From: Anaerolineae bacterium
GTDB taxonomy: Bacteria; Chloroflexota; Anaerolineae; JAAEKA01
Length of the DNA: 64,000 nucleotides
NCBI GenBank assembly: GCA_049294015.1
Contig: JBAQCH010000024.1
Location: 62,226 to 126,225, forward strand
Reading direction: 5' to 3'
Positions within the stretch are counted from its first letter, which is position 1, and each line of letters starts with the position of its first letter. Both the position numbers and the translations under genes were made by a program. This document shows, piece by piece, positions 1-64,000 of the stretch. Below the pieces are notes generated by a model. It was not told the DNA's origin and made no database searches. It worked only from the letters and a program-made list of their open reading frames with translations.

Positions 1-2070
1 ATGGGCCTGATCTTCCTGCGCCACGCCTACAGCCGCTACCTGGGGGTCAGAGATGCGATCGTGGCCGGCCTGCCCAGCCGCGGCGGCGTGGCCCGCCCGC
101 TGACCAAGGAGGACTTCTCGCAGCGCAGCGCGATCTTCCTGCGGCCCGAGGCCCAGTTCGACCACCTGGTGGCGCTGACCGACCGCGACGACCGGGCCCG
201 GGCCATCATCGCCGCGATGGAGTCCATCGAGGCCGACTACGAGAACCTGCGCGGCGTGCTGCCCAAGAGCGAGTACCAGGAGCTGGACAACCAGGTGCTG
301 GGCCAACTGCTGCGCACCCTCAATCCCGACGAGCTGAAGCGGGTTTCCGGCGACGTCTTCGGCCGCATCTACGAGTACTTCCTGACCCAGTTTGCCGACC
401 AGAAGGCCCACGACGGCGGCGAGTTCTTCACCCCTGTCTCTCTGGTCTCGCTGATCGCCAACGTGCTGGCGCCGCAGGGCGGGCGAGTGCTGGACCCGGC
501 CTGCGGCAGCGGCGGCATGTTCGTGCAGAGCGCCCGCTTCGTGGAGCGCCAGCACGGCAACCCGGTGGAGAAGCTGACCTTCTACGGCCTGGAGAAGAAC
601 AGCACCACCATCCGCCTGGCCAAGATGAACCTGGCCGTGCATGGGCTGGAGGGGGACATCCAGCAGGCCATTACCTACTACGAGGACCCGCACGAGCTGC
701 TGGGCAAGGCCGATTTCGTCATGGCCAATCCCCCCTTCAACGTGGACGAGATCGACGCCGACAAGGTCAAGCGCGACCCGCGCCTGCCCTTTGGCCTGCC
801 GGGCGCCAACAAGAAGGGCAAGGTCTCCAACGGCAACTACATCTGGATCAGCTATTTCTACAGCTACCTGAACCAGCGGGGCCGGGCCGGCTTCGTCATG
901 TCCAGCCAGGCCTCCAGTGCGGGGCGGGACGAGGCCAGGGTGCGCCAGAAGCTGGTGGAGACGGGCGACGTGGACGTGATGATCGCGGTGCGCCCTAACT
1001 TCTTCTACACCCGCACCGTGCCCTGCGAGCTCTGGTTCCTCAACCGGGCCAAGTCGGCCGTGCCCTCATCCCCGGCCCTTCTCCCAGGGGGAGAAGGGAG
1101 TGTGGGCGGCGGCGCGCCGCTGAACCACAAGGGGTGCGTGCTGATGATCGACGCGCGCGCCATCTACCGCAAGGTGACGCGCAAGATCTACGACTTCAGC
1201 CCGGAGCAGGAGCAGAACCTGCTGGCGGTGGTCTGGCTGTACCGCGGGCAAAGCGATAAATACCTGGCGTTGGTGGCCAGCTACTGCCGGCGCACCCTGG
1301 ACGAGGCCGCGGCCTGTTTCCGCATGGCGGGCGAGAACGGCCAGCCGGTCGAGCCGCTGCCAGCCTTCGACGCCAGCCTGGCCGGCCTGCGGGCGGCGAT
1401 GCAACCCTTCCTGCACAGCCGAGCCGCTGATGGCCCGCAGGCCGGGCCGCAGCAGGAGCTGGCCGCCGCCGCGGCCCTCTTCCGCGCCGACGTGGACGCG
1501 TTCCGCGCCGCGCTGGCCGAACAGCAGGCGCTCTGGCAGGGCCAACAGACCAGCAACGGCGCGCTGCAAGCCGCCGTGGACAGGCTGGCGCCATTGGCCG
1601 AGATGAGCCGCGACCTGGTGCGGCAGAGTGACCTGCTGGTCAAGCTGGCCGCCCGGCTGATCGAAACGTGCGAGAAGGAATGCGAGGCCGGCGAGAGCGA
1701 CCTGTGGCCAAACCGGGAGATCAACCGGCTGCGCAGAGCCGCCGACGAGGCCCGTCAGGCCGCGGTGGAGCAACTCAAGCAGGTGCGCACCATCTGGCGG
1801 CAGGCCCACTGGCTGGTCGAGCGCTTCCCCGACGCCGAGCTGCGCGACGTGCCGGGGCTGGTCAAGCTGGTGGACGTGCAGGAGATCGCGGCCAACGACT
1901 GGAGCCTGACCCCCGGCCGCTACGTGGGCGTGGCCCCGGCCGAGGAGGACGAGGACTTCGACTTCGAGGAGGCGTTGCGCGAGATCCACGTGGAGCTGGA
2001 GGACCTGAACGCCGAGGCGGTGGAACTGGCGGCTACTATCCAGCGCAATTTCAAGGAGCTGGGAGTATGA
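1..2070 (+). CDS. hsdM: Type I restriction-modification DNA methyltransferase subunit HsdM; 5' end probably lies upstream of the window
   Basis: Translation contains HsdM N-domain-like LIFLRHAYSRYLG, AdoMet motif LDPACGSGGMF, catalytic NPPF (MANPPFNV) and a long helical C-terminal region. Conserved HsdM_N sequence sits at residue 1, so the true start is likely outside the window. Stop overlaps the next start as ATGA at 2067-2070. Confidence 0.9.
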   Translation: MGLIFLRHAYSRYLGVRDAIVAGLPSRGGVARPLTKEDFSQRSAIFLRPEAQFDHLVALTDRDDRARAIIAAMESIEADYENLRGVLPKSEYQELDNQVLGQLLRTLNPDELKRVSGDVFGRIYEYFLTQFADQKAHDGGEFFTPVSLVSLIANVLAPQGGRVLDPACGSGGMFVQSARFVERQHGNPVEKLTFYGLEKNSTTIRLAKMNLAVHGLEGDIQQAITYYEDPHELLGKADFVMANPPFNVDEIDADKVKRDPRLPFGLPGANKKGKVSNGNYIWISYFYSYLNQRGRAGFVMSSQASSAGRDEARVRQKLVETGDVDVMIAVRPNFFYTRTVPCELWFLNRAKSAVPSSPALLPGGEGSVGGGAPLNHKGCVLMIDARAIYRKVTRKIYDFSPEQEQNLLAVVWLYRGQSDKYLALVASYCRRTLDEAAACFRMAGENGQPVEPLPAFDASLAGLRAAMQPFLHSRAADGPQAGPQQELAAAAALFRADVDAFRAALAEQQALWQGQQTSNGALQAAVDRLAPLAEMSRDLVRQSDLLVKLAARLIETCEKECEAGESDLWPNREINRLRRAADEARQAAVEQLKQVRTIWRQAHWLVERFPDAELRDVPGLVKLVDVQEIAANDWSLTPGRYVGVAPAEEDEDFDFEEALREIHVELEDLNAEAVELAATIQRNFKELGV
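1063..1100 (+). repeat. ~38-bp palindromic element CCCTCATCCCCGGCCCTTCTCCC-AG-GGGGAGAAGGGAG inserted in-frame in hsdM (RPE-like)
   Basis: Perfect inverted repeat CCTTCTCCC/GGGAGAAGG. A near-identical copy (38/39) in opposite orientation lies inside hsdR at 13819-13857. Adds about 13 aa (SSPALLPGGEGSV) in-frame. Confidence 0.7.
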
Positions 2071-3092
2071 GCACCACAGAGTTATCCGTTCCAGATGATT
2101 ATGCAGTTCTGCTGGTCAAGGTCAAAGAACGGGTGCTTACTGCACAACTGCAGGCGTTCAGAGCGGTCAATACGGAGTTGATCGGCCTTTACTGGGATAT
2201 TGGGCGCATGATTGTGGAGAAGCAGGCTGGTGAGACTTGGGGCAAATCGGTCGTCCAACAACTGGCGGGGGATTTGCAGAATGAGTTCCCTGGCATCCGC
2301 GGTTTTTCCGCCTCCAATCTCTGGCGCATGAAGTCATTTTTTGAGACCTATGCAGCCTCGGAAAGACTCGCACAGCTTGTGCGAGAAATTGGCTGGGGCC
2401 ATAACTTGGTGATTCTAGCGCGCTGCAAAGATCCACTAGAGCGAGAATTCTACCTGCGCATGACCCGCAAGTTCGGCTGGTCGAGAAACGTGCTGGTCCA
2501 TCAGATTGAGAACCAGAGCTACGAGAAGACATTGCTTGGCCAGACCAACTTCGACAAAACGCTGTCGCCCGAACTGAGGGTGCAGGCAAGGCTAGCCGTC
2601 CGCGACGAGTACATCTTTGACTTTCTGGAACTGGACGAGCAGCACTCTGAGCGGGAGTTAGAACGAGCGCTGATTGGACGTATCGAGGAGTTTCTGCGCG
2701 CTTTGGGCGGAGTATTTGCTTTTGTGGGCAGCCAGTTCCGTCTGGAAGTTGACGATGAGGAGTTCTTCATTGATCTCCTGCTATACCATCGACGCCTGCG
2801 GGCGTTGGTGGCCATCGACCTCAAGATCGGCAAGTTCCAGCCGGAGTTCGTGGGCAAGATGCAGTTCTACTTAACGGCGCTGGACCGGCAGGTGCGCATG
2901 GAAGGCGAAAACCCCTCCATTGGTATCATTCTGTGCAAGGAAAAGAAGCGTACTATCGTCGAGTACGCCCTGTACGACGCCAGCAAGCCCATCGGCGTCG
3001 CCACCTATCGGGTTGTGCGCCAGTTGCCCAAAGACCTGCGCGGCCAGCTTCCCAGCCCGGAGGAGATCGCCAGACTCTTGGAGGAAGAGTGA
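2067..3092 (+). CDS. DUF1016/YhcG-family PD-(D/E)XK nuclease-like protein, inserted between hsdM and hsdS
   Basis: 341-aa product MSTTELSVPDDYAVLLVKVKERV...; N-terminal YhcG-like helical region and C-terminal nuclease-like core (EFFIDLLLYHRRLRALVAIDLKIGKF). ATG overlaps the hsdM stop (ATGA). Visibly lower GC than hsdM. Confidence 0.7.
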   Translation: MSTTELSVPDDYAVLLVKVKERVLTAQLQAFRAVNTELIGLYWDIGRMIVEKQAGETWGKSVVQQLAGDLQNEFPGIRGFSASNLWRMKSFFETYAASERLAQLVREIGWGHNLVILARCKDPLEREFYLRMTRKFGWSRNVLVHQIENQSYEKTLLGQTNFDKTLSPELRVQARLAVRDEYIFDFLELDEQHSERELERALIGRIEEFLRALGGVFAFVGSQFRLEVDDEEFFIDLLLYHRRLRALVAIDLKIGKFQPEFVGKMQFYLTALDRQVRMEGENPSIGIILCKEKKRTIVEYALYDASKPIGVATYRVVRQLPKDLRGQLPSPEEIARLLEEE

Positions 3093-3179
3093 TGGAGCAC
3101 CAAGGTGGAAGGGCAACAGGCACCAGACGGGCGCCTGGCGATGTTCCGGTATTCGGGCTTGGGCCTTCAGACATCTGCT

Positions 3180-3241
3180 GCACCGACGCGGTGGCGCTGG
3201 CCGCGACGATCAAGCGGAACTTCGAGGAGTTGGGGATATGA
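3180..3241 (+). pseudogene. Diverged duplicate of the hsdM 3' end (..DAVALAATIKRNFEELGI*), remnant at the cassette boundary
   Basis: Encodes AATIKRNFEELGI*, compared with the hsdM end AATIQRNFKELGV*; about 75% nt identity to 2017-2070. Its TGA overlaps the hsdS ATG (ATGA at 3238-3241). Confidence 0.6.
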
Positions 3242-4359
3242 GTTGGCAGCAGGCTCGACTCGCCGATATATCATCGATGAGAACGGGAAAGCTCGACTCA
3301 AATGCGGCCATTCCCGAGGGAGCGTATCCCTTTTTCACTTGCGCCCAGGAGACCTTGAGAATAGATGAACCTGCCTTTGACACAGAGGCGGTTCTACTGG
3401 GAGGAAACAACGCGGCAGGGATATTTCCCCTGAAGTACTACAACGGCCAGTTCAACGCTTACCAACGGACCTATGTGATCGAATCACTTGCACCAGATGT
3501 TCTGAATATCCGATATCTTTACTACGCTTTGCGTCCGGCTCTCGCACATTTTCAGTCTGCTTCTATCGGGGCCGCTACTCAGTATCTTACGAAGGGTATA
3601 CTGGACAATTTTCAAGTACCATTGCCCCCAGTTACTATTCAGAATCGCATCGTTATAATCCTCTCCGCCTACGACGACCTGATCGAGAACAACCGGCGGC
3701 GCATCCGCTTACTGGAGGAGGCGGCGCGGCTGCTCTACCGCGAGTGGTTCGTCCACCTGCGCTTCCCCGGTCACGAGCACGTGGCGGTGGTGGATGGCGT
3801 GCCAGAGGGGTGGGAGAGGAAGCGCCTAATCGAGGTTGCAGACATCAGGATGGGGCAAAGCCCGAAGTCCATCTACTACAATCAAGATGGTAACGGTCTT
3901 CCTTTTCATCAGGGAGTGAGCAACTTTGGCGGGAGATTCCCATCGCACGAAGTCTTCTGTACCATTTTAAGTCGGCTTGCAGAACCGGGCGACATTCTCT
4001 TTAGTGTACGGGCACCTGTTGGCAGGATCAACATTACACGCGACAAAATCGTGATTGGGCGCGGTTTGGCTGCAATTCGCTCCAACTGCGATCAGCAGAA
4101 TTTCCTTTTCTACGCATTGAAGAGCCATTTCTTCAAGGATGACATGATGGGCACTGGCGCGATTTTTGCCGCAATCACGAAGAATGACCTTCACGGCGTC
4201 CAACTGATGCATCCTCCGCTTCGACTCATCGAGATGTTTACGGAACATGCGCAACCGATTGATAGACAGATCGAGAATCTTCAACAGACAATCGATGGTC
4301 TTGTGAAAGCCCGCGACTTGCTCTTGCCGCGGTTGATGAATGGAGAGATCAGCGTATGA
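3238..4359 (+). CDS. hsdS: Type I RM specificity subunit HsdS (two low-GC target-recognition domains around a conserved central region)
   Basis: MSWQQARLADISS... start. Central conserved HsdS repeat region IVIILSAYDDLIENNRRRIRLLEEAARLLYREWFVHLRFPGHE and C-terminal conserved LVKARDLLLPRLMNGEISV. TRD segments are visibly AT-richer than the conserved core. Confidence 0.85.
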   Translation: MSWQQARLADISSMRTGKLDSNAAIPEGAYPFFTCAQETLRIDEPAFDTEAVLLGGNNAAGIFPLKYYNGQFNAYQRTYVIESLAPDVLNIRYLYYALRPALAHFQSASIGAATQYLTKGILDNFQVPLPPVTIQNRIVIILSAYDDLIENNRRRIRLLEEAARLLYREWFVHLRFPGHEHVAVVDGVPEGWERKRLIEVADIRMGQSPKSIYYNQDGNGLPFHQGVSNFGGRFPSHEVFCTILSRLAEPGDILFSVRAPVGRINITRDKIVIGRGLAAIRSNCDQQNFLFYALKSHFFKDDMMGTGAIFAAITKNDLHGVQLMHPPLRLIEMFTEHAQPIDRQIENLQQTIDGLVKARDLLLPRLMNGEISV

Positions 4360-7300
4360 ACTCTCCAAGAAGACAGCTCAGCAATTCGTTCTCAACTGGC
4401 GGTGGCGGCGGCCATTTCGAAGCACATCTACAGGCATCCTTTGTTGTTCTGATGCTTACCGGTGGACATGCACCTTGCCTGCCCTGTTGGCCAATCGTCA
4501 AGATCAAGCTGCAAGGAAGGATCGAAGGATTTGACACTGACGACCTGATCGTATTTGTTGAGAATGGCGATACTGGAGAAACACGGAAGCTCTTGGGACA
4601 GGTCAAGCATTCAGTTAGCATCACACAAAGCGACACCGTCTTTGGAGAAGTGATCCAGGCTGCTTGGAATGATTTCAACAATCCAACGGTCTTCACCCGC
4701 GGCAAGGATGTGATTGCGCTGATTACTGGTCCATTGAGCGCAACTGATACGCATAATGTGCAGTGGATATTGGGCCAAGCACGACACACAAGCGGAGTTG
4801 ACGAGTTCTACAGAAACGTCGAGCAAGCGAATTTTAGTCCGCCCAAGAGTGAGGAAAAGCTGGCAGCAATCCAGCATCACCTAAGGACCGCCAACAATGG
4901 CACCGCCGTTTCGCGAGAGGTTCTCTATGATTTCCTGAACCACTTCCATCTGTTAAGCTACGACTTAGGGACCGAGCATGGTGTTGTCTTGTCGTTGCTT
5001 CATTCACCTATCTCGCAGCGTAACCGAAATGCCCCGCAAATGCTTTGGTCGCGGGCTGTGGACATCGTACAAACCTGGAATCAAGATGCTGGAACGATCA
5101 CTCGGGAACGGCTTCCCGAGGATCTGGTGGACGCGTTTGAGCCTACCATCATAGCCCATATTCCCGAAGAGTTGACAACCAAAGATCTCGAAACTCAGAA
5201 AACTGACTGGGATCGGCATCAATACGCCTCCGATTTGGCTCTCGCAAATCTTGTTGGTGCATGGGATGAGAAAAGCGCCGCAGATATTGAAGCCTTGACC
5301 GGAGTAATTGGGATAGAGTATGCAACGTGGGTCAAGGAAGCACGAGAGATCTTACACCTTCCCGGTAGTCCTCTGTCACTCAAAAACGGCGAGTGGAAGG
5401 TTACTGAGCGGGCTGAACTGTGGTCTTCTCTGGGTTCGCGCGTTTTCGATCAACATCTTGACTCCTTCAAGGCTGCAGCTATTGCCGTGTTGAGGGAACG
5501 CGACCCGGCTTTTGATCTTTCACCTGAAGATCGCTTTGTGGCGAGTCTCCGAGGAAAAGCTCCCCATCACAGTTCAGTGCTCAGAATGGGCCTGGCTAAT
5601 GGATTAGCGATTCTGGGCAATCATGCGGGCGCATTAGCCAACTGTTCACGCGGAAAAGCAGAGGCCACCGTAATCTTGGCGATTCGGGAGATTTTCACTG
5701 ACGCTGATTGGAAGCTCTGGGCAAGCCTGAATAACCTTTTACCTGTCATGGCCGAAGCCGCACCCAATGAATTTCTCGATGCTGTGGAGAATGCTCTGCA
5801 GCAGTCACCTTGTCCCTTTGATGAACTCTTCGCTCAGGAAGAGAGTGGCATTATGGGGAGGAACTACCTGACCGGACTACTCTGGGCATTGGAAGGACTA
5901 GCATGGGATGAGCATTACCTTGTCAGAGTTTGTGTTATACTGGGGGAACTTGCCAGTCATGATCCTGGCGGCAACTGGACAAATCGCCCAATCAACTCTC
6001 TGATAACAATCCTTCTTCCATGGTATCCGCAGACTCTTGCACCAATCGAGAAGCGCCAAGTTGCAGTCAGGACGCTCTGCAAAGAGTCGCCAGGTATCGG
6101 TTGGAACTTGATCATTCAGTTGCTGCCTAATCAGCACCGGACATCCTCAGGTTCACATAGACCTTCATGGCGCAAGATAATTCCAGAAGACTGGGAAAGT
6201 GGTGTCTCAGGCCAAGAGTACTGGCAACAGGTGTTCTTCTATGCGGAGCTTGCTGTCTCGATGGCAGACTATGATGCTGCTAGACTCGCCGAACTCATCG
6301 AACACCTTGATAAGCTGCCAAGTTCAGCACTCGATCAACTTCTAGGGGTTCTGTCTTCGGACGCAATCTCAGGTCTTCCCGAAGAACAGCGGCTTCTGCT
6401 TTGGGATCAACTTACGAAGTGCATCATCAGACACAGGCGCTATTCCGAAGCAAAATGGGCATTTGACGACGATCGCATTTCTCAGATCGAGGCAGTGGCC
6501 AACGCCGTGGCACCAGAGAATCCTTTGATTCGATATCAGCCACTTTTTTCCGCTAATGACTTTGACCTCTACGAAGGACGAGATGATTGGCGGCAACAGC
6601 AAGAAAGACTGAACGAGCGGCGTCTGCATGCTATAGAGGAAATACTCAGAACCGGCGGAGTCGATGCAGTCATCGAACTTGCGAAATCGGTCATCTCCCC
6701 AATCCAGGTCGGATACATACTCGGAAGCATCGCTGATTCGATCATTGACTCTGAACTGCTTCCTAAGTATCTGGACTCGGAAACCAGTCAGATCATATCA
6801 TTCATCCGCGGCTATGTTTCAAGCCGGTTCACAGTGAATGGATGGCCTTGGGTGGATGGTCTGGATAGATCGACATGGAGCCTTGAACAGAATGCGATAT
6901 TCCTGAGTTGCTTGTCGTTCTCAAAGGACACTTGGGATCGAGCCGATCAATGGTTGGGTGAAGAACAAGGGGAGTATTGGTCGAGAACTAGTGCAGTTCC
7001 ATATGGAACTGACGAGGATTTGCATGCTGCCGTTGAGAAGTTGATCGACTACGGCAGACCTCAGGCTGCAATTCGCTGTTTGGACAGCATGCGTCATGAC
7101 AACCGACCGCTTGATGTCACGCAATGTATTCGAGTGCTACTAACCACCGTGTCTTCATCTGAACCTGTGGACTCGATGGCCAGGTATCATATTGTCGAGC
7201 TCATCAAATACCTTCAGAACAACTCTGAAGTGCCCTCGGATGATATCGCCAACATAGAATTGATATATCTTCCCCTACTGGATCATGACCAGGGAGTAGC

Positions 7301-7904
7301 GCCCAAACTGTTGGAGCTGCGTCTGGCCACCGATCCTTTATTCTTTTGTGAAGTACTGCAACTCATCTATCGTTCACGGAATGAGGGTGCACCTCGAACT
7401 GAGCCAACCGAGTTATCAAGGGCGATTGCGTCACACGGCTGGCAATTACTTCATCACTGGCAAACGGTGCCTGGAATACAAGAGGATGGTAGTTTCGATG
7501 AAGACCGATTTTCGGCTTGGCTTCGTCGCGTACAAGAGATTTGCACTGATTCGGGCCATATAGACGTTGCGCTCAGCACCATCGGCGAGGTTTTGATATA
7601 CTCTCCTGCCGATGCAACTGGTTTATGGATAAATCGTACGGTAGCGGAGGCGCTAAACGCGCGCGATGCAGAAGATATGCGAACTGGCTTTCGCATGGGA
7701 GTACTCAACTCTAGGGGTGTTCACTTGGTTGATCCCACTGGACAACCGGAACGAGAATTGGCGGAACAGTTCCGTCAGAAAGCAGACGATGTTGAAAACG
7801 TCGGTTTTCAGCGTTTCGCGGTCACGCTTAGGGATCTTGCCGAGAGATACGATCGCGAAGCCGAGCAAATAATCGCCGACCATCGTCAGGAAGCCGCTGA
7901 ATGA
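4356..7904 (+). CDS. Large uncharacterised protein (1182 aa), lower GC, mostly predicted helical; possible N-terminal PD-(D/E)XK-like nuclease motifs. Candidate novel defence component.
   Basis: Long uninterrupted ORF; start ATG overlaps the hsdS stop (ATGA). No Walker A, DEAD or HNH motif seen. N-terminal 90 aa contain HFEAHL ... FDTDDLIVFVENGDTGETRKLLGQVK, a possible E / D / (Q)xK arrangement. Remainder is Leu/Ala-rich with Trp/Asp periodicity, suggestive of alpha-solenoid repeats. Confidence 0.7.
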   Translation: MNSPRRQLSNSFSTGGGGGHFEAHLQASFVVLMLTGGHAPCLPCWPIVKIKLQGRIEGFDTDDLIVFVENGDTGETRKLLGQVKHSVSITQSDTVFGEVIQAAWNDFNNPTVFTRGKDVIALITGPLSATDTHNVQWILGQARHTSGVDEFYRNVEQANFSPPKSEEKLAAIQHHLRTANNGTAVSREVLYDFLNHFHLLSYDLGTEHGVVLSLLHSPISQRNRNAPQMLWSRAVDIVQTWNQDAGTITRERLPEDLVDAFEPTIIAHIPEELTTKDLETQKTDWDRHQYASDLALANLVGAWDEKSAADIEALTGVIGIEYATWVKEAREILHLPGSPLSLKNGEWKVTERAELWSSLGSRVFDQHLDSFKAAAIAVLRERDPAFDLSPEDRFVASLRGKAPHHSSVLRMGLANGLAILGNHAGALANCSRGKAEATVILAIREIFTDADWKLWASLNNLLPVMAEAAPNEFLDAVENALQQSPCPFDELFAQEESGIMGRNYLTGLLWALEGLAWDEHYLVRVCVILGELASHDPGGNWTNRPINSLITILLPWYPQTLAPIEKRQVAVRTLCKESPGIGWNLIIQLLPNQHRTSSGSHRPSWRKIIPEDWESGVSGQEYWQQVFFYAELAVSMADYDAARLAELIEHLDKLPSSALDQLLGVLSSDAISGLPEEQRLLLWDQLTKCIIRHRRYSEAKWAFDDDRISQIEAVANAVAPENPLIRYQPLFSANDFDLYEGRDDWRQQQERLNERRLHAIEEILRTGGVDAVIELAKSVISPIQVGYILGSIADSIIDSELLPKYLDSETSQIISFIRGYVSSRFTVNGWPWVDGLDRSTWSLEQNAIFLSCLSFSKDTWDRADQWLGEEQGEYWSRTSAVPYGTDEDLHAAVEKLIDYGRPQAAIRCLDSMRHDNRPLDVTQCIRVLLTTVSSSEPVDSMARYHIVELIKYLQNNSEVPSDDIANIELIYLPLLDHDQGVAPKLLELRLATDPLFFCEVLQLIYRSRNEGAPRTEPTELSRAIASHGWQLLHHWQTVPGIQEDGSFDEDRFSAWLRRVQEICTDSGHIDVALSTIGEVLIYSPADATGLWINRTVAEALNARDAEDMRTGFRMGVLNSRGVHLVDPTGQPERELAEQFRQKADDVENVGFQRFAVTLRDLAERYDREAEQIIADHRQEAAE

Positions 7905-8191
7905 CCCATAACTGCGACACCGAAGGCACCCTCGTCCAACAGACCACCACCGAGCATCTGCATCAGCACCTCGGATGGCGGGCGGTCTATGCCTACAACC
8001 GCGAGGACTTCGGAGCGGGCGGTCTGCTGGGGCGGGCATCGGACCAGGAGGTGGTACTGACGCGGCCGTTGCGTGCCAAGCTTGTCGAGCCGAACCATGA
8101 CTTGGCCGACGCGGCCTGCCAAGACCCTGCATTACGACTCAACAATGCCAAATACGGGCTTGAAACGATGAATGGAGAGATCAGCGCATGA
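7901..8191 (+). pseudogene. Remnant fusion of the hsdR 5' end (about 190 nt, ~80% identical to 12340-12530) and the hsdS 3' end (ETMNGEISA*); recombination scar between cargo 1 and cargo 2
   Basis: Encodes TEGTLVQQTTTEHLHQHLGWRAVYAYNREDFGAGGLLGRASDQEVVLTRPLRA (hsdR N-terminus is TEDTLVQQTTADYLEQQLGWRSVYAYNREDFGPDSLLGRASDREVVLTRPLRA) and ends with ..MNGEISA* (hsdS ends ..MNGEISV*). The 24-nt atgaatggagagatcagcg(t/c)atga is shared by 4336-4359 and 8167-8190. Confidence 0.6.
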
Positions 8192-10293
8192 AAGCCACCG
8201 AAGCCAACTTGCTGGATTTCCTTAAGAAGTCACCTCAGTTTGTAATCCCGATCTACCAACGCACGTATAGCTGGACCGAGCGCGAATGCCGCCAGCTTTG
8301 GGATGACATCCTGCGCACCGGCAGCAACGACGCCATCGCCGCCCATTTTGTCGGTTCTATCGTCTACATCGAGAAGGGTCTATATCAGGTCACAAGCCAG
8401 TCGCCGCTGTTGGTGATCGACGGCCAGCAACGACTGACGACCGTCATGTTGATCCTGGAAGTGCTGGCGCGCCACGTGGGAAACAGCGAGCCGGTCGATG
8501 GTTTCTCGGCCAGGAAACTCCGCAGCTACTACCTGCTTAACCCGCTGGAGGACGGTGAACGGCACTTCAAGCTGCTGCTTACGCAGACTGATAAGCAAAG
8601 TCTCCTGGCGATGGTGCAGCAGAAGCCTCAGCCCGTCGAGCCGTCGCTGCGCATCGCGGACAACTTCGCCTTCTTCGAAGAGCAGATCAAGGCCCTCGGG
8701 AAGAACCTGACACCGCTGTGCAAAGGGTTGGCAAAGCTCGTGATCGTCGACATCTCACTGAGCCGGGATCAGGACAACCCGCAGCTCATATTTGAGAGTA
8801 TGAACTCGACTGGCCGTGAGTTGAGCCAGGCCGACCTGATTCGCAATTTCATTTTGATGGGGCTGGAGCCAGCCCAACAGACGCAGCTTTACGAAGATCA
8901 CTGGCGGCCGATGGAGGTTGACTTCGGCCAGGAGGCCTACGGCACCCAGTTCGACAGCTTCATGCGTCATTACCTGACTTTGAAGACTGGCGATATCCCC
9001 AATGTCCGTGCCGTTTACGAGGCGTTCAAGTCTCACGCCCGCTCTCCAGAAGTTGTGGCAGCAGGCATCGAGGCCTTGGTTGAAGACATCCATCGCTATG
9101 CTGGCTACTATTGTGCGATGGCTTTGGACAAGGAATCCAGCAAGGAGTTGGCAGAAGCCTTCCGGGATCTGCGCGAGATGAAGGTCGATGTGGCGTATCC
9201 ATTCCTTCTGGAACTGTACCACGACTTTGCCGAGGGGGTGTTGCCTGAAGCCGATTTCCTCCAGGCCGTGCGGTTGGTGGAGGCTTACGTGTTCCGCCGG
9301 GCCGTGTGCGCAATTCCTACCAACTCTCTCAACAAGACCTTCGCCACGTTCAGACGCGCCCTCAAGAAAGAGCGCTACATTGAGAGTATCCAGGCGCATT
9401 TCCTCACATTGCCGTCCTATCGCCGTTTCCCCAACGATGAGGAGTTCAAGCGCGAGTTGTCCATTCGTGATCTCTACAATTTTCCCCGTCGTAGCTATTG
9501 GCTGCGACGCCTGGAGAATTTTGACCGGAAGGAGCGAGTGTCGGTGGGTGAATACACCATCGAACACATTCTTCCCCAGAACGAGAACCTTTCCGTCGCA
9601 TGGCGTCAGTCGCTCGGTCCAGAGTGGCGACGTATACAAGAAACCTGGCTGCACACACTGGGGAATCTCACATTGACGGGCTACAATGCCGAGTACAGCG
9701 ATCGACCGTTCCAGGAAAAACGAGATATGCCGGGCGGGTTCAAAGAGAGCCCACTGCGGCTCAATCAAGGACTTGGTGCACTGGACGCGTGGAACGAAGC
9801 TGCCATTCAGGCACGGGCGAAGCATCTTGCCGAAAAGGCCGTCAAGGTATGGGCAGCGCCCGCCCTATCGGACGCCGTGCTCGAGACCTACCAGTCAAAG
9901 GCCGAAAAGTCTGTTGGCTATAGCATCTCCGACCATCCACATGTGGCTGAAGGCGGGACCATGCAGGCCCTGTTTGAGCAACTCCGCAAGGAGATCCTGG
10001 CGCTGGACCCTTGCGTTTCCGAGGAGATTCTCAAGCTCTACATCGCCTACAAAGCTGAGACCAACTTCGTGGACATCGTGCCACAGAAGAGTCGCCTCCG
10101 CCTCTCTCTCAACATGCACTTTCACGAGTTGAACGACCCCAGGGAGATGGCCAAAGATGTGACCAATCTGGGCCGCTGGGGAAATGGCGACGTGGAGGTC
10201 GGCCTGAATCAACCGGAGGACATACCCTATGTCATGGGTTTGTTGCGTCAGGCCTTTGAGAAACAGATGGGCAACGGGATAGAGACGGAATGA
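8188..10293 (+). CDS. GmrSD-family fused DUF262 (ParB/Srx-like NTPase) plus DUF1524 (His-Me/HNH-like nuclease) protein; likely type IV modification-dependent restriction enzyme or BrxU/SspE-like effector
   Basis: N-terminal DUF262 hallmarks IPIYQRTYSWTERECRQLWDD and VIDGQQRLTT. C-terminal DUF1524-like region with EYTIEHILPQN. ATG overlaps the upstream remnant stop (ATGA). Confidence 0.85.
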   Translation: MKATEANLLDFLKKSPQFVIPIYQRTYSWTERECRQLWDDILRTGSNDAIAAHFVGSIVYIEKGLYQVTSQSPLLVIDGQQRLTTVMLILEVLARHVGNSEPVDGFSARKLRSYYLLNPLEDGERHFKLLLTQTDKQSLLAMVQQKPQPVEPSLRIADNFAFFEEQIKALGKNLTPLCKGLAKLVIVDISLSRDQDNPQLIFESMNSTGRELSQADLIRNFILMGLEPAQQTQLYEDHWRPMEVDFGQEAYGTQFDSFMRHYLTLKTGDIPNVRAVYEAFKSHARSPEVVAAGIEALVEDIHRYAGYYCAMALDKESSKELAEAFRDLREMKVDVAYPFLLELYHDFAEGVLPEADFLQAVRLVEAYVFRRAVCAIPTNSLNKTFATFRRALKKERYIESIQAHFLTLPSYRRFPNDEEFKRELSIRDLYNFPRRSYWLRRLENFDRKERVSVGEYTIEHILPQNENLSVAWRQSLGPEWRRIQETWLHTLGNLTLTGYNAEYSDRPFQEKRDMPGGFKESPLRLNQGLGALDAWNEAAIQARAKHLAEKAVKVWAAPALSDAVLETYQSKAEKSVGYSISDHPHVAEGGTMQALFEQLRKEILALDPCVSEEILKLYIAYKAETNFVDIVPQKSRLRLSLNMHFHELNDPREMAKDVTNLGRWGNGDVEVGLNQPEDIPYVMGLLRQAFEKQMGNGIETE

Positions 10294-10391
10294 GTTTCAC
10301 CGAAGACACCCTCGTCCAACAGACCACCGCCGACTACCTCGAACAGCAGCTCGGCTGGCGCTCGGTCTACGCCTGTAACGATGGAGAATAA
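10290..10391 (+). pseudogene. Near-identical duplicate of the hsdR 5' end (about 85 nt, ~97% identical to 12343-12428) ending in a degenerate junction (..VYACNDGE*)
   Basis: ttcaccgaagacaccctcgtccaacagaccaccgccgactacct.gaacagcagctcggctggcgctcggtctacgcct is shared with the hsdR start. ATG overlaps the GmrSD stop (ATGA at 10290-10293). Confidence 0.6.
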
Positions 10392-12033
10392 CAGCATGAG
10401 CATTGAAGGTCAGGATTGGGACCGCAAGTCGCTACGCTTCGTCGAAGGACGTTCCGCCAACTGGGACGAAGTCGCCAAAGACTGTGTGGCCTTTGCCAAT
10501 GCGCAGGGCGGCGGGTTGTTGATCGGTATCGAGGATGATGCATGGGCGCCGCCGGCGGGTCAGCGTATTGCGGACGAACTGATCGAACGTGTGCGCCGCC
10601 GGATCGGCGAGCTGACTGTGAATGTCACCTGCGCGGTGCAGCGAGAATTGTCCGCTGAAACCGGCGGCGAATTTCTGCGGGTGACTGTTTCTCGCTCTCA
10701 TGCCCCTGCATCTACCACCGATGGCCGCTACTACTTTCGCATTGCGGACGAGTCCAAACCCCTCGTGGGCGAACAAGTTCAACGCCTGCTCAACGAGCGC
10801 AACGCTCAGCCCTGGGAGACGCTGACGACTCTCAGCGTGCCGCGCGGCCAGACGGATCCGGCCAAGCTTGCGGCGTTCACTGCGGCTATTCGGGCATCCA
10901 GCCGGGTCAAGGCGTCGGTCAAGGAGAAGGGCGACGCGGAATTGCTGGATCACTACTACCTGGCCATCGATCGCCACCTGACCAACCTGGGCATTCTCTG
11001 TGTCGGACGCAGGCAGGATCGTGTTCAACTGGGCGCAGCGCCGGTGATTCAGTTCATCAAGTACGATCAGGATGATCGCAAGGTCAGCAAACTCTCCTGG
11101 GATGATCACTCTCTGACGCCGATGGAACTGGTGGAGGCAGTGTGGCGGGAGGTTCCGGATTTCCGCGAGACCTATGAACTGCCGGACGGCCTGTTTCGAC
11201 AATACCTGCCGGCCTATGACCAGCGGGTGGTACGGGAACTACTCGTCAACGCGTTGGTGCATCGACCATACACCCAACGGGGCGACATCTATCTGAATCT
11301 TTACCCGGATCGATTGCAGGTCGTCAATCCAGGATTACTACCTTTGGGTGTCACTCCTCAGACCATCCTGCACCAATCGGTGCGGCGAAACGATGAGATG
11401 GCGCGCGTGTTTCACGATCTGGGGCTGATGGAGCGTGAGGGCAGCGGGTATGATCTGCTTTACGAGGTCTTGACTTCGCAGGGACGAAAGCTGCCAGAAG
11501 TTCGTGAGGGAAGTGATCGGGTCGAAGTGGTCGTTTACCGGCGCGTAATCAAGCCCGTGGTGATTGATTTCCTGTCCAAGGCGGACGCTGCGTACCACCT
11601 AACGCAACGTGAACGAATAGCGCTGGGAATTCTGGTTCAATACGATGCTCTGACGATGCGAGAGCTAGCCAATCTCCTGGAGTTGCAGGACACATCGTCT
11701 GTGAATTTCTGGATCGAGAGGCTTCTGGAATGGAGAATTGTTAAGCAGGTTGGAAAAACAAGCGGGACCCGCTATTTTGTCGATCCCGATCTACTGGACA
11801 GGATGAACTTTCCAAGTAAGACAACCCTTGCTCGTATTGAGACTCATCGACTCCGTGCCCTGATTTTGGAGGATTTGCGAAGACATCCAGGTTCTTCCAC
11901 AAGTAAGATGCGTGAGCGCATTGGAGATGAGATCCCTATGCAACAAATTCGCAGGCAGCTCGCCATTCTGACAAAGGAAGGCCTAGTAGTGTTTCGAGGA
12001 GATAAACGCTGGCGTCGGTACTGGCCGACATGA
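10381..12033 (+). CDS. Schlafen-like AlbA_2 (divergent AAA) domain protein with HATPase_c_4-like middle region and C-terminal winged-helix; ATP-binding putative DNA-binding regulator or defence protein
   Basis: N-terminal AlbA_2 signature E..K.LRFVE...W.EVAKDCVAFANAQGGGLLIGIEDD. Middle RELLVNALVHRPY...GDIYLNLYPDRLQVVNPG matches the HATPase_c_4/RecG-C-like motif. C-terminal region is wHTH-like. 3' third is AT-richer. Confidence 0.75.
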   Translation: MENNSMSIEGQDWDRKSLRFVEGRSANWDEVAKDCVAFANAQGGGLLIGIEDDAWAPPAGQRIADELIERVRRRIGELTVNVTCAVQRELSAETGGEFLRVTVSRSHAPASTTDGRYYFRIADESKPLVGEQVQRLLNERNAQPWETLTTLSVPRGQTDPAKLAAFTAAIRASSRVKASVKEKGDAELLDHYYLAIDRHLTNLGILCVGRRQDRVQLGAAPVIQFIKYDQDDRKVSKLSWDDHSLTPMELVEAVWREVPDFRETYELPDGLFRQYLPAYDQRVVRELLVNALVHRPYTQRGDIYLNLYPDRLQVVNPGLLPLGVTPQTILHQSVRRNDEMARVFHDLGLMEREGSGYDLLYEVLTSQGRKLPEVREGSDRVEVVVYRRVIKPVVIDFLSKADAAYHLTQRERIALGILVQYDALTMRELANLLELQDTSSVNFWIERLLEWRIVKQVGKTSGTRYFVDPDLLDRMNFPSKTTLARIETHRLRALILEDLRRHPGSSTSKMRERIGDEIPMQQIRRQLAILTKEGLVVFRGDKRWRRYWPT

Positions 12034-12333
12034 TGTTCTATCGAACAAAAAGCACTGAATTCAATGCAAAAATGCTAACACTGTTACTTAAATGAGATTG
12101 TTGACTTCCGTAGCGCGATACATTGCTGATGCATTGCTTGTTTCGATTTCTATATATTGTATTCAATAAGTTATCTGATACTATATGTAGTGATTGTCAA
12201 AGACAAGTAAAGCCTAGAATCCCGATTCTCGCTGAAAATTCTATCTAACAAATCCTGTTGAGTTTTCGTGAATTGTCAATTAGCTGTTCGTTAGGCAGAC
12301 GTTTACAAGTGCGCAACATATGAGAAATGACCG
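12034..12333 (+). promoter_or_regulatory. 300-bp strongly AT-rich intergenic island directly upstream of hsdR; candidate promoter region (for example TTGTAT-16-TACTAT at 12157-12184) and probable 3' edge of the last inserted cassette
   Basis: AT-rich sequence (for example ctatatattgtattcaataagttatctgatactatatgtagtgattgtcaaag) contrasts with the GC-rich flanks. The promoter hexamers are a weak call because the AT richness produces many matches. Confidence 0.35.
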
Positions 12334-15300
12334 ATGAAGGCTGATCGATTCACCGAAGACACCCTCGTCCAACAGACCACCGCCGACTACCTGGAACAGC
12401 AGCTCGGCTGGCGCTCGGTCTACGCCTACAACCGCGAGGACTTCGGGCCGGACAGCCTGCTGGGCCGGGCGTCGGACCGGGAGGTGGTGCTGACGCGGCC
12501 GCTGCGCGCCGCGCTGGCCGCGCTCAACCCGGACCTGCCCGCCGCGGCCTACGACGACGCCGTGCGCCAGCTCGTCAGCGTGACAGCCACCCAGTCGCTG
12601 CTGGCAACGAACCGCGAGAAGTATACCCTGATCCGCGATGGCGTGCCGGTCAGTTTCCGCAACGCCAGGGGCGAGCTGGAGCGGCGCCGGCTGCGGGTGA
12701 TCGACTTCGCCGACCCGGCCGCCAACGACTTCCTCTGCGTGCGCGAGCTGTGGGTGCGGGGCGACCTCTACCGGCGGCGGGCCGACATCGTGGGCTTCGT
12801 CAACGGCCTGCCCCTGCTCTTCATGGAGCTGAAGAACGTCAGCCGGGACATCCGCGCCGCCTACGAACGCAACTTCAAGGACTACCTGGATACCGTGCCC
12901 CACCTGTTCCACCACAACGCGGTGGTGGTGCTGGCCAACGGCGTGGACGCCAAGCTCGGCTCGCTGACCAGTCGCTTCGAGCACTTCCACGAGTGGAAGC
13001 GGCTGGACGAGGACGAGCCGGGCGTGGTGGACATGGAAACCCTGCTCAAGGGCATCTGCCAGCCGGCCAACTTCCTGGACCTGGTGGAGAACTTCATCCT
13101 CTTCGACGACTCGGCCGGCGAGCCGAGGAAGATACTGGCCCGCAACCACCAGTTCCTGGGCGTCAACCGCGCCATCCGGGCTGTGGAGGAGCGCCGCCAG
13201 CGCCAGGGCAAGCTGGGCGTCTTCTGGCACACCCAAGGCGCGGGCAAGAGCTACTCCATGGTCTTCTTCACGCGCAAGGTGCATCGCAAGCTGGGCGGCA
13301 ACTTTACCTTCCTGGTGCTCACCGACCGGGAGGACCTGGACACGCAGATCTACAAAACCTTTGCCGGCTGCGGCGTGGTGGACAACGACCGCGATCCCTG
13401 CCGGGCGGCCGGCGGCCAGCATCTGAACCAACTGCTGACCCTGCACAAGGCGTACATCTTCTCGCTGATCCAGAAGTTCAACCGCGACGTGGAGCCGGAT
13501 CAGCCCTACAGCGAGCGGGAGGACATCATTGTCATCAGCGACGAGGCCCACCGCAGCCAGTACGGCAGCCTGGCGCTGAACCTGCGCAACGCGCTGCCCA
13601 ACGCCAGCTCGATCGGCTTCACCGGCACGCCCCTCTTCAAGAATGACGAGATCACCCGCCGCGTCTTCGGCGACTACGTTTCCACCTACGACTTCCAGCG
13701 CGCGGTGGCGGACAAGGCCACTGTGCCCCTTTACTACGACGCGCGCGGCGACAAGCTGGGCGTGGTTACCGACGACCTGAACGAGCGCATCGCCGAGAAG
13801 CTGGAGGAGATGGAAAACTCCCTTCTCCCCACGGGAGAAGGGCCGGGGATGAGGGGATTCGACATCGACGTCGCCCAGCGGCTGGAGCGCGAGCTGGAGC
13901 GGGACTATCACGTCATCACCGCCGGTAAGCGGCTGGATCAGATCGCCCAGGACTTCGTCGAGCACTATTCAACCTCTTGGGAGACCGGCAAGGCGATGCT
14001 GGTCTGCATCGACAAGGTGACCTGCGTGCGCATGCACAAGCTGGTCGGGTTCTACTGGGATCAGCGCATCAAGGCGCTGGAGCGAGCAGCGCCCGCGGCG
14101 ACCGACGAGCAGGACGAGCAATATCGCCGTCGCCAGATCGAATGGATGCGCGCGACCCGCATGGCTGTGGTGATCAGCGAGGAGCAGGGCGAGGTGGCTA
14201 GATTCCAGCAGTGGGGATTGGACATCACGCCCCATCGCCGCCTCCTCAAGGAGGGCATGGACCTGCCGGAGGCCATGCGCCAGCAGCCCCAGTACCGCGC
14301 CATGCAGCGCCTGGCCCTGGACGATGCCTTCAAGGCCGAGCAGCACCCCTTCCGCATCGCCATCGTCTGCGCCATGTGGCTGACCGGCTTCGACGTGCCC
14401 AGCCTGGCGACGCTCTACCTGGACAAGCCACTCAAGGCCCACACCCTGATGCAGGCCATCGCGCGCGCCAACCGGGTCAACGAGGGCAAGAACAACGGCC
14501 TCCTCGTGGACTACTGCGGCATCCTCAAGAACCTGCGCCAGGCCCTGGCCACCTTTGCCGGCGCAGGGGATGGCGGCCGCGACGGCGACGGCGGCGAGAT
14601 CGACCCGGCCCGCCCTGAGCAGGAGCTGCTGGCCGATCTGGCTGAGGCCGTCGCGCTGGTGCAGGCGTTTTTGGCCGAACGGGGAGCGTCGCTGGATGCC
14701 ATCATCAGCCAGGCAGGCTTCGCCCGCAACGCGGCCATCCTGGCGGCCAAGGAAGCGGCCAACCAGAACGACGCGACGCGCAAGCGCTTCGAGGTCATGT
14801 GCCGGGCGGTGTTCAGCAAGTTCAAGGCTTGTCTGACCCTGGCCGGCGTCAACGCCCACCGGCGCGACAAGAGCGCCATCGACATCGTCTACCAGAGCCT
14901 GCAAGCCGACCGCGCGCAGGCCGACATCAGCGCCATCACGCAGGAATTGCACGAGATCGTCGACCAGGCCATCGCGGTGTGGCGCAGCCCGACAGCCGCT
15001 GACCGGGCGCCGTACGACATCAGCCAGATCGATTTCGAGCGCCTGCGACGGGAGTTCGAACGCAGCCCCGCCCAACGCACCACTGTGCAGAATCTCAAGA
15101 CTGCCATCGAGCGCCGCCTCCAGCGCCTGCTGGCGCAGAACCCCCTGCGAGCTGACTTGCAGCGGCGCTACGAGGAGATCGTGGCCGACTACAACCGCGA
15201 GAAGGACCGCCTGACCATCGAGCAGACCTTTGAGGAATTGCTGCGCTTCGTGCAAGCCATGGACGAGGAGGAGACGCGCGCCGCACGCGAGGGATTGACC

Positions 15301-15627
15301 GAGGAAACGCTAGCCGTGTTCGACCTGCTCAAGAAGCCTGAGCTGGCGCCGCAGGAGATCGAGCGCATTAAGAGGGTGGCGGGCGACTTGCTGGCGACGC
15401 TCAAGGCCGACAAGCTGCGCGTCGAGCAGTGGCAGGACAAGGAGGCCACGCGCGACGCCGTGCGCCAGGCCATCCTCGATTTCCTGTGGAACGACAGCAC
15501 CGGCCTGCCGGTCGGCCGCTACAGCGAGCGTGATGTGCAGGCGCGCGCCGACGTGGTCTATCAGCACGTCTTCCGGGTCTATCCCAGGCTGCCCTCGCCC
15601 TATTACGAGCTGCGCATGGCCGCGTAA
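12334..15627 (+). CDS. hsdR: Type I restriction enzyme R subunit HsdR (SF2 helicase/nuclease)
   Basis: 1097 aa; Walker A GVFWHTQGAGKSYSMVFF, DEAH box VISDEAHRSQYG, helicase motifs; long helical C-terminus. High GC like hsdM. Confidence 0.9.
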   Translation: MKADRFTEDTLVQQTTADYLEQQLGWRSVYAYNREDFGPDSLLGRASDREVVLTRPLRAALAALNPDLPAAAYDDAVRQLVSVTATQSLLATNREKYTLIRDGVPVSFRNARGELERRRLRVIDFADPAANDFLCVRELWVRGDLYRRRADIVGFVNGLPLLFMELKNVSRDIRAAYERNFKDYLDTVPHLFHHNAVVVLANGVDAKLGSLTSRFEHFHEWKRLDEDEPGVVDMETLLKGICQPANFLDLVENFILFDDSAGEPRKILARNHQFLGVNRAIRAVEERRQRQGKLGVFWHTQGAGKSYSMVFFTRKVHRKLGGNFTFLVLTDREDLDTQIYKTFAGCGVVDNDRDPCRAAGGQHLNQLLTLHKAYIFSLIQKFNRDVEPDQPYSEREDIIVISDEAHRSQYGSLALNLRNALPNASSIGFTGTPLFKNDEITRRVFGDYVSTYDFQRAVADKATVPLYYDARGDKLGVVTDDLNERIAEKLEEMENSLLPTGEGPGMRGFDIDVAQRLERELERDYHVITAGKRLDQIAQDFVEHYSTSWETGKAMLVCIDKVTCVRMHKLVGFYWDQRIKALERAAPAATDEQDEQYRRRQIEWMRATRMAVVISEEQGEVARFQQWGLDITPHRRLLKEGMDLPEAMRQQPQYRAMQRLALDDAFKAEQHPFRIAIVCAMWLTGFDVPSLATLYLDKPLKAHTLMQAIARANRVNEGKNNGLLVDYCGILKNLRQALATFAGAGDGGRDGDGGEIDPARPEQELLADLAEAVALVQAFLAERGASLDAIISQAGFARNAAILAAKEAANQNDATRKRFEVMCRAVFSKFKACLTLAGVNAHRRDKSAIDIVYQSLQADRAQADISAITQELHEIVDQAIAVWRSPTAADRAPYDISQIDFERLRREFERSPAQRTTVQNLKTAIERRLQRLLAQNPLRADLQRRYEEIVADYNREKDRLTIEQTFEELLRFVQAMDEEETRAAREGLTEETLAVFDLLKKPELAPQEIERIKRVAGDLLATLKADKLRVEQWQDKEATRDAVRQAILDFLWNDSTGLPVGRYSERDVQARADVVYQHVFRVYPRLPSPYYELRMAA
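13819..13857 (-). repeat. Second copy of the ~38-bp CCCTCATCCCCGGCCCTTCTCCC..GGGAGAAGGGAG palindromic element, inverted orientation, in-frame inside hsdR
   Basis: The reverse complement of 13819-13857 matches 1063-1100 at 38/39 nt. Encodes SLLPTGEGPGMRG in HsdR. Confidence 0.7.
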
Positions 15628-15630
15628 CAG

Positions 15631-15666
15631 CCGTCCCCAGCATGTGGTCAACGGGGCGTTTTTGGG
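15631..15666 (+). terminator. Weak candidate rho-independent terminator after hsdR (short GC stem plus TTTTT)
   Basis: ccgtcccc-agcatgtggtcaac-ggggcg followed by ttttt right after the TAA stop; the stem is short and imperfect. Confidence 0.3.
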
Positions 15667-15700
15667 TTCTCGCACACAAAGACCGAGAATATACCCTCGC

Positions 15701-16324
15701 CTAGCCGATGCCGGCCACCACCGCCGCCAGCTCCGCCAGCACCATCGCTGTCGCGCCCCAGACTTTGTGGCCGGCGACCAGATAATAGGGGATCTGCCGC
15801 GTTGCGCCGCTGACGAACCATTCCTCCTGCGCGCAGTTGCTCTCGTCCAGAAAATGGCTGATGGGGACCTCCAGCAGCTCAGCCACCTCGTGGGGTTGGA
15901 GGCGAAACTCCGGCCGGCGGGGCAGATGGGCCACGTGGGGGTAGATGCGGAAATCGCTGGGGGGAATGTAGAGCGGCGTCAGGTCGCCCAGCAGGCGCAG
16001 GTCGGTCTCGCAGACGCCGATCTCCTCGCAGGCCTCGCGCAACGCCGCGTGCGCCGTGGATATGTCGTCGGGATCGATGCTGCCGCCCGGAAAGCTGATC
16101 TGGCCGCGGTGGCTGCCCACGGTGTCGGTGCGGCGGGTCAGCGCCAGATACAGCTCACCGTCTACGCCGCCGGGGTAGAGCAGCACCAACACGGCCCCTT
16201 CGCGCGGCCGGTGATCGGGCGTGGGCGGGTACAGCGGCCGCGGGTTGGGCGCCATGCGCACCATGGCGGCCAAGCCAGGCAGCGGCCGGCGCAGGGCAGC
16301 CTCGATCTGTTCAATCGTGACCAT
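15701..16324 (-). CDS. NUDIX hydrolase, CoA pyrophosphatase (NudL-like)
   Basis: Nudix box GGSIDPDDISTAHAALREACEEIGV; 207 aa. Confidence 0.8.
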   Translation of the reverse strand: MVTIEQIEAALRRPLPGLAAMVRMAPNPRPLYPPTPDHRPREGAVLVLLYPGGVDGELYLALTRRTDTVGSHRGQISFPGGSIDPDDISTAHAALREACEEIGVCETDLRLLGDLTPLYIPPSDFRIYPHVAHLPRRPEFRLQPHEVAELLEVPISHFLDESNCAQEEWFVSGATRQIPYYLVAGHKVWGATAMVLAELAAVVAGIG

Positions 16325-16374
16325 GATGTCGTCATTATAGCGCCACAGCCCAAAAAACTCAACCCAGCGCCCGT

Positions 16375-18543
16375 CTACCCCAGCACCATACGCACGTCCA
16401 CGGCCAGCGCACCCTGGCTGGCCGGATAGGCGAGCAATGGATTGACGTCGATTTCTTGAACTTCAGGGTGATCGAGGGCCAGGCAGGCCACGCGCTCGAT
16501 GACCTCAGCCACGGCATCGATGTCGGCCGGCGCCTGGCCGCGCAGACCCGCCAACAGCTTGCCGGCGTGCGTCTCGCCGATCATGGCCAGCGTCTCGGCC
16601 CGGCTGAAGGGCGCGACGCGGAAGGCCACGTCCTTGAGCAGCTCGACGTAGATGCCGCCCAACCCAAACATCAGCAGCGGGCCGAACTGCGGGTCGCGGC
16701 GCATCCCCACGATCAGCTCATGGCCGGGCAGCGCCATCTGCGTTACCAACACGCCTTCGATGCGAGCGTCGGACTGCCGCTCTTGGACGCGCGCCAGCAT
16801 GGCCGTGTACGCGGCCTGCACCGCCGCCTGGTCCGCCAGCTTGAGCGCGATGCCGCCCACCTCCGATTTGTGGAAGATGTCAGGCGAGACGATCTTCAAC
16901 GCCACGGGAAAGCCGATTTCCACCGCCAGCCGGCCGGCCTCATCGGCTGACCGCGCCAGCTCTGCCCGCGGCTGGGCAATGCCGTAGGCCGCCAGGATCG
17001 GCCGCGCCTCGGCCTCGCCAAGCTGAGCGGGACCAGGGGGAAGGGTGATCGGTGAACGGTGACCCTGGCTCGCCGGTTCTGAGGATAGGCGAGCGGTGAG
17101 CGGTGAGCGGTGAGCGGAGTCGGCTACCAATTTCCCAGTTTCCCAATTTCCCAATCTACCTCGTACCTCTGCATAGCGCCACAGCGCACCCAGCGCCCGC
17201 GCGGCCTGCTCCGGAAAGATGTAGCTGGCAATTTGGTGCTGGTGCAGCACGGCCATGGGCTGGCGCACTACCTCGTCGCCCATGAAACAGGCGACGACGG
17301 GCTTGTTTCTTTCAGATCCCGCCGCCCGCGCGATGGCCTCGGCCACGGCCACCGGATCGACCAGCGCTTGCGGCACCAGGATCGGCAGCACGGCGTCGAA
17401 GGCGTCGCTGGCCAGCAAGGCGGCCACGGCCTGCTCGTACTGCGCCGGCTCGGCCCCGCCCAGCATGTCCACCGGGTTGGCCAGTTGCGCCTCAGGATGG
17501 GTGAAGCCGGCCAACACCGCCTGCACAGATGCGGGCGTCGGCGGCATGAGCAGCCCCACTTGCTCGATGACATCGGCCGCCAGGCTGGCCGGCCCGCCCG
17601 CGTTGGTCACCACCGCCACCCGCGGCCCCCTCGGCAGCGGCCCGTAGGCCAGCGCCAGCGCGTGGTCGAACAGGTCCTCGACGGTGTCCACGCGCAGCAC
17701 GCCGGCCTGCTGGAAGGCCGCGTCGTAGGCCGCCATCTCGCCGGCCAGGCTGCCGGTGTGTGAAGAGACGGCGCGCGTGCCGGCCACCGTGCGGCCAGCC
17801 TTGATCACCAGGACCGGCTTGTGGGGGGTAATCTGCCGCGCCGCGTCGATGAAGCGCCGGCCGTCGCGGATGGCCTCGATGTAGGCCACGATCACCCGCG
17901 TGTTGGGGTCGTCGGCCAGGTCGAGCAGCAGGTCGGTCTCGCTGACGTCGGCGGCGTTGCCCAAGGTGGCGAAGCGGCTGAAGCCGATGCCCTTGCCGGC
18001 CGTCCATTCCAGGATGCCGCCGCAGATCGCGCCCGACTGGCTGACGAAGGCGATGGGGCCGGGCCGGGGCATGGTGCGGATGAAGGTGGTGTTGAGGCCG
18101 CTGTGCGCGTCCAACGTGCCGACGCAGTTGGGGCCGATCAGGCGCATGTTGTACTGGCCTGCAATGTGCAGCAGCGCTTGCTCCAGCGCCAGCCCCTCTG
18201 CGCCCACCTCGCGAAAGCCGCCGGAGATGATGATGGCCGCCTTGAGGCCGCGCCGGCCGCACGCTTCCAATACGCCCGGACAGGCTGCGGCCGGCGTCAT
18301 CAGCACGGCCAGCTCTACGGGGTCAGGCACGGCCTCGATGTCGGGATAGCAGGGCAGGCCCAGGATCTCGTGCGCGCGCGGGTTGACCGGATAGACTGCG
18401 CCCGTGAAGCCGTAGGTGAGACAGTTGCGCAGCACGCCGTGGCTGAGCTTGCGCGGGTCGGCTGACGCGCCGATGACGGCCACGCCGCTGGGGTTGAAGA
18501 AGGAGATAAGTGATGAGTGGGGCGCGGAGTTGGACATGCGCAA
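16375..18543 (-). CDS. Acetate--CoA ligase (ADP-forming) / NDP-forming acyl-CoA synthetase, fused alpha (CoA-binding plus ligase-CoA) and beta (ATP-grasp) domains
   Basis: N-terminal CoA-binding FFNPSGVAVIGASADPRK..GFTGAVYPVNP; C-terminal ATP-grasp start LGEAEARPILAAYGI. The inter-domain linker is encoded by a repeat element (see 17040-17170). Confidence 0.8.
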   Translation of the reverse strand: MRMSNSAPHSSLISFFNPSGVAVIGASADPRKLSHGVLRNCLTYGFTGAVYPVNPRAHEILGLPCYPDIEAVPDPVELAVLMTPAAACPGVLEACGRRGLKAAIIISGGFREVGAEGLALEQALLHIAGQYNMRLIGPNCVGTLDAHSGLNTTFIRTMPRPGPIAFVSQSGAICGGILEWTAGKGIGFSRFATLGNAADVSETDLLLDLADDPNTRVIVAYIEAIRDGRRFIDAARQITPHKPVLVIKAGRTVAGTRAVSSHTGSLAGEMAAYDAAFQQAGVLRVDTVEDLFDHALALAYGPLPRGPRVAVVTNAGGPASLAADVIEQVGLLMPPTPASVQAVLAGFTHPEAQLANPVDMLGGAEPAQYEQAVAALLASDAFDAVLPILVPQALVDPVAVAEAIARAAGSERNKPVVACFMGDEVVRQPMAVLHQHQIASYIFPEQAARALGALWRYAEVRGRLGNWETGKLVADSAHRSPLTARLSSEPASQGHRSPITLPPGPAQLGEAEARPILAAYGIAQPRAELARSADEAGRLAVEIGFPVALKIVSPDIFHKSEVGGIALKLADQAAVQAAYTAMLARVQERQSDARIEGVLVTQMALPGHELIVGMRRDPQFGPLLMFGLGGIYVELLKDVAFRVAPFSRAETLAMIGETHAGKLLAGLRGQAPADIDAVAEVIERVACLALDHPEVQEIDVNPLLAYPASQGALAVDVRMVLG
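17040..17170 (-). repeat. Heptamer/octamer tandem-repeat palindromic element (GGTGAGC x3, TTTCCCAA x3, CAATCTACC) lying in-frame inside the acetyl-CoA synthetase gene, where it encodes the inter-domain linker
   Basis: gagcggtgagcggtgagcggtgagcgg ... ttcccagtttcccaatttcccaatctacc; translated on the minus strand as GRLGNWETGKLVADSAHRSPLTARLSSEPASQGHRSPITLPPGP between the alpha-like and beta-like domains. Confidence 0.55.
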
Positions 18544-18766
18544 CCTCCTGGTGATAGATGTCCCGCCTATCGTATCACAGAAGTAACTATTCAGCCATAG
18601 GTGCCGGGCACTTGAATCTGCGCTTGCACGGATGCCCGCAACGCCGACTCAGGCCCACAAATCGATCGCAAGTGCCCGCCACCTGGATAGTTACTCACAG
18701 AACAGAGTGCAGAGACATGACAGGGGTCATATCTGGGCGAAATTTTCCGATCTGGCATCGGGCCTG

Positions 18767-20014
18767 TTAGCGATAGCGCAGCAACGTATGCGCATCGATC
18801 AGCCGGGCCAGCTCGGCGTCGAAGGGATGCCAGCCGGCCAGCCACGCGCCCCACAGGCTGACGGCCATGCCGAACAGGATCAGCCCTTTGACCGGCCACG
18901 TGCGCACCCGCAGCCCGGCCAGGGCCATGGCCAGGATCAGATAGGGCAGGAAATCGGCGGCGTAGCGGTAGCCGTACTGGACGAAGCCGGTGTTGGCGTA
19001 GAACAGCGCTGGCAGCAGGATCAGCCCGGCCGACAGCAGCGCGGCCTTGGCGCTGAGCGTCCAGCCGCGCAGCGTGGGCAGCAACAGCAGCGCCGGCGTG
19101 GTCAGCAGCAGGCTCATGCCTTCGGGGTTGAAGGCGACAAAGGGGACGATCGGCAGCAGCACCGGCAGGCTGAGGAGCAGGGCGTGCAGGTTGCGCTCCA
19201 GGTAGACCACGTCGAACAAGCCCCAGCGTGCGAAGGTCGGATCGGCGCGCCAGTCCAGGTATGGGTAGCCGAACTCGGCCGGCTGGCCGAAGCGCGCCCA
19301 GTTATACCAGGCTGCCAGCAACAGCACGGCGCCCAGGGCCAGGCTGAAGCGCAACAGCGCCCGCCGCGTGCCGGCAGTCAAACCTCGTTCCGTGCGCCAG
19401 ACCTCGGCCAGAATGAGCGGAAAGCCCAGCAGTGTGGCCCCGCGTGCCATGAAGGCGGCGCCCAAAGCCAGCCCTGCCCAGCCCGGATGGCGCCCACGAT
19501 AGGCAGCGACGAGGTAGAGGCAGGTGAAGAGCACGGCGACGATCTGGCCGGTGTAGTAGACATTGCTGGACGCGCTGAGGGCTGCAACTGGCGTGCCGAA
19601 GACTAACAGGCCCGCCAGCCAGACCCGCTCGCGCTGGCTGTGGCCGGTCTCCACCAGGTAGCGCGTCAGCGTCAGATAGAAGAGGGGCAAAATAGCGGCG
19701 GCCAGCAGCAGGTGCAGTACTCCGTGGTAAACGCCGCGGCCAAAAATGGCCACCACAGGAGCGTACAGCGCCGCGGCGGCCGGCGGATAGGGGACAAAGT
19801 AGCGCCCGCCGAATTCAGCCAAATCCAGGTACGGAGCAAGCTGGGGTGCGATGTCCAGCCGGCCGGCCAGCCAGGCCTCGGCCTGCGCTACGAACTCATT
19901 GGGCGGTCGCATAGCCAGCCGCGGCCCGGCCAGCAGGCCGAAGACCAGCAGGCTCAGTCCGTACAGCGCCAGCGCCATGCCCAGGTTAGGCCGCTTCACG
20001 CACGACTCTCGCAA
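18767..20014 (-). CDS. Polytopic membrane protein, putative GT-C fold glycosyltransferase (ArnT/PMT/DUF2079-like)
   Basis: 415 aa with about 10 hydrophobic segments and an aromatic-rich periplasmic loop; family assignment is weak. Confidence 0.45.
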   Translation of the reverse strand: MRESCVKRPNLGMALALYGLSLLVFGLLAGPRLAMRPPNEFVAQAEAWLAGRLDIAPQLAPYLDLAEFGGRYFVPYPPAAAALYAPVVAIFGRGVYHGVLHLLLAAAILPLFYLTLTRYLVETGHSQRERVWLAGLLVFGTPVAALSASSNVYYTGQIVAVLFTCLYLVAAYRGRHPGWAGLALGAAFMARGATLLGFPLILAEVWRTERGLTAGTRRALLRFSLALGAVLLLAAWYNWARFGQPAEFGYPYLDWRADPTFARWGLFDVVYLERNLHALLLSLPVLLPIVPFVAFNPEGMSLLLTTPALLLLPTLRGWTLSAKAALLSAGLILLPALFYANTGFVQYGYRYAADFLPYLILAMALAGLRVRTWPVKGLILFGMAVSLWGAWLAGWHPFDAELARLIDAHTLLRYR

Positions 20015-20132
20015 TCCGTTCCAGGTTCAACAAAAAGGCGCCCCCGCCTATTCGCCAAGCAACGGGGACGCCCTTTTCTCTCATATCGACCAAGTTCCTC
20101 TCAGTTCCTCTCAGTTCCTCTGCCCTGCGCCG

Positions 20133-20441
20133 CTAGAAGATACCCAGCTCTTCCTTGGCCCACTCGCTCATCATCTCCGGCGACCAGAAGGGCTGCCAAA
20201 CGATGTTGACGCTGATCTGGTTGGCCTCGGGGAAGGCGCGCTTGACGGTCTGCTTGACGTCGTAGATGATCTGCGGGCCGGCCGGGCAGCCAGGGCTGGT
20301 CAGCGTCATGTCGATGTCGATGGTGTCCTCGTCTACATCGACGCCGTAGATCAGGCCCAGGTCGACGATGTTCAGGCCGATTTCCGGGTCGATCACGCTG
20401 GCTCGAATGCGCTCGCGTACGTCGTTATCTGTGATTGCCAT
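20133..20441 (-). CDS. sufT: DUF59/MIP18-family Fe-S assembly protein (SufT-like)
   Basis: 102 aa; DUF59 hallmarks VIDPEIGLNIVDLGLIY and TLTSPGCP. Confidence 0.75.
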   Translation of the reverse strand: MAITDNDVRERIRASVIDPEIGLNIVDLGLIYGVDVDEDTIDIDMTLTSPGCPAGPQIIYDVKQTVKRAFPEANQISVNIVWQPFWSPEMMSEWAKEELGIF

Positions 20442-20456
20442 AGTGTTCTCCTGTCT

Positions 20457-20777
20457 TTACCAATCCACTGTCAAGAAGATCGCACTGCCCTGCACCGTCA
20501 CCGGGAAGGCCTCGATCGGCTCGAAGGCCGGCATAACCAGCGCCTTGCCGGTGCGGATGTCGAAGCGGCCGCCGTGGCGCGGGCACTCGATTTGATAGGC
20601 GTCGATCAGCTCGCCTTCGCCCAATGGGCCGCCATCGTGGCTGCAGATGTCCTCGACGGCATAGTACTGCTCGTTGTCGACGTTGAAGACGGCAATCTCG
20701 ATGCCGTCGATCTCGACCACCATCTTGCCCCCGGCCGCAATGTCCGTGGTTTCAGCAACTTTGACTAAACGCGACAT
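20457..20777 (-). CDS. Rieske [2Fe-2S] ferredoxin-like protein
   Basis: Rieske motifs CSHDGGPL ... CPRHGGRF; start refined to MSRLVKV. Confidence 0.7.
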   Translation of the reverse strand: MSRLVKVAETTDIAAGGKMVVEIDGIEIAVFNVDNEQYYAVEDICSHDGGPLGEGELIDAYQIECPRHGGRFDIRTGKALVMPAFEPIEAFPVTVQGSAIFLTVDW

Positions 20778-20814
20778 GGTTGTTTTGCAATGCCTTTCCG
20801 AAATGAGTTTATCG

Positions 20815-20900
20815 TCCGTAGCATGTAGCACGTAACACGTAACACGTAACTCGGAACCCGGAATGCACTCCGCATACACGCTCTGGGTTACGGATTACGC
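20815..20900 (+). repeat. GTAAC-type palindromic heptamer-repeat element (gtaacacgtaacacgtaactcgg...ccgg...gggttacggattacgc)
   Basis: Intergenic, between the Rieske gene and sufU; same family as 22996-23068 and 36793-36880. Confidence 0.55.
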
Positions 20901-21275
20901 ATCACTGTCCTCAACGCCCCACACGCCCGCCTTGAGCGCCTTCAACGGCAGCAGCGCGCATTTCAAACGCACCGGGCCGATCTCGATGCCCAGCAGGTCC
21001 AGGATATCGTCCTTGGTCCAGCTTTTCAGCTCGTCCAGCGACTTGCCGACGATCTCCTCGGTCATCATGGAGGCCGAGGCCTGGCTGATGGCGCAGCCGC
21101 GGCCGTCGAAGGCCGCGTCCACCACCACGCCATCCTCGATCTTCAGCTCCAGCGTGATCTCGTCGCCGCAAAAGGGGTTGTGGTCGAAGTGGCTGATGTC
21201 GGGGTTGTCCAGATGACCCTTGTGGCGCGGATATTTGTAGTGGTCGAGGATAGCCTCGCGGTAGAGTGCGTCCAT
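20895..21275 (-). CDS. sufU: SufU/IscU-like (NifU N-terminal family) Fe-S scaffold/sulfur acceptor
   Basis: MDALYREAILDHYKYPRHKG...NPFCGDEITL...DGRGCAISQASASMMTE; start refined within the longer ORF. Confidence 0.8.
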   Translation of the reverse strand: MDALYREAILDHYKYPRHKGHLDNPDISHFDHNPFCGDEITLELKIEDGVVVDAAFDGRGCAISQASASMMTEEIVGKSLDELKSWTKDDILDLLGIEIGPVRLKCALLPLKALKAGVWGVEDSDA

Positions 21276-21282
21276 AGTTCTC

Positions 21283-22506
21283 CTACATTCCCAACACCGA
21301 ATGCACTTTGTCCAGCGCCATGACCAGCCGGTCGATCTCGTCGAAGGTGTTGTAGAAGTAGAAGCTGGCGCGGGCGCTGGCCGGGATGCCGTAGAAGTCG
21401 TGGATCGGCTGGGCGCAGTGATGACCGGCGCGGATGGCGATGCCTTCGGCGTCCAGGATGGCCGCGGTGTCGTGCGGGTGGATCTCGCCCAGGGTGAAGG
21501 CCACTGCGCCGCCGCGCTGATCAGGGCCAGGCCCCAGGATGCGCAGCCCCTCGACGCGACCAAGCTGCTCCATGGCATAGCTCACCAGCTCGTGCTCGCG
21601 CTGCTGCACGAAGTCCATGCCCAGGCTGGTCAGGTAGTCCACCGCCGCGCCCAGGCCGATCACTTCGGCAATCGCTGGCGTGCCGGCCTCGAACTTCCAG
21701 GGCAGCGTGTTCCAGCGCGAGCCCTCCAGCCGAACCTCGCGGATCATATCGCCGCCGCCCATGAAGGGGGGCATGGTCTCCAGCAGCTCACGCCGGCCGT
21801 AGAGCACGCCGCTGCCGGTCGGCCCGCACATCTTGTGGCCTGAGAAGACCAGGAAGTCGCAGTTGAGCGCCTGCACGTCCACCGGCAGATGGGGCACGCT
21901 CTGCGCGCCGTCGACCAACGCCAGCGCGCCCACGCTGTGCGCCCGCGCCACCAGTTCCGCCGCCGGGTTGATGGTGCCCAGCACGTTGGACATGGCCACG
22001 AAGGCGAACAGCTTGGTGCGCTCGGTCAGGAGTTCATCCAGCAGGTCCAGGCGCAGCGTGCCTTGCGCATCCAGCGGCACGTACCGCAGCGTCGCGCCGG
22101 TGCGCGCAGCAATGATCTGCCAGGGCACGATGTTAGCGTGGTGCTCCATCTGCGTGATCAGCACCTCGTCGCCCGGCTTGAGCGCGTCCAGTCCCCAGCT
22201 ATAGGCCACCAGGTTGACGGCCTCGGTGGCGTTGCGGGTGAAGATCACCTGCTTGGAGCTGGGCGCGTTGATGAAGCGGGCGATGCGGCCGCGCGCGGTT
22301 TCATACAGCGCCGTCGCCTCCTCGCTCAGCGTGTGGACGCCGCGGTGGACGTTGGCGTTGCGCAGGTGGTAATAGTCGTCCATGGCCTGCAGGACCGCCA
22401 GCGGCTTCTGCGAGGTCGCCGCGTTGTCAAGATAGGCGAGGGGCTTGCCGTTGATCTCCCGCTGTAGAATGGGAAAGTCGGCGCGGATGGCTTCGATGCT
22501 TCTCAC
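21283..22506 (-). CDS. sufS: Cysteine desulfurase SufS (class V aminotransferase)
   Basis: 407 aa; ..YLDNAATSQKP.., PLP-Lys region and catalytic Cys loop typical of SufS. Confidence 0.9.
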   Translation of the reverse strand: MRSIEAIRADFPILQREINGKPLAYLDNAATSQKPLAVLQAMDDYYHLRNANVHRGVHTLSEEATALYETARGRIARFINAPSSKQVIFTRNATEAVNLVAYSWGLDALKPGDEVLITQMEHHANIVPWQIIAARTGATLRYVPLDAQGTLRLDLLDELLTERTKLFAFVAMSNVLGTINPAAELVARAHSVGALALVDGAQSVPHLPVDVQALNCDFLVFSGHKMCGPTGSGVLYGRRELLETMPPFMGGGDMIREVRLEGSRWNTLPWKFEAGTPAIAEVIGLGAAVDYLTSLGMDFVQQREHELVSYAMEQLGRVEGLRILGPGPDQRGGAVAFTLGEIHPHDTAAILDAEGIAIRAGHHCAQPIHDFYGIPASARASFYFYNTFDEIDRLVMALDKVHSVLGM

Positions 22507-22574
22507 AATAGGCGCTCACAGGAGACCTTCGAGGTTTTCGGCAACCTCGAAGGTCTGGGGCTAATCCAGACGTT

Positions 22575-22985
22575 CTAGGAAGGGTTGATCTTGTGACAGG
22601 CGTGCTTGACCGTATCAAAAGCCAGGGTAGCACAGCGCTGGCGGGCGCTGGCGATGTCAGGCCCAAGCCTGTCCAACAGGGGCTCCGCCGTAGCGGCGTC
22701 GATCTGGGCCAGGGTCAACCCATTTAGCATCTCCATGGCCATGGACGCGGCCGCCTGGCTGATGGTGCAGCCCTGGCCCTGGAAGGCCAGCGCTACCGGC
22801 CCGCCGTTGCCGGCGGCCCGCACGTAAACCGTCACCACGTCGCCGCAGGCCGGATTGTTGCCCGTGTGGACGACATCAGCCGGCTCCAACAAGCCGAAAT
22901 GGCGTGGATGCTCGAAGTGGTCGACGATCAGGTCGATGCGTTCTTGGCGGTCCATGGCGCTGCTCTGTTGCATTGAACGATGCAT
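22575..22985 (-). CDS. Second SufU/NifU-like Fe-S scaffold paralog (start may be an internal Met)
   Basis: ..VDHFEHPRHFG...NPACGDVVTV...QGQGCTISQAAASMAME; Cys triad conserved. Confidence 0.7.
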   Translation of the reverse strand: MHRSMQQSSAMDRQERIDLIVDHFEHPRHFGLLEPADVVHTGNNPACGDVVTVYVRAAGNGGPVALAFQGQGCTISQAAASMAMEMLNGLTLAQIDAATAEPLLDRLGPDIASARQRCATLAFDTVKHACHKINPS

Positions 22986-22995
22986 ACCGAGTCAT

Positions 22996-23068
22996 GTGTA
23001 ACGAGTAACCCGTAACCCGGAAGCGCGCACGCGCAATTCCGGGTTACGTTTTACTCGTTACTCGTTGC
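22996..23068 (+). repeat. GTAAC-type palindromic element (gtaacgagtaacccgtaacccgg-aagcgcgcacgcgcaatt-ccgggttacgttttactcgttactcg)
   Basis: Near-perfect inverted repeat, intergenic between the second sufU and the rhodanese gene. Confidence 0.55.
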
Positions 23069-23116
23069 GGCAGTTCAGCCGATTATCGCGCCTCTCTCAG
23101 CAGCGGGCAAATAGCG

Positions 23117-23962
23117 TCACTTCTCGATCGGCACGCCCACCAGGTTGCCCCACTCGGTCCAACTGCCGTCGTAGTTGCGCACGTTGGGGTAGCCCAGCAG
23201 GTAGGTCAGCACAAACCAGGTGTGGCTGGAGCGTTCGCCGATGCGGCAGTAGGCCACCACCGTATCGTCGGGCTTGAGGCCCTGCTCGGCTTCGTAGATG
23301 GCCCGCAGCTCGTCGGCGCTCTTGAAGGTCCCATCGGCGTTGGCCGCCCGCGCCCAAGGCACGTTCTTCGCGCCGGGGATGTGCCCGCCGCGCAGCGCGC
23401 CCTCCTGCGGGTAGTTGGGCATGTGCAGCAGCTCGCCGCTGTATTCAGCCGGCGAGCGCACATCCACCAGCGGCAGGCCGGCCTGCACGTGGGCCAGCAC
23501 CTGGTCGCGGTAGGCGCGAATCTTGTAGTCGGCGCGCGCCTGGGCCCGGTAGGCAGTCTTGGGATAGGTTGGCGTTACCTTGGTCATGGGCCGCCCCTCG
23601 GCCTCCCACTTCGCGCGGCCGCCATCCATCACCTTGGCGTGGGCGTGGCCGAAGAGTTGGAAGACCCAGAACGCGTAGGTGGCCCACCAATTGTTCTTGT
23701 CGCCGTAGAAGACCACCGTCGTGTCGTTACCGATGCCGTTGATGGCCATCAGCACCTCGAAATCCTGACGGGTCAGGTAGTCGCGGCGTACAGCGTCATT
23801 CAGGTCTTTTTGCCAGTCGATCTGCACGGCGCCGGGGATGTGGCCCAGGTCGTACAGCAGGATGTCTTCGTTGGACTCAACGATACGGATGGTGGGATCG
23901 TTCAGGTGGTCAGCGACCCACTGGGTAGAGACCAGGACATCAGGAATTGTATAGCCTTTCAT
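23117..23962 (-). CDS. Tandem-rhodanese thiosulfate/3-mercaptopyruvate sulfurtransferase
   Basis: Active-site [11 protein letters not shown]; two rhodanese domains; start refined to MKGYTIPDV. Confidence 0.8.
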
Positions 23963-24111
23963 AGCCAGGAAGAACCTCCTCATCAAGCGAATAAGAACAC
24001 CGGCCACAGATCATGCAGAACACACAGACGCACCATTTCCGGTCAATCCGTGCCATCCGCGCAATCTGTGGCCGGTGTTTGGTCATGCTATGCCTTGGCC
24101 AGAAGCGCAGG

Positions 24112-25446
24112 CTAGCCGCCGATAATCTTGCGAGCGATGCTTTGCTCCAGCTTGCGGCGCACGCCCTCCACGGGCACACGGTTGAGCACTTCCTCGAAGA
24201 AACCGGTGACGATCATCTGCTCGGCCTGATACTGGCTCAGGCCGCGCGCCATCAGGTAAAAGAGATACTCTGGCTCGATCTTGCTGACGGTGGCGCCGTG
24301 GGTGCAGCGCACGTCGTCGGCCTCGATCTCCAGGCCGGGGATGCTGTCGGCGCGAGCGCGTTTGTCCAGCACCAGGTTCTCGTTCTTCTGGTAGGCGTCG
24401 GTTTTCTGCGCGTGGGGCCAGACCTTGATGCTGCCGGAGTAAACCGAGCGCGAGCGGCCGCGCAGCGCGCCCTTGAACAGCAGGTCGCTGGTGCAGTGAT
24501 CGGCCATGTGGTTCTGCATGGTGTGATGGTCCAGGTGCTGCCGGCCGCTGGGGAAGTAGAAGCCCAACAGCTCGCCGTGCCCGCCCCGCTCCAGCAGTTG
24601 CATCTCCAGGTTGATCTTGCTCAGCCGGCTGCCCCACGAGCTGGTCATCCAGTTGATCTGAGCGTCGCGGCGCATCTGAGCCTGCTGGGTGCTGAAGTGC
24701 CAGGTATTGGTGTTCCAGTCCTGGCTGTGCAGGTAACGCACCACGGCGCCGGCTTGGGCGAAGATCTCGACGACGCCGCTGTGGAAGGCTGCGCCCTCGC
24801 CGTCGCTCACCATCTCGTCGACGTAGGTGACCTGCGAGTTCTCCTCAGCGATGATCAGCGTGTGGGCGAAGTCTGCCAGGCCGCCGCTGGCAGCCGTGAT
24901 GCCGTAGAGCGGCAGCTCGATCTGGACGTTGCGCGGCACATAGAGCACCGCGCCGCCCGTGACCAGGGCTGCGTGCAGGGCGGTGAACTTGTCGGCGTCC
25001 ACCGCCACGTTGTTGGTCATGAAGTAGCGCTGAATCAGCTCCGGATGCTGGCGGATGGCCGTGTTCAGGTCGGTGAAAAGCACACCCTTGGCGGTCAGTT
25101 CGCTGCTCAGCTCATGATAGCGCACAGCGCCGTTTTCTGTCACCAGCGCGCCGGCCGACTCAACCGACTCCATCTCTTCACGCAGGTAAGCGGGCAGGTC
25201 GGCGCGGTCGCCGCGCTCGGGCCCCGCGGCGTTGGGTAGACGAAAATCGTCGATACTGAGGCCGGTCAGCCGGGTACGACGCCACTCTTCCTCTTCGCCC
25301 GTGGGCCAGGCGATCTCTTCGTAAAAGCGCCACGCGCGCCGGCGCAGGTCCAGGAACCACTCCGGCTCGCGCCGCTGGGCCGAAAGCCCCTCGACGCCAG
25401 CCTGGTTCAAGCCAACTTCTGGCAATGTCATTGTTTTTACAGTCAT
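24112..25446 (-). CDS. sufD: Fe-S cluster assembly protein SufD
   Basis: SufB/D-family C-terminal beta-helix region; GGAG RBS 8 nt before the ATG at 25446. Confidence 0.85.
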   Translation of the reverse strand: MTVKTMTLPEVGLNQAGVEGLSAQRREPEWFLDLRRRAWRFYEEIAWPTGEEEEWRRTRLTGLSIDDFRLPNAAGPERGDRADLPAYLREEMESVESAGALVTENGAVRYHELSSELTAKGVLFTDLNTAIRQHPELIQRYFMTNNVAVDADKFTALHAALVTGGAVLYVPRNVQIELPLYGITAASGGLADFAHTLIIAEENSQVTYVDEMVSDGEGAAFHSGVVEIFAQAGAVVRYLHSQDWNTNTWHFSTQQAQMRRDAQINWMTSSWGSRLSKINLEMQLLERGGHGELLGFYFPSGRQHLDHHTMQNHMADHCTSDLLFKGALRGRSRSVYSGSIKVWPHAQKTDAYQKNENLVLDKRARADSIPGLEIEADDVRCTHGATVSKIEPEYLFYLMARGLSQYQAEQMIVTGFFEEVLNRVPVEGVRRKLEQSIARKIIGG

Positions 25447-25456
25447 TTTGATCTCC

Positions 25457-25570
25457 GGGAAGGAAACAGGTAGACAAGTAAACAAGTAGACAAGGGGCAG
25501 GTTGCAGATTTCGCTCGCTTCCTTGTCTTCCCATTCCGCCCCTTGTTTCCTTGTCTACCTGTCTACTTGT
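25457..25570 (+). repeat. GTAGACAAG-type palindromic heptamer-repeat element (caggtagacaagtaaacaagtagacaagg ... ccttgtctacctgtctacttgtctac)
   Basis: Long inverted repeat between sufD and sufB; related element at 38395-38528. Confidence 0.55.
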
Positions 25571-26986
25571 CTACCCAATACTGCCTTCCATCTGCAACTG
25601 GATCAGGCGGTTCATCTCGACGGCGTATTCCATCGGCAGCTCTTTGACCATTGGCTCGATGAAGCCGCTGACGATCATCGTCGCCGCCTCTTCCTCGCCC
25701 AGGCCGCGGCTCATCAGGTAGAAGATCTGCTCTTCATTGACCTTGCTGACGCTGGCCTCGTGGCCCACCTGCACGTCCTGCTCGTCGATCTCGATGTAGG
25801 GGTAGGTGTCAGAGCGGCTGTGGTCGTCCAGCAGCAGCGCATCGCACACTACCGTCGACTTGGAGCCGCTTGCGCCCTTGGCTACCTTGAGCAGGCCGCG
25901 GTAGGAAGCGCGGCCGCCGTTCTTGCTGATCGACTTGGAGATGATCTTGGAGGAGGTGTTGGGCGCGCCATGCACCACCTTGCCGCCCGCGTCCAGCGTC
26001 TGTCCGTGGCCGGCGAAGGCGATGGAGAGGATCTCGCCGTGGGCTCGCGGTCCCATCATGTAGACCGCCGGGTACTTCATCGTCACCTTCGAACCTAGAT
26101 TCGCGTCGATCCACTCCATGGTGGCGCCGGCCTCGGCGATGGCGCGCTTGGTGACCAGGTTGTAGACGTTGTTGGACCAGTTCTGGATCGTGCTGTAGCG
26201 GCAGCGGCCGCCTTCCTTGACGATGATCTCCACCACGGCGCTGTGCAGCGAATCCGAGGCGTAGATCGGCGCGGTGCAGCCTTCGACGTAGTGGACGCTG
26301 GCGCCCTCTTCGACGATGATCAGCGTGCGCTCGAACTGGCCCATGTTCTGGGCGTTGATGCGGAAGTACGCCTGCAAGGGGATATCCACGTGGACGCCCT
26401 TGGGCACGTAGACGTAGCTGCCGCCCGACCAGACAGCCGAATTCAGGGCAGCGAACTTGTTGTCTGACGGCGGGATGACGGAGCCAAAGTACTCCTTGAA
26501 GACATCCTCGTGCTCGCGCAGGCCGCTGTCGGTATCCAGGAAGATCACGCCCAGCTTGGTCCACTGCTCTTGCAGCGAATGATAGACCACCTCGGACTCG
26601 TACTGTGCGCCGACGCCGGCCAGGAAGCTGCGTTCGGCCTCGGGGATGCCCAGGCGGTCGAAGGTGTCCTTGATGCTATCCGGGATGTCGTCCCAGCTCT
26701 TGCCCTGCTTCTCGGTGGGCCTGAGGTAGTAGTAGATGTTGTCGAAGTCGATCTCGCTCAGGTCGGCGCCCCAGGTGGGCATCGGCTTCGACAGGAAGAT
26801 GTCCAGGGACCGATGGCGGAACTCGCGCATCCAGTCGGCCTCGTTCTTCATGTCGCACATCTGATCGATGACCTCGTGACTCAGACCCCGCTTCGATTTG
26901 AAAACGAACTCTTCCGGCTTGCTGAAGCCATATTGATACTCATCTTTTACGCCCGCAAGGGCTTCGCGGTCACTGGTAGTAGCCAT
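25571..26986 (-). CDS. sufB: Fe-S cluster assembly protein SufB
   Basis: 471 aa, [12 protein letters not shown]...; highly conserved SufB sequence throughout. Confidence 0.9.
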
Positions 26987-26994
26987 ACTGTTCT

Positions 26995-27177
26995 CCAGTT
27001 CGTACTCGGTAGTGGTAAATTGGTAGATTGGTGGATTGGTCGGTTGGCAGGGTTGGCGGGGTTGGCAGAGAGGTAGATTGGCAGAGTAGTCAAAGCAATC
27101 AGAAAAGCTGCATTTTGACTGACCCAACATGCCTCCGGCGTACCAATTTACCAATCTACCAATCTACCAGTTCCTTG
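26995..27177 (+). repeat. GGTAGATTGG / CCAATCTACC-type palindromic heptamer-repeat element
   Basis: ggtagattggtggattggtcggttggcagggttggcggggttggcagagaggtagattgg ... ccaatttaccaatctaccaatctacc; intergenic between sufB and sufC. Confidence 0.55.
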
Positions 27178-28008
27178 CTAAACCGCCACCAACTCGGCCT
27201 CGCCAAACTCGTCCTTGACCCACTGGTAGCCCTGGGACTCCAGTTGATGGGCCAGCTCCGCGCCGCCGCTGATGACCACGCGGCCGTTGTAGAAAACGTG
27301 GACGAAGTCGGGCTGGACGTAGTTGAGGATGCGCTGATAGTGGGTGATCAGCAGAATGCCCAGGCCGGGCCCGGCCAGCTTGTTGACGCCGTCGGAGACC
27401 ACGCGCAGCGCGTCGATGTCCAGGCCGCTGTCGGTCTCGTCCATGATCGCGATCTTGGGCTGAAGCATGGCCATCTGCAGGATCTCGGCCCGCTTCTTTT
27501 CGCCGCCGCTGAAGCCCTCGTTGAGGTAGCGCTTGGCGAAGCTGCGATCGACGTTATACTCATCCATCTTGTCCAGCAGCTCTTTGCGGAAGTCGCGCAT
27601 CGGCATCAGGTTGGAGCCGACGACGCCCGACTTGCTGCCGCCGTTGCTGGCCGCGGCCTGGTCGGTGTAGCCGCGCACGTTGCTGACCGCCGTGCGCAGG
27701 AAGTTGGCCATGCTGACGCCCGGCACAGCCACTGGATACTGGAAGGCCAGGAAAAGGCCGCGCCGCGCCCGCTCGTTGGGCTCCAGCTCCAGGATGCTTT
27801 CGCCGTCCAGCAGGATGTCGCCGCCGGTGACGGTGTAATGGGGATGGCCCATGATCGCGTAGGAGAGAGTGCTCTTGCCAGAGCCGTTGGGGCCCATCAG
27901 CGCATGCACTTCGCCCTGGCGGATTGTCAGATTGACGCCCTTCAGCACTTCTTTTTCGCCGTCGTTGACGGTTACGTGCAGGTCTCGGATCACTAGCTCG
28001 CTGGTCAT
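27178..28008 (-). CDS. sufC: Fe-S cluster assembly ATPase SufC
   Basis: Walker [13 protein letters not shown] signature LSGGEKKR, Walker [13 protein letters not shown]. Confidence 0.9.
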
Positions 28009-28110
28009 AATGCTTTCAGAAACTCCTTGGTGCGTTGTTTTGTCTTTGCGACAGCGGGCAGACATCTACTTGCTCAAGCTGGCTGCCCTCAGTTATCAGG
28101 GTCGATACGG

Positions 28111-28788
28111 CTACTGTGGACTGACGGCCGGCAGCGGCCCCGCAGAAGCCAACGGTCGGGTGTTGACCACGAAATGGCAGCTATGATGGCCATCCTGGAT
28201 ACAATCGCCCAGGGTTACGTCAGTTCCCAGGGCTTGCGAGAACGCGCTGCGCTCCATCTCACAGATATCGCGGTGTACCGAGGCGATCTCGTGGTAGGGA
28301 CAGTTGTACTCGCGCAAAATGATGACATCGTCGCCGTGTTCGAGGTCGACCCGGATGCCGCGCCGGTCCAACACGGTCGACAGTTCTCGCGTCCGGTCGC
28401 CCAGCGCCTGGCCCTTGATCTGGCGACGATACTGCACCGCCAGCTTGCTGCCCACCCGGTTGAGCAGGTAGCGCAGCTTGTCGGCGCCCTCAGTCTCCAT
28501 CAACTCGTGGATCAGGTCCAAGGCCAGCTCGTCGTTGTAGCAGGCAAACAGGCTGTGTGAGCGCTCGGTCAGTTGGTAGAGGTTGCGCGGCCGGCCGACG
28601 CCTTGCCGCTCCTTGGACATGGTCACCAGGCCATCGGCTGTCAGGCTGGCCAGTTGCTGGCGCACGGCCGTAGCCGTCACGCCACTGGCCTGCTCCAGCT
28701 CTTTGATGCTGGCCGGGCCGTTGCGCAGCAGAAACTCAAGAATCTGCCCTGCGGGTGTGGAAGTATCTTGGGAGCTCAAGCCGGTCAT
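28111..28788 (-). CDS. sufR: SufR-type transcriptional regulator (N-terminal wHTH, C-terminal Cys-rich Fe-S sensing region)
   Basis: wHTH ILEFLLRNGPASIKELEQASGVTATAVRQQL; C-terminal CPYHE...C..E...C...C motif. First gene of the suf operon. Confidence 0.7.
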   Translation of the reverse strand: MTGLSSQDTSTPAGQILEFLLRNGPASIKELEQASGVTATAVRQQLASLTADGLVTMSKERQGVGRPRNLYQLTERSHSLFACYNDELALDLIHELMETEGADKLRYLLNRVGSKLAVQYRRQIKGQALGDRTRELSTVLDRRGIRVDLEHGDDVIILREYNCPYHEIASVHRDICEMERSAFSQALGTDVTLGDCIQDGHHSCHFVVNTRPLASAGPLPAVSPQ

Positions 28789-28833
28789 ATCATTGCCTCG
28801 GTGTCAACCAATGTCAGTCAGTAAGTGAACGAG

Positions 28834-28863
28834 AGTATAACACCCCATCTTTGATTTTGTCAA
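28834..28863 (-). promoter_or_regulatory. Near-consensus sigma70-type promoter for the sufR operon (TTGACA-17/18-TATACT on the minus strand)
   Basis: Minus-strand read TTGACAaaatcaaagatggggtgTTATACT, about 45 nt upstream of the sufR ATG. Confidence 0.5.
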
Positions 28864-28907
28864 ATTATCATGCGAAAATTGCCGAAAGCTGTGCTGTCAT
28901 AGCCCAT

Positions 28908-28951
28908 GCCTAAAAAACAATCGCCGGATGCCCATTGGGCATCCGGCGATG
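28908..28951 (-). terminator. Rho-independent terminator of the upstream minus-strand gene (14-bp perfect stem atcgccggatgccc/gggcatccggcgat, 3-nt loop, T-run)
   Basis: Minus-strand read: stem-loop followed by TGTTTTTTA. Confidence 0.6.
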
Positions 28952-28970
28952 ATGTTTCTGCGATTTTCGG

Positions 28971-30443
28971 CTAGCGCGTCTTGAGTCGCTGCTGCCAGAC
29001 AGTCAGGCCGCCGACGAGAACTACCAGGCTCAGGGCAACTGCCCACCAGGTTAGCGAGCCGGCAGCAGGTCCTTCAGCGTCCAGGCTGCTGAGGCCAACG
29101 GCCGTCGGAGCCATACAGGTGACCGAGACGGGGCCATGCAGGCTGGTGACGCCGCCCAGCGACACGTCTTGCAGCCAGTAGTAGTACTCCACGTCTGACT
29201 GCGCAGTCGTATCTTGCCATTGATAGGAACCACCTTGGACGCTGCCAGGGTGCTGGGCCGGGATCAGGGCCGTGTTCAACTGGGTGTCCCAGCCGGTGGC
29301 GGACAGCCCGCGCAACAGGTTGTACCCTTGTGTATCGAACTCAGAGACGCTTGCCCAACTGATGGTGGGCGTCTGAGCCTCGCAGGCAGCCGAGAAGCTG
29401 CTGAGTGTAACACCCAAGGTGCCGAAAGGATTGATATAGTCTTCAACCTCGCCGTTGGTGACCAAGCCCAGAGGTGAGATCGGCGTGGCCGACGAGTTGT
29501 CGTACAGGCGCACGCGCGCCGCCAGTTGACCGCCGTTCCAGGTGGCAGGGGTGTTAAACACCAGATCGTATGAGGCGCCGGTGCCGCCGGTCAACGTGAA
29601 CTGGTAGCGTTCGCCGCCGCTGCTGAACAGATTGTTGTCAAAGGAGCCGCTGTTGTCCCAGTCCAGCCAGAAAGCCACGGTGCAGTCGTTGCCCGCGGTG
29701 CATTCTCCGGCGCCTGAGGCGTTGACGCTGACACGGATCTTACCGCCGTTGACGCCGACATACCAGGGGGCAAGGAAGGCTACGCCGTCCTCATCGTCGG
29801 TGTTGTTGGCATCGTCGCCCAGGGCGTCTGGACTTGGGAATCCGCCGGCCGTCGTCTCATCGGTCGGATTTGCCCAAGCATAGTCGACCGTGCTGCCCAG
29901 CCAGATAGCGACCTGTCCGCCTTGCGTCTTGGGAGATCCGGTTCCGGTCGGGTCCTGGATAGCGTGACGGGCGCCGTTACTGCTGAACAAGGTGCTGTAA
30001 GTGTCCGGCAGGTCGCCGCCGTCGATGCCCTTGTAGAGCAGGATTGGCGGTTCGGGAGCAACCAACTGGCAATTGCACTTGGAGGTTGTGCCCGGACCAG
30101 GGACGAGAGCCGTCACGCCGTTGCAGGTATACTGATTTTCGTTGTTGGCCCAGCTTAAGCAGGTGCTGATCGGGTCGACCACACCGTTGTTGTCTGCGTC
30201 GTTGCAGTAGATGGTTACGGCCTGCTGCAGCTTGTAGATTGCGCCGCCCGGGTTGCTGGTAGCCAGCGGATCACCCTGGTTTGCTTCGCCACAGAAGTCC
30301 CCGTCTTCGTTACTTGAACGGGCCAGTCCCTGCGGGATTGAGCGGATTGCCAGCAGCGTTGAGCGCTGCGACCGGCTGTAGCACGTCCTTGTAACAGGCA
30401 GAACCGACCTCGGCGTTGCCCGTGCCCGCCTGGCCACTCGCAA
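28971..30443 (-). CDS. Secreted GEVED-domain protein with C-terminal sorting-signal-like TM plus basic tail; body of a gene whose signal-peptide N-terminus is in another frame (30310-30771)
   Basis: GEVEDYINPF motif; Gly/Asn/Thr/Cys-rich; C-terminus ..TWWAVALSLVVLVGGLTVWQQRLKTR. The ORF's own N-terminus (MRVARRARA..) lacks a signal peptide. Confidence 0.6.
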   Translation of the reverse strand: MRVARRARATPRSVLPVTRTCYSRSQRSTLLAIRSIPQGLARSSNEDGDFCGEANQGDPLATSNPGGAIYKLQQAVTIYCNDADNNGVVDPISTCLSWANNENQYTCNGVTALVPGPGTTSKCNCQLVAPEPPILLYKGIDGGDLPDTYSTLFSSNGARHAIQDPTGTGSPKTQGGQVAIWLGSTVDYAWANPTDETTAGGFPSPDALGDDANNTDDEDGVAFLAPWYVGVNGGKIRVSVNASGAGECTAGNDCTVAFWLDWDNSGSFDNNLFSSGGERYQFTLTGGTGASYDLVFNTPATWNGGQLAARVRLYDNSSATPISPLGLVTNGEVEDYINPFGTLGVTLSSFSAACEAQTPTISWASVSEFDTQGYNLLRGLSATGWDTQLNTALIPAQHPGSVQGGSYQWQDTTAQSDVEYYYWLQDVSLGGVTSLHGPVSVTCMAPTAVGLSSLDAEGPAAGSLTWWAVALSLVVLVGGLTVWQQRLKTR

Positions 30444-30771
30444 TGTAGATGCCCATGTCGTAGCGAGAGCTGGCCCCGATCACCAGGTAGGTGGTGAACA
30501 CGGCCGTGGCCGTATCATTGGCAGTCAAGCAGGCCTCAGTGATGGTGGGCGAGATCTTGCTGATGCGCGTGTCGTTAGCGGTGCAGTTGGCTCCGCCCGG
30601 ATACCCAGCGTCATCGATGCAGAAATTGCCGGGACCTGCATACTGCGGGTTTGGATACTGCGCCGAGGCCGTCTGCGCGCTGACCAACAGCGCCGCCAGC
30701 AGGCCCATTGCCGCCAGAGTAGCCAAAATCAAGGATTTGGCTGAAATGTGTCGAACTGTAGTTGCTGTCAT
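30310..30771 (-). CDS. Signal-peptide-bearing N-terminal part of the GEVED secreted protein, frame-shifted relative to 28971-30443 (pseudogene, programmed frameshift or sequence error)
   Basis: MTATTVRHISAKSLILATLAAMGLLAALLVSAQTASAQ signal peptide. Composition matches the downstream ORF and the two ORFs overlap by 134 nt in different frames. Confidence 0.4.
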   Translation of the reverse strand: MTATTVRHISAKSLILATLAAMGLLAALLVSAQTASAQYPNPQYAGPGNFCIDDAGYPGGANCTANDTRISKISPTITEACLTANDTATAVFTTYLVIGASSRYDMGIYIASGQAGTGNAEVGSACYKDVLQPVAALNAAGNPLNPAGTGPFK

Positions 30772-30992
30772 CGTAGTCTCCTTCTCCTGAAGTAAGATCT
30801 AATCCTTGTGAGCCGCCGGTTGATTGGCAAATGAAGATGGATTGGTTTTCGGGAAGCCAGGCAACCTGCATGGCGCCAAGAACTACCGTTGTTGGTCAAG
30901 CAGACGCAGCAGGCAGTTTGACCAATGCGATAATTCCCGCGTCTACAGCATTGGGTTAGAAATCTCTCCAAGTATAAGGCAGATTACGCCAT

Positions 30993-31016
30993 CTGTCTGT
31001 CAGGAGACTTTGACAA
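30993..31016 (-). promoter_or_regulatory. Copy of conserved motif CTCCTGACAGACA (minus-strand sense AAGTCTCCTGACAGACAG) in the promoter spacer upstream of the GEVED gene
   Basis: Minus-strand read TTGTCAaagtctcctgacagacagatggcgTAATCT; the same core occurs at 31852-31877. Confidence 0.35.
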
Positions 31017-31121
31017 TCTGTATCTTGATTTGCGTCAGTTCGGCGCAATTAGGCGCCGAAGCAGCACATGGTGCTGCACTGCGCCTGACAGCCAGGCTAC
31101 TACGCGCTCAGGCTAGCGGCC

Positions 31122-31814
31122 CTAGGCTAACCCGTTTTCTTTGGCAAAGTGCCGCAGGCCGGGCACAGTGCTGACCCCGAATTTGGACATCAGGCGCCCT
31201 CGATAGGTGTCGACAGATTTGGGCGAGATCGCCAGTTGTTGGGCGATCTGAGCGCTGGTTTTGCCCTCCATAACCAGGTCGAACACCTGGCGCTCCCGCT
31301 GGCTCAAGAGTCGCAGTGGGCTGGTTCTTTTGGCGCCGTTGCGCAGACCCAGATAATCGTTCAACAGCGCGACCGATGCCTCCGCGCTGATGAAGGTGCC
31401 GCCCGCATGCACCGCTCGCACAGCGTCGCCCAACGTGTTGCCGGCCAAGGGACAGAAAATGACCCCGTTGGCGCCCGCTTCCAGCGCCTGATACAATAAG
31501 ACCGAGTCGGTCTGTGGCAATACCAGCACCGTGCGCAGCCTGATATGCATGCGGTGGATGCTGCGCAGCGCTTCCAGGTCAAAAGCACTGAGAAGTTCCA
31601 GAACCAGCACATCGGGCCTGAGATCGGGCAAATCCAGGTTGACAAGCTGCTCCTGTGGCATTGCTCCAACCGTTACAATATCTGATTGGTTGTCCAGCGC
31701 TGCGCGCAACGCTGCTCCCGTGACCGCTCGATCCACTATGAGCACCCTGATTGCTGCCACGTTGTGAACCTTCCTGACATCATGGGATATCACTGGCCCA
31801 CGCGATGGGTGCAA
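31122..31814 (-). CDS. LuxR/NarL-family regulator with atypical receiver domain (phospho-acceptor Asp replaced by Glu, acidic-pocket DD replaced by DR); start uncertain
   Basis: Receiver ..IRVLIVDRAV...PDVLVLELLSAF.. aligns to the neighbouring regulator IRVLIADDHA...PDVAVVDISMP; C-terminal LuxR HTH LSQRERQVFDLVMEGKTSAQIAQQLAISPKSVDTYRGRLMSKFGV. Confidence 0.75.
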   Translation of the reverse strand: MHPSRGPVISHDVRKVHNVAAIRVLIVDRAVTGAALRAALDNQSDIVTVGAMPQEQLVNLDLPDLRPDVLVLELLSAFDLEALRSIHRMHIRLRTVLVLPQTDSVLLYQALEAGANGVIFCPLAGNTLGDAVRAVHAGGTFISAEASVALLNDYLGLRNGAKRTSPLRLLSQRERQVFDLVMEGKTSAQIAQQLAISPKSVDTYRGRLMSKFGVSTVPGLRHFAKENGLA

Positions 31815-31851
31815 GGCCAGCTTACCTCCACTTTAGCATAAAACCGCTGCG

Positions 31852-31877
31852 CTTGTCTGTCAGGAGTCTTGGCGCAA
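31852..31877 (-). promoter_or_regulatory. Second copy of the CTCCTGACAGACA motif, upstream of the atypical LuxR regulator; a partial third copy at 31898-31912
   Basis: Minus-strand read TTGCGCcaagactcctgacagacaagcgcagcggttTTATGCT; partial copy gtgattgtcaggagc further upstream. Confidence 0.35.
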
Positions 31878-31928
31878 TTGACGTAAAATCCCCACAAGTG
31901 ATTGTCAGGAGCGGCGCCGGGCGCTGGC

Positions 31929-32591
31929 TTAGTTCAGCGGAGTCAACCCGTGCTGCACGGCGAACTTGACCAAGCCAGGCAGGTCTTTGATGCCCAGTTT
32001 GGCCATCAACCGGCTGCGGTAAGTCTCGATAGTCTTAGGGGACAAGGACAGGATCTCGGCAGCCTCGGCGCTGGATTTTCCCTCAACGACCATTTGTAGA
32101 ATCTGCCGCTCCCGCGCGCTCAACCGTTCCAAGGGGCTGGCCAAGGGCCCACGCTCGCGCTGCTGGACAAAATCCTCCACCAGCACCTGGGTCATCTCTT
32201 CGCTGAAATAGCGATGACCGGCATGGACCGCGCGAATTGCCTCGATCAGCATCTTCCCGGCCGAGCCTTTGAGCAGATAGCCGTGAGCGCCCGCTTGCAG
32301 CGAGCGGTAGAGATGTTCCGATGTGCCTTGCATGGAGAGAATAACGATGCGCGTTTGCGGGGAAATGGCGGCAATCTCGATGGCAGCGTCGATGCCGTTC
32401 AATTCCGGCATGGAGATATCGACGACGGCGACGTCGGGGAGGAGCTGGCGCACCATCTCCACGGCCTCGCGGCCATTGCCGGCGCCGCCAACGACCTCGA
32501 TGTCTGCATGAGCCGACAACATATGCGTCAAGGCATCGCGCAGCATGGCGTGGTCATCGGCAATCAAAACCCGGATCGGTGCATGGTTCAT
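31929..32591 (-). CDS. LuxR/NarL-family response regulator (canonical receiver)
   Basis: MNHAPIRVLIADDHAMLRD...VVDISMPELNG...; C-terminal LuxR HTH. Start overlaps the kinase gene end. Confidence 0.85.
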   Translation of the reverse strand: MNHAPIRVLIADDHAMLRDALTHMLSAHADIEVVGGAGNGREAVEMVRQLLPDVAVVDISMPELNGIDAAIEIAAISPQTRIVILSMQGTSEHLYRSLQAGAHGYLLKGSAGKMLIEAIRAVHAGHRYFSEEMTQVLVEDFVQQRERGPLASPLERLSARERQILQMVVEGKSSAEAAEILSLSPKTIETYRSRLMAKLGIKDLPGLVKFAVQHGLTPLN

Positions 32592-34528
32592 GGTGCAACC
32601 TCGACTACGACTGTGGCGCCCGCGCCGGGCTGGGAGGTCACGTGCAGCGTACCGCCTACTGCCAGGGCGCGCTCCTGCATGGTAAGAAACCCCCAATGCG
32701 GCTCATCGCTGGCCTGCCTGACTCTCCCAACAGCAAACCCGCGTCCGTTGTCGGCAATAGTCATGCGTATCCGTTCCTCCTGGCACTGCAAGCTGACGAC
32801 AACCTTGCTCGCCGCTGCATGCTTGGCCACGTTGTTCAAAGCCTCCTGGGCAATGCGAAACAGGGCAGTCTCGACTGCCGATGAACAGCGCATGGTTACG
32901 CCGCAGTCAATGACCTCAGTTGCCACGCCGGTGCGCTGGCAAAACTGTTGACCGTACCAGCGCAAGGCAGCCAGCAGGCCGTAGTCGTCCAGGACCGGTG
33001 GACGCAGCTCGGCCATCACCGTGCGCACCTGGCGGATCGCCTGCCCGACCAGATCGCTGGCGTCGTGCAACTGGCGCTGCACCGCCTGTGGCGCGTTGGA
33101 CGGCAGCACCTGTCCAATCAGATCGAGATTCAGGTTGATTACAGTCAGCGTCTGGCCGAGTTGGTCGTGCAGCTCGCGGGCCAGTTGTTGACGCTCCTGC
33201 TCTTGCATGTCAGCTAGCCGGCCGGCCAGGGCGCGCAGTTGGCTGCGTTGCACGTTGACAGCCCGAAACAACAAGGCGTTCTCGGTGGCAATCGCTGCAA
33301 TGCCGGAAAGCGCTTCGACCAACCCCGCATCGCCTTGGCTGAAGCGGCCAAGCTGTCTGTCGGTCACCTGCAACACGCCAAATGGCTTGCCCTGAGCGAC
33401 AAACGGCACACTGAGGGCGCTGCGCAGCTCCTGGCTGCCCGGCGTCGTCACATATGGGACAAACCTGGGATCCGTGCGGACATCATCCACCACGATGACT
33501 TCGCCGGTCGAAAAGGCGCACCCGACCAGGCCCTTGTCCGGCGCAATCCGCCACCCCTGCAAGGGCGCGCTCCCAGGCCCAGCCGCGCGCCAGCAAACCA
33601 ATTCACCCGTCGCCGTGTCCTCCAGCCAGACTGCAACGCTGGCTGCCTCAAATAAGGCGCTGATTTCCTCCAGCACTGCCGCCAACACCTGATGCAGATC
33701 CAGGCTGGCGACGAAATGCTGGCTGGCGCGGTTGAGTAGGGCCAACTCCTGATTGCGCCGGTGCAGCATCTCCTCGAACTGCTTGCGCTGGGTGATATCG
33801 CGCACGATCGCCTGAACCATCGGCTCGCCGTCCCAATCGAAGCTGCCGGCGTTGATCTCCACCGGAAACGTGCTGCCGTCGCGCCGCAGGAACCATGAAG
33901 TCAGGCGCTTCTGCGTTGTACTATCGCTGGCAGGATCAAGCGAAGAGCGGCAGTCGTCAAGACTGCCGGGCGCAATGAAGGTCTCGATGGGCAGGGCGCG
34001 TACCTGCGCATCGTCCTTCGCTCCCAACATGCGCAGCAACGCGGGGTTGGCCAGACGAATGCGGCCCTCACGATCCACTATGAAAATGCCGTCGGGCGAT
34101 AGCTCGATCAGCCGCTCGTAGCGGGCCTGCTCAGCCAGCAGCCGGCGGTAGCGATCCATGCGCGCCACGGCCCGCACGCGCGCCCTCAGTTCAGTGGGAT
34201 CGAACGGTTTGCTGATGAAGTCATCGGCGCCAGACTCCAGACCCGCAAGTCGCGACGCCCGGTCATCCAGGGCCGTGATCATGATGATCGGCACGGCGGC
34301 CAGGCGCGGCATGGCGCGCAGCGACCGGCAGACGGCGAAACCGTCCATATCGGGCATCATGACGTCGAGCAGGATCAGATCCGGGCCCAACGCCTGCGCC
34401 TTTTCCAGAGCCTCGCGTCCGCTGAAAGCAAACTCAAGGTGATAGCCATCAACGCTTAGCAGCGAAGCTATCAACTGGCTCATGGCGGGCAAATCGTCAA
34501 CGATCAGGATCGTGCTGGTCGGAGGCAT
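32588..34528 (-). CDS. Hybrid sensor histidine kinase: N-terminal receiver, PAS, GAF, HisKA_3 and HATPase
   Basis: Receiver ILIVDDLPAM...LILLDVMMPDMDG; PAS/GAF middle; H-box ARELHDQLGQTLTVINLNL (NarX-type HisKA_3); ATPase C-terminus. Confidence 0.85.
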   Translation of the reverse strand: MPPTSTILIVDDLPAMSQLIASLLSVDGYHLEFAFSGREALEKAQALGPDLILLDVMMPDMDGFAVCRSLRAMPRLAAVPIIMITALDDRASRLAGLESGADDFISKPFDPTELRARVRAVARMDRYRRLLAEQARYERLIELSPDGIFIVDREGRIRLANPALLRMLGAKDDAQVRALPIETFIAPGSLDDCRSSLDPASDSTTQKRLTSWFLRRDGSTFPVEINAGSFDWDGEPMVQAIVRDITQRKQFEEMLHRRNQELALLNRASQHFVASLDLHQVLAAVLEEISALFEAASVAVWLEDTATGELVCWRAAGPGSAPLQGWRIAPDKGLVGCAFSTGEVIVVDDVRTDPRFVPYVTTPGSQELRSALSVPFVAQGKPFGVLQVTDRQLGRFSQGDAGLVEALSGIAAIATENALLFRAVNVQRSQLRALAGRLADMQEQERQQLARELHDQLGQTLTVINLNLDLIGQVLPSNAPQAVQRQLHDASDLVGQAIRQVRTVMAELRPPVLDDYGLLAALRWYGQQFCQRTGVATEVIDCGVTMRCSSAVETALFRIAQEALNNVAKHAAASKVVVSLQCQEERIRMTIADNGRGFAVGRVRQASDEPHWGFLTMQERALAVGGTLHVTSQPGAGATVVVEVAP

Positions 34529-34582
34529 GCTCAGTCAACCTTAGGGTGGTGCAGCATTCTGGCAACAAAGCTGAGTCGGGTA

Positions 34583-34611
34583 ATTGTAGAGCAGACTGCT
34601 GGCAGTGTCAA
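34583..34611 (-). promoter_or_regulatory. Consensus-like sigma70 promoter for the kinase/regulator operon (TTGACA-17-TACAAT, minus strand)
   Basis: Minus-strand read TTGACActgccagcagtctgctcTACAAT. Confidence 0.5.
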
Positions 34612-34640
34612 ACAAACCACAATTACTCTCAGCCGTCCGC

Positions 34641-34669
34641 TTGTCTGGAAGCCATTGGCTGGGTACAAT
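34641..34669 (+). promoter_or_regulatory. Candidate promoter for the divergent dehydrogenase gene (TTGTCT-17-TACAAT)
   Basis: ttgtctggaagccattggctgggtacaat, about 80 nt upstream of the ATG at 34749. Confidence 0.4.
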
Positions 34670-34748
34670 ACCATCCCTGAGCGCGCCAGCCGGGGCGCAA
34701 AACGACGCCTCGCCGCGCCTTGGTCACATCACCAGAGGACAGATCAGA

Positions 34749-35654
34749 ATGGCAGATCGTATCGGCTTTATCGGATTGGGTATCATGGGCGCCGGCATGG
34801 CAGCAAACGTGCTGCGCGCCGGCTTCCCCCTGACGGTTTGGAATCGGACGCGCCCGAAAACGGAGCCGCTGGCCGCTGCTGGCGCATCAATCGCCGCCAC
34901 GCCCGCCGACCTGGCCGCAGGGAGCGACATCATCATCACCTGCGTCAGCGACACGCCCGATGTGGAGGCTGTGATTCTAGGTCCGCAAGGCGTGATCCAT
35001 GGCATACGTCCTGGCAGCCTGGTGATCGACATGAGCACCATCAGCCCGGCCGTAACCCGCCACATCGCCAGCGCATTGGCTGAGAGAGGCGTGGCCATGC
35101 TGGACGCCCCGGTCAGCGGGGGCAGCGAGGGCGCAGCGCGCGGCACGCTGAGCATCATGGTGGGCGGCGAGTCGGCGGCGCTGCAGCGGGCCATGCCGGT
35201 GCTGCAAGCCATGGGCCAACGCATCACCCACGTTGGGTCGCACGGCGCCGGCCAAACGGTCAAGCTGGTCAACCAGGTGATGGTGGTCGGCAACTGTCTG
35301 GCCATGGCTGAGGGCCTGCTGCTGGCTCAGGCCGGCGGTGTAGACTTGCAGAAGGCGCAGGAAGCCGTCAGCGGCGGCGCGGCCGGCAGTTGGATGCTCA
35401 GCAACCGCGGGCCGCAGATCCTGGCGCGCGACTGGCGGCCCGGCTTCACCATCGCCTTGCAGCAGAAGGATCTGCGCCTGGTGCTGGAGGCGGCCGACCA
35501 GCAGGGCGTGCCCCTGCCCGGCACCGCGCTGATCTTCCAGCTTTACCGCACGCTGGAGGCCAAGGGGCTGAGCGGCGACGGCAATCACGCGCTGGTCAAG
35601 GCGTTGGAAGCCCTGGCCGGCTTTGAAATCGAGAGCACACAAGCAACCGCATGA
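34749..35654 (+). CDS. NAD(P)-dependent 3-hydroxyisobutyrate/2-hydroxy-3-oxopropionate reductase family (HIBADH-like)
   Basis: MADRIGFIGLGIMGAGMAANVLRAGFPLTVWNRT Rossmann N-terminus; start refined within the longer ORF. Confidence 0.8.
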   Translation: MADRIGFIGLGIMGAGMAANVLRAGFPLTVWNRTRPKTEPLAAAGASIAATPADLAAGSDIIITCVSDTPDVEAVILGPQGVIHGIRPGSLVIDMSTISPAVTRHIASALAERGVAMLDAPVSGGSEGAARGTLSIMVGGESAALQRAMPVLQAMGQRITHVGSHGAGQTVKLVNQVMVVGNCLAMAEGLLLAQAGGVDLQKAQEAVSGGAAGSWMLSNRGPQILARDWRPGFTIALQQKDLRLVLEAADQQGVPLPGTALIFQLYRTLEAKGLSGDGNHALVKALEALAGFEIESTQATA

Positions 35655-36166
35655 ATCAGGCAAGCAACAGCTACGCGTTCTACCCGGCCGGTGGGCCGGC
35701 CCCCAATTTTTCGCTCACCACCATCAAGTCAGGCCGCCAGATCAGCCCTGCCAGCTGCCAGGGCGCTGTGCTGGGACTGGTCTTCCATGGCCGCGAGACC
35801 GTGCAGGCTATGGTCGAGATCAACACAGCGGTGCGGCCGATCTATCCTGATCCTAAGCCGGTGGTGCTGGTCAGCGTGCTCGATCTGAGCATCGTGCCCC
35901 GTTTGTTGCACGGCGCTGTCAAGCCGATGCTGGAACAGGCCTACGACCAGGCAGCGCGTGAGATTCCCAAGGGCTACGACCCGGCCGACTACGTCTTTCT
36001 ATTGCCCGACTGGAACGGCGCGGTAACCAAGGCATTTAAGGCCAAGGACACGGGCAAGATGGCGGCGGTGGTGGTCATCGACCCACAAGGCCAGGTGGTG
36101 GGCAGCTACCAGGGCCCTCAGCCCGGCCCGGCCACGCTCAGCCTGATCCAGCAGGCCCTGGCCTGA
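35651..36166 (+). CDS. Hypothetical protein (171 aa), possibly thioredoxin-like fold
   Basis: ORF translationally coupled to the upstream gene; no diagnostic motif recognised. Confidence 0.45.
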   Translation: MNQASNSYAFYPAGGPAPNFSLTTIKSGRQISPASCQGAVLGLVFHGRETVQAMVEINTAVRPIYPDPKPVVLVSVLDLSIVPRLLHGAVKPMLEQAYDQAAREIPKGYDPADYVFLLPDWNGAVTKAFKAKDTGKMAAVVVIDPQGQVVGSYQGPQPGPATLSLIQQALA

Positions 36167-36266
36167 TTTTGCGTCAACCATGATTTGAGGAGTTCGCATG
36201 CCTACATGCGAACCCGGCGTCTGGGGACGCCTACTCCTCAAATCATCGTTGACGCGACATTGGACC

Positions 36267-36752
36267 CTAGCTCTCGGCAATGGTGACCGAGGTCATCACA
36301 TCGCCTTGGCGGATGGCGTTGACCACGTTCATGCCGCTGGTCACTTTGCCAAAGACGGTGTGCTTGCCGTTCAGGTGCGGCTGCGGCGAATGCGTGATGA
36401 AGAACTGGCTGCCGTTGGTATTGGGGCCGGCGTTGGCCATCGAGATCACGCCCGTCTCATGCTTGAGGGGATTGTTGCGCACCTCGTCTTCGAAGCGGTA
36501 GCCGGGGCCGCCGCTGCCGGTGCCGGTGGGGTCGCCGCCCTGGATCATGAAGTCGCGGATCACCCGGTGGAAGGTGACGCCGTCGTAGAAGCCCTCGCCG
36601 GCCAGGAAGACGAAGTTGTTGACCGTTTTGGGCGCCTGCTGCGCATCCAGCGCGAGCACGATATCGCCCCGGTTGGTGGCGATGGTGGCGGTATACTGCT
36701 TCTTGGGGTCGATCTGCATCTCAGGAGGCGAGGTGTATTGTTTGCTGGTCAT
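36267..36752 (-). CDS. Cyclophilin-type peptidyl-prolyl cis-trans isomerase
   Basis: ..[25 protein letters not shown]...[24 protein letters not shown]. Confidence 0.9.
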
Positions 36753-36792
36753 GGTGATGTCCTTTCGTTGGTCGATGGGATGGTTCGGTACA

Positions 36793-36880
36793 GTGTAACA
36801 CGTAACACGTAACCCGTAACCCGGAGAGTCTGCGCATGGCGCACATTCCGGGTTACAGGGTTACGCATTACGAGTTACAG
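36793..36880 (+). repeat. GTAAC-type palindromic element (gtaacacgtaacacgtaacccgtaacccgg ... ccgggttacagggttacgcattacgagttac)
   Basis: Intergenic between the PPIase and carboxypeptidase genes. Confidence 0.55.
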
Positions 36881-38386
36881 CCCGTACAGCTCGCCATACT
36901 TGCCCTTCAGATAGGCGATGTAGGGATCGATGGTCAGCGGCGCGCCGGTCACCTGCTCCACCAGCAGCGGCGCAGTGAACTTGCTGCCGTGCTGGTAGAT
37001 GCGCTCGCGTAGCCAGCCGCGCAGGGTGTCGAACTGGCCCTGGGCGATCTGCTCGCCGATCTCTGGATGGGCCGCGTTGGCAGCCTGCCAGAAGGCCGCG
37101 CTCAGGATATTGCCCAGCGTATAGCCCTGGAAGCCGCCGCCGATCTGACTATAGTACCAGTGCATGTCCTGCAAGACGCCATCCCGGTCGTCGGGCACGT
37201 CTACGCCGAGGGCCTCGCGGTAGCTGGCGCGCCAAGCTTCGGGCAAGTCCTTGACGGCCAGTGTGCCCTCCAACAGGGCTAACTCCAGATCGAAGCGGAT
37301 GATGACGTGCAGGTTATAGGTCACCTCGTCGGCGTCGACGCGGACGAGGCTGGGCCGCACCTTGTTGATGGCGCGATAGAAGGCGTCGAGCGGTATTTCG
37401 CCCAACTGCTGCGGGAAGATGGCCTGAAGCTGCGGGTAGTAGTAGCTCCAGAAGGGCCGGCTGCGGCCGACCAGGTTCTCCCACAGCCGCGACTGGCTTT
37501 CATGCACACCGGCCGATGTCCCGCCGCCCAGCGGCGTGCCGCCGAAGGCTGGATTGATACCCTGCTCGTACATGGCATGGCCCGACTCGTGCATGGTCGA
37601 GAAGAGGCCGTCGCCCAGGTCGTCCTCGCGGAAGCGGGTGGTGATGCGCACGTCGCCCGGCCCGAACTTGATCATGAACGGGTGGTGGGTCTTGTCTTGC
37701 CGGCCGCGCTGGAAGTCGTAGCCGAAGCGCTTGACCACATCGACGCCGAAGTCCCACTGCTGTTGCTCAGGATAGTGGCGATAGAGGAACGAGTCGTCGG
37801 GCGCCGGCTGCGCCTGGATCGCCTCCACCAGCGGCGTGAGTTGTTCCCGCAGCGCGGCAAACAGCGGCCGCAGCATGGCCACGGTCATACCGTAGTCGGC
37901 TTCGTTGATCAGCGGGTCAGCGATGTGCCCGCCGGCCGGCCAGCCGAAATACTCAGCTGCGCGGCGGCTGAGCTCCAGCGTCTTTTCCAGCAGCGGCTGC
38001 ATGGCGGCGAAGTCATTCGCCGGTCGCGCCACGGTCCACGCCTGGTAGGAGCGCGCCGCGTGGCTCGACAGTTCAGCTACGAACGCGGGCGGCAGCTTGG
38101 TCGCCCGCTCGTATTCGCGGCGGGTGACGCGAACGAGGCTGGCTTCGTCGTTGTCGTAGGGCAGCGTTTCCTGGTAGGGCTGCAAGTCCTCCAGCAGCTG
38201 GCCCAGCGCGGGAGAGGTGAACTTTTCCTGAGCCAGCCGGCTGAGCGTGGCCAGTTGCTGGCCGCGCGTCTCGGCCCCGCCCGGCGGCATGTAGGTCGCC
38301 TGGTCCCAGTACAACAGCGCCGCGGCCCCATGCAGGTCATACACCTCCTGCAGTCGCGTCTTTAACTCGGTGAGTCTCTCTTGCAT
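36875..38386 (-). CDS. M32 family (Taq-like) metallocarboxypeptidase
   Basis: HESGHAMYEQG zinc motif; approximately 500 aa; start refined to MQERLTEL. Confidence 0.85.
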   Translation of the reverse strand: MQERLTELKTRLQEVYDLHGAAALLYWDQATYMPPGGAETRGQQLATLSRLAQEKFTSPALGQLLEDLQPYQETLPYDNDEASLVRVTRREYERATKLPPAFVAELSSHAARSYQAWTVARPANDFAAMQPLLEKTLELSRRAAEYFGWPAGGHIADPLINEADYGMTVAMLRPLFAALREQLTPLVEAIQAQPAPDDSFLYRHYPEQQQWDFGVDVVKRFGYDFQRGRQDKTHHPFMIKFGPGDVRITTRFREDDLGDGLFSTMHESGHAMYEQGINPAFGGTPLGGGTSAGVHESQSRLWENLVGRSRPFWSYYYPQLQAIFPQQLGEIPLDAFYRAINKVRPSLVRVDADEVTYNLHVIIRFDLELALLEGTLAVKDLPEAWRASYREALGVDVPDDRDGVLQDMHWYYSQIGGGFQGYTLGNILSAAFWQAANAAHPEIGEQIAQGQFDTLRGWLRERIYQHGSKFTAPLLVEQVTGAPLTIDPYIAYLKGKYGELYGL

Positions 38387-38394
38387 GCGTAGTC

Positions 38395-38528
38395 TCCTCA
38401 GGGTTGAGGTAGACAGGTAAACAAGCAGACAAGAAGACAAGGCCGGAACCTGTCCACCTCACCAATCTACCAATCTACCAATCTACCAATTACTTGTCTA
38501 CCAATCTACCAATTACTTGCCTACCTGT
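38395..38528 (+). repeat. Composite palindromic heptamer-repeat element (GTAGACA and CCAATCTACC units)
   Basis: gaggtagacaggtaaacaagcagacaagaagacaagg ... ccaatctaccaatctaccaatctaccaattacttgtctacc ... cctacctgtctacttgtctacttgtctacc. Confidence 0.55.
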
Positions 38529-39221
38529 CTACTTGTCTACTTGTCTACCTGCCTTCACCGTCCGCCGCGTCTGCCGCACAATGCGCACCCAGTTGCGCAT
38601 GTGCGTCCAGGGGTCGATGTGGCTGCCCTGGTCGCCGTAGATGGTGCGGATGGGCACCCCGTCCAGCACGTAGCCGCGCTGCACGCAGGTGACGATCATC
38701 TCGACCTCGAACTCGAAGCCGTGCTCCTGGCTGTCCAGCACGGCCTCGGCCATGCGCCGGCTGAGCAGCCGATAGCCCGACTGGTTGTCCTCGACCCGCT
38801 GGCCCAGCGCCCAGGAGAAGCTCCAGCGGCCCAGGGTGTTGGCCGCGCGGCGGCTCAGCGGCATCTGGCTGAAGTCGCGGCAACCGATCAGCAGGTCGGC
38901 GTGGGTTACAGCCTGCCGCGCCAGAAAGGCCGGAATCTCGGCCGGGTCGTGCTGGCCGTCGGCATCCAGCGTCAGCACAGAGTCATGGCCGTGGGCCAGC
39001 GCCCAACGCAGGCCGGCCCGCAGCGCCGCGCCCTTGCCCTGGTTGGGAATCTGGCGCAGCACCGTCGCGCCGGCAGCCTCGGCCAGCGCGGCCGTGTCGT
39101 CGCGCGAGCCGTCGTCCACCACCAGCGCTGGCAAGTGCTTGAGCGTGGCCGCGATCACCGGCGCGATGCGCTGCGCCTCGTTGTAGGCGGGGATCAGCGC
39201 CAACGGGTTGCAGTGCTCCAT
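38529..39221 (-). CDS. Family 2 glycosyltransferase (dolichol-phosphate mannosyltransferase-like)
   Basis: ..LIPAYNEAQRI...VVDDGSRDDT...LDADGQHDP.. Confidence 0.8.
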   Translation of the reverse strand: MEHCNPLALIPAYNEAQRIAPVIAATLKHLPALVVDDGSRDDTAALAEAAGATVLRQIPNQGKGAALRAGLRWALAHGHDSVLTLDADGQHDPAEIPAFLARQAVTHADLLIGCRDFSQMPLSRRAANTLGRWSFSWALGQRVEDNQSGYRLLSRRMAEAVLDSQEHGFEFEVEMIVTCVQRGYVLDGVPIRTIYGDQGSHIDPWTHMRNWVRIVRQTRRTVKAGRQVDK

Positions 39222-39224
39222 CGC

Positions 39225-39599
39225 TCAGCGCTTGGCCTTGGCGGGCGCTTTGATCTTCTGTAGGCCGTAGACATGCGACAGTGGCATGGCGCAGAACACC
39301 CCGGTATGCGGCTGGGAGAAATCGCCGGCTACCCGCTGCGCCGCCTGCGCCAGGGCTTCGACCTGGGCCTCACCCTCTACCACCGACAGGAAGGTGCGAT
39401 GGTGCTCTTCGCCGCCGCGCAGCAGGTCGCGCAGGGCGGGCATCAGGGGCATGTCATCGCGCAGCGACGCCCGCCGCACGCGGCCGATGCCGCTGCTTTC
39501 CAGGATCGTGATGCCTCTCGCGCCGGCCGTTTCCCAAGCGTCAAGCAATGCATCGCTCAAGTCGGGATCGTCGAGAACCAGCAAAACCAGGTAGGACAT
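39225..39599 (-). CDS. Small P-II-like (GlnB-fold) protein of unknown function, co-transcribed with a cation:proton antiporter
   Basis: 124 aa; MSYLVLLVLDDPDLSDALLDAWETAGARGITIL..; family assignment is weak. Confidence 0.4.
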   Translation of the reverse strand: MSYLVLLVLDDPDLSDALLDAWETAGARGITILESSGIGRVRRASLRDDMPLMPALRDLLRGGEEHHRTFLSVVEGEAQVEALAQAAQRVAGDFSQPHTGVFCAMPLSHVYGLQKIKAPAKAKR

Positions 39600-39602
39600 G
39601 GC

Positions 39603-42346
<2,744 letters not shown>

Positions 42347-42350
<4 letters not shown>

Positions 42351-42589
42351 GCGGGTACTAATTCCAGCGCATGGACACCCTCTTCTGCTAGCCAGGCAGC
42401 ATACTGCAATGCCTGGCTAATATCCTGTGGCTCCAAGTAAGGGTAATCCTCGATGATTTGCTGTACTGTCATCCCACTGGCAACAAGGTTGACGATCAGC
42501 GAGACCGTAATGCGCATACCGCGGATACATGCCCTGCCACCCATCACCTGCGGATCGAATGTGATTCTGTTGAATCCAAACATGCTCAA
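42347..42589 (-). CDS. DUF433-domain protein (putative antitoxin-like)
   Basis: ..GGRACIRGMRITVSLIV...QIIEDYPYLEPQDI.. DUF433 signature. Confidence 0.65.
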
Positions 42590-42742
42590 CTCCTGTCTTT
42601 CACCCGGAACTTCAAGTCGGTTGCTAGCTAGACTGCGCTAATCGGGTAGCACACATTGTAACACAGTTCTCCAAATGCACCATCTGGAAGGTTCGCGCTC
42701 GCCAGGCGGGTCTCCGAACCGAGCCAACCTAAGATTCGATTG

Positions 42743-43234
42743 CTAAACGCTTCCTAACAGCCACTGCGCCAACGAACGAATTTCGATGGTCATACCATCC
42801 TGTTGGATTGGCTCGGCATTGACCTCGGTCAGAATCAGCCCGCGTTCGAGTCCCAAAGCGCTCATGCCATCGCGTAGTACGCGTATTTTCCGCTCTCGAA
42901 CGCCGCTTTGATCAAGGTTCTGAGCAACCTGGACCAGCATGCGCTGCTCAGGCAGGTAGAAATCGACTTCGAAGCCACCAGGCGTTGTGTAATAGAAGAT
43001 CTCTTGCGTTTGGCGCCGCAACGCCAGGAAGATCACGTTTTAGAGTAAGCGCCCGCTGTTGGGCGAGAACGCGTGGGGCAGGGGCGCTGCGCGCGTTAGC
43101 TGCGCCAACTGATCGCGTGGAATGCCCGTGTCACGCTCCCAGAATCCCTGGGCCTGCTCCAGCAGCATGGCGCGAATCTGGTCTCTCGACCATCTGTTTC
43201 GCCAATAGTTTTCATTCATAATGAAATGATACAC
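42743..43234 (-). pseudogene. Truncated AAA+ ATPase of the DUF4143 family (N- and C-terminal fragments in the same frame, separated by a stop; ATPase core missing)
   Basis: The C-terminal fragment ..EIFYYTTPGGFEVDFYL.. matches the DUF4143 C-terminal motif; the total length of about 160 aa compares with roughly 400 aa expected. Confidence 0.45.
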
Positions 43235-43274
43235 CTAAATGATTTCATTGACAATGAAATCATTTAGGTGTATC
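43228..43274 (+). repeat. 47-bp perfect AT-rich palindrome (23-bp arms gatacacctaaatgatttcattg / caatgaaatcatttaggtgtatc, 1-nt centre)
   Basis: Read directly from the sequence; overlaps the stop of the permease gene and the start of the truncated ATPase. Confidence 0.8.
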
Positions 43275-45485
43275 GTCCTCAAGCGCATACAACGTGCTCC
43301 CGCTGACCACGTACAGCCGTCCGTCAGCCAGCGCGCCGCCTACCAGCGCGCCGCCTGGCTCGATGGCCAGTGTCCAGGTCGCCGAGGGCCGGTCCACCAG
43401 GTAGCCGCTGCACTCCAGGATGCCGCCGCGCTGTGTCCGGCCGTTGCTGCCGCAGGCGTAGACCGTGCCATCCCTGCCCAGCGCCACCAGCCGGCCGGTT
43501 CCGCCCGACCAGGGATAGTCCACCACATTCAGCGTGCTGCCGTCTGCCTCCGCCCACAGCAACTTGGCGAAATCAAAAGGGCTGCCGTAGAACACCCAGT
43601 AGCGGCCGCCGGGGGCGACGCCGGCCGCGGCCGGGACGCGCTGGCCCAGCGCCAGGTTCAACAGATCGATCTGCCCTTGCGGCTGAAGCTGCACCGCCTC
43701 GCCGTCGATGACGGCCGCTGCGAAGTTGTCCTGCCCGGCCAGATAGAGCTTTCCATCGGCGCCCACCAGGTAACGATCCAGGATGGCGTCGCTGGACTTG
43801 ATCAGGGTCCGGCCCGTAGCAGCATCCAGCACGATGTCCTCGAATAAGACGTAGCGGCCGTCGGGCGAAAGCAGCGGCTGCGGCGAGACGTAGCTGTAGG
43901 TCGGCAGGTTGACCCGCCAGGCCAGCTCGCCAGTGGGCCGCACCGCTACGAGGCTGCGCTCGGTGGCGAAATAGGCCACGCCGTTGGCGTCCACCACCGG
44001 GCTGGACAACGGCGCGGCGCCGGGATCAGCCCGCACCGCCCCGACCAGATTGGCCTCCGAATCCAGCACATAGAGCACCCCCTCGTCGTCCAGGACATAG
44101 ATGTAGCCCTCGGCGCTCAAGGCTGGCGCGCCAAACGGCTGGCCGGGCAACCTGGCCTTCCATAGCGCCGTTCCATCCGGGTTGACGGCGACCAAACGGC
44201 CATCCTTGGCCGTGACGTAGAGCGTGCCGTCGGCCGCGACCGCTGGTCCGCCGGCCCAGCCGCTCGCGTCCGCCAGTGTCCAGGCGACTTGCGGCTGGCG
44301 CGGCCCCTGGGTGTTGGCCCAGTAGGCGCCTTGGGCGTCATGGCGCGCAGCCGCCCACAGATGCCCGCCGGGCGTCGTGATGGCCGAGGCGGCTGACGGG
44401 ATGGCTGTGGCGCGCAGCAGGGCCGCCGTACTGCCGGCCAGCAGCAGCAAGAGCGCGCCCACACCCAGCGCCGTCGTCAAGCCGCCCCGTCCCATCGCCA
44501 GCCGCTCCAGCGCCATCTCGTTGAAGGCGCTGCTGGCGCGCTCGACGGTTGCGCCCAGCCGGCCTTGACGCCGCCGCGCGCGCGTCGGGTCAGCCTGGCG
44601 GCGCAGCCCCTCGCCTAGCACGTTGAAGGTTAGGACCAGCAGAAATACCACCGCGCCGGTCGTCAGCAGCAGCCAGGGGTGGCGCTGGGCGATGGCCGCG
44701 CCGCTGGCCAGCATCTGGCCCAACTCTGGCTGGCCTGCGGTGCGCACGGCCGTCCAGTCCCCCAATGGAATCCAGATAGCGTTGACGAAGTAGCCCAGAA
44801 AGCCCAGCCCGGCCGTCACCAGCAGCGCGGTGCTGATCTCCAGCGGCAGCAGAATCCATACCACCGGCAGCACGTGCGGCAGCACGTGCTTCACCACCGC
44901 GCCCGCGCCGGTGGCGCCCAGCGCATGCGCAGCCTCGATGTAGGGCTGGGTCTTGATCAGGCTGGTCCGGTCGTGCAGCACGCGCGCAGCCTCGGCCCAG
45001 CCGGTGAGGCATAGTCCCAGGACGAAAGCCCACACGCCCCACTGCGGACCAAAGGCGGCCACCAGACAGAGCGCCACCAGGAGCACCGGAATGGAGACGG
45101 CGATGGCGGTGATTCCTTCCAGCAGCCGGCTGACGCGGCCGGCGCCCCAGCCCGACGCTACGCCGATCGACAGGCCTAGCAGCAGCCGCACGGCCGCGGC
45201 CACCAGCACCAGGATCAGCGTGGGACGCAGGGCCCACAGGATCTGGCTGAGGGTGTCCCGTCCCAAAGGGTCCGCGCCCAGGGGATAGCCGGGCATCTGC
45301 CCCGGCCGGAAGGGCGGCTTGACGAAGGCCAGGGTTTCCGGGTGCTGGACGATGTAGACCGGCTTGACCGGGTCGTGCGGGGCGAACTGTGGGCCCAGCC
45401 AGGCCAGCAGGGTGATGAGCAGCAGCAGGGCCAGCCCAATCCACAGCGGCCAGTTGACCGGCGCTTTCCAGGCGCGCTCAGCCAT
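43260..45485 (-). CDS. ABC transporter permease (DppC/OppC-like) fused to a C-terminal extracytoplasmic PQQ-like beta-propeller domain
   Basis: N-terminal ~310 aa permease with EAA-like loop (..IEAAHALGATGAGAVVKHVLPHV..); then an extra TM and ~430 aa with repeated (D)G.LYV....G.L.A(V/L) beta-propeller blades. Confidence 0.75.
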   Translation of the reverse strand: MAERAWKAPVNWPLWIGLALLLLITLLAWLGPQFAPHDPVKPVYIVQHPETLAFVKPPFRPGQMPGYPLGADPLGRDTLSQILWALRPTLILVLVAAAVRLLLGLSIGVASGWGAGRVSRLLEGITAIAVSIPVLLVALCLVAAFGPQWGVWAFVLGLCLTGWAEAARVLHDRTSLIKTQPYIEAAHALGATGAGAVVKHVLPHVLPVVWILLPLEISTALLVTAGLGFLGYFVNAIWIPLGDWTAVRTAGQPELGQMLASGAAIAQRHPWLLLTTGAVVFLLVLTFNVLGEGLRRQADPTRARRRQGRLGATVERASSAFNEMALERLAMGRGGLTTALGVGALLLLLAGSTAALLRATAIPSAASAITTPGGHLWAAARHDAQGAYWANTQGPRQPQVAWTLADASGWAGGPAVAADGTLYVTAKDGRLVAVNPDGTALWKARLPGQPFGAPALSAEGYIYVLDDEGVLYVLDSEANLVGAVRADPGAAPLSSPVVDANGVAYFATERSLVAVRPTGELAWRVNLPTYSYVSPQPLLSPDGRYVLFEDIVLDAATGRTLIKSSDAILDRYLVGADGKLYLAGQDNFAAAVIDGEAVQLQPQGQIDLLNLALGQRVPAAAGVAPGGRYWVFYGSPFDFAKLLWAEADGSTLNVVDYPWSGGTGRLVALGRDGTVYACGSNGRTQRGGILECSGYLVDRPSATWTLAIEPGGALVGGALADGRLYVVSGSTLYALEDDTPK

Positions 45486-46467
45486 GGTCGCCTGCCTCTA
45501 GCGACATGCGCAGCCGCGGATCGACGGCGTACACTGCCAGCGAGCTGGCTAAGTCGGCTAACAGAAAGACCAGGCCGAAGAGGGTCAGCAGCGCGGCCAC
45601 CAGCTCAGGGTGCAGGAAGGTACGCGCGGCGCCGGTCAGGCCGCCGGCCGAGGCCACAGTGGGCGGCAAGAGCGTGCTGGCCAGCAGCTTGCCCAGCCCC
45701 GGCCAGCCAAACAGCCATTCCACCAGGATCAGCTCGCCCACCAACAGACGCAGCGCTGCTGCCGCCACCAGAATCACCGCCGGTAGAACGTTGCGCAGGG
45801 CATGTTTGCTGCGAATGGTGCGCAGGGGAATGCCCAGACTGCGCGCCGTCACCACGTGCTGCTTGCCCAGCTCGTCCACCAGGACGCCAGCCGTGGTCTG
45901 GGCGATCTGCATGGTCGGGCGGATGGACAGCGCCAGCACCGGCAGCAGCAGGTGCAGGTCGAGGCCGTAGCCGTTCAGCGGCAGCAGGAGACGGGCGTTC
46001 TCGCCCGCGCGCAGATAGAGGGCCAGCACCAGGGCGATGCCCACGGCGCCGATGAAGAAGCTGGGCGAGGCCAGCCCCAGCGAGGCCAGCGGCGGCAGCC
46101 ACGGCCTCAGCCCAGGCGGGTTGGCGCGCACCGCGGCCAGCCCCAACAGCAAGCCCACTGCCAAACTGAGCAGGAAGGCCACACCCGCCAGCGTCAGGCT
46201 GGCGCCGGCCGCCGCGGCGACGACCGTCTGCACCGGTTCGGCGCTGCCGCCCACCAGGGGCATCTGCCCCCAATCGCCGGTCAGCACGTGGCCCAGGTAG
46301 ACGCGGTACAGCGACAGGATCGGCACGGCGGCGTCCACGCCGCTGCCGAAGGGGTTCTGGGCTTGCTGCACGCGCTGCGCCAGCAGCGCGTAGCTGAACG
46401 CGACGAAGTTGATCGCCAACAGCGCGATGGGCAAGAGGAGCAGGCGGCGCACGATGAAGCGAGTCAT
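45478..46467 (-). CDS. ABC transporter permease (DppB/OppB-like)
   Basis: ..MTRFIVRRLLLLPIALLAINFVAF.. N-terminus and six TM segments; start chosen at the internal Met to avoid overlap. Confidence 0.8.
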   Translation of the reverse strand: MTRFIVRRLLLLPIALLAINFVAFSYALLAQRVQQAQNPFGSGVDAAVPILSLYRVYLGHVLTGDWGQMPLVGGSAEPVQTVVAAAAGASLTLAGVAFLLSLAVGLLLGLAAVRANPPGLRPWLPPLASLGLASPSFFIGAVGIALVLALYLRAGENARLLLPLNGYGLDLHLLLPVLALSIRPTMQIAQTTAGVLVDELGKQHVVTARSLGIPLRTIRSKHALRNVLPAVILVAAAALRLLVGELILVEWLFGWPGLGKLLASTLLPPTVASAGGLTGAARTFLHPELVAALLTLFGLVFLLADLASSLAVYAVDPRLRMSLEAGDHG

Positions 46468-46471
46468 AGCA

Positions 46472-47368
46472 TCACGCTCTGCCCAGCGCTGTGACAAACT
46501 CAGCAGGCATGGCTATCGCCGCGCTCGTCTGCATATCGACGCAGCCCCAGCGCGCATGGCTCTGCGCCAGCAGTTCCCCATCGGCCGCCCGCACGACGGT
46601 GGTGTGCCGCACAGCGCCTTCCTCGGTCAACTCTGACAGCCAGGTGGAAATGATCAATTCGTCCCCCGGTAGGGCCGGCTGGCGGTATTCGATGCGCAGT
46701 TGACGGGTGGCCAGGTCCAAGCCTTCGGCCGTCATGCGGCGGGCTGGCCAGCCGCACAGGCGAGCAGCCAGGCGGGCGGCGTCCTCGATGTAGTCGCCGT
46801 AGGACGCGTTGTTGACGTGGCCGACGCTGTCCAGGTCGCGCCATTGCACCGGCCGGCGCAGGGTGACGACACCGCTGGCTGGCGGCAGCGCGGCCGGGAA
46901 GCGTTCGCGCTCCTGCGCCTCGCCTGGCTGGCCAGCAGGGAAGAAGGCGGCGATCACCTCGTCGGGAATCGCGGCCGGCCGGCCTGTGTCCCGGTCGAGA
47001 AAGACCCAGTCGGTGTGGGCCCGGGCCACCAGCCGCTCCTCGCTTGGGCTGTTGTGAGCGTAGCCACTCAGGCCGCTCCCCCACAGCTCGTAGGCGCGTC
47101 GCGAGCGCACGCGGCGAAAGTCGGCCACCCACGTGCGCACGCGCACCTGGTCGCCGTAGCGCAGCGGCGCGATGAAGTCCACGGCGCTCTCGTGGATCAG
47201 CCAGATGCGCCGCATCGCCTGGTAGCGGTCGTCCCAGTAGCCGGCTGCGGCCGAGGCCTCGAACGCGGCCTCCTGCATGTAGCGCAGGTAGCAGGCGTCG
47301 CGCACGATCTGGTTGACGTCGCATTCGTGATAGTTGACGCGTTGGAGCAGTTCTGTGAGGAGGGGCAT
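46472..47368 (-). CDS. Tandem hotdog-fold acyl-CoA thioesterase (4HBT/YbgC-like, two domains)
   Basis: Two repeats of the ..HVNN..Y...E.A.. hotdog motif (CDVNQIVRDACYLRYMQEAAFE and DSVGHVNNASYGDYIEDAAR). Confidence 0.7.
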   Translation of the reverse strand: MPLLTELLQRVNYHECDVNQIVRDACYLRYMQEAAFEASAAAGYWDDRYQAMRRIWLIHESAVDFIAPLRYGDQVRVRTWVADFRRVRSRRAYELWGSGLSGYAHNSPSEERLVARAHTDWVFLDRDTGRPAAIPDEVIAAFFPAGQPGEAQERERFPAALPPASGVVTLRRPVQWRDLDSVGHVNNASYGDYIEDAARLAARLCGWPARRMTAEGLDLATRQLRIEYRQPALPGDELIISTWLSELTEEGAVRHTTVVRAADGELLAQSHARWGCVDMQTSAAIAMPAEFVTALGRA

Positions 47369-47447
47369 GGACTCCGCCTTAGTTGCCGGGCACTTGCACT
47401 GGCGCTGGTATGTAGAGGTCAGGCCTTCAAGTGTCCGGCAACTGTCA

Positions 47448-47801
47448 CTAGGCTTCGAAGCGCTGGATCTCCAGCAGGTAGCCGTTGGGGTCGCGCAGGA
47501 AACAGTGATAGATGTTGTATTTCGGGTTGAGCGCGGGCGGATGCTCGAAGATGACGCCCCGCTCGGCCAGCCGAGCGTGCCAGCCGTCTACGTCCTCGGT
47601 CACCAACGTGATGATGATCCCGGACGGCTGCTGGGGGGCATTGGCGCGCTGGCAGAAGCCCAGCAGGCCCTCCTGGCTGACCTGGTAGATGCGACAGTCG
47701 CCCTGGTCTACGGCCAGCGGCAGGCCCAGCACCTGCTCGTAGAAGCGGGCCGTGGCAGGGAGGTCAGCGGTGTAAAGAAAGGTGATCTGTTGGTCGAACA
47801 T
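47448..47801 (-). CDS. VOC/glyoxalase-bleomycin resistance family protein
   Basis: 117 aa; ..ATARFYEQVLGL...GYLLEI.. fold motif. Confidence 0.8.
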   Translation of the reverse strand: MFDQQITFLYTADLPATARFYEQVLGLPLAVDQGDCRIYQVSQEGLLGFCQRANAPQQPSGIIITLVTEDVDGWHARLAERGVIFEHPPALNPKYNIYHCFLRDPNGYLLEIQRFEA

Positions 47802-47864
47802 AGGTTGCTGCTGATCTTGCGCAGACCCTGCGGGTTTCCGAAATTCGCAGGGTCTTTCGGGATT

Positions 47865-49196
47865 TCAAGAAGCCAGCCCGGCCAGCCCGCGCGGCTCGCG
47901 CACCCAGCGGTGCAGCGCGACCAGGCCGGCCAGACAAAACAGTGCGCTGACGGCAAAGAGCGTATCGTAGCTGCGGGTGGCCAGCCAGGCGCCGATCAGC
48001 GGGCTGGCCATGCCCATCAGGCCCAGCGCAGTGTTGATCAGGCCGGTGTAGGTGGGGCGCAGGTCAGCCGGCGAGAACTCCAGCGTGATCATGGTGCCGG
48101 AAACCACGGCGGCGCCTGTGCCCAGGCCCAGCAGGACGAAGACGACGTAGTACCATGCCGGGGTTGGCGCCTGCCAGGCCAGCAGATAGGCGGCAGTCAG
48201 CAGCGCGCAGCTCAGCTCCAGCGGCAGCTTGTGGCCTTTGCGATCGGCCAAGAAGCCCGCGGCGGCATTGGCGACGGTCTGGCCGATCAACAGCGCCAGC
48301 GTGTACAGGCCGACAACGCCATCGGACACCTGCCAACGAGATACCGCCGCCACCGTCAGGAAACCGGCTCCCATGCCGCCCAGCACCAGCAGCAAACGGG
48401 CCAGGATGAAGCGGCGAAAGTTGCCATCGCTGCGCAAAATCTGTGGCAGTCCGGCCCAGAACTGGCTGTTGCTTTGCCGCGGAGCAGTCACCGCTTGCTC
48501 TGGCTCGCGGGCGAAGGCCAGGAAGGCCCAACTGAGGGTGATGAAGAAAGCTGCCAGCGTGAAGGTGGCCACGAAGTTGGTGGGGAAGACCAGCGTGGCC
48601 AGCAGCCAGGCGCTGAAGGTTGCGCCCAGCGCGCCTGTGCCATTGCCCACGAAGGTGGTGATGCCAAAAAAGCGGCCGCGGCGATCGACTGGAAAGATAC
48701 GGGCCACCAGGTCCTGCCAGGCTGTGGCCACGACGCCCGCGCCCACGGCATGGCCTGCGTAGCCCAGGAAGAAGAGCACCAGAGCCAGCGTTGGCGACTC
48801 GACTGCCAGCAGAGCAGCCAAAGGAAGCAGCCACAGCGGCAGCCGTTCGGTGAAGAAGCCCAGGTTGACCACGACGGGTTTGCGGCGCGGCAGGCGCTGG
48901 ACGGTGTTGGCGGTGAAGAGCTGCGGCAGGAACCAGCCGCTGTTGGCGATCACCGCGATCAAGCCAATGGCGAGCTGGCTGCTGGTCAGCTTGCTGACGA
49001 ACAGCGGCACGATGGTGGCGCTGGACATGAAGCTCAAGCCCAGCCAGAAAGTTGCGCCGTCCAGCAGGTTGAAGGCGAAGTTCCAGGGATAGTTGCGTTC
49101 GACCTCGCGGGCCACATCGAGCGCACTACGCGCGGGCGGGGCAGGGTCGGCGCGCAGCAGGCGGCGCATGGCGGATCGAACGTAGAGGTTGAACAT
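47865..49196 (-). CDS. MFS transporter
   Basis: 12 predicted TM segments; ..[10 protein letters not shown].. loop motif between TM2 and TM3. Confidence 0.75.
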
Positions 49197-49199
49197 AGG

Positions 49200-49320
49200 A
49201 TCGTGGAACGAGGGGCGGGCAGCGTGAAACGTAAAACGTGACCAGAGAGCAGTCTCGGTCACGTTTCACGGTTCACGCCGTACGGCGGACGCGTCTTGGG
49301 AAGCAGCGCGCAGAAGATCC
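49200..49320 (+). repeat. Palindromic element gtgaaacgtaaaacgtgacc-N13-ggtcacgtttcacggttcacg, sharing GTCACGTT/AACGTGAC half-sites with the REP at 58.6 kb
   Basis: Intergenic between the MFS transporter and FadD genes. Confidence 0.5.
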
Positions 49321-49322
49321 GT

Positions 49323-51017
49323 CTACTTGCTCTTTTCCAGTTCCTCTTTGACCAGCTCACGCCGCAGCACTTTACCGATGGTGCTCTTGGGCAGCTCGGA
49401 ACGGAACTCGACGTAGCGCGGCACCTTGTAGCCGGTCAACTTTTCCTTGCAGAAGTTCTGGATTTCGTCGGCTGTGGCCGCCACGCCAGGCTGCAGGACG
49501 ATCCAGGCCTTGACGGCCTCGGTGGTGCGCGCGTCGGGGATGCCAGCCACGGCAACTTCCATCACCTTGGGATGGGTGGCCAGTACTTCTTCCACCTCGC
49601 GCGGCCAGACCTGGAAGCCAGAGACTTTGACCACGTCCTTCTTGCGGTCGACGATGAAGATGTAGCCGTCCTCGTCCATGTAGCCCAGGTCGCCGGTGAA
49701 CAGCTCGCCGGCCTTGAGCATTTCGGCCGTGGCCTCGGGGCGCTGCCAGTAGCCGCGCATCAATTGCGGCGCCCGGATGACGATCTCGCCCACGTTGCCT
49801 TCGCCTAAGGGCATGTTTTTGCTGTCATCCGCCACATCGGCGATGCGTACGAAGACGTCGGGGACCGGCATACCGATGGAGCCAACCTTGTACTTGCCTT
49901 CGATAGGCGTACAACAGATCGCCATCATCGACTCGGTCAGGGCGTAGCCCTCGACGATGCGGCTGCCGGTCAGCTTCTCGAAGCTTTCCTTGGTGTCTTG
50001 CAGCAGCGCCGACGCGCCGGAGATGCACAGCTTGATCGAGGTCAGGTCAACCTTGCCCTCCTTGACCAGGGGGTGGTTGAGCATGGCGTTGAACATGGTG
50101 GGCACCGAGGGGAAGAAGGTGGCCTTGGTCTTCTCGATGGTCTTCATCACGTCGGGGATGTCGCGCGGGTTGGGCACCAGCGCCATGCCGCCCCGGGCGG
50201 TGAAGGCGGCCATCTGCACGCCGGCGTTGGCGAAGACGTGGAAGAGCGGCAGCGCGGTCAGGAAGACGTCGTCCCACTCGTGCAGGATGTTCTGGAACCA
50301 GGCGAAGATCTGCTTGCCCGACATCACCAGTCCTTCGTGCGAGCCTACGGCAGCCTTGGACAGACCCGTGGTGCCGCCGGTGAAGAGGATGATCGCGTTG
50401 TCGCTGGGAGTCACTGTCACGCTGGGCCGGCCGGAGCCCTTGTTCTGCTTCAGCAGATCCTTGAACCAGAAGTCGCCTGGCTGCAAGTCAATGCGATGGC
50501 CTTCTTTCTTCTCCTTGGCCAGGGTGAAGAGCAGGCGTATCACGAAAGGAAGATACTCCCTGACGCCGGCGGCAATGACACGCTTGACCTTGGTCTTGCT
50601 CTGCACGTTCTTGATCTTGTTGTAGAACGTGGTCATCGCTACGACCGTTTCGGCGCCGCACTCGTTGAGTGCGTGCTCCATCTCATACTCGGTGTAGAGG
50701 GGGTTGATGCAAGCCGCCACCGCGCCGGCTTTCCAAACACCGAACTCCGCAATGACAAATTGCGGAATGTTGGGCATCACCAGCGCGACGCGGTCGCCCT
50801 TCTTGATGCCCATCGCGATCAGCGCGTTGGCGAATTGATCGCTCAATCGGTCCAACTGGCTATAGCTGATCTTGGTGCCCTTGAAATACAGGGCCATGTG
50901 ATTGGGGCGCAAGCTGACTGTCTCGCGCACGACGTCGATCATGGTCTGTTGCAGGTAGGGCTGCAATGTGGCCGGCACGCCCTTGTCGTAGTTGTTCAAC
51001 CAGGGTTTGTTGTCCAT
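49323..51017 (-). CDS. Long-chain fatty acid--CoA ligase (AMP-binding, FadD-like)
   Basis: AMP-binding motifs ..LFTGGTTGLSKAAV.. and ..GELFTGDLGYMDEDGYIFIVDRKKD..; start refined to MDNKPWLNNYDKGVP. Confidence 0.85.
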   Translation of the reverse strand: MDNKPWLNNYDKGVPATLQPYLQQTMIDVVRETVSLRPNHMALYFKGTKISYSQLDRLSDQFANALIAMGIKKGDRVALVMPNIPQFVIAEFGVWKAGAVAACINPLYTEYEMEHALNECGAETVVAMTTFYNKIKNVQSKTKVKRVIAAGVREYLPFVIRLLFTLAKEKKEGHRIDLQPGDFWFKDLLKQNKGSGRPSVTVTPSDNAIILFTGGTTGLSKAAVGSHEGLVMSGKQIFAWFQNILHEWDDVFLTALPLFHVFANAGVQMAAFTARGGMALVPNPRDIPDVMKTIEKTKATFFPSVPTMFNAMLNHPLVKEGKVDLTSIKLCISGASALLQDTKESFEKLTGSRIVEGYALTESMMAICCTPIEGKYKVGSIGMPVPDVFVRIADVADDSKNMPLGEGNVGEIVIRAPQLMRGYWQRPEATAEMLKAGELFTGDLGYMDEDGYIFIVDRKKDVVKVSGFQVWPREVEEVLATHPKVMEVAVAGIPDARTTEAVKAWIVLQPGVAATADEIQNFCKEKLTGYKVPRYVEFRSELPKSTIGKVLRRELVKEELEKSK

Positions 51018-51249
51018 GAAACCGTTTTTTCCTCCTAAGCGCCAAGGCTGATTTGGTTGATTTGACACCCCTGAGTTGGTCAGAGATGCATGCGACGGTG
51101 AAATGGGCAGAGGGTAAGCCCGCGTTGCCAAGACAGCGACCAGCTGCGCAGCGTTCCTGCTCAACTATACCAGAACCAACAGCGGTTTGTCAATACTCAA
51201 CCTGAGATCGCGGTATTCGGGACATCGTCGATCGGCAGGCTCGCAGTGG

Positions 51250-52440
51250 CTATACGGACTTTCTGCGACCTGACACCTCCACCCAGACAGCGATCAGAAC
51301 TCCGACGATCAGTCCGGCTACGGCTGCGGTAGCCAACAGCCCTAACAAAGGTGCGCGCACGTGGGCTACGATGGGGTCCAGACTGCCCACAACGGTCAGC
51401 AGGCTGGGATCGGCGCGCTCTTGAAGCTGTAGCTCATTGACCTTGCGGAACATTATCTGATAGAGATCTCTGGCCTGGTTGCGCTCCCGGAAGATCAGCT
51501 CGAAATCGTACCAGTCGCTAGCCAATGTATCCCGGAGCTGGCTGGCCTCTTCTTCCAGCGCAGTGGCTGTGGCCTGCAAGGCGTTTTCTTCTTGGCTCAG
51601 CAGCTCCAGCAGCGCGGCTGGGGTGTCCAGGTTGGCGCGTGCGATCTCTGGGGAGATCAGCTCACGCTGGCTGAGCACCGGCCCTGCCAACAGTTCCCAC
51701 GGCAATTGCGTCAAATCGGTGTCGGCCGTCGCTTCTGCCAACTTGCCCCGCAGCAGGCGGATGTTCTGCAGATCCACCAGATAATCGGCTAAGATCTCGG
51801 TGACCTGATTGGTCTGCTGCAAGTTGATGCTGGGCTTCATGATCTCGTCAGGAATCGCGCTGTGGCTGTAGATGCCCGTGCGCGACCGGGTCTCAGCCAG
51901 CGCAGTCTCCATCTGCAACATGGTTGCCTCCAGGTCCTGAAGCTCTGCCTGGAAAACAGCCAGATCCTTGGCTGCCCCGTAGACATCGCGCGCCGAGGCG
52001 ATCAGCGCTTGGGTCCAGGCGCGCGCGTAGGCGGCGGCCCGCTCGGCGTCGTCAGCGGTGGCGGTGACGACGATGGTATTGCCGTCGCCTGCACGCACGG
52101 CCACGGCGCTGGTCAACGCTTGGGGTGTGATGGCCGGCTCCAACCCGGCCGCTTCCAACGTCTTGGCGGCGGCCTGGGCGATTTCATCGCTGCGCGCAAT
52201 CGCCAGTATCTCGCGCTGAAAATCGCGGCGCTGGTCGGTAATCGCGGTGATCTCGTTGGCAAAGCGCCACTGGTAACGCGGCGACTGCACCAGCAGGGTA
52301 TTGCTGGCTTCGTAAGGCCGGCCCTGAGCCAGGCCGATACCTGCGGCAACGACCAGAGCCAAGGCCATGCACAGCAGGATGATCCACCAGCGGCGGCGCA
52401 ACGCGGCCTTGAAAAGTGAGAAATCGATTTCGCTGGACAT
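51250..52440 (-). CDS. Polysaccharide chain-length determinant-like (Wzz/PCP/GumC-type) protein, two TM segments flanking a coiled-coil periplasmic domain
   Basis: N-terminal TM after a basic stretch (RRRWWIILLCMALALVVAAGI), long coiled-coil, C-terminal TM (LLATAAVAGLIVGVLIAVWV); no kinase domain. Confidence 0.5.
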   Translation of the reverse strand: MSSEIDFSLFKAALRRRWWIILLCMALALVVAAGIGLAQGRPYEASNTLLVQSPRYQWRFANEITAITDQRRDFQREILAIARSDEIAQAAAKTLEAAGLEPAITPQALTSAVAVRAGDGNTIVVTATADDAERAAAYARAWTQALIASARDVYGAAKDLAVFQAELQDLEATMLQMETALAETRSRTGIYSHSAIPDEIMKPSINLQQTNQVTEILADYLVDLQNIRLLRGKLAEATADTDLTQLPWELLAGPVLSQRELISPEIARANLDTPAALLELLSQEENALQATATALEEEASQLRDTLASDWYDFELIFRERNQARDLYQIMFRKVNELQLQERADPSLLTVVGSLDPIVAHVRAPLLGLLATAAVAGLIVGVLIAVWVEVSGRRKSV

Positions 52441-52638
52441 AGAATTCCTTCAGGACTTTCGCAAAACTCTGGTCGAGCAGGCCGCCGTATCGAGATCCAC
52501 CGGGGCGTATCGAGACTGGTTTAGCCTAAGTCCTGTCCTTCCTTGGGTTGACAGGGAGCGATTATAGCATAGAACAAGAGCAAGAGCAATGCTGTGATAC
52601 TTGCGGCCAGCCTAACAGTTGGCTTATACTAAGGACGA

Positions 52639-54051
52639 TTGTGTCTGGATACTGTTCCAACGTCCGGCGACAGACACAGCCAGCTCATCCTCATATCGGC
52701 CTGGAGTAACGGTTTGTTAGCCATTTTTGCGGTCATCACTGCGCTACTGCTGATCAACGCCCTCTACGTGGCTGCCGAGTTTGCCACCTTGAGCAGCCGG
52801 CGCTCGCGCCTGGCTCAGATGGCCGAAGAGGGCAACCGCCTGGCAGGCATGATCCTGCCCATTGTCGAAGAGCCGCGCCGCCTTGATACGTACATCGCAG
52901 CCTGCCAGTTAGGCATCACCTTGTCCAGCCTGGTGCTGGGCTTCTACGCCCAGGCCGCGCTGAGCAGCGTGGTGGCGCCCTGGCTGGAGCATTTGGGCAT
53001 CTCGTCGGGCGTGGCTGCGCTGTCCTTGTCGGCCACAGTGATTCTGCTGGTCCTGACCGGCTTTCAGGTGGTGATCGGCGAGCTGGTCCCCAAGAACATC
53101 GCCGTGCAGTATCCAGAGCGGCTGGCGCTGCTGACGGCTGTCCCGCTGCGCTGGTCCATGATCGTCTTTCGCCCTTTGATCTGGCTGTTCAACGGCAGCG
53201 GCCAGTTGATTCTCAAACTGCTGGGGGTGGAGCCAACCCGGGAGCACGTCCACATCCACACGGCTGACGAGATCGCCATCCTGGTGGAGGAGAGCGGCGC
53301 CGGCGGCGTGCTGGACAAGCAGGAGCGGCGCCTGATCGAAAACACCCTGTGGATGCGCCGCTCCAGCGTGCGGCAGATCATGGTGCCCCGCACGCGCGTG
53401 CTGGCCGCGCCGGTTGACACCCCGTGCGACCAGTTGTTCAGCCAGCTTGCCAGCTCCTACTTCTCGCGCCTGCCCCTCTACACTGGCAGCATCGACAACA
53501 TTGTCGGCATCGTGCATTTGAAGGATCTGCTGTGCCTGTACGCTCAGCCCGGCCGAGAGTGCGCCGACGCGCGCCAGGTGATGGCGCCGGCTCTGTTCAT
53601 CCCCGAATCGATGGCGGCCGACGAGGCCTTCGCCTTGTTGCAGACCAGGCGTTACCACGTCGCGGTCGTCCTGGATGAGTTCGGCGGCACCGCTGGCATT
53701 GTCACACTGGAGGACCTGATCGAAGAGATCTTCGGCGAGGTGCAGGACGAGTTCGACCAGGAAGTGCCGCTGTTTCGCGTCCTGCCCGGCAACCGGGTGT
53801 TGGTGCGCTGGGACTGGCTGATCGAAGACCTGAACGAGTTGCTCAATCTGCGCCTGCCCAGCGCAGAAGCCGATACCATCGGCGGCCTGGTACTGAACGA
53901 ACTGGCCCATGTGCCCGAAGTCGGCGAGATCGTCGAGGTGGCCGGCGTGCCGCTGCGGGTCGAGCGCGTCGAGGGCAAGGGCGTGGCCGCAGTCAGCCTG
54001 CCAGCCACGCCTGATCAGGTGGAGCGCATGCGCGAGGAGACCGCCTCATGA
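52639..54051 (+). CDS. CNNM/CorC/TlyC-family protein (DUF21 TM domain, CBS pair, CorC_HlyC)
   Basis: ..INALYVAAEFA.. DUF21 start, CBS pair, C-terminal transporter-associated domain. Confidence 0.8.
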   Translation: MCLDTVPTSGDRHSQLILISAWSNGLLAIFAVITALLLINALYVAAEFATLSSRRSRLAQMAEEGNRLAGMILPIVEEPRRLDTYIAACQLGITLSSLVLGFYAQAALSSVVAPWLEHLGISSGVAALSLSATVILLVLTGFQVVIGELVPKNIAVQYPERLALLTAVPLRWSMIVFRPLIWLFNGSGQLILKLLGVEPTREHVHIHTADEIAILVEESGAGGVLDKQERRLIENTLWMRRSSVRQIMVPRTRVLAAPVDTPCDQLFSQLASSYFSRLPLYTGSIDNIVGIVHLKDLLCLYAQPGRECADARQVMAPALFIPESMAADEAFALLQTRRYHVAVVLDEFGGTAGIVTLEDLIEEIFGEVQDEFDQEVPLFRVLPGNRVLVRWDWLIEDLNELLNLRLPSAEADTIGGLVLNELAHVPEVGEIVEVAGVPLRVERVEGKGVAAVSLPATPDQVERMREETAS

Positions 54052-55382
54052 GCGAGTATCTGGTTCCCCTCCTGATCATTAGCTTTCTGATCCTGCTCAA
54101 CGGACTGTTCGTGGCGGCGGAGTTCGCCATTATCGCTGCGCCGCGCACGATTCTGACCCAGGCGGCCGAGCGCGGTTCGAGCTCGGCCAGCAATGTGCTG
54201 CGCATTCTGGCCAATCCGGCGCAGCAGAACCGTTACCTGGCCACGGCCCAGATCGGCATTACCATTGCCAGTCTCGGCCTGGGCATGTACGGTGAGCACA
54301 CGGTGGCTGAGTGGCTGTACGGCCCGCTCAGCCGCATCACCCCGCTGGCCGAGCCGCTGGCGCACAGCGTTGCCACCGTCCTGGCCCTCGGCGTGTTGAC
54401 CTATCTGCACGTGGTGTTGGGCGAGATGGTGCCCAAGTCGCTGGCAATTCAATATGCTGACAGCTCGGTGCTGCGGCTGGATGCGCCGATGCGTGTCATG
54501 CGCAAGATCTTTGCGCCGGTCGTCCTGGTGCTCAACGGCATCGGCAACGGCGTCGTACGTTTGATGGGGATTCCGCCGGTCAACGCGCAGGCCCGTCTGT
54601 TCTCGGCTGAAGAGCTGGAGTACCTGATGGACGAGAGCGCGGAGGTCGGGTTGATGGAGCCAGCCGAGCAGCTCTTCATCGAAAACATCTTCGACCTGCG
54701 CCAGCGCACGGTGGGCCAGGTAATGACGCGGCGCAAGCAGGTCCTGGGCCTGCCCATTACCGCCGGCGAGCAGGAGACGTTGCGCTTCGTCTGTCAGGAG
54801 CGCCACTCGCGCTATCCCGTCTACGCCAAGGGGCTGGACGACATCGTCGGCGTGCTGCACGTCAAAACCCTGGCCCGCCAGCAGGCCAACCGCGACAGCC
54901 AGCCCTTCGACCTGCGCCAGCTCGCGCGGCCCGTGGCTTATGTGCCCGAATCACTGCCCCTCGATGAGATGTTGACCCGCTTTCGCCGTGATCGCCGCCA
55001 ACTGGCCATCGTGGTAGACGAATACGGCGGCACGGCTGGCCTGGTGACGCTGGAGGATATCATCGAAGAGGTGGTGGGCGAGATTCTGGACGAGTTCGAC
55101 CAGGAGATCGCGCCGCTGGAGCGGCTGAGCGAGAGCCTGCTGCGGGTGCGCGGCGACCTGCTGGTGGATGAGCTAAACCAACTCTGCGACCTGGCGCTGG
55201 CGCACCCCGAGGCCGACACCGTGGGCGGCCTGGTGATGGCAAGCCTGGGCCGCGTGGCCGCGCAAGGGGACAGCATCGCCGTCGACGGCGTGACGCTGGA
55301 GGTCGAGGCGGTGGAGGGACTGACGGTGCAGACGGTGTTGGTGCGCTTGCCAGCGGCGGAAAATGCTCACGATATAGGATGA
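54048..55382 (+). CDS. Second CNNM/CorC/TlyC-family paralog in tandem
   Basis: ..LNGLFVAAEFAIIAAPR..; same architecture; ATGA overlap with the upstream paralog. Confidence 0.8.
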   Translation: MSEYLVPLLIISFLILLNGLFVAAEFAIIAAPRTILTQAAERGSSSASNVLRILANPAQQNRYLATAQIGITIASLGLGMYGEHTVAEWLYGPLSRITPLAEPLAHSVATVLALGVLTYLHVVLGEMVPKSLAIQYADSSVLRLDAPMRVMRKIFAPVVLVLNGIGNGVVRLMGIPPVNAQARLFSAEELEYLMDESAEVGLMEPAEQLFIENIFDLRQRTVGQVMTRRKQVLGLPITAGEQETLRFVCQERHSRYPVYAKGLDDIVGVLHVKTLARQQANRDSQPFDLRQLARPVAYVPESLPLDEMLTRFRRDRRQLAIVVDEYGGTAGLVTLEDIIEEVVGEILDEFDQEIAPLERLSESLLRVRGDLLVDELNQLCDLALAHPEADTVGGLVMASLGRVAAQGDSIAVDGVTLEVEAVEGLTVQTVLVRLPAAENAHDIG

Positions 55383-55412
55383 TGTTGGGTGTGATTCGCG
55401 TGTTTTGGATCT

Positions 55413-55440
55413 TGACAAATGCCACCCCTGGGGTTACAAT
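55413..55440 (+). promoter_or_regulatory. Near-consensus sigma70 promoter for higBA (TTGACA-16-TACAAT)
   Basis: cttgacaaatgccacccctggggttacaat about 80 nt upstream of higB; GAGG RBS before the ATG. Confidence 0.5.
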
Positions 55441-55522
55441 CAGATTGTGACTGCAACCTCGGTTGTTGACAGCAAAGGATGGAGGACACAACCTATGAAG
55501 AACTACAAAGAGGTAGCATCCG

Positions 55523-55801
55523 ATGATTAGGTCGTTCCGTCACAAAGGTCTGGAAGAGTTCTTTTATGACGGAACAAAAAAGGGTATACAACCCAAGCAG
55601 GCCAATCGATTGGCAGACATTCTGGATGCGCTTGAGGCAGCTACATCAATCCAGGATGCTAACTTTCCAGGCTCTGGATTACATCTGTTGCAGCCCAGGA
55701 CCGAAAATAGATGGGCAGTGAAAGTCTCCGGAAACTGGAGAGTCACCTTCCGGTTCGAGAATGGAGACGTTCATCAGTTAGATTATGAGGATTATCATTG
55801 A
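55523..55801 (+). CDS. higB: HigB-like toxin (RelE/ParE superfamily, plasmid maintenance system killer)
   Basis: MIRSFRHKGLEEFFYDGTKKGIQPKQANRL...NWRVTFRFENGDVHQLDYEDYH. Confidence 0.8.
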   Translation: MIRSFRHKGLEEFFYDGTKKGIQPKQANRLADILDALEAATSIQDANFPGSGLHLLQPRTENRWAVKVSGNWRVTFRFENGDVHQLDYEDYH

Positions 55802-56121
55802 CTATGAGCACCAGGAATAGGCCGCCGGCGCATCCCGGCCGGATTCTGAAGAACCTTTATCTGTCGCCGTTGGGTGTAACGAACACGCAGTTGGCCGAGG
55901 CCCTGGGGGTTTCGCGCAAGGCGATTTCGGCCATCGTCAACGAGCGCAAGTCGGTCACTCCTGAGATGGCTCTCCGTTTTTCGCGCGCTTTTCCCAACAC
56001 TGCGCCGGAGTTCTGGCTGAACCTGCAGCGGACCTACGACCTTTGGCACGCAACTCAAAAATCACAAGATTGGCAGCAGGTGAGGTCATTGATGGGATCG
56101 TTGGCTGATGCGCCTGCTTAG
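55798..56121 (+). CDS. higA: HigA antitoxin (XRE-family HTH)
   Basis: ..HPGRILKNLYLSPLGVTNTQLAEALGVSRKAISAIVNERKSVTPEMALRFSRAF..; overlaps the higB stop. Confidence 0.8.
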   Translation: MTMSTRNRPPAHPGRILKNLYLSPLGVTNTQLAEALGVSRKAISAIVNERKSVTPEMALRFSRAFPNTAPEFWLNLQRTYDLWHATQKSQDWQQVRSLMGSLADAPA

Positions 56122-56344
56122 GTTCGAAAAGACACCAGGCGTTTCCGGCGGCGAGGCATGTCTCGTGGGGACGCGTATTCCTATTTGGATCTTGGAGGGC
56201 TATCGCCGGCTGGGATGGAGCGAGGCTGAGATTCTTGAAAACTATCCCACGCTGCGGGTTAGCGACCTGGCGCAAGCGTGGGCTTATGTCTCTGCCCATC
56301 GATTCGAGATTGATCAGGCTATACTTGCGAACGAAGAGGCTTGA
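56108..56344 (+). CDS. DUF433-domain protein (second copy in the window), no obvious partner
   Basis: ..GGEACLVGTRIPIWILEGYRRLGWSEAEILENYPTL.. DUF433 signature. Confidence 0.6.
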   Translation: MRLLRFEKTPGVSGGEACLVGTRIPIWILEGYRRLGWSEAEILENYPTLRVSDLAQAWAYVSAHRFEIDQAILANEEA

Positions 56345-56406
56345 TCCATGACCCTGTTGTAAGCCAACGAGAATTTTCCGCTCAAGGTTTTTCGTTCCCC
56401 AGGATA

Positions 56407-57225
56407 ATGTCAGCAACACCTTCTATCGTAGATCAGCATCATCTGAAGACGCTGCAATACAAAGATGCCGCCAACCTGACCGCGCGCAGCTCGCTGCACG
56501 AGCGCTTTAGCACCAACAAGACCGGCTGGTTCACCTGGGTGTTCGACCAACTGGCGGACTTGCCGGAGCAGAGTCGCGTCCTGGAGCTAGGCTGCGGGCC
56601 GGCCTGGCTGTGGCGGCACAATCGCGACCGCATACCGACGGGCTGGCGCGTGCTGCTCACCGACCTCTCGCCGGGGATGGTCGACCAAGCCCGCGCCAAT
56701 CTGTCGGACCAGAACGCAGCGCAGTTCGACTTCGACGTGATCGACGCGCAGGCGATCCCTTACGGCGACGCCAGCTTCGACGCCATCGTGGCCAACCACA
56801 TGCTCTACCACGTGCCTGACCGGCCGCGGGCGTTCTCCGAGATTCGTCGCGTGCTCAGACCGGGCGGCCAATTCTTCGCTGCTGCCAACGGCCAGGGTCA
56901 CATGGCCGAGTTGTGGGACATGGTCTTGCAAGCGGCCGGTGCAGGCCGCGGCGCCAACCGCTCGGATCTGCATTTCGGCCTGGAGAACGGCAGCGAACAG
57001 TTGACGCCCTGGTTCTCCAGCGTCGAGCGCCGTGATTACCCCGACGCATTGCTCGTCACGGAAGCTGAGCCGCTGATCGCCTACGCTGCCAGCAGCGAGC
57101 TGTGGGGGGTCCAGGGGGATACTGAAGCAACCAGATTGCTGGCCGAGCGCGTCCAGCAGCAGCTTGCCAACGAGGGCGTGATCCGGATTACCAAGAACTC
57201 AGGGATGCTCGTGGCGCACACATGA
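56407..57225 (+). CDS. Class I SAM-dependent methyltransferase
   Basis: Motif I VLELGCGPAWLW, ..MLYHVPD..; start uncertain (56341 or 56407). Confidence 0.7.
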   Translation: MSATPSIVDQHHLKTLQYKDAANLTARSSLHERFSTNKTGWFTWVFDQLADLPEQSRVLELGCGPAWLWRHNRDRIPTGWRVLLTDLSPGMVDQARANLSDQNAAQFDFDVIDAQAIPYGDASFDAIVANHMLYHVPDRPRAFSEIRRVLRPGGQFFAAANGQGHMAELWDMVLQAAGAGRGANRSDLHFGLENGSEQLTPWFSSVERRDYPDALLVTEAEPLIAYAASSELWGVQGDTEATRLLAERVQQQLANEGVIRITKNSGMLVAHT

Positions 57226-57968
57226 GGAACGAGACGAGAAGTAGCCTGGCGCGTTCCCGTTTGATTGCGCCGATGATCGCCTTGCTCTTGATTCTCTGCG
57301 GCGCGCTGCTGCTGGGTGGAGCGATCGTACGGCCACGTCTAGCCGCAGCAGCCGAGCGACTGCTGCGCCTGAGCGCCTGGTTCGCCGACCCCGCGGCCAA
57401 CCCGGAGTGGACGGTGCTGGCCGGCGTGCGCTGCCAGCCCGACGCGCCCATGCTGCTGCCCACGGCCGGCTACATCGGCTTCGGTTGGGACGACAGCTTC
57501 CGCCCCGGCCACCGCCACAGCGGCTACGACATCTTCAGCCCCGAACGAGCGGTCAACGTCACCCCGGTGATCGCGGCCCACGACGGCTACCTGACACGTG
57601 AGCCAGGCTGGCGCAGCGCAGTGATCATCCGCCACCCCGACTTCCCCGCCATCGTCCCCGGCGAGCAGATCTGGACCTACTACACCCACATGGCCTCGGC
57701 CGACGGCAGCCAGTCCTTCATCGCGCCGCAGTTCCCGGCCGGCTCACGCGAGCTATTCGTGCCGGCCGGCACGCTGCTGGGCTACCAGGGCAACTGGTCC
57801 GGCAACGTCGCCAGCCCCACCGGCATCCACCTGCACTTCTCCGTCGTCAAGTCCACTTCCGGGGGCAGCTACGCCGACGAGACCGACATCAGCAACACCT
57901 ACGATCCAGGTCCCTTTCTGGGCGTCACGCGCAACGCGGCCGGCGTGCTGGTCTGCGGCGCAGAATGA
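57222..57968 (+). CDS. M23-family metallopeptidase with N-terminal TM/signal
   Basis: HxxxD (HRHSGYDIF) and HxH (IHLHFSV) motifs. Confidence 0.75.
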   Translation: MRNETRSSLARSRLIAPMIALLLILCGALLLGGAIVRPRLAAAAERLLRLSAWFADPAANPEWTVLAGVRCQPDAPMLLPTAGYIGFGWDDSFRPGHRHSGYDIFSPERAVNVTPVIAAHDGYLTREPGWRSAVIIRHPDFPAIVPGEQIWTYYTHMASADGSQSFIAPQFPAGSRELFVPAGTLLGYQGNWSGNVASPTGIHLHFSVVKSTSGGSYADETDISNTYDPGPFLGVTRNAAGVLVCGAE

Positions 57969-57974
57969 TCCCTC

Positions 57975-58045
57975 GCCAATCGTCGCGTAGGTCCGGCTAC
58001 CAGCCGGACAGCACGCCTGTCACGTTGATAACGTGACCTACGCGC
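57975..58045 (+). repeat. REP-unit copy (ggtccggctaccagccggac + GTCACGTTGATAACGTGAC palindrome) on the 3' side of the RAYT gene
   Basis: Same unit as the array at 58590-59160. Confidence 0.65.
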
Positions 58046-58562
58046 AACAGTCTTCGCCAAACCCAATCAACGATTCGGGCAGGTTCCAACCCCACTCGTC
58101 AGGATAGACGCCTCTTGTCTTCCACTGCAGAAAGCTGCTGTGTTGCCAGTCTTCCGGCTTATTGACATAGCCATGCTTGACCGGGTTGTAGTGGATGTAG
58201 TGCAAATGGTTGGCGAAATCATCTTCGTCCCGGATGATGTGATCCCAATAGCGCTTCTGCCAAAACTTCATCGATCCTTGCACACCAATGGTTGTTTTGT
58301 ACGCCTTGGTGAAGTTTGGCTTGATCGAGTGCATGATTTGGGTGTTGGTGACACCATGCATCGGCTTGAACAACAGGTGAAAATGGTCGGGAAGGAAGAC
58401 GAAAGCCAGCATCGCGAAAGGATACAACCGCTGCGCTTCGTGTATGATCTCACGCAGAAGATCGAGGTGTTGGATGTTTCGAAACACAGGAACGCGTCCC
58501 TCAACTACTTGGGTGATGAAGACAATCGAGTCGGGTACGTAATAGCGGCGTATGTTGGTCAT
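58038..58562 (-). CDS. REP-associated tyrosine transposase (RAYT; IS200/IS605 TnpA-like HuH enzyme)
   Basis: HuH motif DHFHLLF, catalytic Tyr region ..RYWDHIIRDEDDFANHLHYIHYNPVKHG..; flanked on both sides by REP palindromes; start refined to MTNIRRYY. Confidence 0.8.
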   Translation of the reverse strand: MTNIRRYYVPDSIVFITQVVEGRVPVFRNIQHLDLLREIIHEAQRLYPFAMLAFVFLPDHFHLLFKPMHGVTNTQIMHSIKPNFTKAYKTTIGVQGSMKFWQKRYWDHIIRDEDDFANHLHYIHYNPVKHGYVNKPEDWQHSSFLQWKTRGVYPDEWGWNLPESLIGFGEDCCA

Positions 58563-58589
58563 TGGTATCCCTCCTTGGAAAACGTGTTG

Positions 58590-59160
58590 CGAACGCATGT
58601 CACGTTGATAACGTGACCTACGCCACATCCTTGGTAGGTCCGGCTACCAGCCGGACAGAGCGCCCGTCACGTTGATAACGTGACCTACGCGCATCGTTGG
58701 TAGGTCCGGCTACCAGCCGGACAGAGCGCCCGTCACGTTGATAACGTGACCTACGCCGCATCGTTGCGCAGGTCCGGCTACCAGCCGGACAGAGCGCCCG
58801 TCACGTTGATAACGTGACCTACGCGCATCGTTGGTAGGTCCGGCTACCAGCCGGACGGCACGCCTGTCACGTTGGTAACGTGACCTACGCCGCATCGTCG
58901 CGTAGGTCCGGCTACCAGCCGGACAGCACGCCTGTCACGTTGGTAACGTGACCTACGCCGCATCGTCGCGTAGGTCCGGCTACCAGCCGGACAGCACGCA
59001 TGTCACGTTGATAACGTGACCTACGCGCATTGTTGATAGGTCCGGCTATCAGCCAGACAGCACGCATGTCACGTTGATAACGTGACCTACGCGCATTGTT
59101 GGTAGGTCCGGCTACCAGCCGGACAGCACGCCTGTCACGTTGCTAACGTGACTACTGCTG
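58590..59160 (+). repeat. Tandem array of about 9 REP units of roughly 66 bp; each unit has palindrome GTCACGTT-GAT-AACGTGAC and a second hairpin TCCGGCT-ACC-AGCCGGA (REPIN/BIME-like)
   Basis: Directly visible periodicity of about 66 bp; units differ by a few substitutions (gataacg/ggtaacg/gctaacg). Confidence 0.85.
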
Positions 59161-59204
59161 ATTTTAGCATGAGTGTGCCATGACGACAAGGGCGCAAAAG
59201 CATC

Positions 59205-59245
59205 CACCCTCTTCCCGCCTGGTTGGAGGAAAGAGGGTGGATCAG
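59205..59245 (-). terminator. Rho-independent terminator of the NHL-repeat gene (stem atccaccctctt / aagagggtggat, then T-run on the minus strand)
   Basis: Minus-strand read: stem-loop followed by gcttttgcg. Confidence 0.55.
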
Positions 59246-59297
59246 ACCAAACTGCCGAGCGATACGGCGCAGGTCACGAGGCGCCGCGGCCCGACAC

Positions 59298-62200
59298 CTA
59301 CTGCGCTGGCGTAATGCGCACGTCGTCTACGTAGCGGGTCGAGGTGGTGTTCGCATCGCCGTTCCATAGATCAAGGGACGCCGACAGGCTGGTTGCCACA
59401 GCCAGTGCAGCTGCATCGCTAGGCACATGGCTGCCGATCATGGCGCCATTCAAATAGAAGCGCAGTTGTGCCGTCGTCGGGACGATTTCTATTCGGGCGA
59501 CATGCCAGGTATTATACGGCACCGAGACGCTGGCCGTTTGATATTCCATCCTCCAACCTGTTCCCTCTGGCACCAGGATCCCGCAACTAAAGTCTGCGTT
59601 CTGGTTGCCTTGGCTCCCGTTCAGACCACATAGTGCCGTCCAGCCGTGGTTGTTCACGAACGCATGCACTTTGAGTTGGACTGATGAGTGACCACCGAGA
59701 CGATCATCGCTGATTTTCATGCGCCCTGCGATGTACCACGTTTGTTGTGGCGAGCGCGGCAGTCGTTGCCGTGTCTGAAGTTGAGCACCGCTACCCTGGG
59801 GTGAAGGAGTCGTGCTCCAGAGCACCATGGCGCCGTTCTGCTGCGCAGCGTGGAAGGGAGTGTCGCCTTCCCATGACCACAATAACGGGTTCCAGGTCCC
59901 GTCATAGGCGGGATTGTCGAAGCTGTCGTAGATATCGGTCAAGGGATCGTAGCCCTTAACCGAGATCGGCAGGAAAGTCCGATACCAGGCGTTGACGTAG
60001 GCCGGTCGGGTCAGCGTGTGGCTGTCCATGCCGTCGCCCACCGTCAGCCGCACGGTGTAAGCGCCGGCCGCTGAGTATGTGTGCGTCGGGTTGGCGGCCG
60101 TGCTGCTCTGGCCGTCGCCGAAGTCCCACTGCGTGCTGGCGACGTCGCCGGCCGAGGCGTTGCTGAAGCTGACGGCCAGCGGCGGCCGGCCGGTGAGCGG
60201 CGTGGCGCTGAAGTCAGCGGTGACGGTCTTCTGCCAGATCTGGTTGCCGACGCCATCGGTAGACGTGCCGATGAAGAGTCGGTTGCCGAACACCACCACC
60301 GAATTGCCCCAGTTAGGGCCGGTGTTGTTGCCGTTGCCGAAGCCGGCCGGGGCATCCTGCTCCCATTGCTGACCGTTGGCCGAGCGCCAGACCTGCGTGC
60401 CCTCGCCAGATCGGTTGCTGGTCAGGGCATACATGCGACCGCGCAGCACTGGCAGCGCCATGATGCGGCGATTCCAGCCATCGCCAAAGCCGCCGGTCAT
60501 CATCTGGCTCCAGTCGCTGCCGTTGCAGACCGAGCAGCGCCAGAGTTGGGCCCCTGTGGTCCAGTTGGTGGTGCCGGCATAGAGCAAGCCACCAAAGGAC
60601 GCCAACGACGCAACCCCAGCGTTGTCGATGTCGCCAAAGCCACCGGCGTTGACCAGGGTCCAGGTTGTGCCGTTGCTGCTGCGCCAGACCTGCCCGCCAG
60701 CCGGCTCATTGAACGTGCCTGCGTACAACGCACCGTTGTGTTCCTGAAAGGTCATAGCGCCTTGATTACCTGCATCGCCCAGGCCCCCGATGACGACGCG
60801 CGTCCAACTGCCTGCATTGCCCGTGCTGCTGCGCCAGATTTCGCCGCCGGTTGCAGTGTTGAGCGTGCTGGCATAGAGCTGGCCGCCGAAGACCACCATC
60901 CGGAAAATCTCCAGGTTGTCCGTATCGCCAAAGCCGCCGTCGGCCACCAGCGACCAGTTGACGCCGTTGGCGCTGCGCCAGACCTGGCCGCCCAAGGTGT
61001 AGCCGTTGTTGCAGTCTGGGTCGCAGGCGTAGTGGCCCGTGCTGGCGTAGAGCTGGCCGTTGAACTCGACCAGATGATCGATCCAGTAGTTCTCACCGCC
61101 CAGGCCGTTGGTCACCACCGCGCTCCAGTCGCCGCCGGCGTTCTGCCGCCAGATCCAGGGCGCATTGTTGTGTGCGCCGCCCGCGTACAGTCGGCCGCCG
61201 AAGGCAGTCAAGCCGCCCAGGAACGACCAGCGCTCGCCAAAGCCGGTGACGTTGACCTGCTTCCAGCCCGGCACGCCCGGGCTGAACTTCTGCACACGGT
61301 GGTTGTCTCTCTCAGCCACGTAGACATTGCCCTCTTTGTCCACCGCCACGTCCACGGCGTCGCGCAGGCCGCCGCTGCTGCTGCTATACACGCCGCCGAT
61401 GGTGGCCAGATACGCGCCAGTGGCGTCGAACACCTGCACCCGGTCGTTCCAGGGATCGGCCACGTAGACGCGGCCGGCGGCGTCGACAGCCACATCCATA
61501 GGAACGATGTGGCCGTTGTCATTGCCAAACACCCCGGTTTCGCCGGCGAAAGTCGTGCAAGCGTAGTCGTTGGCTGACAGCAGGCACTTCTGCACGCGGT
61601 AATTGCTCACGTCAGCCACGTAGACCGCGCCGCTGGCGTCCACGGCCACGCCCCGCGGCCAGCTGAAGTGACGGTTGTCGCTGCCCTGCTCGTCCAGCAC
61701 ACCTAAGGTCATGCGATAGACCCAATGGCGGGTGTAGACCTGGATGCGCTGGTTGCCGTGGTCGACCACGAAGATGTCGCCGGTGGCCGGGCTGACGGCG
61801 ATGCCAACCGGACCCTCGAACTCGTGGTTGCCGACGCCCCACGCGCCAAAGGTGGCGTGATAGCTGCCGTCGGCGTTGAAGATCTGGATACGGTTGTTGG
61901 GCGTGTCGGGCACGTAGGCGCGACCGGCCGTGTCGACGGCGATGCTGCCCTCGGGTCCGGTCCACCACTGGCCGAAGTGGGCGTTATCGTCGCCGTAGAT
62001 GCCGGCTTCGCCCACGGTCCACTGCACCGCGCCGCTGGCATCCAGCTTGAGCAGCCGGTAGCCGCGGTTTTCAGTCACGTAGACGCTGCCATCCGCGCCC
62101 ACGCCGATGCCCCAAGGACTGTTCAAGTGCTGGCCGTCGGTCACGTAAGGCACGCCGCTGACGCCGGCAAAGACGCCCATAGGGCTGCCCGTGCTGCTGA

Positions 62201-63326
62201 ACTTGCGCACAGTAAAGTCGTCCCAAACGTTGATGTAGACGTTGCCAGCGCTGTCTGTGGCCACGTCTGACGGCCAGGCCAGCCCGTTGATCAGAATGCT
62301 GCAACTGCCGGTGGTGGTGCAGCGCTTGATGCGGCCGTTGCCGCTGTCGGCGATGTAGATGCTGTTGCCCGCAACATCCCGGCCCAGGCCATAGGCCCAG
62401 TTCAGTTGGTCATCTGCGCCGCCCGCCATACCCGTGCCGTGGAAGGTCGAACAGGTCCATGCGCCGCTGAAGGTGCAGCGCTGCACGCGGGAGTTCTCCA
62501 CGTCGGCCACGTAGAGCCGGTTGCTGCTGTCGATAGCGATCTCAGATGGATGGTTGAAGTGGCTGTTATCGCTGCCCGGTTGGCCGGTCACGCCGATGGT
62601 CGCCTGGTAGGTCAGGCTGGTGCCAGACACGGTGAACACCTGCACGCGATGGTTGTTGTCGTCAGCCACGAACAGCCGGCCTGTGCTGTCGAAGGCGATG
62701 CCGCGCGGCTGGTCGAAGCGGTTGTTGCCGCTGCCTGAGTTCCAGGGCTCATCGTCGGGATAGCGCAGAAGCAGGTTGCCGGCCGGGTCGAAGGCCTTGA
62801 CCGCGTGGCCGATGGTCACCCAGATGTTGCCGGCGGCGTCCGCTGTCACGCCCTTGGGCCAGGCCAGGAACCGGTCGTGGTGCCAGGGCTGCCCTGCCGC
62901 GCCGACGATCAGAGTGTTGGCGCCGCTGGCGTTGTAGCGCAGCAAGCGATGCCCCGACTCTTCGACCACGTAGAGCGAGTTGTTATTATCGATGAACAAG
63001 CCATTGGGATCGTTGAGGTGCTGCGCGTCGGCCAGGTAAGGGGTCTCGGTCTGGCCGAAGGTCTGCACGTGGCGAAAGCTCAGGCCTGGCTGGCCGATGG
63101 GCACGGCGGGACTGGCTGCCGCGTCCGGCTGGTCACCGGCAGGACGTTGCAGCCACGGCTGCGGCCCTTGCTGTGCTGGCTCTGGGGCTGGTCTGGCCGA
63201 TGGAACAGCCGGCCGGCTGCTGTCCGGCGGCTGCGGCCTTTGCGCGGCTGCGCTGAGCACGGAGCCGGCCAGCAGCGTCACGGCCAGCACAAGGCTGAAG
63301 AGGCGATTGAGATGTCTGCGTTGCAT
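59298..63326 (-). CDS. Secreted 1342-aa NHL-repeat beta-propeller protein with PKD domain and C-terminal concanavalin/LamG-like domain
   Basis: Signal peptide MQRRHLNRLFSLVLAVTLLAGSVLSAAAQ; more than 10 NHL-type repeats (..NHRVQVF.., ..NNRIQIF.., ..GNQRIQVY.., ..DNHRVQKF..); PKD domain ..TQWDFGDGQSSTAANPTHTYSAAGAYTVRLTV... The track ORF begins upstream at a GTG; the Met plus signal peptide is the preferred start. Confidence 0.8.
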   Translation of the reverse strand: MQRRHLNRLFSLVLAVTLLAGSVLSAAAQRPQPPDSSRPAVPSARPAPEPAQQGPQPWLQRPAGDQPDAAASPAVPIGQPGLSFRHVQTFGQTETPYLADAQHLNDPNGLFIDNNNSLYVVEESGHRLLRYNASGANTLIVGAAGQPWHHDRFLAWPKGVTADAAGNIWVTIGHAVKAFDPAGNLLLRYPDDEPWNSGSGNNRFDQPRGIAFDSTGRLFVADDNNHRVQVFTVSGTSLTYQATIGVTGQPGSDNSHFNHPSEIAIDSSNRLYVADVENSRVQRCTFSGAWTCSTFHGTGMAGGADDQLNWAYGLGRDVAGNSIYIADSGNGRIKRCTTTGSCSILINGLAWPSDVATDSAGNVYINVWDDFTVRKFSSTGSPMGVFAGVSGVPYVTDGQHLNSPWGIGVGADGSVYVTENRGYRLLKLDASGAVQWTVGEAGIYGDDNAHFGQWWTGPEGSIAVDTAGRAYVPDTPNNRIQIFNADGSYHATFGAWGVGNHEFEGPVGIAVSPATGDIFVVDHGNQRIQVYTRHWVYRMTLGVLDEQGSDNRHFSWPRGVAVDASGAVYVADVSNYRVQKCLLSANDYACTTFAGETGVFGNDNGHIVPMDVAVDAAGRVYVADPWNDRVQVFDATGAYLATIGGVYSSSSGGLRDAVDVAVDKEGNVYVAERDNHRVQKFSPGVPGWKQVNVTGFGERWSFLGGLTAFGGRLYAGGAHNNAPWIWRQNAGGDWSAVVTNGLGGENYWIDHLVEFNGQLYASTGHYACDPDCNNGYTLGGQVWRSANGVNWSLVADGGFGDTDNLEIFRMVVFGGQLYASTLNTATGGEIWRSSTGNAGSWTRVVIGGLGDAGNQGAMTFQEHNGALYAGTFNEPAGGQVWRSSNGTTWTLVNAGGFGDIDNAGVASLASFGGLLYAGTTNWTTGAQLWRCSVCNGSDWSQMMTGGFGDGWNRRIMALPVLRGRMYALTSNRSGEGTQVWRSANGQQWEQDAPAGFGNGNNTGPNWGNSVVVFGNRLFIGTSTDGVGNQIWQKTVTADFSATPLTGRPPLAVSFSNASAGDVASTQWDFGDGQSSTAANPTHTYSAAGAYTVRLTVGDGMDSHTLTRPAYVNAWYRTFLPISVKGYDPLTDIYDSFDNPAYDGTWNPLLWSWEGDTPFHAAQQNGAMVLWSTTPSPQGSGAQLQTRQRLPRSPQQTWYIAGRMKISDDRLGGHSSVQLKVHAFVNNHGWTALCGLNGSQGNQNADFSCGILVPEGTGWRMEYQTASVSVPYNTWHVARIEIVPTTAQLRFYLNGAMIGSHVPSDAAALAVATSLSASLDLWNGDANTTSTRYVDDVRITPAQ

Positions 63327-63671
63327 GGTACCCTCCGAGATGTGATGCGTCGATGGTGCGTTCAGAGGCGCCAGCGGCCAAAACCGCTGGCGCCCTGCTG
63401 ATACCCGGAGACTCCCCGGGTCTCCTGGCATAGAGGTAACTCGGCCAAGCCAAAGCTGGCCGAGGCATCTCTCGCTTTGTCCCCCGCGGATGGAGCCGCC
63501 GAGGCAACCCGGTCGGTCTGCAGGTATCAGCACGCTCACTGTACCATGCGGCCGCTACGAAATTGCTACCTGGCGGCCCGATTGTGAAAACTGGTGGCTG
63601 GGAGGCAGTGCAGCGTAGTCTGCAACTATTTTTGGCTGTCGCTCCGCAGCGGGTTGAGGGTGGGGAGACGA

Positions 63672-64000
63672 TTAGAGCGCTTCCATCTCAGCCTCAGCGT
63701 CGCGGCGTCTTTGCAGCAACATGCGCAGGCTGCTGGTGTTGCCCGAGCTGCGATGGCGCTCGATCAGCCAGGCAGTTGCTTCTTCATCCAGCGGCTCAGC
63801 CTGGTGAATGGTCTCCCAGAGATCGGCGGCGCGCGCTAGGTCTTGCTCAGCGCGCGCCAAGGCGCGCAGCCCGCTCAGCCAGCGCTGGCGCAGGCCCTCG
63901 CGCGCCGGCTCGAGCAGGGATGCGGGCAGGTACGATTCGTCGGGCAGCAGCCCTTGGGGAGCATAGAGCGCAACGGCTTGCTGCCAGCAGGCCAGGCCCT
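63672..64000 (-). CDS. C-terminal part of a BTAD/SARP-like TPR regulatory protein (gene continues beyond the window end)
   Basis: The reading frame is open to position 64000; ..LRALARAEQDLARAADLWETIHQAEPLDEEATAWLIERHRSSGNTSSLRMLLQRRRDAEAEMEAL* resembles a bacterial transcriptional activator domain. Confidence 0.4.
   Translation of the reverse strand, partial: GLACWQQAVALYAPQGLLPDESYLPASLLEPAREGLRQRWLSGLRALARAEQDLARAADLWETIHQAEPLDEEATAWLIERHRSSGNTSSLRMLLQRRRDAEAEMEAL

What the first reader, a model, noticed from the sequence alone, without database searches (positions are those of the whole stretch)
20815..49320. Family of palindromic heptamer tandem-repeat elements punctuating operons (at least 9 copies in the window)
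Intergenic inverted-repeat elements built from short tandem units recur at 20815-20900, 22996-23068, 36793-36880 (GTAACAC/GTAACCC type), at 25457-25570 and 38395-38528 (GTAGACA type), at 26995-27177 and within 38455-38528 (GGTAGATT/CCAATCTACC type) and at 49200-49320 (GTGAAACGT...ACGTGACC type), plus the intragenic copy at 17040-17170. They sit between almost every gene of the suf operon and predict long imperfect hairpins. They may act as REP/BIME-like mRNA stabilisers, terminators or attenuators that set differential expression within the operon. The 49.2-kb variant shares GTCACGTT/AACGTGAC half-sites with the RAYT-associated REP, so the RAYT at 58.0 kb may mobilise this family.
Basis: seen in the sequence. 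Interest (0 to 1): 0.5.

Follow-up and report, generated by a model that had tools for sequence, protein, structure and literature searches.

The report
Stop-codon-anchored microsatellite hairpins between operon genes

Summary
Seven intergenic elements (20.8, 23.0, 25.5, 27.1, 36.8, 38.5 and 49.2 kb) are inverted pairs of 7- or 8-nt tandem units. Six fold far better than shuffles (z -3.3 to -10.3); one is eroded. The eighth tract, at 17.1 kb, is an in-frame repeat tract in a protein linker, not a hairpin.

They are not RAYT/REP elements. The RAYT's own GTAG-headed REPs are confined to 57.98-59.15 kb and match nothing else.

Related suf operons (SufS 85-99% identical) carry the same unit type at the same junction. 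Copy number differs even within the species.

Polarity is nearly fixed: the stop-containing arm (GTAA/GTAG/GTGA) lies 5', the open arm 3' (28:0, 10:≤1, 31:3 in three censuses). In 4 of 7 window elements the upstream gene's stop codon is a unit of the array.

They lie inside the suf transcript and lack U-tracts.

Best reading: slippage-driven microsatellite palindromes that evolve in place and act, if at all, as intercistronic RNA stem-loops. Evidence for an RNA-level role is weak.

The closest precedent is the paired GGGAATC heptamer repeats of Xanthomonas. I rate this a new variant of a known kind, of moderate interest.

The parts
20812..20900 (-). nifU>Rieske element. On the mRNA strand the 5' arm is GCGTAAT-CCGTAAC-CC, and it contains the nifU stop codon TAA (20895-20897). 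The 3' arm is (GTTACGT)n at 20815-20850. The copy is eroded and asymmetric.
   Evidence: Fold z is only -1.45. GTAAY units occupy the same junction in L004, L130 and L132.
22996..23068 (-). rhodanese>sufU hairpin with GTAACGA/GTAACCC units on both arms. It lies about 10-20 nt downstream of a conserved promoter-like site.
   Evidence: z = -7.3. The same unit type is found in L002, L004, L130, L132 and L005.
23082..23110 (-). Context: internal promoter-like site TTGCCC-17-GATAAT, just upstream of the 23.0-kb hairpin.
   Evidence: It is conserved in the orthologous spacers of all seven other genomes compared (ungapped identity 0.61-0.95 in six of them against a background of 0.42).
25458..25578 (-). 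sufB>sufD hairpin, (GTAGACAA)n ... (TTGTCTAC)n. The sufB stop codon TAG (25571-25573) is the first unit of the 5' arm and is base-paired in the stem.
   Evidence: z = -6.8. The junction and unit type are conserved in 8 genomes. The same-species strain L127 has two more units on the 5' arm and one more on the 3' arm.
27008..27174 (-). sufC>sufB hairpin, (GGTAGATT)n ... (AATCTACC)n, with a loop of about 100 nt. The loop includes an unpaired 9-mer array (27042-27068).
   Evidence: MFE of the full spacer is -62 to -64 kcal/mol. The unit type is conserved in L004, L130, L131 (5' arm only), L002 and L132.
36790..36882 (-). carboxypeptidase>cyclophilin hairpin with GTAAC units. The carboxypeptidase stop codon TAA (36875-36877) lies in the first unit.
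   Evidence: z = -10.3. An independent assembly, L001, carries an identical copy.
38405..38552 (-). Composite glycosyltransferase>carboxypeptidase element. The 5' side mixes GTAGACAA and GGTAGATT units; the 3' arm has TTGTCTAC units only. The last 7 codons and the stop codon (38529-38531) of the glycosyltransferase are encoded by the array.
   Evidence: z = -5.4.
49218..49282 (-). AMP-ligase>MFS hairpin with GTGAAAC/GTAAAAC/GTGACC units. It starts 44 nt after the upstream stop codon.
   Evidence: z = -9.5. The same unit family occurs at other junctions in L131 and L030.
17028..17154 (-). In-frame repeat tract of the same unit families (GGTAGATT/GGGAAATT, then CCGCTCA and GGTCACC-type units). 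It encodes the linker between the Ligase_CoA_2 and ATP-grasp_5 domains of an ADP-forming acetyl-CoA synthetase. It has no complementary arm, and the units lie in their stop-free orientation.
   Evidence: Relatives differ in this linker, and P0148 carries HRSP(I/A)TD-type and LV(D/E)W(K/E)IG-type peptide repeats there. Overall protein length varies from 701 to 769 aa among close relatives.
28834..28863 (-). Context: suf operon promoter-like site (TTGACA-18-TATACT with an extended TG).
20036..20049 (-). Context: canonical intrinsic terminator (GC-rich stem followed by a T-run) after sufT. It shows that the organism uses ordinary terminators, which differ from the repeat hairpins.
   Evidence: It is conserved in the orthologous spacers.

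Best explanation
The elements are self-complementary microsatellites. Each is an array of 7- or 8-nt units, grown by replication slippage, that begins at or near the stop codon of the upstream gene. It is followed, after a variable loop, by an inverted array of the complementary units.

Shown:
- They are inherited vertically at fixed gene junctions and change mainly by gain and loss of units, independently on the two arms.
- They are not copied around by the nearby RAYT.
- The polarity is nearly always 5'-(units containing TAA/TAG/TGA)n - loop - (stop-free complement)n-3'. Because 7 and 8 share no factor with 3, a translating ribosome meets a stop within three units in any frame.
- They lie inside the suf transcription unit and lack U-tracts.

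Inferred:
- Stop-containing polarity is what lets such unstable arrays sit on a gene end without changing the protein.
- The elements are co-transcribed and fold into 25-60-bp stem-loops whose base holds the upstream stop codon and ends 14-40 nt before the next start codon.
- Their effect, if any, is post-transcriptional: a barrier or processing site (3'-exonuclease block or RNase III target) that sets the stability of mRNA segments. The stem may also hold the stop codon and the next ribosome-binding site together however long the spacer grows.
For: 1. Real and non-random: 13 period-7/8 tracts against 0.95 in shuffles. Arms are 83-93% complementary. z is -3.3 to -10.3 for 6 of 7 elements.

2. 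In place, not mobile. The same unit family sits at the same suf junction in up to 8 genomes, although 4-fold sites are only 72% (L002, L004) and 58% (L005) identical. Arms keep 0.7-1.0 ungapped identity while loops fall to background.

3. Slippage. The window and L127 (same species) have identical spacers at eight of the ten junctions compared, including the other three repeat-hairpin junctions. They differ at sufB>sufD, where L127 has two more units on the 5' arm and one more on the 3' arm, and at sufU>sufS, which was replaced by recombination. Spacers range from 102 to 395 nt at one junction. Arm copy numbers are not positively correlated (r = -0.36, n = 28).

4. Polarity.
- GGTAGATT arrays: partner downstream 28, upstream 0, of 65.
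- GTAAC arrays in Chloroflexota: 10 of 25 have a downstream partner; with the stricter pattern, at most one Chloroflexota locus showed an upstream partner.
- Family-blind census of 774 kb: stops in the 5' arm only 31, in the 3' arm only 3. Leaving out the two query families gives 10 against 3.
- The GTAAC family has the opposite G/C skew to the GTAG families, so polarity follows the stop triplet rather than G-richness.

5. Stop-codon anchoring. The upstream stop codon is a unit of the array in 4 of 7 window elements. Of 77 GGTAGATT arrays, 36 end an open frame of at least 100 codons, and 29 of those do so at the array's own TAG (offsets 2, 10, 18, 26).

6. Inside the transcript and not terminators: promoter at 28863-28834, terminator at 20049-20036, and no U-tracts after the hairpins.

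7. A lineage trait. Paired arrays occur in Chloroflexota MAGs labelled Anaerolineae, Caldilineales, Chloroflexia or simply Chloroflexota (10/25) against 2/56 in other phyla.

8. Precedent: about 70-75 convergent pairs of GGGAATC heptamer arrays per Xanthomonas genome. They lie between co-directional ORFs, close to the upstream ORF, are conserved in position, vary in length and are transcribed (PMC4692102).
Against: - No evidence for selection at the RNA level. Stems hold 109 G.U pairs on the mRNA strand against 150 on the antisense strand, and the antisense strand folds better in 16 of 27 cases.
- Hairpins are dispensable at some junctions. L131 keeps only the 5' array at sufC>sufB. L002 and L132 have a 16-nt spacer at sufD>rhodanese.
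- Arms are about as conserved as synonymous sites, not clearly more.
- Three of the 7 window elements start 10-52 nt after the stop codon.
- Polarity is strong but not absolute; two real reversed cases are L154 and L060.
- How the second, inverted arm arises is not shown.
- Why the same few unit families recur at unlinked loci is unexplained by slippage alone.
- No expression data were available.
Confidence: 0.55

Rival explanations
1. The identity is the same (microsatellite palindromes evolving in place) but there is no function. They are tolerated by-products of slippage in a lineage prone to 7-8-nt slippage. Complementarity is kept by DNA-level processes such as fold-back or template-switch copying between arms. 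Polarity is pure survivorship: only stop-containing arrays can sit on a gene end.
For: - No wobble or stability asymmetry between the mRNA strand and the antisense strand.
- Arm copy numbers are uncorrelated.
- Peripheral units differ between the arms, for example L002 GTAGGAA against TTGCCTAC.
- Elements are lost or replaced at some junctions.
- The same unit families expand in a coding linker, where no hairpin is possible.
- None occur in the low-GC type I R-M island at 1-15.6 kb, which I take to be horizontally acquired.
- No function was found for the Xanthomonas analogue.
Against: - Several unrelated hairpin types occupy equivalent suf junctions, which hints that a hairpin as such is favoured there.
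- Both arms switched together from GTAAY to GTGAT units in L131.
- Stems remain long and stable (z down to -10) despite rapid unit turnover.
- No DNA-level arm-copying mechanism has been demonstrated.
Confidence: 0.3
2. The arrays are multivalent binding sites for a protein. This could be an RNA-binding protein that reads UAG/UAA/UGA triplets spaced 7-8 nt apart (in the manner of HutP or TRAP antiterminators), or a DNA-binding protein. The array itself, not the hairpin, would be the functional unit.
For: - One-sided (GTAACNC)n arrays are widespread in other phyla, and in several loci I read by eye they sit just upstream of a start codon in sense orientation. This resembles the TAACTGA repeats for which a post-transcriptional regulator was proposed (PMC4679880).
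- L131 keeps only the 5' array at sufC>sufB.
- Unit families recur at unlinked loci.
Against: - At least six different unit sequences occur in one window, so one protein could not read them all.
- The only common core is G-T-purine.
- No candidate protein was identified.
- In a formed hairpin the triplets would be base-paired and hidden.
Confidence: 0.07
3. One reading: the elements are REP/BIME-like and are mobilised by the RAYT at 58.0 kb.
For: - A RAYT is present (Y1_Tnp, 38 bits).
- Many units start with GTAG, as REP heads do. The polarity of the pairs matches the head-to-head REP dimers of PMC3733652, which have GTAG at the outer ends.
- The 49.2-kb element shares GGTCACGTT/AACGTGACC with one REP type.
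Against: - Both REP types are confined to the flanks of the RAYT and have no match elsewhere at up to 3 mismatches.
- The elements have no unique short palindrome behind an unpaired GTAG head. Their GTAR motif is repeated and paired.
- Position and unit type are conserved at orthologous junctions, which argues against recent transposition.
- By my own rough arithmetic, the shared 9-mer has about a 0.2 chance of arising across the elements by coincidence.
- The GTAAC and GTGA families lack GTAG altogether.
Confidence: 0.04
4. The elements are transcription terminators or attenuators, or phase-variable switches, that set expression of the downstream gene through changes in copy number.
For: - The hairpins are stable and lie between genes.
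- Copy number varies within the species at sufB>sufD.
- An RNase III-dependent switch driven by a simple-sequence repeat is known in Haemophilus (PMC12721329, listed).
Against: - None has a U-tract, whereas the organism's real terminators do.
- The genes involved are housekeeping Fe-S assembly genes, not surface or contingency genes.
- In the co-directional cases, changes in unit number alter neither the reading frame nor promoter spacing.
Confidence: 0.04

Closest known systems
Paired (convergent) GGGAATC heptamer simple-sequence repeats of Xanthomonas campestris and X. citri (Rehm et al. 2015, PMC4692102)
   Same: - Heptamer tandem arrays are strongly over-represented in intergenic DNA.
- Most lie between co-directional ORFs and close to the upstream ORF (about 28 nt against 160 nt to the next ORF).
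- About 70-75 cases per genome occur as two arrays in convergent orientation that can form a stem-loop.
- The same junctions are occupied in related species, but length and sequence vary.
- They are transcribed, and their function is unknown.
   Different: - Xanthomonas has one G-rich unit capable of forming a G-quadruplex and containing no stop triplet. Here there are many unit families (GTAACNC, GTAGACAA, GGTAGATT, GTGAAAC, GGTGATC and others) without G-tracts.
- Here each junction has its own conserved unit type.
- Here the stop-containing arm lies 5', and the gene's own stop codon is often a unit of the array.
- The host phylum differs (Chloroflexota).
Long simple sequence repeats of prokaryotes (Mrazek et al. 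2007, as summarised in PMC4679880). This includes the cyanobacterial STRR heptamers, the TAACTGA repeats of Beggiatoaceae and the (GATAGRA)n satellites of Chloroflexus (PMC6749651).
   Same: - Units of 5-11 nt, with heptamers the commonest.
- Intergenic bias.
- Attributed to polymerase slippage.
- TAACTGA also carries stop codons in its forward orientation, which limits where it can lie.
   Different: Those are described as one-sided direct arrays. MacGregor found one indirect repeat among 170 sets. Here the typical form is an inverted pair that makes a long hairpin. In my scan that paired form was common only in Chloroflexota (10/25 against 2/56).
REP/BIME and REPIN elements with their RAYT transposases (GTAG-tagged REPs; PMC3733652, PMC3116915)
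   Same: - Extragenic and palindromic.
- Mostly downstream of genes, between co-directional or convergent ORFs, and co-transcribed.
- Head-to-head dimers carry GTAG at the outer ends.
- Proposed to act as mRNA stabilisers.
   Different: - A REP is a single 20-40-bp imperfect palindrome behind an unpaired GTAG head. It is dispersed as near-identical copies and clusters around its RAYT gene.
- The window holds exactly such REPs at 57984-59152, and they are unrelated in sequence to the repeat hairpins.

Membership tests
REP/REPIN (RAYT-associated) | A single short (20-40 bp) imperfect palindrome behind a conserved, unpaired GTAG or CGTC head | tested here: not met
   The arms are arrays of 7-8-nt units. 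The GTAR motif recurs in every unit and is base-paired. The GTAAC and GTGA families lack GTAG.
REP/REPIN (RAYT-associated) | Copies flank the cognate RAYT gene and match the dispersed copies | tested here: not met
   The RAYT at 58038-58562 is flanked by two REP types with 9 copies each, all within 57984-59152. Neither matches anything else in the window at up to 3 mismatches.
REP/REPIN (RAYT-associated) | Dispersal as near-identical copies, i.e. recent mobility | tested here: not met
   The same unit type sits at the same junction in genomes with 58-72% identity at 4-fold sites. Whole elements are not alignable between junctions. No whole-genome census was possible.
Paired heptamer simple-sequence repeats (Xanthomonas GGGAATC type) | Head-to-tail units of about 7 nt, at least 2 copies, with an intergenic bias | tested here: met
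   All but one tract lie between genes.
Paired heptamer simple-sequence repeats (Xanthomonas GGGAATC type) | Two arrays in convergent orientation close together, able to form a stem-loop | tested here: met
   Polarity 28:0 and 31:3.
Paired heptamer simple-sequence repeats (Xanthomonas GGGAATC type) | The junction is conserved between related species while length and sequence vary | tested here: met
   up to 8 genomes, 102-395 nt at sufB>sufD, and a difference in unit number within the species.
Paired heptamer simple-sequence repeats (Xanthomonas GGGAATC type) | A G-tract unit able to form a G-quadruplex, with a preference for four units | tested here: not met
   The units GTAACNC, GTAGACAA, GGTAGATT and GTGAAAC have no GGG runs. 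The similarity is in architecture, not in the G4 property.
Intrinsic (Rho-independent) terminator | A GC-rich stem followed directly by a U-tract | tested here: not met
   The terminator scan finds only 28950-28920 and 20049-20036 in the suf region and none at the repeat hairpins. The sequences after the 3' arms lack T-runs.
MITE | Terminal inverted repeats with target-site duplications, and many similar copies | tested here: inconclusive
   I did not search formally for target-site duplications. Orthologous conservation and junction-specific units argue against this family. Other repeats that do look MITE-like occur in L002 and L132.
Known structured RNA families (Rfam 15) | A match at the gathering score | tested here: not met
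   No hits anywhere in the window.

The most novel reading that the evidence does not exclude
These would be a Chloroflexota-wide class of 'length-neutral' intercistronic zippers. The microsatellite supplies the stop codon of the upstream gene at the base of a long stem, and the other side of the stem ends just before the next ribosome-binding site. The terminating ribosome would then be handed across the hairpin to the next cistron, as in termination-reinitiation or shunt-like coupling. RNase III could alternatively cut there to uncouple the cistrons. Unit number would be free to drift. Junction-specific unit sequences would stop hairpins of one mRNA from pairing with each other. That would be a new way of organising polycistronic translation in bacteria.
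Probability: 0.12. Interest if true: 0.75.

Novelty: new variant of a known kind. Interest (0 to 1): 0.5.

Why it matters
Three general rules emerge that, as far as my six full-text searches of the paper library showed, have not been stated for bacterial microsatellites:
- the stop-containing arm is nearly always 5';
- the array often supplies the upstream gene's stop codon;
- each junction keeps its own unit family across species.

If these hold genome-wide, they make a long-standing puzzle testable: why heptamer repeats are so abundant in some bacterial genomes, and why they come in inverted pairs. One explanation on offer is a simple constraint. Only unit lengths that share no factor with 3, and that contain a stop triplet, can expand against a gene end without harm.

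There are practical consequences too:
- Gene callers will misplace C-termini and start codons at these sites.
- Assemblers may collapse the arrays.
- The arrays are ready-made strain markers for uncultured Chloroflexota.
- The same units create variable protein linkers.

If the hairpins do process or stabilise mRNA segments, they would be a major layer of operon regulation in a poorly studied phylum.

Tried and rejected
1. Rfam gathering scan of the whole window: no hits. tRNA scan: none.

2. RAYT/REP link: rejected.

3. Terminator reading: rejected.

4. Strand-asymmetry test for RNA-level selection, comparing G.U pairs with A.C mismatches and the mRNA strand with the antisense strand. It found no asymmetry, and if anything the antisense strand folds slightly better. 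The result is inconclusive and mildly against RNA-level selection.

5. Co-expansion of the two arms: not found (r = -0.36). The unit counts are crude, and some elements were counted from both strands.

6. Conservation of arms against loops. A first gapped-alignment attempt was invalid because the gap settings made everything match. I redid it ungapped: arms 0.7-1.0, loops at background. The arms are not clearly more conserved than 4-fold sites (0.58-0.72), so purifying selection is not demonstrated.

7. Gene-context classification of elements from metagenome contigs, using a strict coding filter. The numbers were too small and the gene calls too rough to compare convergent, divergent and co-directional contexts.

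8. Formal covariation counting on aligned orthologous hairpins. I did not attempt it, because the register of tandem units makes the alignments ambiguous.

9. Literature: six full-text searches found no description of paired repeat hairpins in Chloroflexota. They turned up only the Xanthomonas, Beggiatoaceae and Chloroflexus-satellite papers.

10. 32578-32597, which TRF reports as period 7, is just the overlap between the end of a histidine-kinase gene and the start of a response-regulator gene. It is not an element of this type.

Full report
**What the window is.** It has 62% G+C. SufS homologues at 74-85% identity come from MAGs labelled Anaerolineae, Caldilineales or Chloroflexota. The nearest named genome is 'Anaerolineae bacterium clx_CAG2' (GCA_014155705.1; 93% SufS identity). 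Genes from 15.7 to 52 kb lie almost all on the minus strand. Pfam identifies a suf operon in this order:
- a sufR-like regulator, 28111-28788
- sufC, 27178-28008
- sufB, 25571-26986
- sufD, 24112-25446
- rhodanese, 23117-23962
- sufU, 22575-22985
- sufS, 21283-22506
- a nifU-like gene, 20895-21275
- a Rieske protein, 20457-20777
- sufT, 20133-20441

A near-consensus promoter lies at 28863-28834 and a canonical GC-stem plus T-run terminator at 20049-20036. Everything between them is therefore very probably one transcription unit.

**Checking the observation.** There are 13 tracts against 0.95 expected from shuffles. The inverted-repeat search pairs them into arms of 22-35 nt at 83-93% complementarity. 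Folding z-scores are -7.3 (23.0 kb), -6.8 (25.5 kb), -3.3 (27.1 kb, truncated stretch), -10.3 (36.8 kb), -5.4 (38.5 kb) and -9.5 (49.2 kb). The 20.8-kb copy reaches only -1.45 and is eroded. The two 38.4-38.5-kb entries are one composite element. The 17.1-kb tract has no complementary arm. Independent assemblies of the same species, from five samples, reproduce the elements base for base, so they are not assembly artefacts.

**Comparison with relatives.** I fetched orthologous suf loci spanning 85-99% SufS identity: L002, L004, L005, L126-L132, plus the more distant L007. Identity at 4-fold sites to the window is 0.72 for L002 and L004 and 0.58 for L005 and L007. The spacer table shows the same unit family at the same junction:
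- GGTAGATT/AATCTACC at sufC>sufB, in 7 of 8 genomes
- GTAGACAA/TTGTCTAC at sufB>sufD, in 8 of 8
- GTAACNN at rhodanese>sufU, in 6 of 7 species-level lineages
- GTAAYNC at nifU>Rieske, in 4 of 7

Loops are unalignable, with ungapped identity at background, while arms keep 0.7-1.0. Lengths vary widely, from 102 to 395 nt at sufB>sufD.

Within the species, the window and L127 have identical spacers at eight of the ten junctions compared. At sufB>sufD, L127 has two extra units on the 5' arm and one on the 3' arm. The sufU>sufS spacer is a wholesale replacement by recombination.

In L131 both arms of the nifU>Rieske element have switched together from GTAAY/RTTAC to GTGAT/ATCAC units. Elements can also be lost. 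L131 keeps only the 5' array at sufC>sufB. L002 and L132 have 16 nt at sufD>rhodanese, where L005 has a 274-nt repeat hairpin and four other genomes have an unrelated palindrome.

This is the pattern of fast slippage-driven turnover at vertically inherited sites, not of recent transposition.

**The RAYT idea.** ORF 58038-58562 is a Y1 transposase (PF01797). It is flanked by classical GTAG-headed REPs of two types, GTAGGTCCGGCTACCAGCCGGAC and GTAGGTCACGTTATCAACGTGAC. They are arranged as head-to-head doublets: one doublet at 57984-58044 and 8.4 tandem doublets at 58593-59152. Each type has 9 copies, all in that interval, and no other match at up to 3 mismatches. The 49.2-kb hairpin shares only GGTCACGTT and its complement with one REP type. 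My own rough arithmetic puts the chance of such a match at about 0.2 across the elements. The elements fail the defining REP features (see the membership table).

**Wider distribution.**
One-sided arrays of this heptamer occur in many phyla; in several loci I read by eye they sit just before a start codon.
- An inverted partner within 200 nt downstream is present in 10 of 25 Chloroflexota arrays but only 2 of 56 arrays from other phyla. The Chloroflexota MAGs are labelled Anaerolineae, Caldilineales, Chloroflexia or simply Chloroflexota.
- A metagenome scan for (GGTAGATT)2GG also hit its limit at 120 stretches, mostly on contigs of about 63% G+C.

**Polarity.**
- For GGTAGATT arrays the complementary array lies downstream in 28 of 65 cases and upstream in none.
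- For the GTAAC family it lies downstream in 10 of 25 Chloroflexota arrays. With the stricter pattern, at most one Chloroflexota locus showed an upstream partner.
- A family-blind census of 774 kb found 44 paired repeat hairpins. Stop triplets occur in the 5' arm only in 31, in the 3' arm only in 3, in both arms in 4 and in neither in 6.
- Leaving out the two families used as queries gives 10 against 3, and one of the 3 is an AT-dinucleotide artefact. This subset brings in further unit families: GATGAAY, GGTGATC, GTGAAAC, GTATGAA and GGTTGAA.
- The GTAAC family has a C-rich 5' arm and the GTAG families a G-rich one. The polarity therefore follows the stop triplet, not base skew.

**Anchoring on stop codons.** On the mRNA strand the upstream stop codon is itself a unit of the array in 4 of 7 window elements:
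- sufB ends ...ATT GGG [TAG] ACAAG TAG ACAGG TAG...
- the carboxypeptidase ends ...GGG CTG [TAA] CTCG TAA TGCG TAA CC...
- nifU ends ...GTGATGCG [TAA] TCCG TAA CCC
- the last seven codons and the stop of the glycosyltransferase are written by GTAGACAA units.

In those four the stop codon is paired in the base of the predicted stem. Of 77 GGTAGATT arrays in metagenome contigs, 36 end an open frame of at least 100 codons, and 29 of those do so at the array's own TAG (offsets 2, 10, 18, 26). This figure is only rough, because long spurious open frames are common in high-G+C DNA. Since 7 and 8 share no factor with 3, any frame meets a stop within three units, so changes in copy number cannot extend the upstream protein by more than a few residues. 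The 3' arm ends 14-40 nt before the next start codon, and the ribosome-binding site lies outside the stem.

**The intragenic tract.** 17028-17154 encodes the linker between the Ligase_CoA_2 and ATP-grasp_5 domains of an ADP-forming acetyl-CoA synthetase. It is built from GGTAGATT/GGGAAATT units, followed by CCGCTCA and GGTCACC-type units in their stop-free orientation, and is identical in the same-species contig L126. Distant homologues are a uniform 696-700 aa, while close relatives range from 701 to 769 aa. Their linkers differ in length and sequence. P0148, for example, has HRSP(I/A)TD-type heptapeptide repeats (three heptamers of DNA each) and LV(D/E)W(K/E)IG-type repeats (three octamers each); some of the overall length variation lies outside the linker. 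The same unit families therefore also generate variable protein linkers.

**Does it act as RNA?** The elements are inside the operon, lack U-tracts, and would form 25-60-bp stems. It is established knowledge from REP/BIME and from RNase III sites in polycistronic mRNAs that such structures block 3' exonucleases or are cleaved. The one strand-specific test available gave no support. G.U pairs number 109 on the mRNA strand against 150 on the antisense strand, and the antisense strand folds better in 16 of 27 spacers. Arm copy numbers are not positively correlated, and arms are about as conserved as synonymous sites. In favour of some benefit, unrelated hairpin types occupy equivalent junctions in different genomes, and stems stay stable despite unit turnover. 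I therefore hold the identity and evolutionary mode with good confidence and the RNA-level role as an inference.

**Comparison with what is known.**
- The closest precedent is the GGGAATC heptamer repeat of Xanthomonas. There are about 185 arrays per genome. In about 70-75 cases two arrays lie close together in convergent orientation. They lie between co-directional ORFs about 28 nt from the upstream ORF, occupy conserved junctions, vary in length, are transcribed, and have no known function (PMC4692102).
- Prokaryotic long simple sequence repeats are dominated by heptamers (summarised in PMC4679880).
- TAACTGA repeats carry stops in their forward orientation.
- Chloroflexus aurantiacus has (GATAGRA)n satellites (PMC6749651).
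- Six full-text searches found no description of paired, stop-anchored repeat hairpins in Chloroflexota.

**What is new here.** Many unit families occur in one genome. Each junction keeps its own conserved family. The stop-containing arm is nearly always 5'. The array supplies the upstream gene's stop codon.

**Verdict.** The feature is real and typical of the lineage. It is a new variant of a known kind (paired heptamer or octamer microsatellites), of moderate interest.

Noticed in passing
window 1-15627: A low-GC (50-58%) defence island: HsdM (1-2070), YhcG/DUF1016 nuclease (about 2100-3092), HsdS (2920-4359), an unannotated 1182-aa ORF (4356-7904), GmrSD (8188-10293), a Schlafen/AlbA_2 protein (10381-12033) and HsdR (12334-15627). 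It contains no 7/8-nt repeat hairpins although it has spacers of 88-300 nt.
   Followed up: partly
window 57984-59152: A RAYT (Y1_Tnp, 58038-58562, minus strand) flanked by GTAG-headed REP doublets of two alternating types. Upstream of it they form an 8.4 x 66-bp tandem array. This is a classical REP/RAYT unit in a Chloroflexota genome.
   Followed up: yes
window 23082-23110 (minus strand): A promoter-like site, TTGCCC-17-GATAAT, inside the suf operon between rhodanese and sufU. It is conserved in the orthologous spacers of all seven other genomes compared. It would put the 23.0-kb hairpin at the very 5' end of a sufU-sufS transcript.
   Followed up: partly
window 20093-20121: A direct 10-mer repeat, (GAGAGGAACT)x3 on the mRNA strand and Shine-Dalgarno-like, between the sufT stop codon and the operon terminator. 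It is conserved in L004, L130 and L132. Its function is unknown.
   Followed up: no
window 23996-24079: A non-repeat palindrome (GGCCACAGAT...ATCTGTGGCC) in the sufD>rhodanese spacer. It is conserved in L004, L130 and L131, absent from L002 and L132 (16-nt spacer), and replaced by a 274-nt repeat hairpin in L005.
   Followed up: partly
window 22507-22574 (sufU>sufS spacer): A hairpin, AGACCTTCGAGGTT...AACCTCGAAGGTCT, shared with L130 and partly with L132. The otherwise near-identical same-species contigs L126-L128 carry an unrelated 64-nt sequence here, which points to recombination between strains.
   Followed up: no
window 43228-43274 and 41976-43234: A perfect 23+23-nt palindrome with a 1-nt centre, next to two short ORFs (42743-43036 and 43040-43234) that I took by eye for fragments of an ATPase gene. 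A small gene pair at 41976-42589 looks by eye like a DUF433/DUF5615 toxin-antitoxin pair. None of these ORFs was scanned against a family library. The segment has about 54% G+C.
   Followed up: no
L002 5189-5417, 12091-12364, 14029-14382; L132 12479-12752: Other dispersed repeat families occur in the suf spacers of relatives. One is an element of about 90 nt, CACGATTGTTGTCTCACGCAAAGGCGCAAAGACC...; it has 3 tandem copies in one L002 spacer. The other is a GGGGAAGACTTCCGAAGTCT... palindrome. These look like true MITE- or REP-like mobile repeats, unlike the repeat hairpins.
   Followed up: no
L009-L087 (non-Chloroflexota loci): One-sided (GTAACNC)n arrays of 3 to 14 units occur in Bacteroidota, Proteobacteria, Planctomycetota and other phyla, often directly upstream of a start codon in sense orientation. 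This resembles the TAACTGA repeats of Beggiatoaceae. The same heptamer thus recurs across many phyla.
   Followed up: partly
window 27042-27068: A 9-mer array, (GGTTGGCAG)x3 on the plus strand, inside the sufC>sufB element with no complementary partner. It is G-rich on the antisense strand.
   Followed up: no

Follow-up and report, generated by a model that had tools for sequence, protein, structure and literature searches.

In the prevailing view, a type I ABC importer needs a two-lobed binding protein, which docks on the translocator, closes around the ligand and sets off ATP hydrolysis. In the peptide/nickel (Opp/Dpp/Nik) family (PepT, TC 3.A.1.5), which includes DppBCDF and OppBCDF of Escherichia coli as well as OppABCD of Mycobacterium tuberculosis (Mtb), the translocator is a heterodimer of a B and a C subunit, each with a BPD_transp_1 domain and six transmembrane (TM) helices, and the usual substrates are peptides, wall-derived peptides and metal chelates. 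Orphan OppA-type genes are common, and a missing cis binding-protein gene is no proof of absence in trans. To our knowledge, the sole built-in receptors of type I importers, those of GlnPQ and OpuA, have the two-lobed binding-protein fold, and we know of no propeller with the open-to-closed clamp motion that is the usual 'loaded' signal to such importers. GlnPQ and OpuA are an earlier case of a receptor tethered to its transporter in cells that lack an outer membrane (PMC8025302, PMC11065425).

The locus described here encodes the same B + C heterodimer as the Opp/Dpp/Nik systems, with EAA coupling loops in both subunits and TM-scores of 0.81–0.87, and is best explained as the membrane core of a peptide/nickel-family type I importer specific to Chloroflexota, mainly Anaerolineae. 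It differs from those systems in several ways. An additional TM helix and a propeller of ~380 aa, predicted to lie outside, extend the C subunit; the 'scoop' of the B subunit has 9–12 residues fewer than those of E. coli OppB/DppB and Mtb OppB; both subunits have conserved insertions between TM5 and TM6; and no cis gene for an ATPase or binding protein of the pair was found in the 64 kb analysed or within ±10 kb at 82 loci. Like Lactococcus GlnPQ and OpuA, it has an extracytoplasmic module covalently fused to a type I importer permease; however, their module is a two-lobed Venus flytrap, whereas the module here is an eight-bladed propeller that follows an additional C-terminal TM helix. No paper on a permease–propeller fusion in Chloroflexota was found in the literature.

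The fusion gene and its partner permease

Within the window (the whole 64-kb stretch of DNA that was analysed), the two genes and their parts are as follows.

43260–45485, minus strand: fusion gene, encoding a DppC/OppC-type permease, linker, TM7 and eight-bladed propeller; 741 aa plus stop
44604–45485, minus strand: six-TM DppC/OppC-type permease domain, residues 1–294 (sequence and Foldseek)
44868–44975, minus strand: EAA coupling loop of the C subunit, residues 171–206, YIEAAHALG...HVLPHVLP (conservation and OppC alignment)
44736–44783, minus strand: family-specific beta-hairpin insertion in the outer loop between TM5 and TM6 of C, residues 235–250
44487–44603, minus strand: predicted cytoplasmic linker, residues 295–333, with 10 K/R (hydropathy and charge, model)
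44406–44486, minus strand: TM7, an extra transmembrane helix predicted to return the chain to the outside, residues 334–360 (hydropathy, model)
43263–44405, minus strand: predicted extracytoplasmic domain, residues 361–741, with a conserved pre-blade segment (361–396) and eight blades (397–736)
43228–43274, minus strand: perfect 20-bp AT-rich inverted repeat, covering the last four codons and stop of the fusion gene
45478–46467, minus strand: OppB/DppB-type permease, the translocator partner subunit, 329 aa from the ATG at 46467 (BPD_transp_1)
46327–46374, minus strand: shortened scoop region of B, residues 32–47, from TM1 to the conserved Y..Y helix (OppB/DppB alignment)
45778–45861, minus strand: cytoplasmic coupling (EAA-type) loop of B, residues 203–230 (conservation, alignment)

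The fusion gene is a single unbroken frame, with neither stop codon nor frameshift around 44550, where the first-pass annotation had considered a misassembly of two genes. Pfam places BPD_transp_1 at residues 104–297 (E 3.8e-15) and PQQ_2 at residues 399–528 (E 2.9e-13), and hydropathy together with charge gives six canonical TM helices, the linker, TM7 and then a 378-aa tail. The AF2 model (pLDDT 86.7, pTM 0.81) contains eight four-stranded blades within residues 397–736 and a helix at residues 334–359 for TM7, whose hydropathy maximum falls at 339–357; the linker, which is poorly conserved, is modelled with low confidence. Frame, Pfam, hydropathy and model thus bear out the earlier reading of a DppC-like permease joined to a propeller through an extra TM helix. 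Its propeller of about 430 aa is too long, as the 446 aa beyond TM6 include the linker and TM7.

Based on sequence, the permease domain of the C subunit matches E. coli OppC (E 2.9e-23) and DppC (E 1e-22); based on Foldseek, it has a TM-score of 0.87 to the E. coli DppC chain 8z1w_B and of 0.81–0.84 to Mtb OppC. The Pfam OppC_N domain is matched at residues 15–40 with 22.1 bits, slightly below the cut-off of 23.9, and the relatives also match it weakly. All of the NCBIfam equivalogs (NikC, DppC, OppC, GsiD and others) score far below their curated cut-offs, the best being Opp2C (134.9 against 300) and NikC (128.6 against 358). The B permease also contains BPD_transp_1 (Pfam, E 1.6e-14) and matches the OppB/DppB chains of solved transporters, including E. 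coli OppB and Mtb OppB. Its stop and the start of the fusion gene overlap by 8 nt, and it lies directly upstream of the fusion gene on the same strand in all 81 loci where it was found. An Rfam search of the window for RNA elements or an upstream riboswitch gave no match.

Coupling loops, outer face and topology

On the cytoplasmic face of the translocator, both coupling loops are conserved. The loop of C aligns with 'FIEAAQVGG' of OppC; among 84 family members its G189 never varies, and E183 and P206 are kept in 90 % or more. That of B, which aligns with 'RTARAKG' of OppB/DppB, retains Y...AR..G in 85 % or more of the 82 partners compared. Since both subunits retain their EAA loops, on which ABC ATPases dock, ATPases encoded elsewhere are to be expected.

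The scoop of a B-type subunit normally inserts into the binding protein (PMC12136057). In the B subunit here, the scoop is trimmed, not deleted: residue 48 aligns with residue 57 of OppB and residue 49 with residue 61 of DppB, Mtb OppB is 12 residues longer at this point, and the spacing from R8 to Y54 amounts to 44–47 residues in 72 of 80 family members versus 55 in E. coli OppB. Between TM5 and TM6, the C subunit has 14 residues that are absent from E. coli DppC and OppC in the alignment; the AF2 model folds the insertion into two strands (235–240 and 243–248), and among the 84 family members W237 and G250 are invariant and D242 and R247 at least 90 % conserved. The corresponding loop of B has a family-specific insertion of ~16 residues relative to OppB/DppB. 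As judged from sequence, the short scoop, the periplasmic insertions in both subunits and the reuse of the ectodomain by an anti-sigma factor (see below) are consistent with an altered outer-face partner.

The prediction that the propeller lies outside the cytoplasm is supported by several features. The C-terminus of DppC is cytoplasmic in solved structures, and here a K/R-rich linker followed by one extra TM helix would carry the chain back across the membrane; two cysteines of the ectodomain, C677 and C691, are invariant among the 84 family members, and some variants end in LysM or Ig-like surface domains. These observations favour the outside placement suggested by the first-pass annotation over a cytoplasmic one. 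That pTM reaches 0.81 despite the low-confidence linker between the two domains suggests that the propeller may be packed on the permease in a defined way.

Distribution, gene neighbourhood and relatives of the propeller

A search with the fusion protein returned 369 homologues, among which full-length fusions of 720–1295 aa extend to identities as low as ~34 %. The fusion is present in at least 166 species genomes; all named ones belong to the Chloroflexota, mostly to the class Anaerolineae. For the neighbourhood, all ORFs at 82 loci (±10 kb) that encode 90 aa or more were clustered and scanned for Walker A and signature motifs. The sole conserved neighbour is the B gene (81 of the 82 loci), as would befit the pairing proposed earlier for the DppB-like gene, and it alone travels with the fusion. 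Within ±10 kb at the 82 loci, nothing was found that could be assigned to the permease–propeller module as its ATPase or binding protein, and ABC-ATPase-like ORFs occur at only eight of the loci, in scattered positions. Among those examined, the sole Opp-type ATPase pair and the sole binding protein, both at locus L068, belong to a separate, complete oppDFAB operon, and the ATPase directly downstream at locus L013 is non-Opp, without oligo_HPY, and is followed by a 951-aa ORF. In the window, the only ORF with both Walker A and signature motifs is SufC-like (27178–28065, minus strand) and lies within a suf operon, and neither SBP_bac_5 nor oligo_HPY is matched among the 40 largest ORFs. What had been noted of the adjacent genes, namely the lack of an ATPase or binding protein, thus holds for the whole window and extends to the 82 loci. 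Nor was a hydrolase or regulator gene conserved beside the module at these loci, and the genes within ±10 kb gave no hint of a substrate.

The extra parts found in variants are limited to B–C joining, TPR, a second propeller, LysM and Ig-like domains. In one natural single chain (P0117), B is joined in frame to the C subunit to give B–C–propeller–LysM; some members have an N-terminal cytoplasmic TPR extension, and the additions on the C-terminal side of the first propeller are LysM x2, DUF11/CARDB and second propellers. Among the 120 homologues listed of the 369, there was no Rosetta-stone fusion to an ATPase or binding protein. Four apparent stand-alone propellers (P0127, P0154, P0203 and P0250) start in the cytoplasmic linker or in mid-blade and are most likely fragments of fusions.

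The closest solved structures to the propeller are YxaL, Rv3035 and BamB, all of which are non-catalytic, protein-docking scaffolds and not small-ligand receptors. YxaL of Bacillus is secreted and has no transporter fusion, whereas the propeller here is part of a permease chain. BamB of Gram-negative bacteria is likewise an eight-bladed propeller of PQQ_2-type repeats; however, it is a lipoprotein that belongs to the machinery for outer-membrane assembly and is not fused to a transporter, and a free lipoprotein is ruled out here by the position of the domain at the C-terminus of a polytopic permease. The BamB models are matched far below their cut-offs (TIGR03300, 35.9 bits against 285.2; PRK11138, 18.7 against 423). 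The propeller of PQQ-dependent dehydrogenases carries a cofactor and a metal site; the ectodomain is too short for such an enzyme (~380 aa against ~560, range 550–600), and the target TM-scores are only 0.44–0.55. Of the 'BamB/PQQ-like' label given at first, fold and repeat type therefore stand and anything beyond them does not. Public annotation currently mis-names the fusion family 'BamB' or 'PQQ-binding'.

Rv3035, the mycobacterial BamB-like protein, has ~16 % identity to the propeller and is a separate protein, which works with an arabinofuranosyltransferase and not with an ABC translocator. It forms a stable heterodimer with FecB, a protein of binding-protein fold whose ligand site stays open (PMC13041763). 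By analogy with this docking, the propeller could be the adaptor on which a binding protein from a gene elsewhere docks, and not a substitute for such a protein. Within the ectodomain, the conserved positions are mainly structural (G, W, P) and include no obvious ligand pocket. The regular blades are similar to those in giant multi-propeller surface proteins.

With 39 % identity across all eight blades, the same ectodomain recurs in a zf-HC2 anti-sigma factor, where it forms the outer domain; the gene for this factor adjoins an ECF sigma gene as well as HtrA-like and DnaJ genes. The three full-length sequences found of this rare version (P0243, P0264 and P0266) share the full ectodomain, including the diverged blades 5–8, the LPTYSY motif and the Cys pair. 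As in the fusion, the domain faces outward and is held by one TM helix, whereas the place of the permease is taken by a cytoplasmic anti-sigma zinc finger paired with an ECF sigma gene. The anti-sigma version looks derived; its occurrence marks the ectodomain as an autonomous outward-facing binding or sensing module.

Possible roles of the propeller

Chances are about even that the locus encodes an importer core energised in trans, with the propeller as a tethered capture or docking module. The ATPases that drive the core would be of the OppD/F type and come from genes elsewhere, perhaps ones that a canonical Opp operon also uses, and the propeller would rest against the outer side of the translocator, where both subunits are remodelled. 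That the propeller keeps a partner, for example a lipoprotein of binding-protein fold or a hydrolase of the cell surface, above the entrance to the channel is a tentative proposal that falls short of probable; it is likelier than binding of the cargo by the propeller itself, which we regard as unlikely. Either role would matter in a cell type that is generally viewed as having no outer membrane to enclose a periplasm. Just as unlikely is the fuller scheme, by which the propeller would capture cargo and hand it to a translocator with a co-evolved outer face (short scoop and new gate-loop hairpins). If true, that scheme would be a third way to bring substrate to an ABC importer, the other two being free binding proteins and ECF S-components, and would make the sensing module one that is also portable to anti-sigma signalling.

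Against a role in delivery, an ordinary Opp/Dpp-type importer may be served in trans by ATPases and by an SBP_bac_5 protein, free or lipid-anchored. The propeller would then be only an accessory, used to fix or place the transporter in the wall, the sheath or the septum or to attach to a polymer. The intact look of the core (TM-score of 0.87 to DppC, conserved EAA loops) agrees with this, as do the wall and surface modules (LysM x2, DUF11/CARDB) that variants add after the propeller, the blades like those of giant surface proteins and the mainly structural nature of the conserved ectodomain residues. Such an importer would not, however, lead one to expect that both outer faces are altered family-wide exactly where binding proteins engage, or that a binding-protein gene assignable to the module is absent from all 82 loci, and the high pTM of the model would favour a fixed propeller–permease arrangement over a loose tether; both the ordinary importer and the accessory role that goes with it are doubtful. 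Still smaller is the chance of a device for sensing or mechanotransmission. In one form of it, a cue from the envelope or from outside the cell is sensed by the propeller, which then gates the translocator; in the other, the ATP cycle moves the propeller so as to control a partner outside the cell, in the way that FtsEX controls wall hydrolases. The fold is that of a type I importer, and not the MacB/FtsX type from which mechanotransmission is known; neither a hydrolase gene nor a regulator gene is conserved beside the module; and the anti-sigma version is both rare and seemingly derived; these points outweigh the use of the ectodomain as an ECF anti-sigma sensor beside HtrA-like and DnaJ genes, the service of the closest solved propellers in envelope-biogenesis complexes (Rv3035–FecB–AftB, BamB), and the TPR and LysM domains of some members and variants.

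With a different fold joined to its permease, the family is, from its sequences, a candidate for an alternative way to feed or control an ABC importer. Filamentous Anaerolineae are abundant in sludge, sediments and soils and are poorly cultured, and the family could explain part of their substrate scavenging. Should the propeller do no more than anchor the transporter, what is left is nonetheless a widespread, uncharacterised accessory-domain architecture.

It is extremely improbable that the long ORF is an artefact, whether a misassembly, a read-through of two genes or a pseudogene in decay, or that it encodes a true BamB or a PQQ-dependent dehydrogenase. The scores and lengths given above speak against the last two; against the artefact stand the unbroken frame, a model that is confident across both domains and the retention of the fusion in hundreds of independent assemblies, down to ~34 % identity. 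What it has in its favour is confined to the end of the gene, where the 20-bp palindrome takes in the last four codons with the stop and the C-terminal residues are unlike those of P0002, a 90 %-identical relative. The extreme 3′ end may accordingly have been remodelled, and the inverted repeat is probably a terminator or an insertion scar.

The permease-propeller fusion, its partner gene and its family

The open reading frame at 43260..45485(-) is a single uninterrupted frame of 741 codons, without a stop or frameshift near 44550, where the first-pass annotation had allowed for a misassembly. It joins a DppC/OppC-type permease (C) through a linker and an additional transmembrane (TM) helix to a propeller ectodomain. 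The stop of its OppB/DppB-type partner (B) overlaps the start of the fusion gene by 8 nt.

Features of the gene pair
Fusion residues 15-40: OppC-type N-terminal TM segment (Pfam, just under the cut-off)
Fusion residues 104-297: BPD_transp_1, the ABC importer permease domain (Pfam)
Fusion residues 399-528: PQQ_2 propeller repeats (Pfam)
45478..46467, (-): B gene, a second BPD_transp_1 permease, ATG giving MTRFIVRRLL, directly upstream of the fusion gene

Compared by sequence with solved structures, residues 1-300 of the fusion resemble Escherichia coli OppC (E 2.9e-23), E. coli DppC and Mycobacterium tuberculosis OppC, and the B protein resembles OppB/DppB chains.

The fusion is a conserved, lineage-specific family. 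A search of 5.8 billion proteins returned 369 matches, and the best 120 are nearly all full-length fusions of 720-1295 aa whose identity falls from 90 % to ~34 %, the closest relatives lying at 80-90 %. The first-pass annotation had proposed looking for the same fusion in other genomes, and when a single genome of each species was scanned, 166 genomes proved to encode a relative; all 80 retained loci belong to the Chloroflexota (Anaerolineales, Caldilineales, Thermoflexales, Ardenticatenaceae, Villigracilaceae and MAGs), with two fusion copies in a few assemblies. The window accordingly stems from a genome of Anaerolineae type. Public annotations name these proteins 'peptide/nickel transport system permease', 'BamB' or 'PQQ-binding-like repeat protein', and no published description of the permease-propeller architecture was found in the literature. 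What is known here is the transporter core, a recognizable PepT-family member; what is new is the accessory domain and the gene organization.

An AlphaFold2 model built from 84 family sequences has a mean pLDDT of 86.7 and a pTM of 0.81, with pLDDT below 50 only at the N-terminal tip and in the linker at 312-332. The 32 strands of the modelled ectodomain form eight four-stranded blades (397-736), in front of which lies a conserved stretch of 35 residues; owing to the divergence of blades 5-8, Pfam sees only blades 1-3. The fusion described in the first-pass annotation is confirmed, with the size of the ectodomain corrected from ~430 to ~380 aa. The pTM is high for two similar-sized domains separated by a disordered linker and indirectly suggests that the predictor sets the propeller at a defined position on the permease.

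Foldseek matches in the PDB
Membrane domain: E. coli DppC (target TM-score 0.87); M. tuberculosis OppC (0.81-0.84)
Propeller: designed Cake8; Bacillus YxaL; mycobacterial Rv3035; BamB; PQQ dehydrogenases only partially

The nearest solved relatives of the propeller are thus non-catalytic eight-bladed scaffolds.

Topology and the portable ectodomain

By hydropathy, the canonical permease helices of the fusion are followed by a 39-residue linker (295-333) with 10 Lys/Arg, an extra strong TM helix (peak at 339-357) and an acidic 378-residue tail. The C subunit of the solved DppBCDF and OppABCD complexes spans the membrane six times, with the coupling helix between TM4 and TM5 on the cytoplasmic side (PMC12136057); the C terminus of such a subunit is therefore inside, and one added helix would place the tail outside. 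This extracytoplasmic position, already proposed in the first-pass annotation, is predicted from homology and sequence rules, and three independent findings agree with it: C677 and C691 lie on adjacent strands of blade 7 and are invariant across 84 family members; in longer relatives the first propeller is followed by LysM, DUF11/CARDB-type or additional propeller domains; and a single-pass anti-sigma factor has the same ectodomain as its outer portion. A subset of the fusion proteins in other genomes (P0092, P0102, P0115, P0188, P0259 and P0223) has an N-terminal cytoplasmic TPR extension of ~110 aa, often accompanied by a second propeller behind the first, and this extension hints at a cytoplasmic protein partner.

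The anti-sigma version emerged when the ectodomain alone was used as query in a profile-free search of 1.84 billion representatives. One type of match consists of giant multi-propeller surface proteins, hit repeatedly by blades 1-3 only; the other, matching the whole ectodomain in a single stretch, consists of the ABC fusions and P0243, a homologue of 496 aa that combines a zf-HC2 anti-sigma zinc finger and a single TM helix with this eight-blade domain. The P0243 ectodomain is 39 % identical and retains the LPTYSY..PRLS.DG motif, the Cys pair and GGAL, and its gene overlaps an ECF sigma-factor gene at the latter's end (locus L083, both genes within 5417-7491, (+)). There, the sigma/anti-sigma genes are preceded by genes for an HtrA-like protease and DnaJ and followed by a histidine kinase/response regulator pair. 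No more than three anti-sigma versions of full length came to light; the sequences otherwise closest to them are ABC fusions, with the window's protein first. The presence of the ectodomain in both settings indicates an autonomous outward-facing module, putatively for binding or sensing, that evolution has built into two different membrane devices.

Gene neighbourhood, coupling and mechanism

The first-pass annotation saw no ATPase or binding protein beside the pair, which is true of the window and recurs across 82 loci. The window's sole ORF with Walker A and signature motifs is SufC-like, and no SBP_bac_5 or oligo_HPY protein was detected by Pfam among its large ORFs. That ABC-type ATPase, the only one in the window, belongs to a suf operon at 21283-28065(-) encoding a SufS-like aminotransferase, rhodanese, SufD, SufB and SufC. 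All ORFs of at least 90 aa within up to ±10 kb at each of the 82 loci were compared by all-against-all BLASTP and clustered; apart from the fusion and its opposite-strand shadow ORFs, B is the sole cluster in most loci, present in 81 of 82 and each time directly upstream on the same strand. The next commonest neighbour is a family-2 glycosyltransferase (13 loci), and the remainder reflect lineage-local synteny (DNA methylase, ClpB, GNAT, histidine kinase and STAND-type regulators). Only eight loci have ABC-ATPase-like ORFs in these flanks, variously distant and on either strand. The sole Opp-type ATPase pair among those examined, at locus L068, has oligo_HPY domains; behind it come an SBP_bac_5 gene and the beginning of a further OppB, and the pair is thus part of a separate complete operon; the ATPase just downstream of the module at locus L013 is without an oligo_HPY domain. 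Such scarcity makes the missing partners a family property rather than a quirk of this genome. That B and C work together is confirmed by a natural Rosetta-stone variant, the homologues P0117/P0119, in which B (44 % identity) and the C-propeller part (39 % identity) form one chain with a pair of LysM domains.

The coupling loop of C (YIEAAHALG...HVLPHVLP) aligns to FIEAAQVGG of OppC, with G189 invariant and E183 and P206 kept in at least 90 % of members, and the B loop (Y...AR..G) is kept in at least 85 % of 82 partners. This is the pattern expected from selection for ATPase docking, and from the conserved loops of both subunits we infer that the ATPases are encoded at other sites. Conservation is stronger in the membrane domain than in the ectodomain (mean majority-residue frequency 0.67 vs 0.52). 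No NCBIfam equivalog was reached, the nearest being nickel/oligopeptide permeases (Opp2C, Opp4C and NikC) at less than half their cut-offs. Homology does not reveal the substrate.

The outer face differs from that of characterized systems. In E. coli DppBCDF, a 'scoop motif' of B (residues 32-62, between TM1 and helix alpha-3) enters the binding-protein cleft and seals the loading cavity, and its deletion reduces ATPase activity to ~1/4 (PMC12136057). By HMMER coordinates, the equivalent stretch of the window's B is 16 residues, nine shorter than in E. coli OppB and ~12 shorter than in E. coli DppB and M. tuberculosis OppB, and 72 of 80 family members have the short form. At the periplasmic gate, the TM5-TM6 loop of C gains 14 residues relative to E. 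coli DppC/OppC, modelled as a beta-hairpin with W237 and G250 invariant and D242 and R247 nearly so, and that of B gains ~16 relative to M. tuberculosis OppB.

The reading we favour, at about even confidence, is that the module would be a trans-energized PepT-family importer core whose propeller would sit on a co-adapted outer face as a tethered module for capture or docking. Within this reading, the propeller might tentatively be seen as an adaptor that keeps an SBP-fold lipoprotein or a surface enzyme at the mouth of the channel; that it is itself the receptor, feeding a binding-protein-independent type I importer, is unlikely. Of the first-pass interpretation, the architecture, the predicted outside location and the orphan status thus stand, while a receptor or sensing role of the propeller is a hypothesis. 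It is also somewhat doubtful that this is a normal importer with a trans-encoded binding protein, in which the propeller would do no more than anchor or position the complex within the wall or sheath. This Anaerolineae lineage is generally regarded as being without a classical outer membrane; on that view a BamB role is implausible, and there is a rationale for tethering. The reuse of the ectodomain by an anti-sigma factor and the envelope-biogenesis roles of Rv3035 and BamB would accord with a device for sensing or mechanotransmission, but the type I importer fold and the lack of any conserved hydrolase or regulator neighbour speak against such a device, leaving it quite improbable. An artefact, true BamB or PQQ enzyme is hardly conceivable, having been ruled out by the intact frame, the fusion family, the AlphaFold2 model, Foldseek and the NCBIfam scores.

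Other features of the window

A perfect 20-bp AT-rich inverted repeat (43228-43274; GATACACCTAAATGATTTCA ... TGAAATCATTTAGGTGTATC) overlaps the stop codon and the final four codons of the fusion gene and is likely a terminator or insertion scar; the C-terminal residues DDTPK are unlike those of a 90 %-identical relative. An apparent insertion (41976-43215(-)) separates the fusion gene from the downstream DNA methylase, which in close relatives (loci L004-L007) begins 75-163 nt past the fusion gene. It holds ATPase-like gene remnants, presumably DUF4143/AAA_14 (a 59-aa N-terminal piece, then ORF 42743-43036 without a Pfam match), and a DUF433 and DUF5615 toxin-antitoxin-like pair (42347-42589 and 41976-42350).

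Genes upstream of the module and elsewhere
1-15627: defence island with type I restriction-modification (hsdM 1-2070, hsdS 2920-4359, hsdR 12334-15627)
8188-10293: GmrSD-type endonuclease, defence island
10381-12033: Schlafen/AlbA_2-HATPase_c_4 protein, defence island
46472-47368, (-): acyl-ACP-thioesterase-like double hotdog protein, ending 4 nt ahead of the B start codon
47865-49262, (-): MFS transporter, upstream of the module
49323-51164, (-): AMP-binding acyl-CoA-ligase-like enzyme, upstream of the module
51250-52440, (-): Wzz-like protein, upstream of the module
58038-58628, (-): IS200-like Y1 transposase, adjoining the gene for the 1413-aa protein
59298-63539, (-): 1413-aa protein with many NHL repeats and PKD domains

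The gene set at 46472-52440 is not conserved beside the module in other genomes. Three genes (4356-7904, 8188-10293 and 10381-12033) split the restriction-modification system; the first of them, an ORF of 1182 aa on the (+) strand, matches no Pfam family at E <= 0.001 and may be a novel defence protein. The GC content is 0.51 at 4-8 kb and ~0.63 elsewhere in the window. The 1413-aa NHL/PKD protein looks like a large surface protein with a different propeller type.

Follow-up and report, generated by a model that had tools for sequence, protein, structure and literature searches.

A putative REPtron in Chloroflexota: a RAYT gene within a BIME-like array of inverted REP doublets

Results

A gene for a REP-associated tyrosine transposase

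The window analysed here, a stretch of DNA 64 kb long, contains one RAYT copy, a gene of 174 aa with an ATG start on the minus strand (58038..58562). A Shine–Dalgarno-like AGGAGGG, read from the sequence, lies on the same strand six bases 5′ of the ATG (58569..58575, core AGGAGG 58570–58575) and is unchanged among strains, bar one base in L005. An alternative reading of 196 aa starts at 58628 and extends into the first repeat of the adjoining array; it is probably not the true start. An M23-like gene, whose Pfam match is below the cut-off, converges on RAYT from the left, its stop codon ending at 57968. Upstream of RAYT and on the same strand lies a gene of 1413 aa with NHL/PKD repeats, which ends at 59298. 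Among the ORFs around the locus, neither a tnpB partner nor cas genes were found adjacent to it.

The preliminary description of this DNA, made from the letters alone, had placed a RAYT at 58038–58562 and proposed an alignment with the E. coli protein as a check of its catalytic residues; the placement was borne out and the check was passed. The product passed the curated NCBIfam equivalog model NF047646 (REP_Tyr_transpos) with 144.6 bits against a cut-off of 80, failed NF033573 (transpos_IS200) with 21.3 bits against a cut-off of 55, and matched Pfam Y1_Tnp (PF01797). It aligned with E. coli TnpAREP (PDB 4ER8) over nearly its full length (residues 1–163, E=6.9e-24). In this alignment DHFHLL pairs with E. 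coli EHMHCI, which gives the HuH motif as H60-F-H62, and Y122 pairs with E. coli residue 115, a position counted along the alignment; the catalytic mutant is called Y115F in PMC8266576. Across 19 aligned homologues with 56–83% identity, H60, H62 and Y122 do not vary, and neither do FWQ (100–102) and YIH-NPV-H (122–130). Judged by these sequence matches, the protein is a REP-associated tyrosine transposase (RAYT) of the HuH/Tyr type.

An autonomous transposase of the IS200/IS605 type, with the hairpins around the gene as its own ends, would equally match Pfam Y1_Tnp, and subterminal hairpins are usual in that family. We consider it highly improbable, given that the protein fails the IS200 model and passes the RAYT model, that a tnpB partner is missing, that the flanks consist of many copies of GTAG REPs with no distinct left and right ends, and that just one RAYT is present among the 32 REP-bearing contigs of the metagenome described below.

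Two REP variants read on opposite strands

Palindrome GTCACGTTGATAACGTGAC occurs at 10 sites at ≤1 mismatch, once at 58019 and nine times at 58599–59134, and palindrome GTAGGTCCGGCTACCAGCCGGAC at nine sites, of which one is at 57987 and the other eight are in the array. Neither turned up in shuffled sequences (0 sites), which puts the repeats well outside what chance would give. The preliminary description had taken the second palindrome for a hairpin distinct from the first. It is indeed present, at nine sites on the plus strand, but it is not a separate feature: the two palindromes are variants of one REP type, read on opposite strands, and pair up as an inverted heterodimer. Variant A, on the minus strand, consists of GTAG, the stem GTCACGTT, the loop ATC and AACGTGAC; variant B, on the plus strand, consists of GTAG, the stem GTCCGGCT, the loop ACC and AGCCGGAC. 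Both are 23 nt long, with GTAG followed by a perfect 8-bp stem and a 3-nt loop, and 16 of their 23 positions agree, three stem pairs being changed on both sides in a compensatory manner.

There are 19 REPs at the RAYT locus, all of them 23-nt elements except one that is a base short, and in 16 of the 19 an intact GTAG stands directly against a perfect 8-bp stem, in keeping with GTAG-type REPs, which are palindromes of 20–40 bp with a terminal GTAG tag. Degenerate copies are a B at 58768, in which GCAG replaces GTAG, a B at 59036 with ATAG and two stem changes, and the last A at 59134, which has lost one base next to the tag.

The placement of the REPs is extragenic. Every copy is confined to the gaps that separate the M23-like gene, RAYT and the NHL/PKD gene, except that one overlaps the RAYT stop codon. 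On that side of the gene, an exact copy of REP B (57987..58009, plus strand) begins 19 bases past the stop codon of the M23-like gene and forms the outer member of a doublet 3′ of the RAYT stop; its partner, a REP A (58019..58041, minus strand), holds the RAYT stop codon TAG in its GTAG. With its stop codon in a REP tag, the gene sits within the array and not beside it. Four metagenome contigs of the same species, independent of one another, keep this overlap.

We scanned species-representative genomes with a degenerate pattern that covers A and B and makes no requirement for complementarity. It occurred in at least 94 stretches, almost all of them in Caldilineales/Anaerolineae MAGs among the matches listed. 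In 174 of the 178 matches counted over 99 loci the stem was fully complementary, where about 12.5% would be expected by chance, and the 178 matches comprised at least six stem types. Maintenance of the REP hairpin by selection is supported by this comparison. Fourteen distinct stem variants collected from relatives have an invariant GTAG and stems that vary by lineage, with double changes in seven of the eight stem pairs. The alignment of these variants was assembled via a hairpin finder, so that its 100% pairing is circular and only the diversity of the stems is informative.

A BIME-like array of heterodimeric doublets

RAYT is flanked on its stop side by one doublet (57987–58041) and on the other side by a tandem array of eight A(−)/B(+) doublets and a single terminal A, which repeat and motif scans placed at 58599..59156 (17 REPs, both strands). 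Tandem Repeats Finder reported one strong array in the window, at 58593..59152 (period 66, 8.4 copies, 92% matches, score 883). The preliminary description had given one REP unit on one side and about nine tandem units of ~66 bp on the other, in good agreement with both results. Within a doublet the bodies of B and A face inwards and are always 9 nt apart, and the GTAG ends of neighbouring doublets are 11–13 nt apart. The array also shows a higher-order period of 134 bp, and blocks of adjacent units have variants in common.

BIMEs are defined as REPs that are regularly spaced and alternate in orientation (PMC2817692). The array shows just this, with A(−) and B(+) in alternation and successive copies of a REP spaced 66–68 bp apart. 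With two REP variants on opposite strands and compensatory differences between their stems, it therefore resembles a BIME made of heterodimeric doublets; by the nomenclature of Di Nocera et al. 2013 (PMC3733652), the doublets count as head-to-head heterodimers in tandem reiteration. The order B(+), 9 nt, A(−) at 57987–58041, repeated through the array, is likewise the REPIN arrangement of inverted REPs with a short spacer. In the predicted single-strand fold, each unit gives a pair of distinct hairpins of 8 bp each (z about −4 to −5), the doublet may gain a basal stem of 7–8 bp via its outer GTAG/CTAC ends, and the two halves do not pair into one long hairpin. In this the doublet departs from a classical REPIN, which forms one long hairpin.

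A palindromic repeat at regular spacing might also be read as a CRISPR-like array. Here, however, cas genes are not adjacent, and the 9-nt and 11–13-nt linkers are themselves repeated (92% unit identity), so that there are no unique spacers. We have rejected this reading, to which we give practically no credence.

We favour instead, with a probability of about 0.88, the reading of the locus as a REPtron, that is, an apparently single-copy, domesticated HuH/Y1 transposase gene (RAYT, TnpAREP) set among its presumed cognate REPs, which are arrayed in the manner of a BIME.

Transcription signals around the array

A consensus scan for promoters picked out a weak promoter-like site on the minus strand at 59161..59189, immediately upstream of the array (TTGTCG-17-TAAAAT with TG). 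If this site is real, the whole array would be the leader of the RAYT mRNA. The array might then act mainly as RNA, either as a structured 5′ leader that throttles RAYT or as a 3′ stabiliser or terminator for the NHL-repeat gene. Its position, with the RAYT start on one side and, on the other, the 59298 stop of the NHL/PKD gene, which runs in the same direction, would suit such a role, as would the presence of a promoter-like site on the RAYT strand; moreover, a 608-nt RNA is predicted to fold with −334 kcal/mol (z = −11), and it has been suggested that REP hairpins can down-regulate RAYT expression (PMC3733652). Nevertheless, we think it unlikely that this is the main role of the array. The promoter match is near chance (two sites found by the scan, 0.9 expected), the terminator scan called no intrinsic terminator in the region, and an Rfam search of 57800–59400 gave sub-threshold chance matches only. 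Any array of palindromes folds strongly, and the conservation of GTAG on both strands is a better fit to a signal that acts at the level of DNA.

Just past the NHL/PKD stop, on the minus strand at 59203–59245, there is a hairpin with a 12-bp stem (ATCCACCCTCTT / AAGAGGGTGGAT) followed by TTTT. It is terminator-like, yet absent from the calls of the terminator scan.

REPs beyond the RAYT locus

The preliminary description had regarded the locus as the likely source of palindromes dispersed elsewhere in the window. This has to be withdrawn: outside the RAYT locus, the 64-kb window contains no further A or B copy at ≤3 mismatches and no other element that combines GTAG with a hairpin, and the remaining perfect hairpins in it are unrelated to the REP family.

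Three lines of indirect evidence bear on dispersal, the first of them the scan of species-representative genomes described above. The second comes from the sister genome CAZVGR, in which synteny with the window is kept at ~84–93% nucleotide identity and at least 14 separate stretches of 8 kb hold the same A and B REPs, singly or as inverted doublets. Third, a metagenome scan with the A 23-mer led to contig L163 of metagenome Ga0209573, which is the same locus with 98.7% identity over 10.9 kb. This metagenome has 40 REP clusters on 32 contigs, with 120 A and 45 B copies, and L163 is the sole RAYT carrier among these contigs. Isolated B(+)A(−) doublets occur in L143, L150 and L166. Two other contigs, L137 and L164, show synteny to loci of CAZVGR (80–88% identity), which suggests that they come from the same species as the RAYT locus. 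The REP contigs of Ga0209573 are likely to belong to this genome, and, on the basis of the sister genome and the contigs from the same sample, genome-wide dispersal of the REPs is likely.

The window has some other repeats and compositional features. One hairpin stem, CCCTTCTCCC...GGGAGAAGGG, occurs at both 1076–1098 and 13820–13842 and is unrelated to the REPs. A perfect AT-rich palindrome at 43228–43274, with a 20-bp stem and a 7-nt loop (GATACACCTAAATGATTTCA TTGACAA TGAAATCATTTAGGTGTATC), straddles a local dip in GC (0.54 in the bin 42001–43000). Short clusters of 7–8-bp tandem repeats lie at 17040–17155, 20817–20850, 25460–25575, 27013–27169, 36795–36820 and 38421–38554, with units such as GAGCGGT, CGTAACA, GTAACAC, TACCAATC/ACCAATCT and TGGTAGAT; an octamer of the ACCAATCT type is found at three of these cluster sites, once as the reverse complement. 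Finally, GC is 50–59% in 2001–13000, against 60–71% in most of the remaining window, and this region may be a foreign island.

RAYT homologues and turnover of their neighbourhood

A search for RAYT homologues gave 884 matches, and those that were named came mostly from Anaerolineales, Caldilinea, Litorilinea or Chloroflexota. Each of the eight homologous RAYTs examined (11 loci, 59–85% identity) is flanked by 8-bp hairpins that have a GTAG tag and a loop of 3 or 4 nt. At five of the eight, two stem variants alternate in tandem arrays, the largest being those of L104, with 11 doublets, and L106, with more than 20 REPs. The preliminary description had called the arrangement of gene and repeats canonical for RAYTs, a view that sits well with GTAG palindromes on both sides of the gene, here and at all eight homologues.

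In one case, Litorilinea aerophila (VIGC02000035.1; L109:89–6591), a homologue with 59% identity and REP arrays on both sides sits between a cas10/csm1-like gene and csm2 of a type III-A CRISPR-Cas operon.

The neighbours of the homologues in L100 (85% identity) and L101 (78% identity) have no similarity to the neighbours of RAYT in the window, and since they are unrelated, synteny adds no functional clue. In CAZVGR, L079:1100–4600 (CAZVGR010000028.1) is syntenic with window 57810–59899 at ~90% identity. There, the slot that separates the M23-like gene from the NHL gene has neither RAYT nor array; it is occupied by a gene for a 772-aa LRR protein and bounded by REPs at the same two borders as in the window. 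The replacement of RAYT by the LRR gene suggests that REP-bounded slots are sites of gene turnover, or else that the REPtron has moved. In close lineages the REPtron thus stands in differing genomic contexts; the absence of RAYT from the CAZVGR slot and the unrelated neighbours of the homologues fit less well with the picture of a strictly vertical, immobile RAYT.

Local expansion of REP arrays

The array of L163 has 11 A copies compared with nine in the window, with two extra units in the RAYT-proximal half, which is a copy-number polymorphism unless it is an assembly artefact. Five short contigs encode a protein (P0001) that differs from the RAYT of the window in its last two residues only, and all five end inside the array. 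In Ga0209573 the architecture met most often has (A)n and then a single inverted B, the head-to-tail period being 26–46 bp. Head-to-tail arrays of A alone, capped by one inverted B, are found at L138:1455–1780, L159:4084–4410, L137:8121–8434 and L131:5649–6077, and the corresponding array at L164:115–258 is capped by an A; head-to-tail arrangement of REPs is described as rare in other genomes (PMC3733652). At two orthologous sites, L137 and L164 have 5–8 REPs, as against one or two in CAZVGR (L015/L048). Together with the extra units of L163, these counts indicate that arrays expand locally.

This expansion could be that of a passive satellite, in which doublets were seeded once and then multiplied by slippage or unequal recombination of 66–134-bp units, without catalysis by RAYT. 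Such an account concerns the origin of the array alone, not the identity of the gene. The 134-bp higher-order period, with its blocks of neighbouring units that have variants in common, is consistent with it, as are both differences in copy number described above and the amount of flanking spacer per unit, which differs between arrays. However, the copy number of L163 comes from a metagenome assembly, with the reservation already made, and arrays adjoin five of the eight RAYT homologues examined. Moreover, the units of the L137 and L138 arrays are bounded at or beside a GTAG that is part of the inverted B REP's loop, and this would also fit enzyme-mediated joining. We regard a purely passive origin as a real possibility, if somewhat less than an even one, and the GTAG junctions of L137 and L138 as compatible both with slippage or recombination and with enzyme action.

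Given these junctions, cleavage and strand transfer by RAYT at GTAG, or copying primed there by a 3′-OH, would fit as a candidate route of local amplification. More broadly, RAYTs of Caldilineae/Anaerolineae may amplify REP doublets in place besides scattering them, the array adjacent to RAYT being the most active site; we offer this as a speculation and hold it to be doubtful.

Discussion

If the REPtron works as its better studied counterparts do, each REP would fold into a hairpin in single-stranded DNA, for example on the lagging-strand template, as proposed by analogy with E. coli and Stenotrophomonas. RAYT would bind the folded hairpin together with its 5′ GTAG, as in E. coli, Stenotrophomonas and Marinomonas, and the tag would be used in recognition or in the choice of the cleavage site (PMC8266576). 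In S. maltophilia, GTAG is needed for cleavage of the REP, which is cut at CT (PMC8266576). By the same analogy, RAYT would cut at a nearby CT dinucleotide through Tyr122, the HuH histidines holding the metal, and would rejoin the strands, whereby REP doublets may be disseminated or rearranged. The inverted B/A doublet seems to be the basic unit of dispersal, and arrays would then lengthen and shorten locally through duplication of whole units.

The locus provides a clean example of a REPtron from uncultured filamentous Chloroflexota (Caldilineae/Anaerolineae). The type of system is already defined, and REPtrons, REP homo- and heterodimers and tandemly reiterated clusters have all been described (PMC3733652); the only mildly unusual trait is the tendency of this lineage to amplify REPs into head-to-tail arrays. 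Because these arrays break short-read assemblies and vary in copy number between near-identical strains, they matter for the contiguity of MAGs and could be used as strain markers.

Comparison with known systems

In the literature searched, we found no paper on REPs in Anaerolineae/Caldilineae, and the only REPs of Chloroflexota found to be described so far were the clustered GTAG-23 elements of Thermomicrobium roseum. T. roseum is a member of the Chloroflexota, in a different class of the phylum. Its clustered GTAG REPs make up the GTAG-23 family (PMC3733652); the REPs described here are also dispersed as singletons and doublets.

The TnpA proteins of IS200/IS605 elements belong to the same HuH/Y1 fold family (PF01797). 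The RAYT described here differs from them in failing the IS200 model, in having neither IS ends nor tnpB, and in being apparently single copy. The REPIN/RAYT system of P. fluorescens is similar in that inverted REP doublets flank its single-copy RAYT and are also spread through the genome (PMC3337134, PMC5581495). In our case, however, each half of the doublet is a stem variant of its own, the fold predicted for the single strand has two short hairpins on a short common stem, and many loci are tandem arrays, not single doublets.

With E. coli TnpAREP (YafM, 4ER8) the locus shares a homologous protein, with aligned HuH and catalytic Tyr residues, and REPs with a 5′ GTAG. It also resembles E. 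coli BIMEs in having two REP variants that alternate in orientation at regular spacing; in those BIMEs it is the Y and Z REPs that alternate. Unlike the E. coli REP stem, in which a bulge is required (PMC8266576), the stems here are perfect. The hosts differ as well, Enterobacteriaceae in the one case and Chloroflexota in the other, and here the array abuts the gene, with the stop codon in a REP tag.

The REPtron Sm of S. maltophilia (group 3 TnpAREP) has stem and loop sequences unrelated to those described here, but its REPs are of the same geometry, 23 nt with GTAG, a perfect 8-bp palindrome and a 3-nt loop (PMC8266576). The design of the REPs at this locus is therefore one that has been studied biochemically, in Stenotrophomonas.
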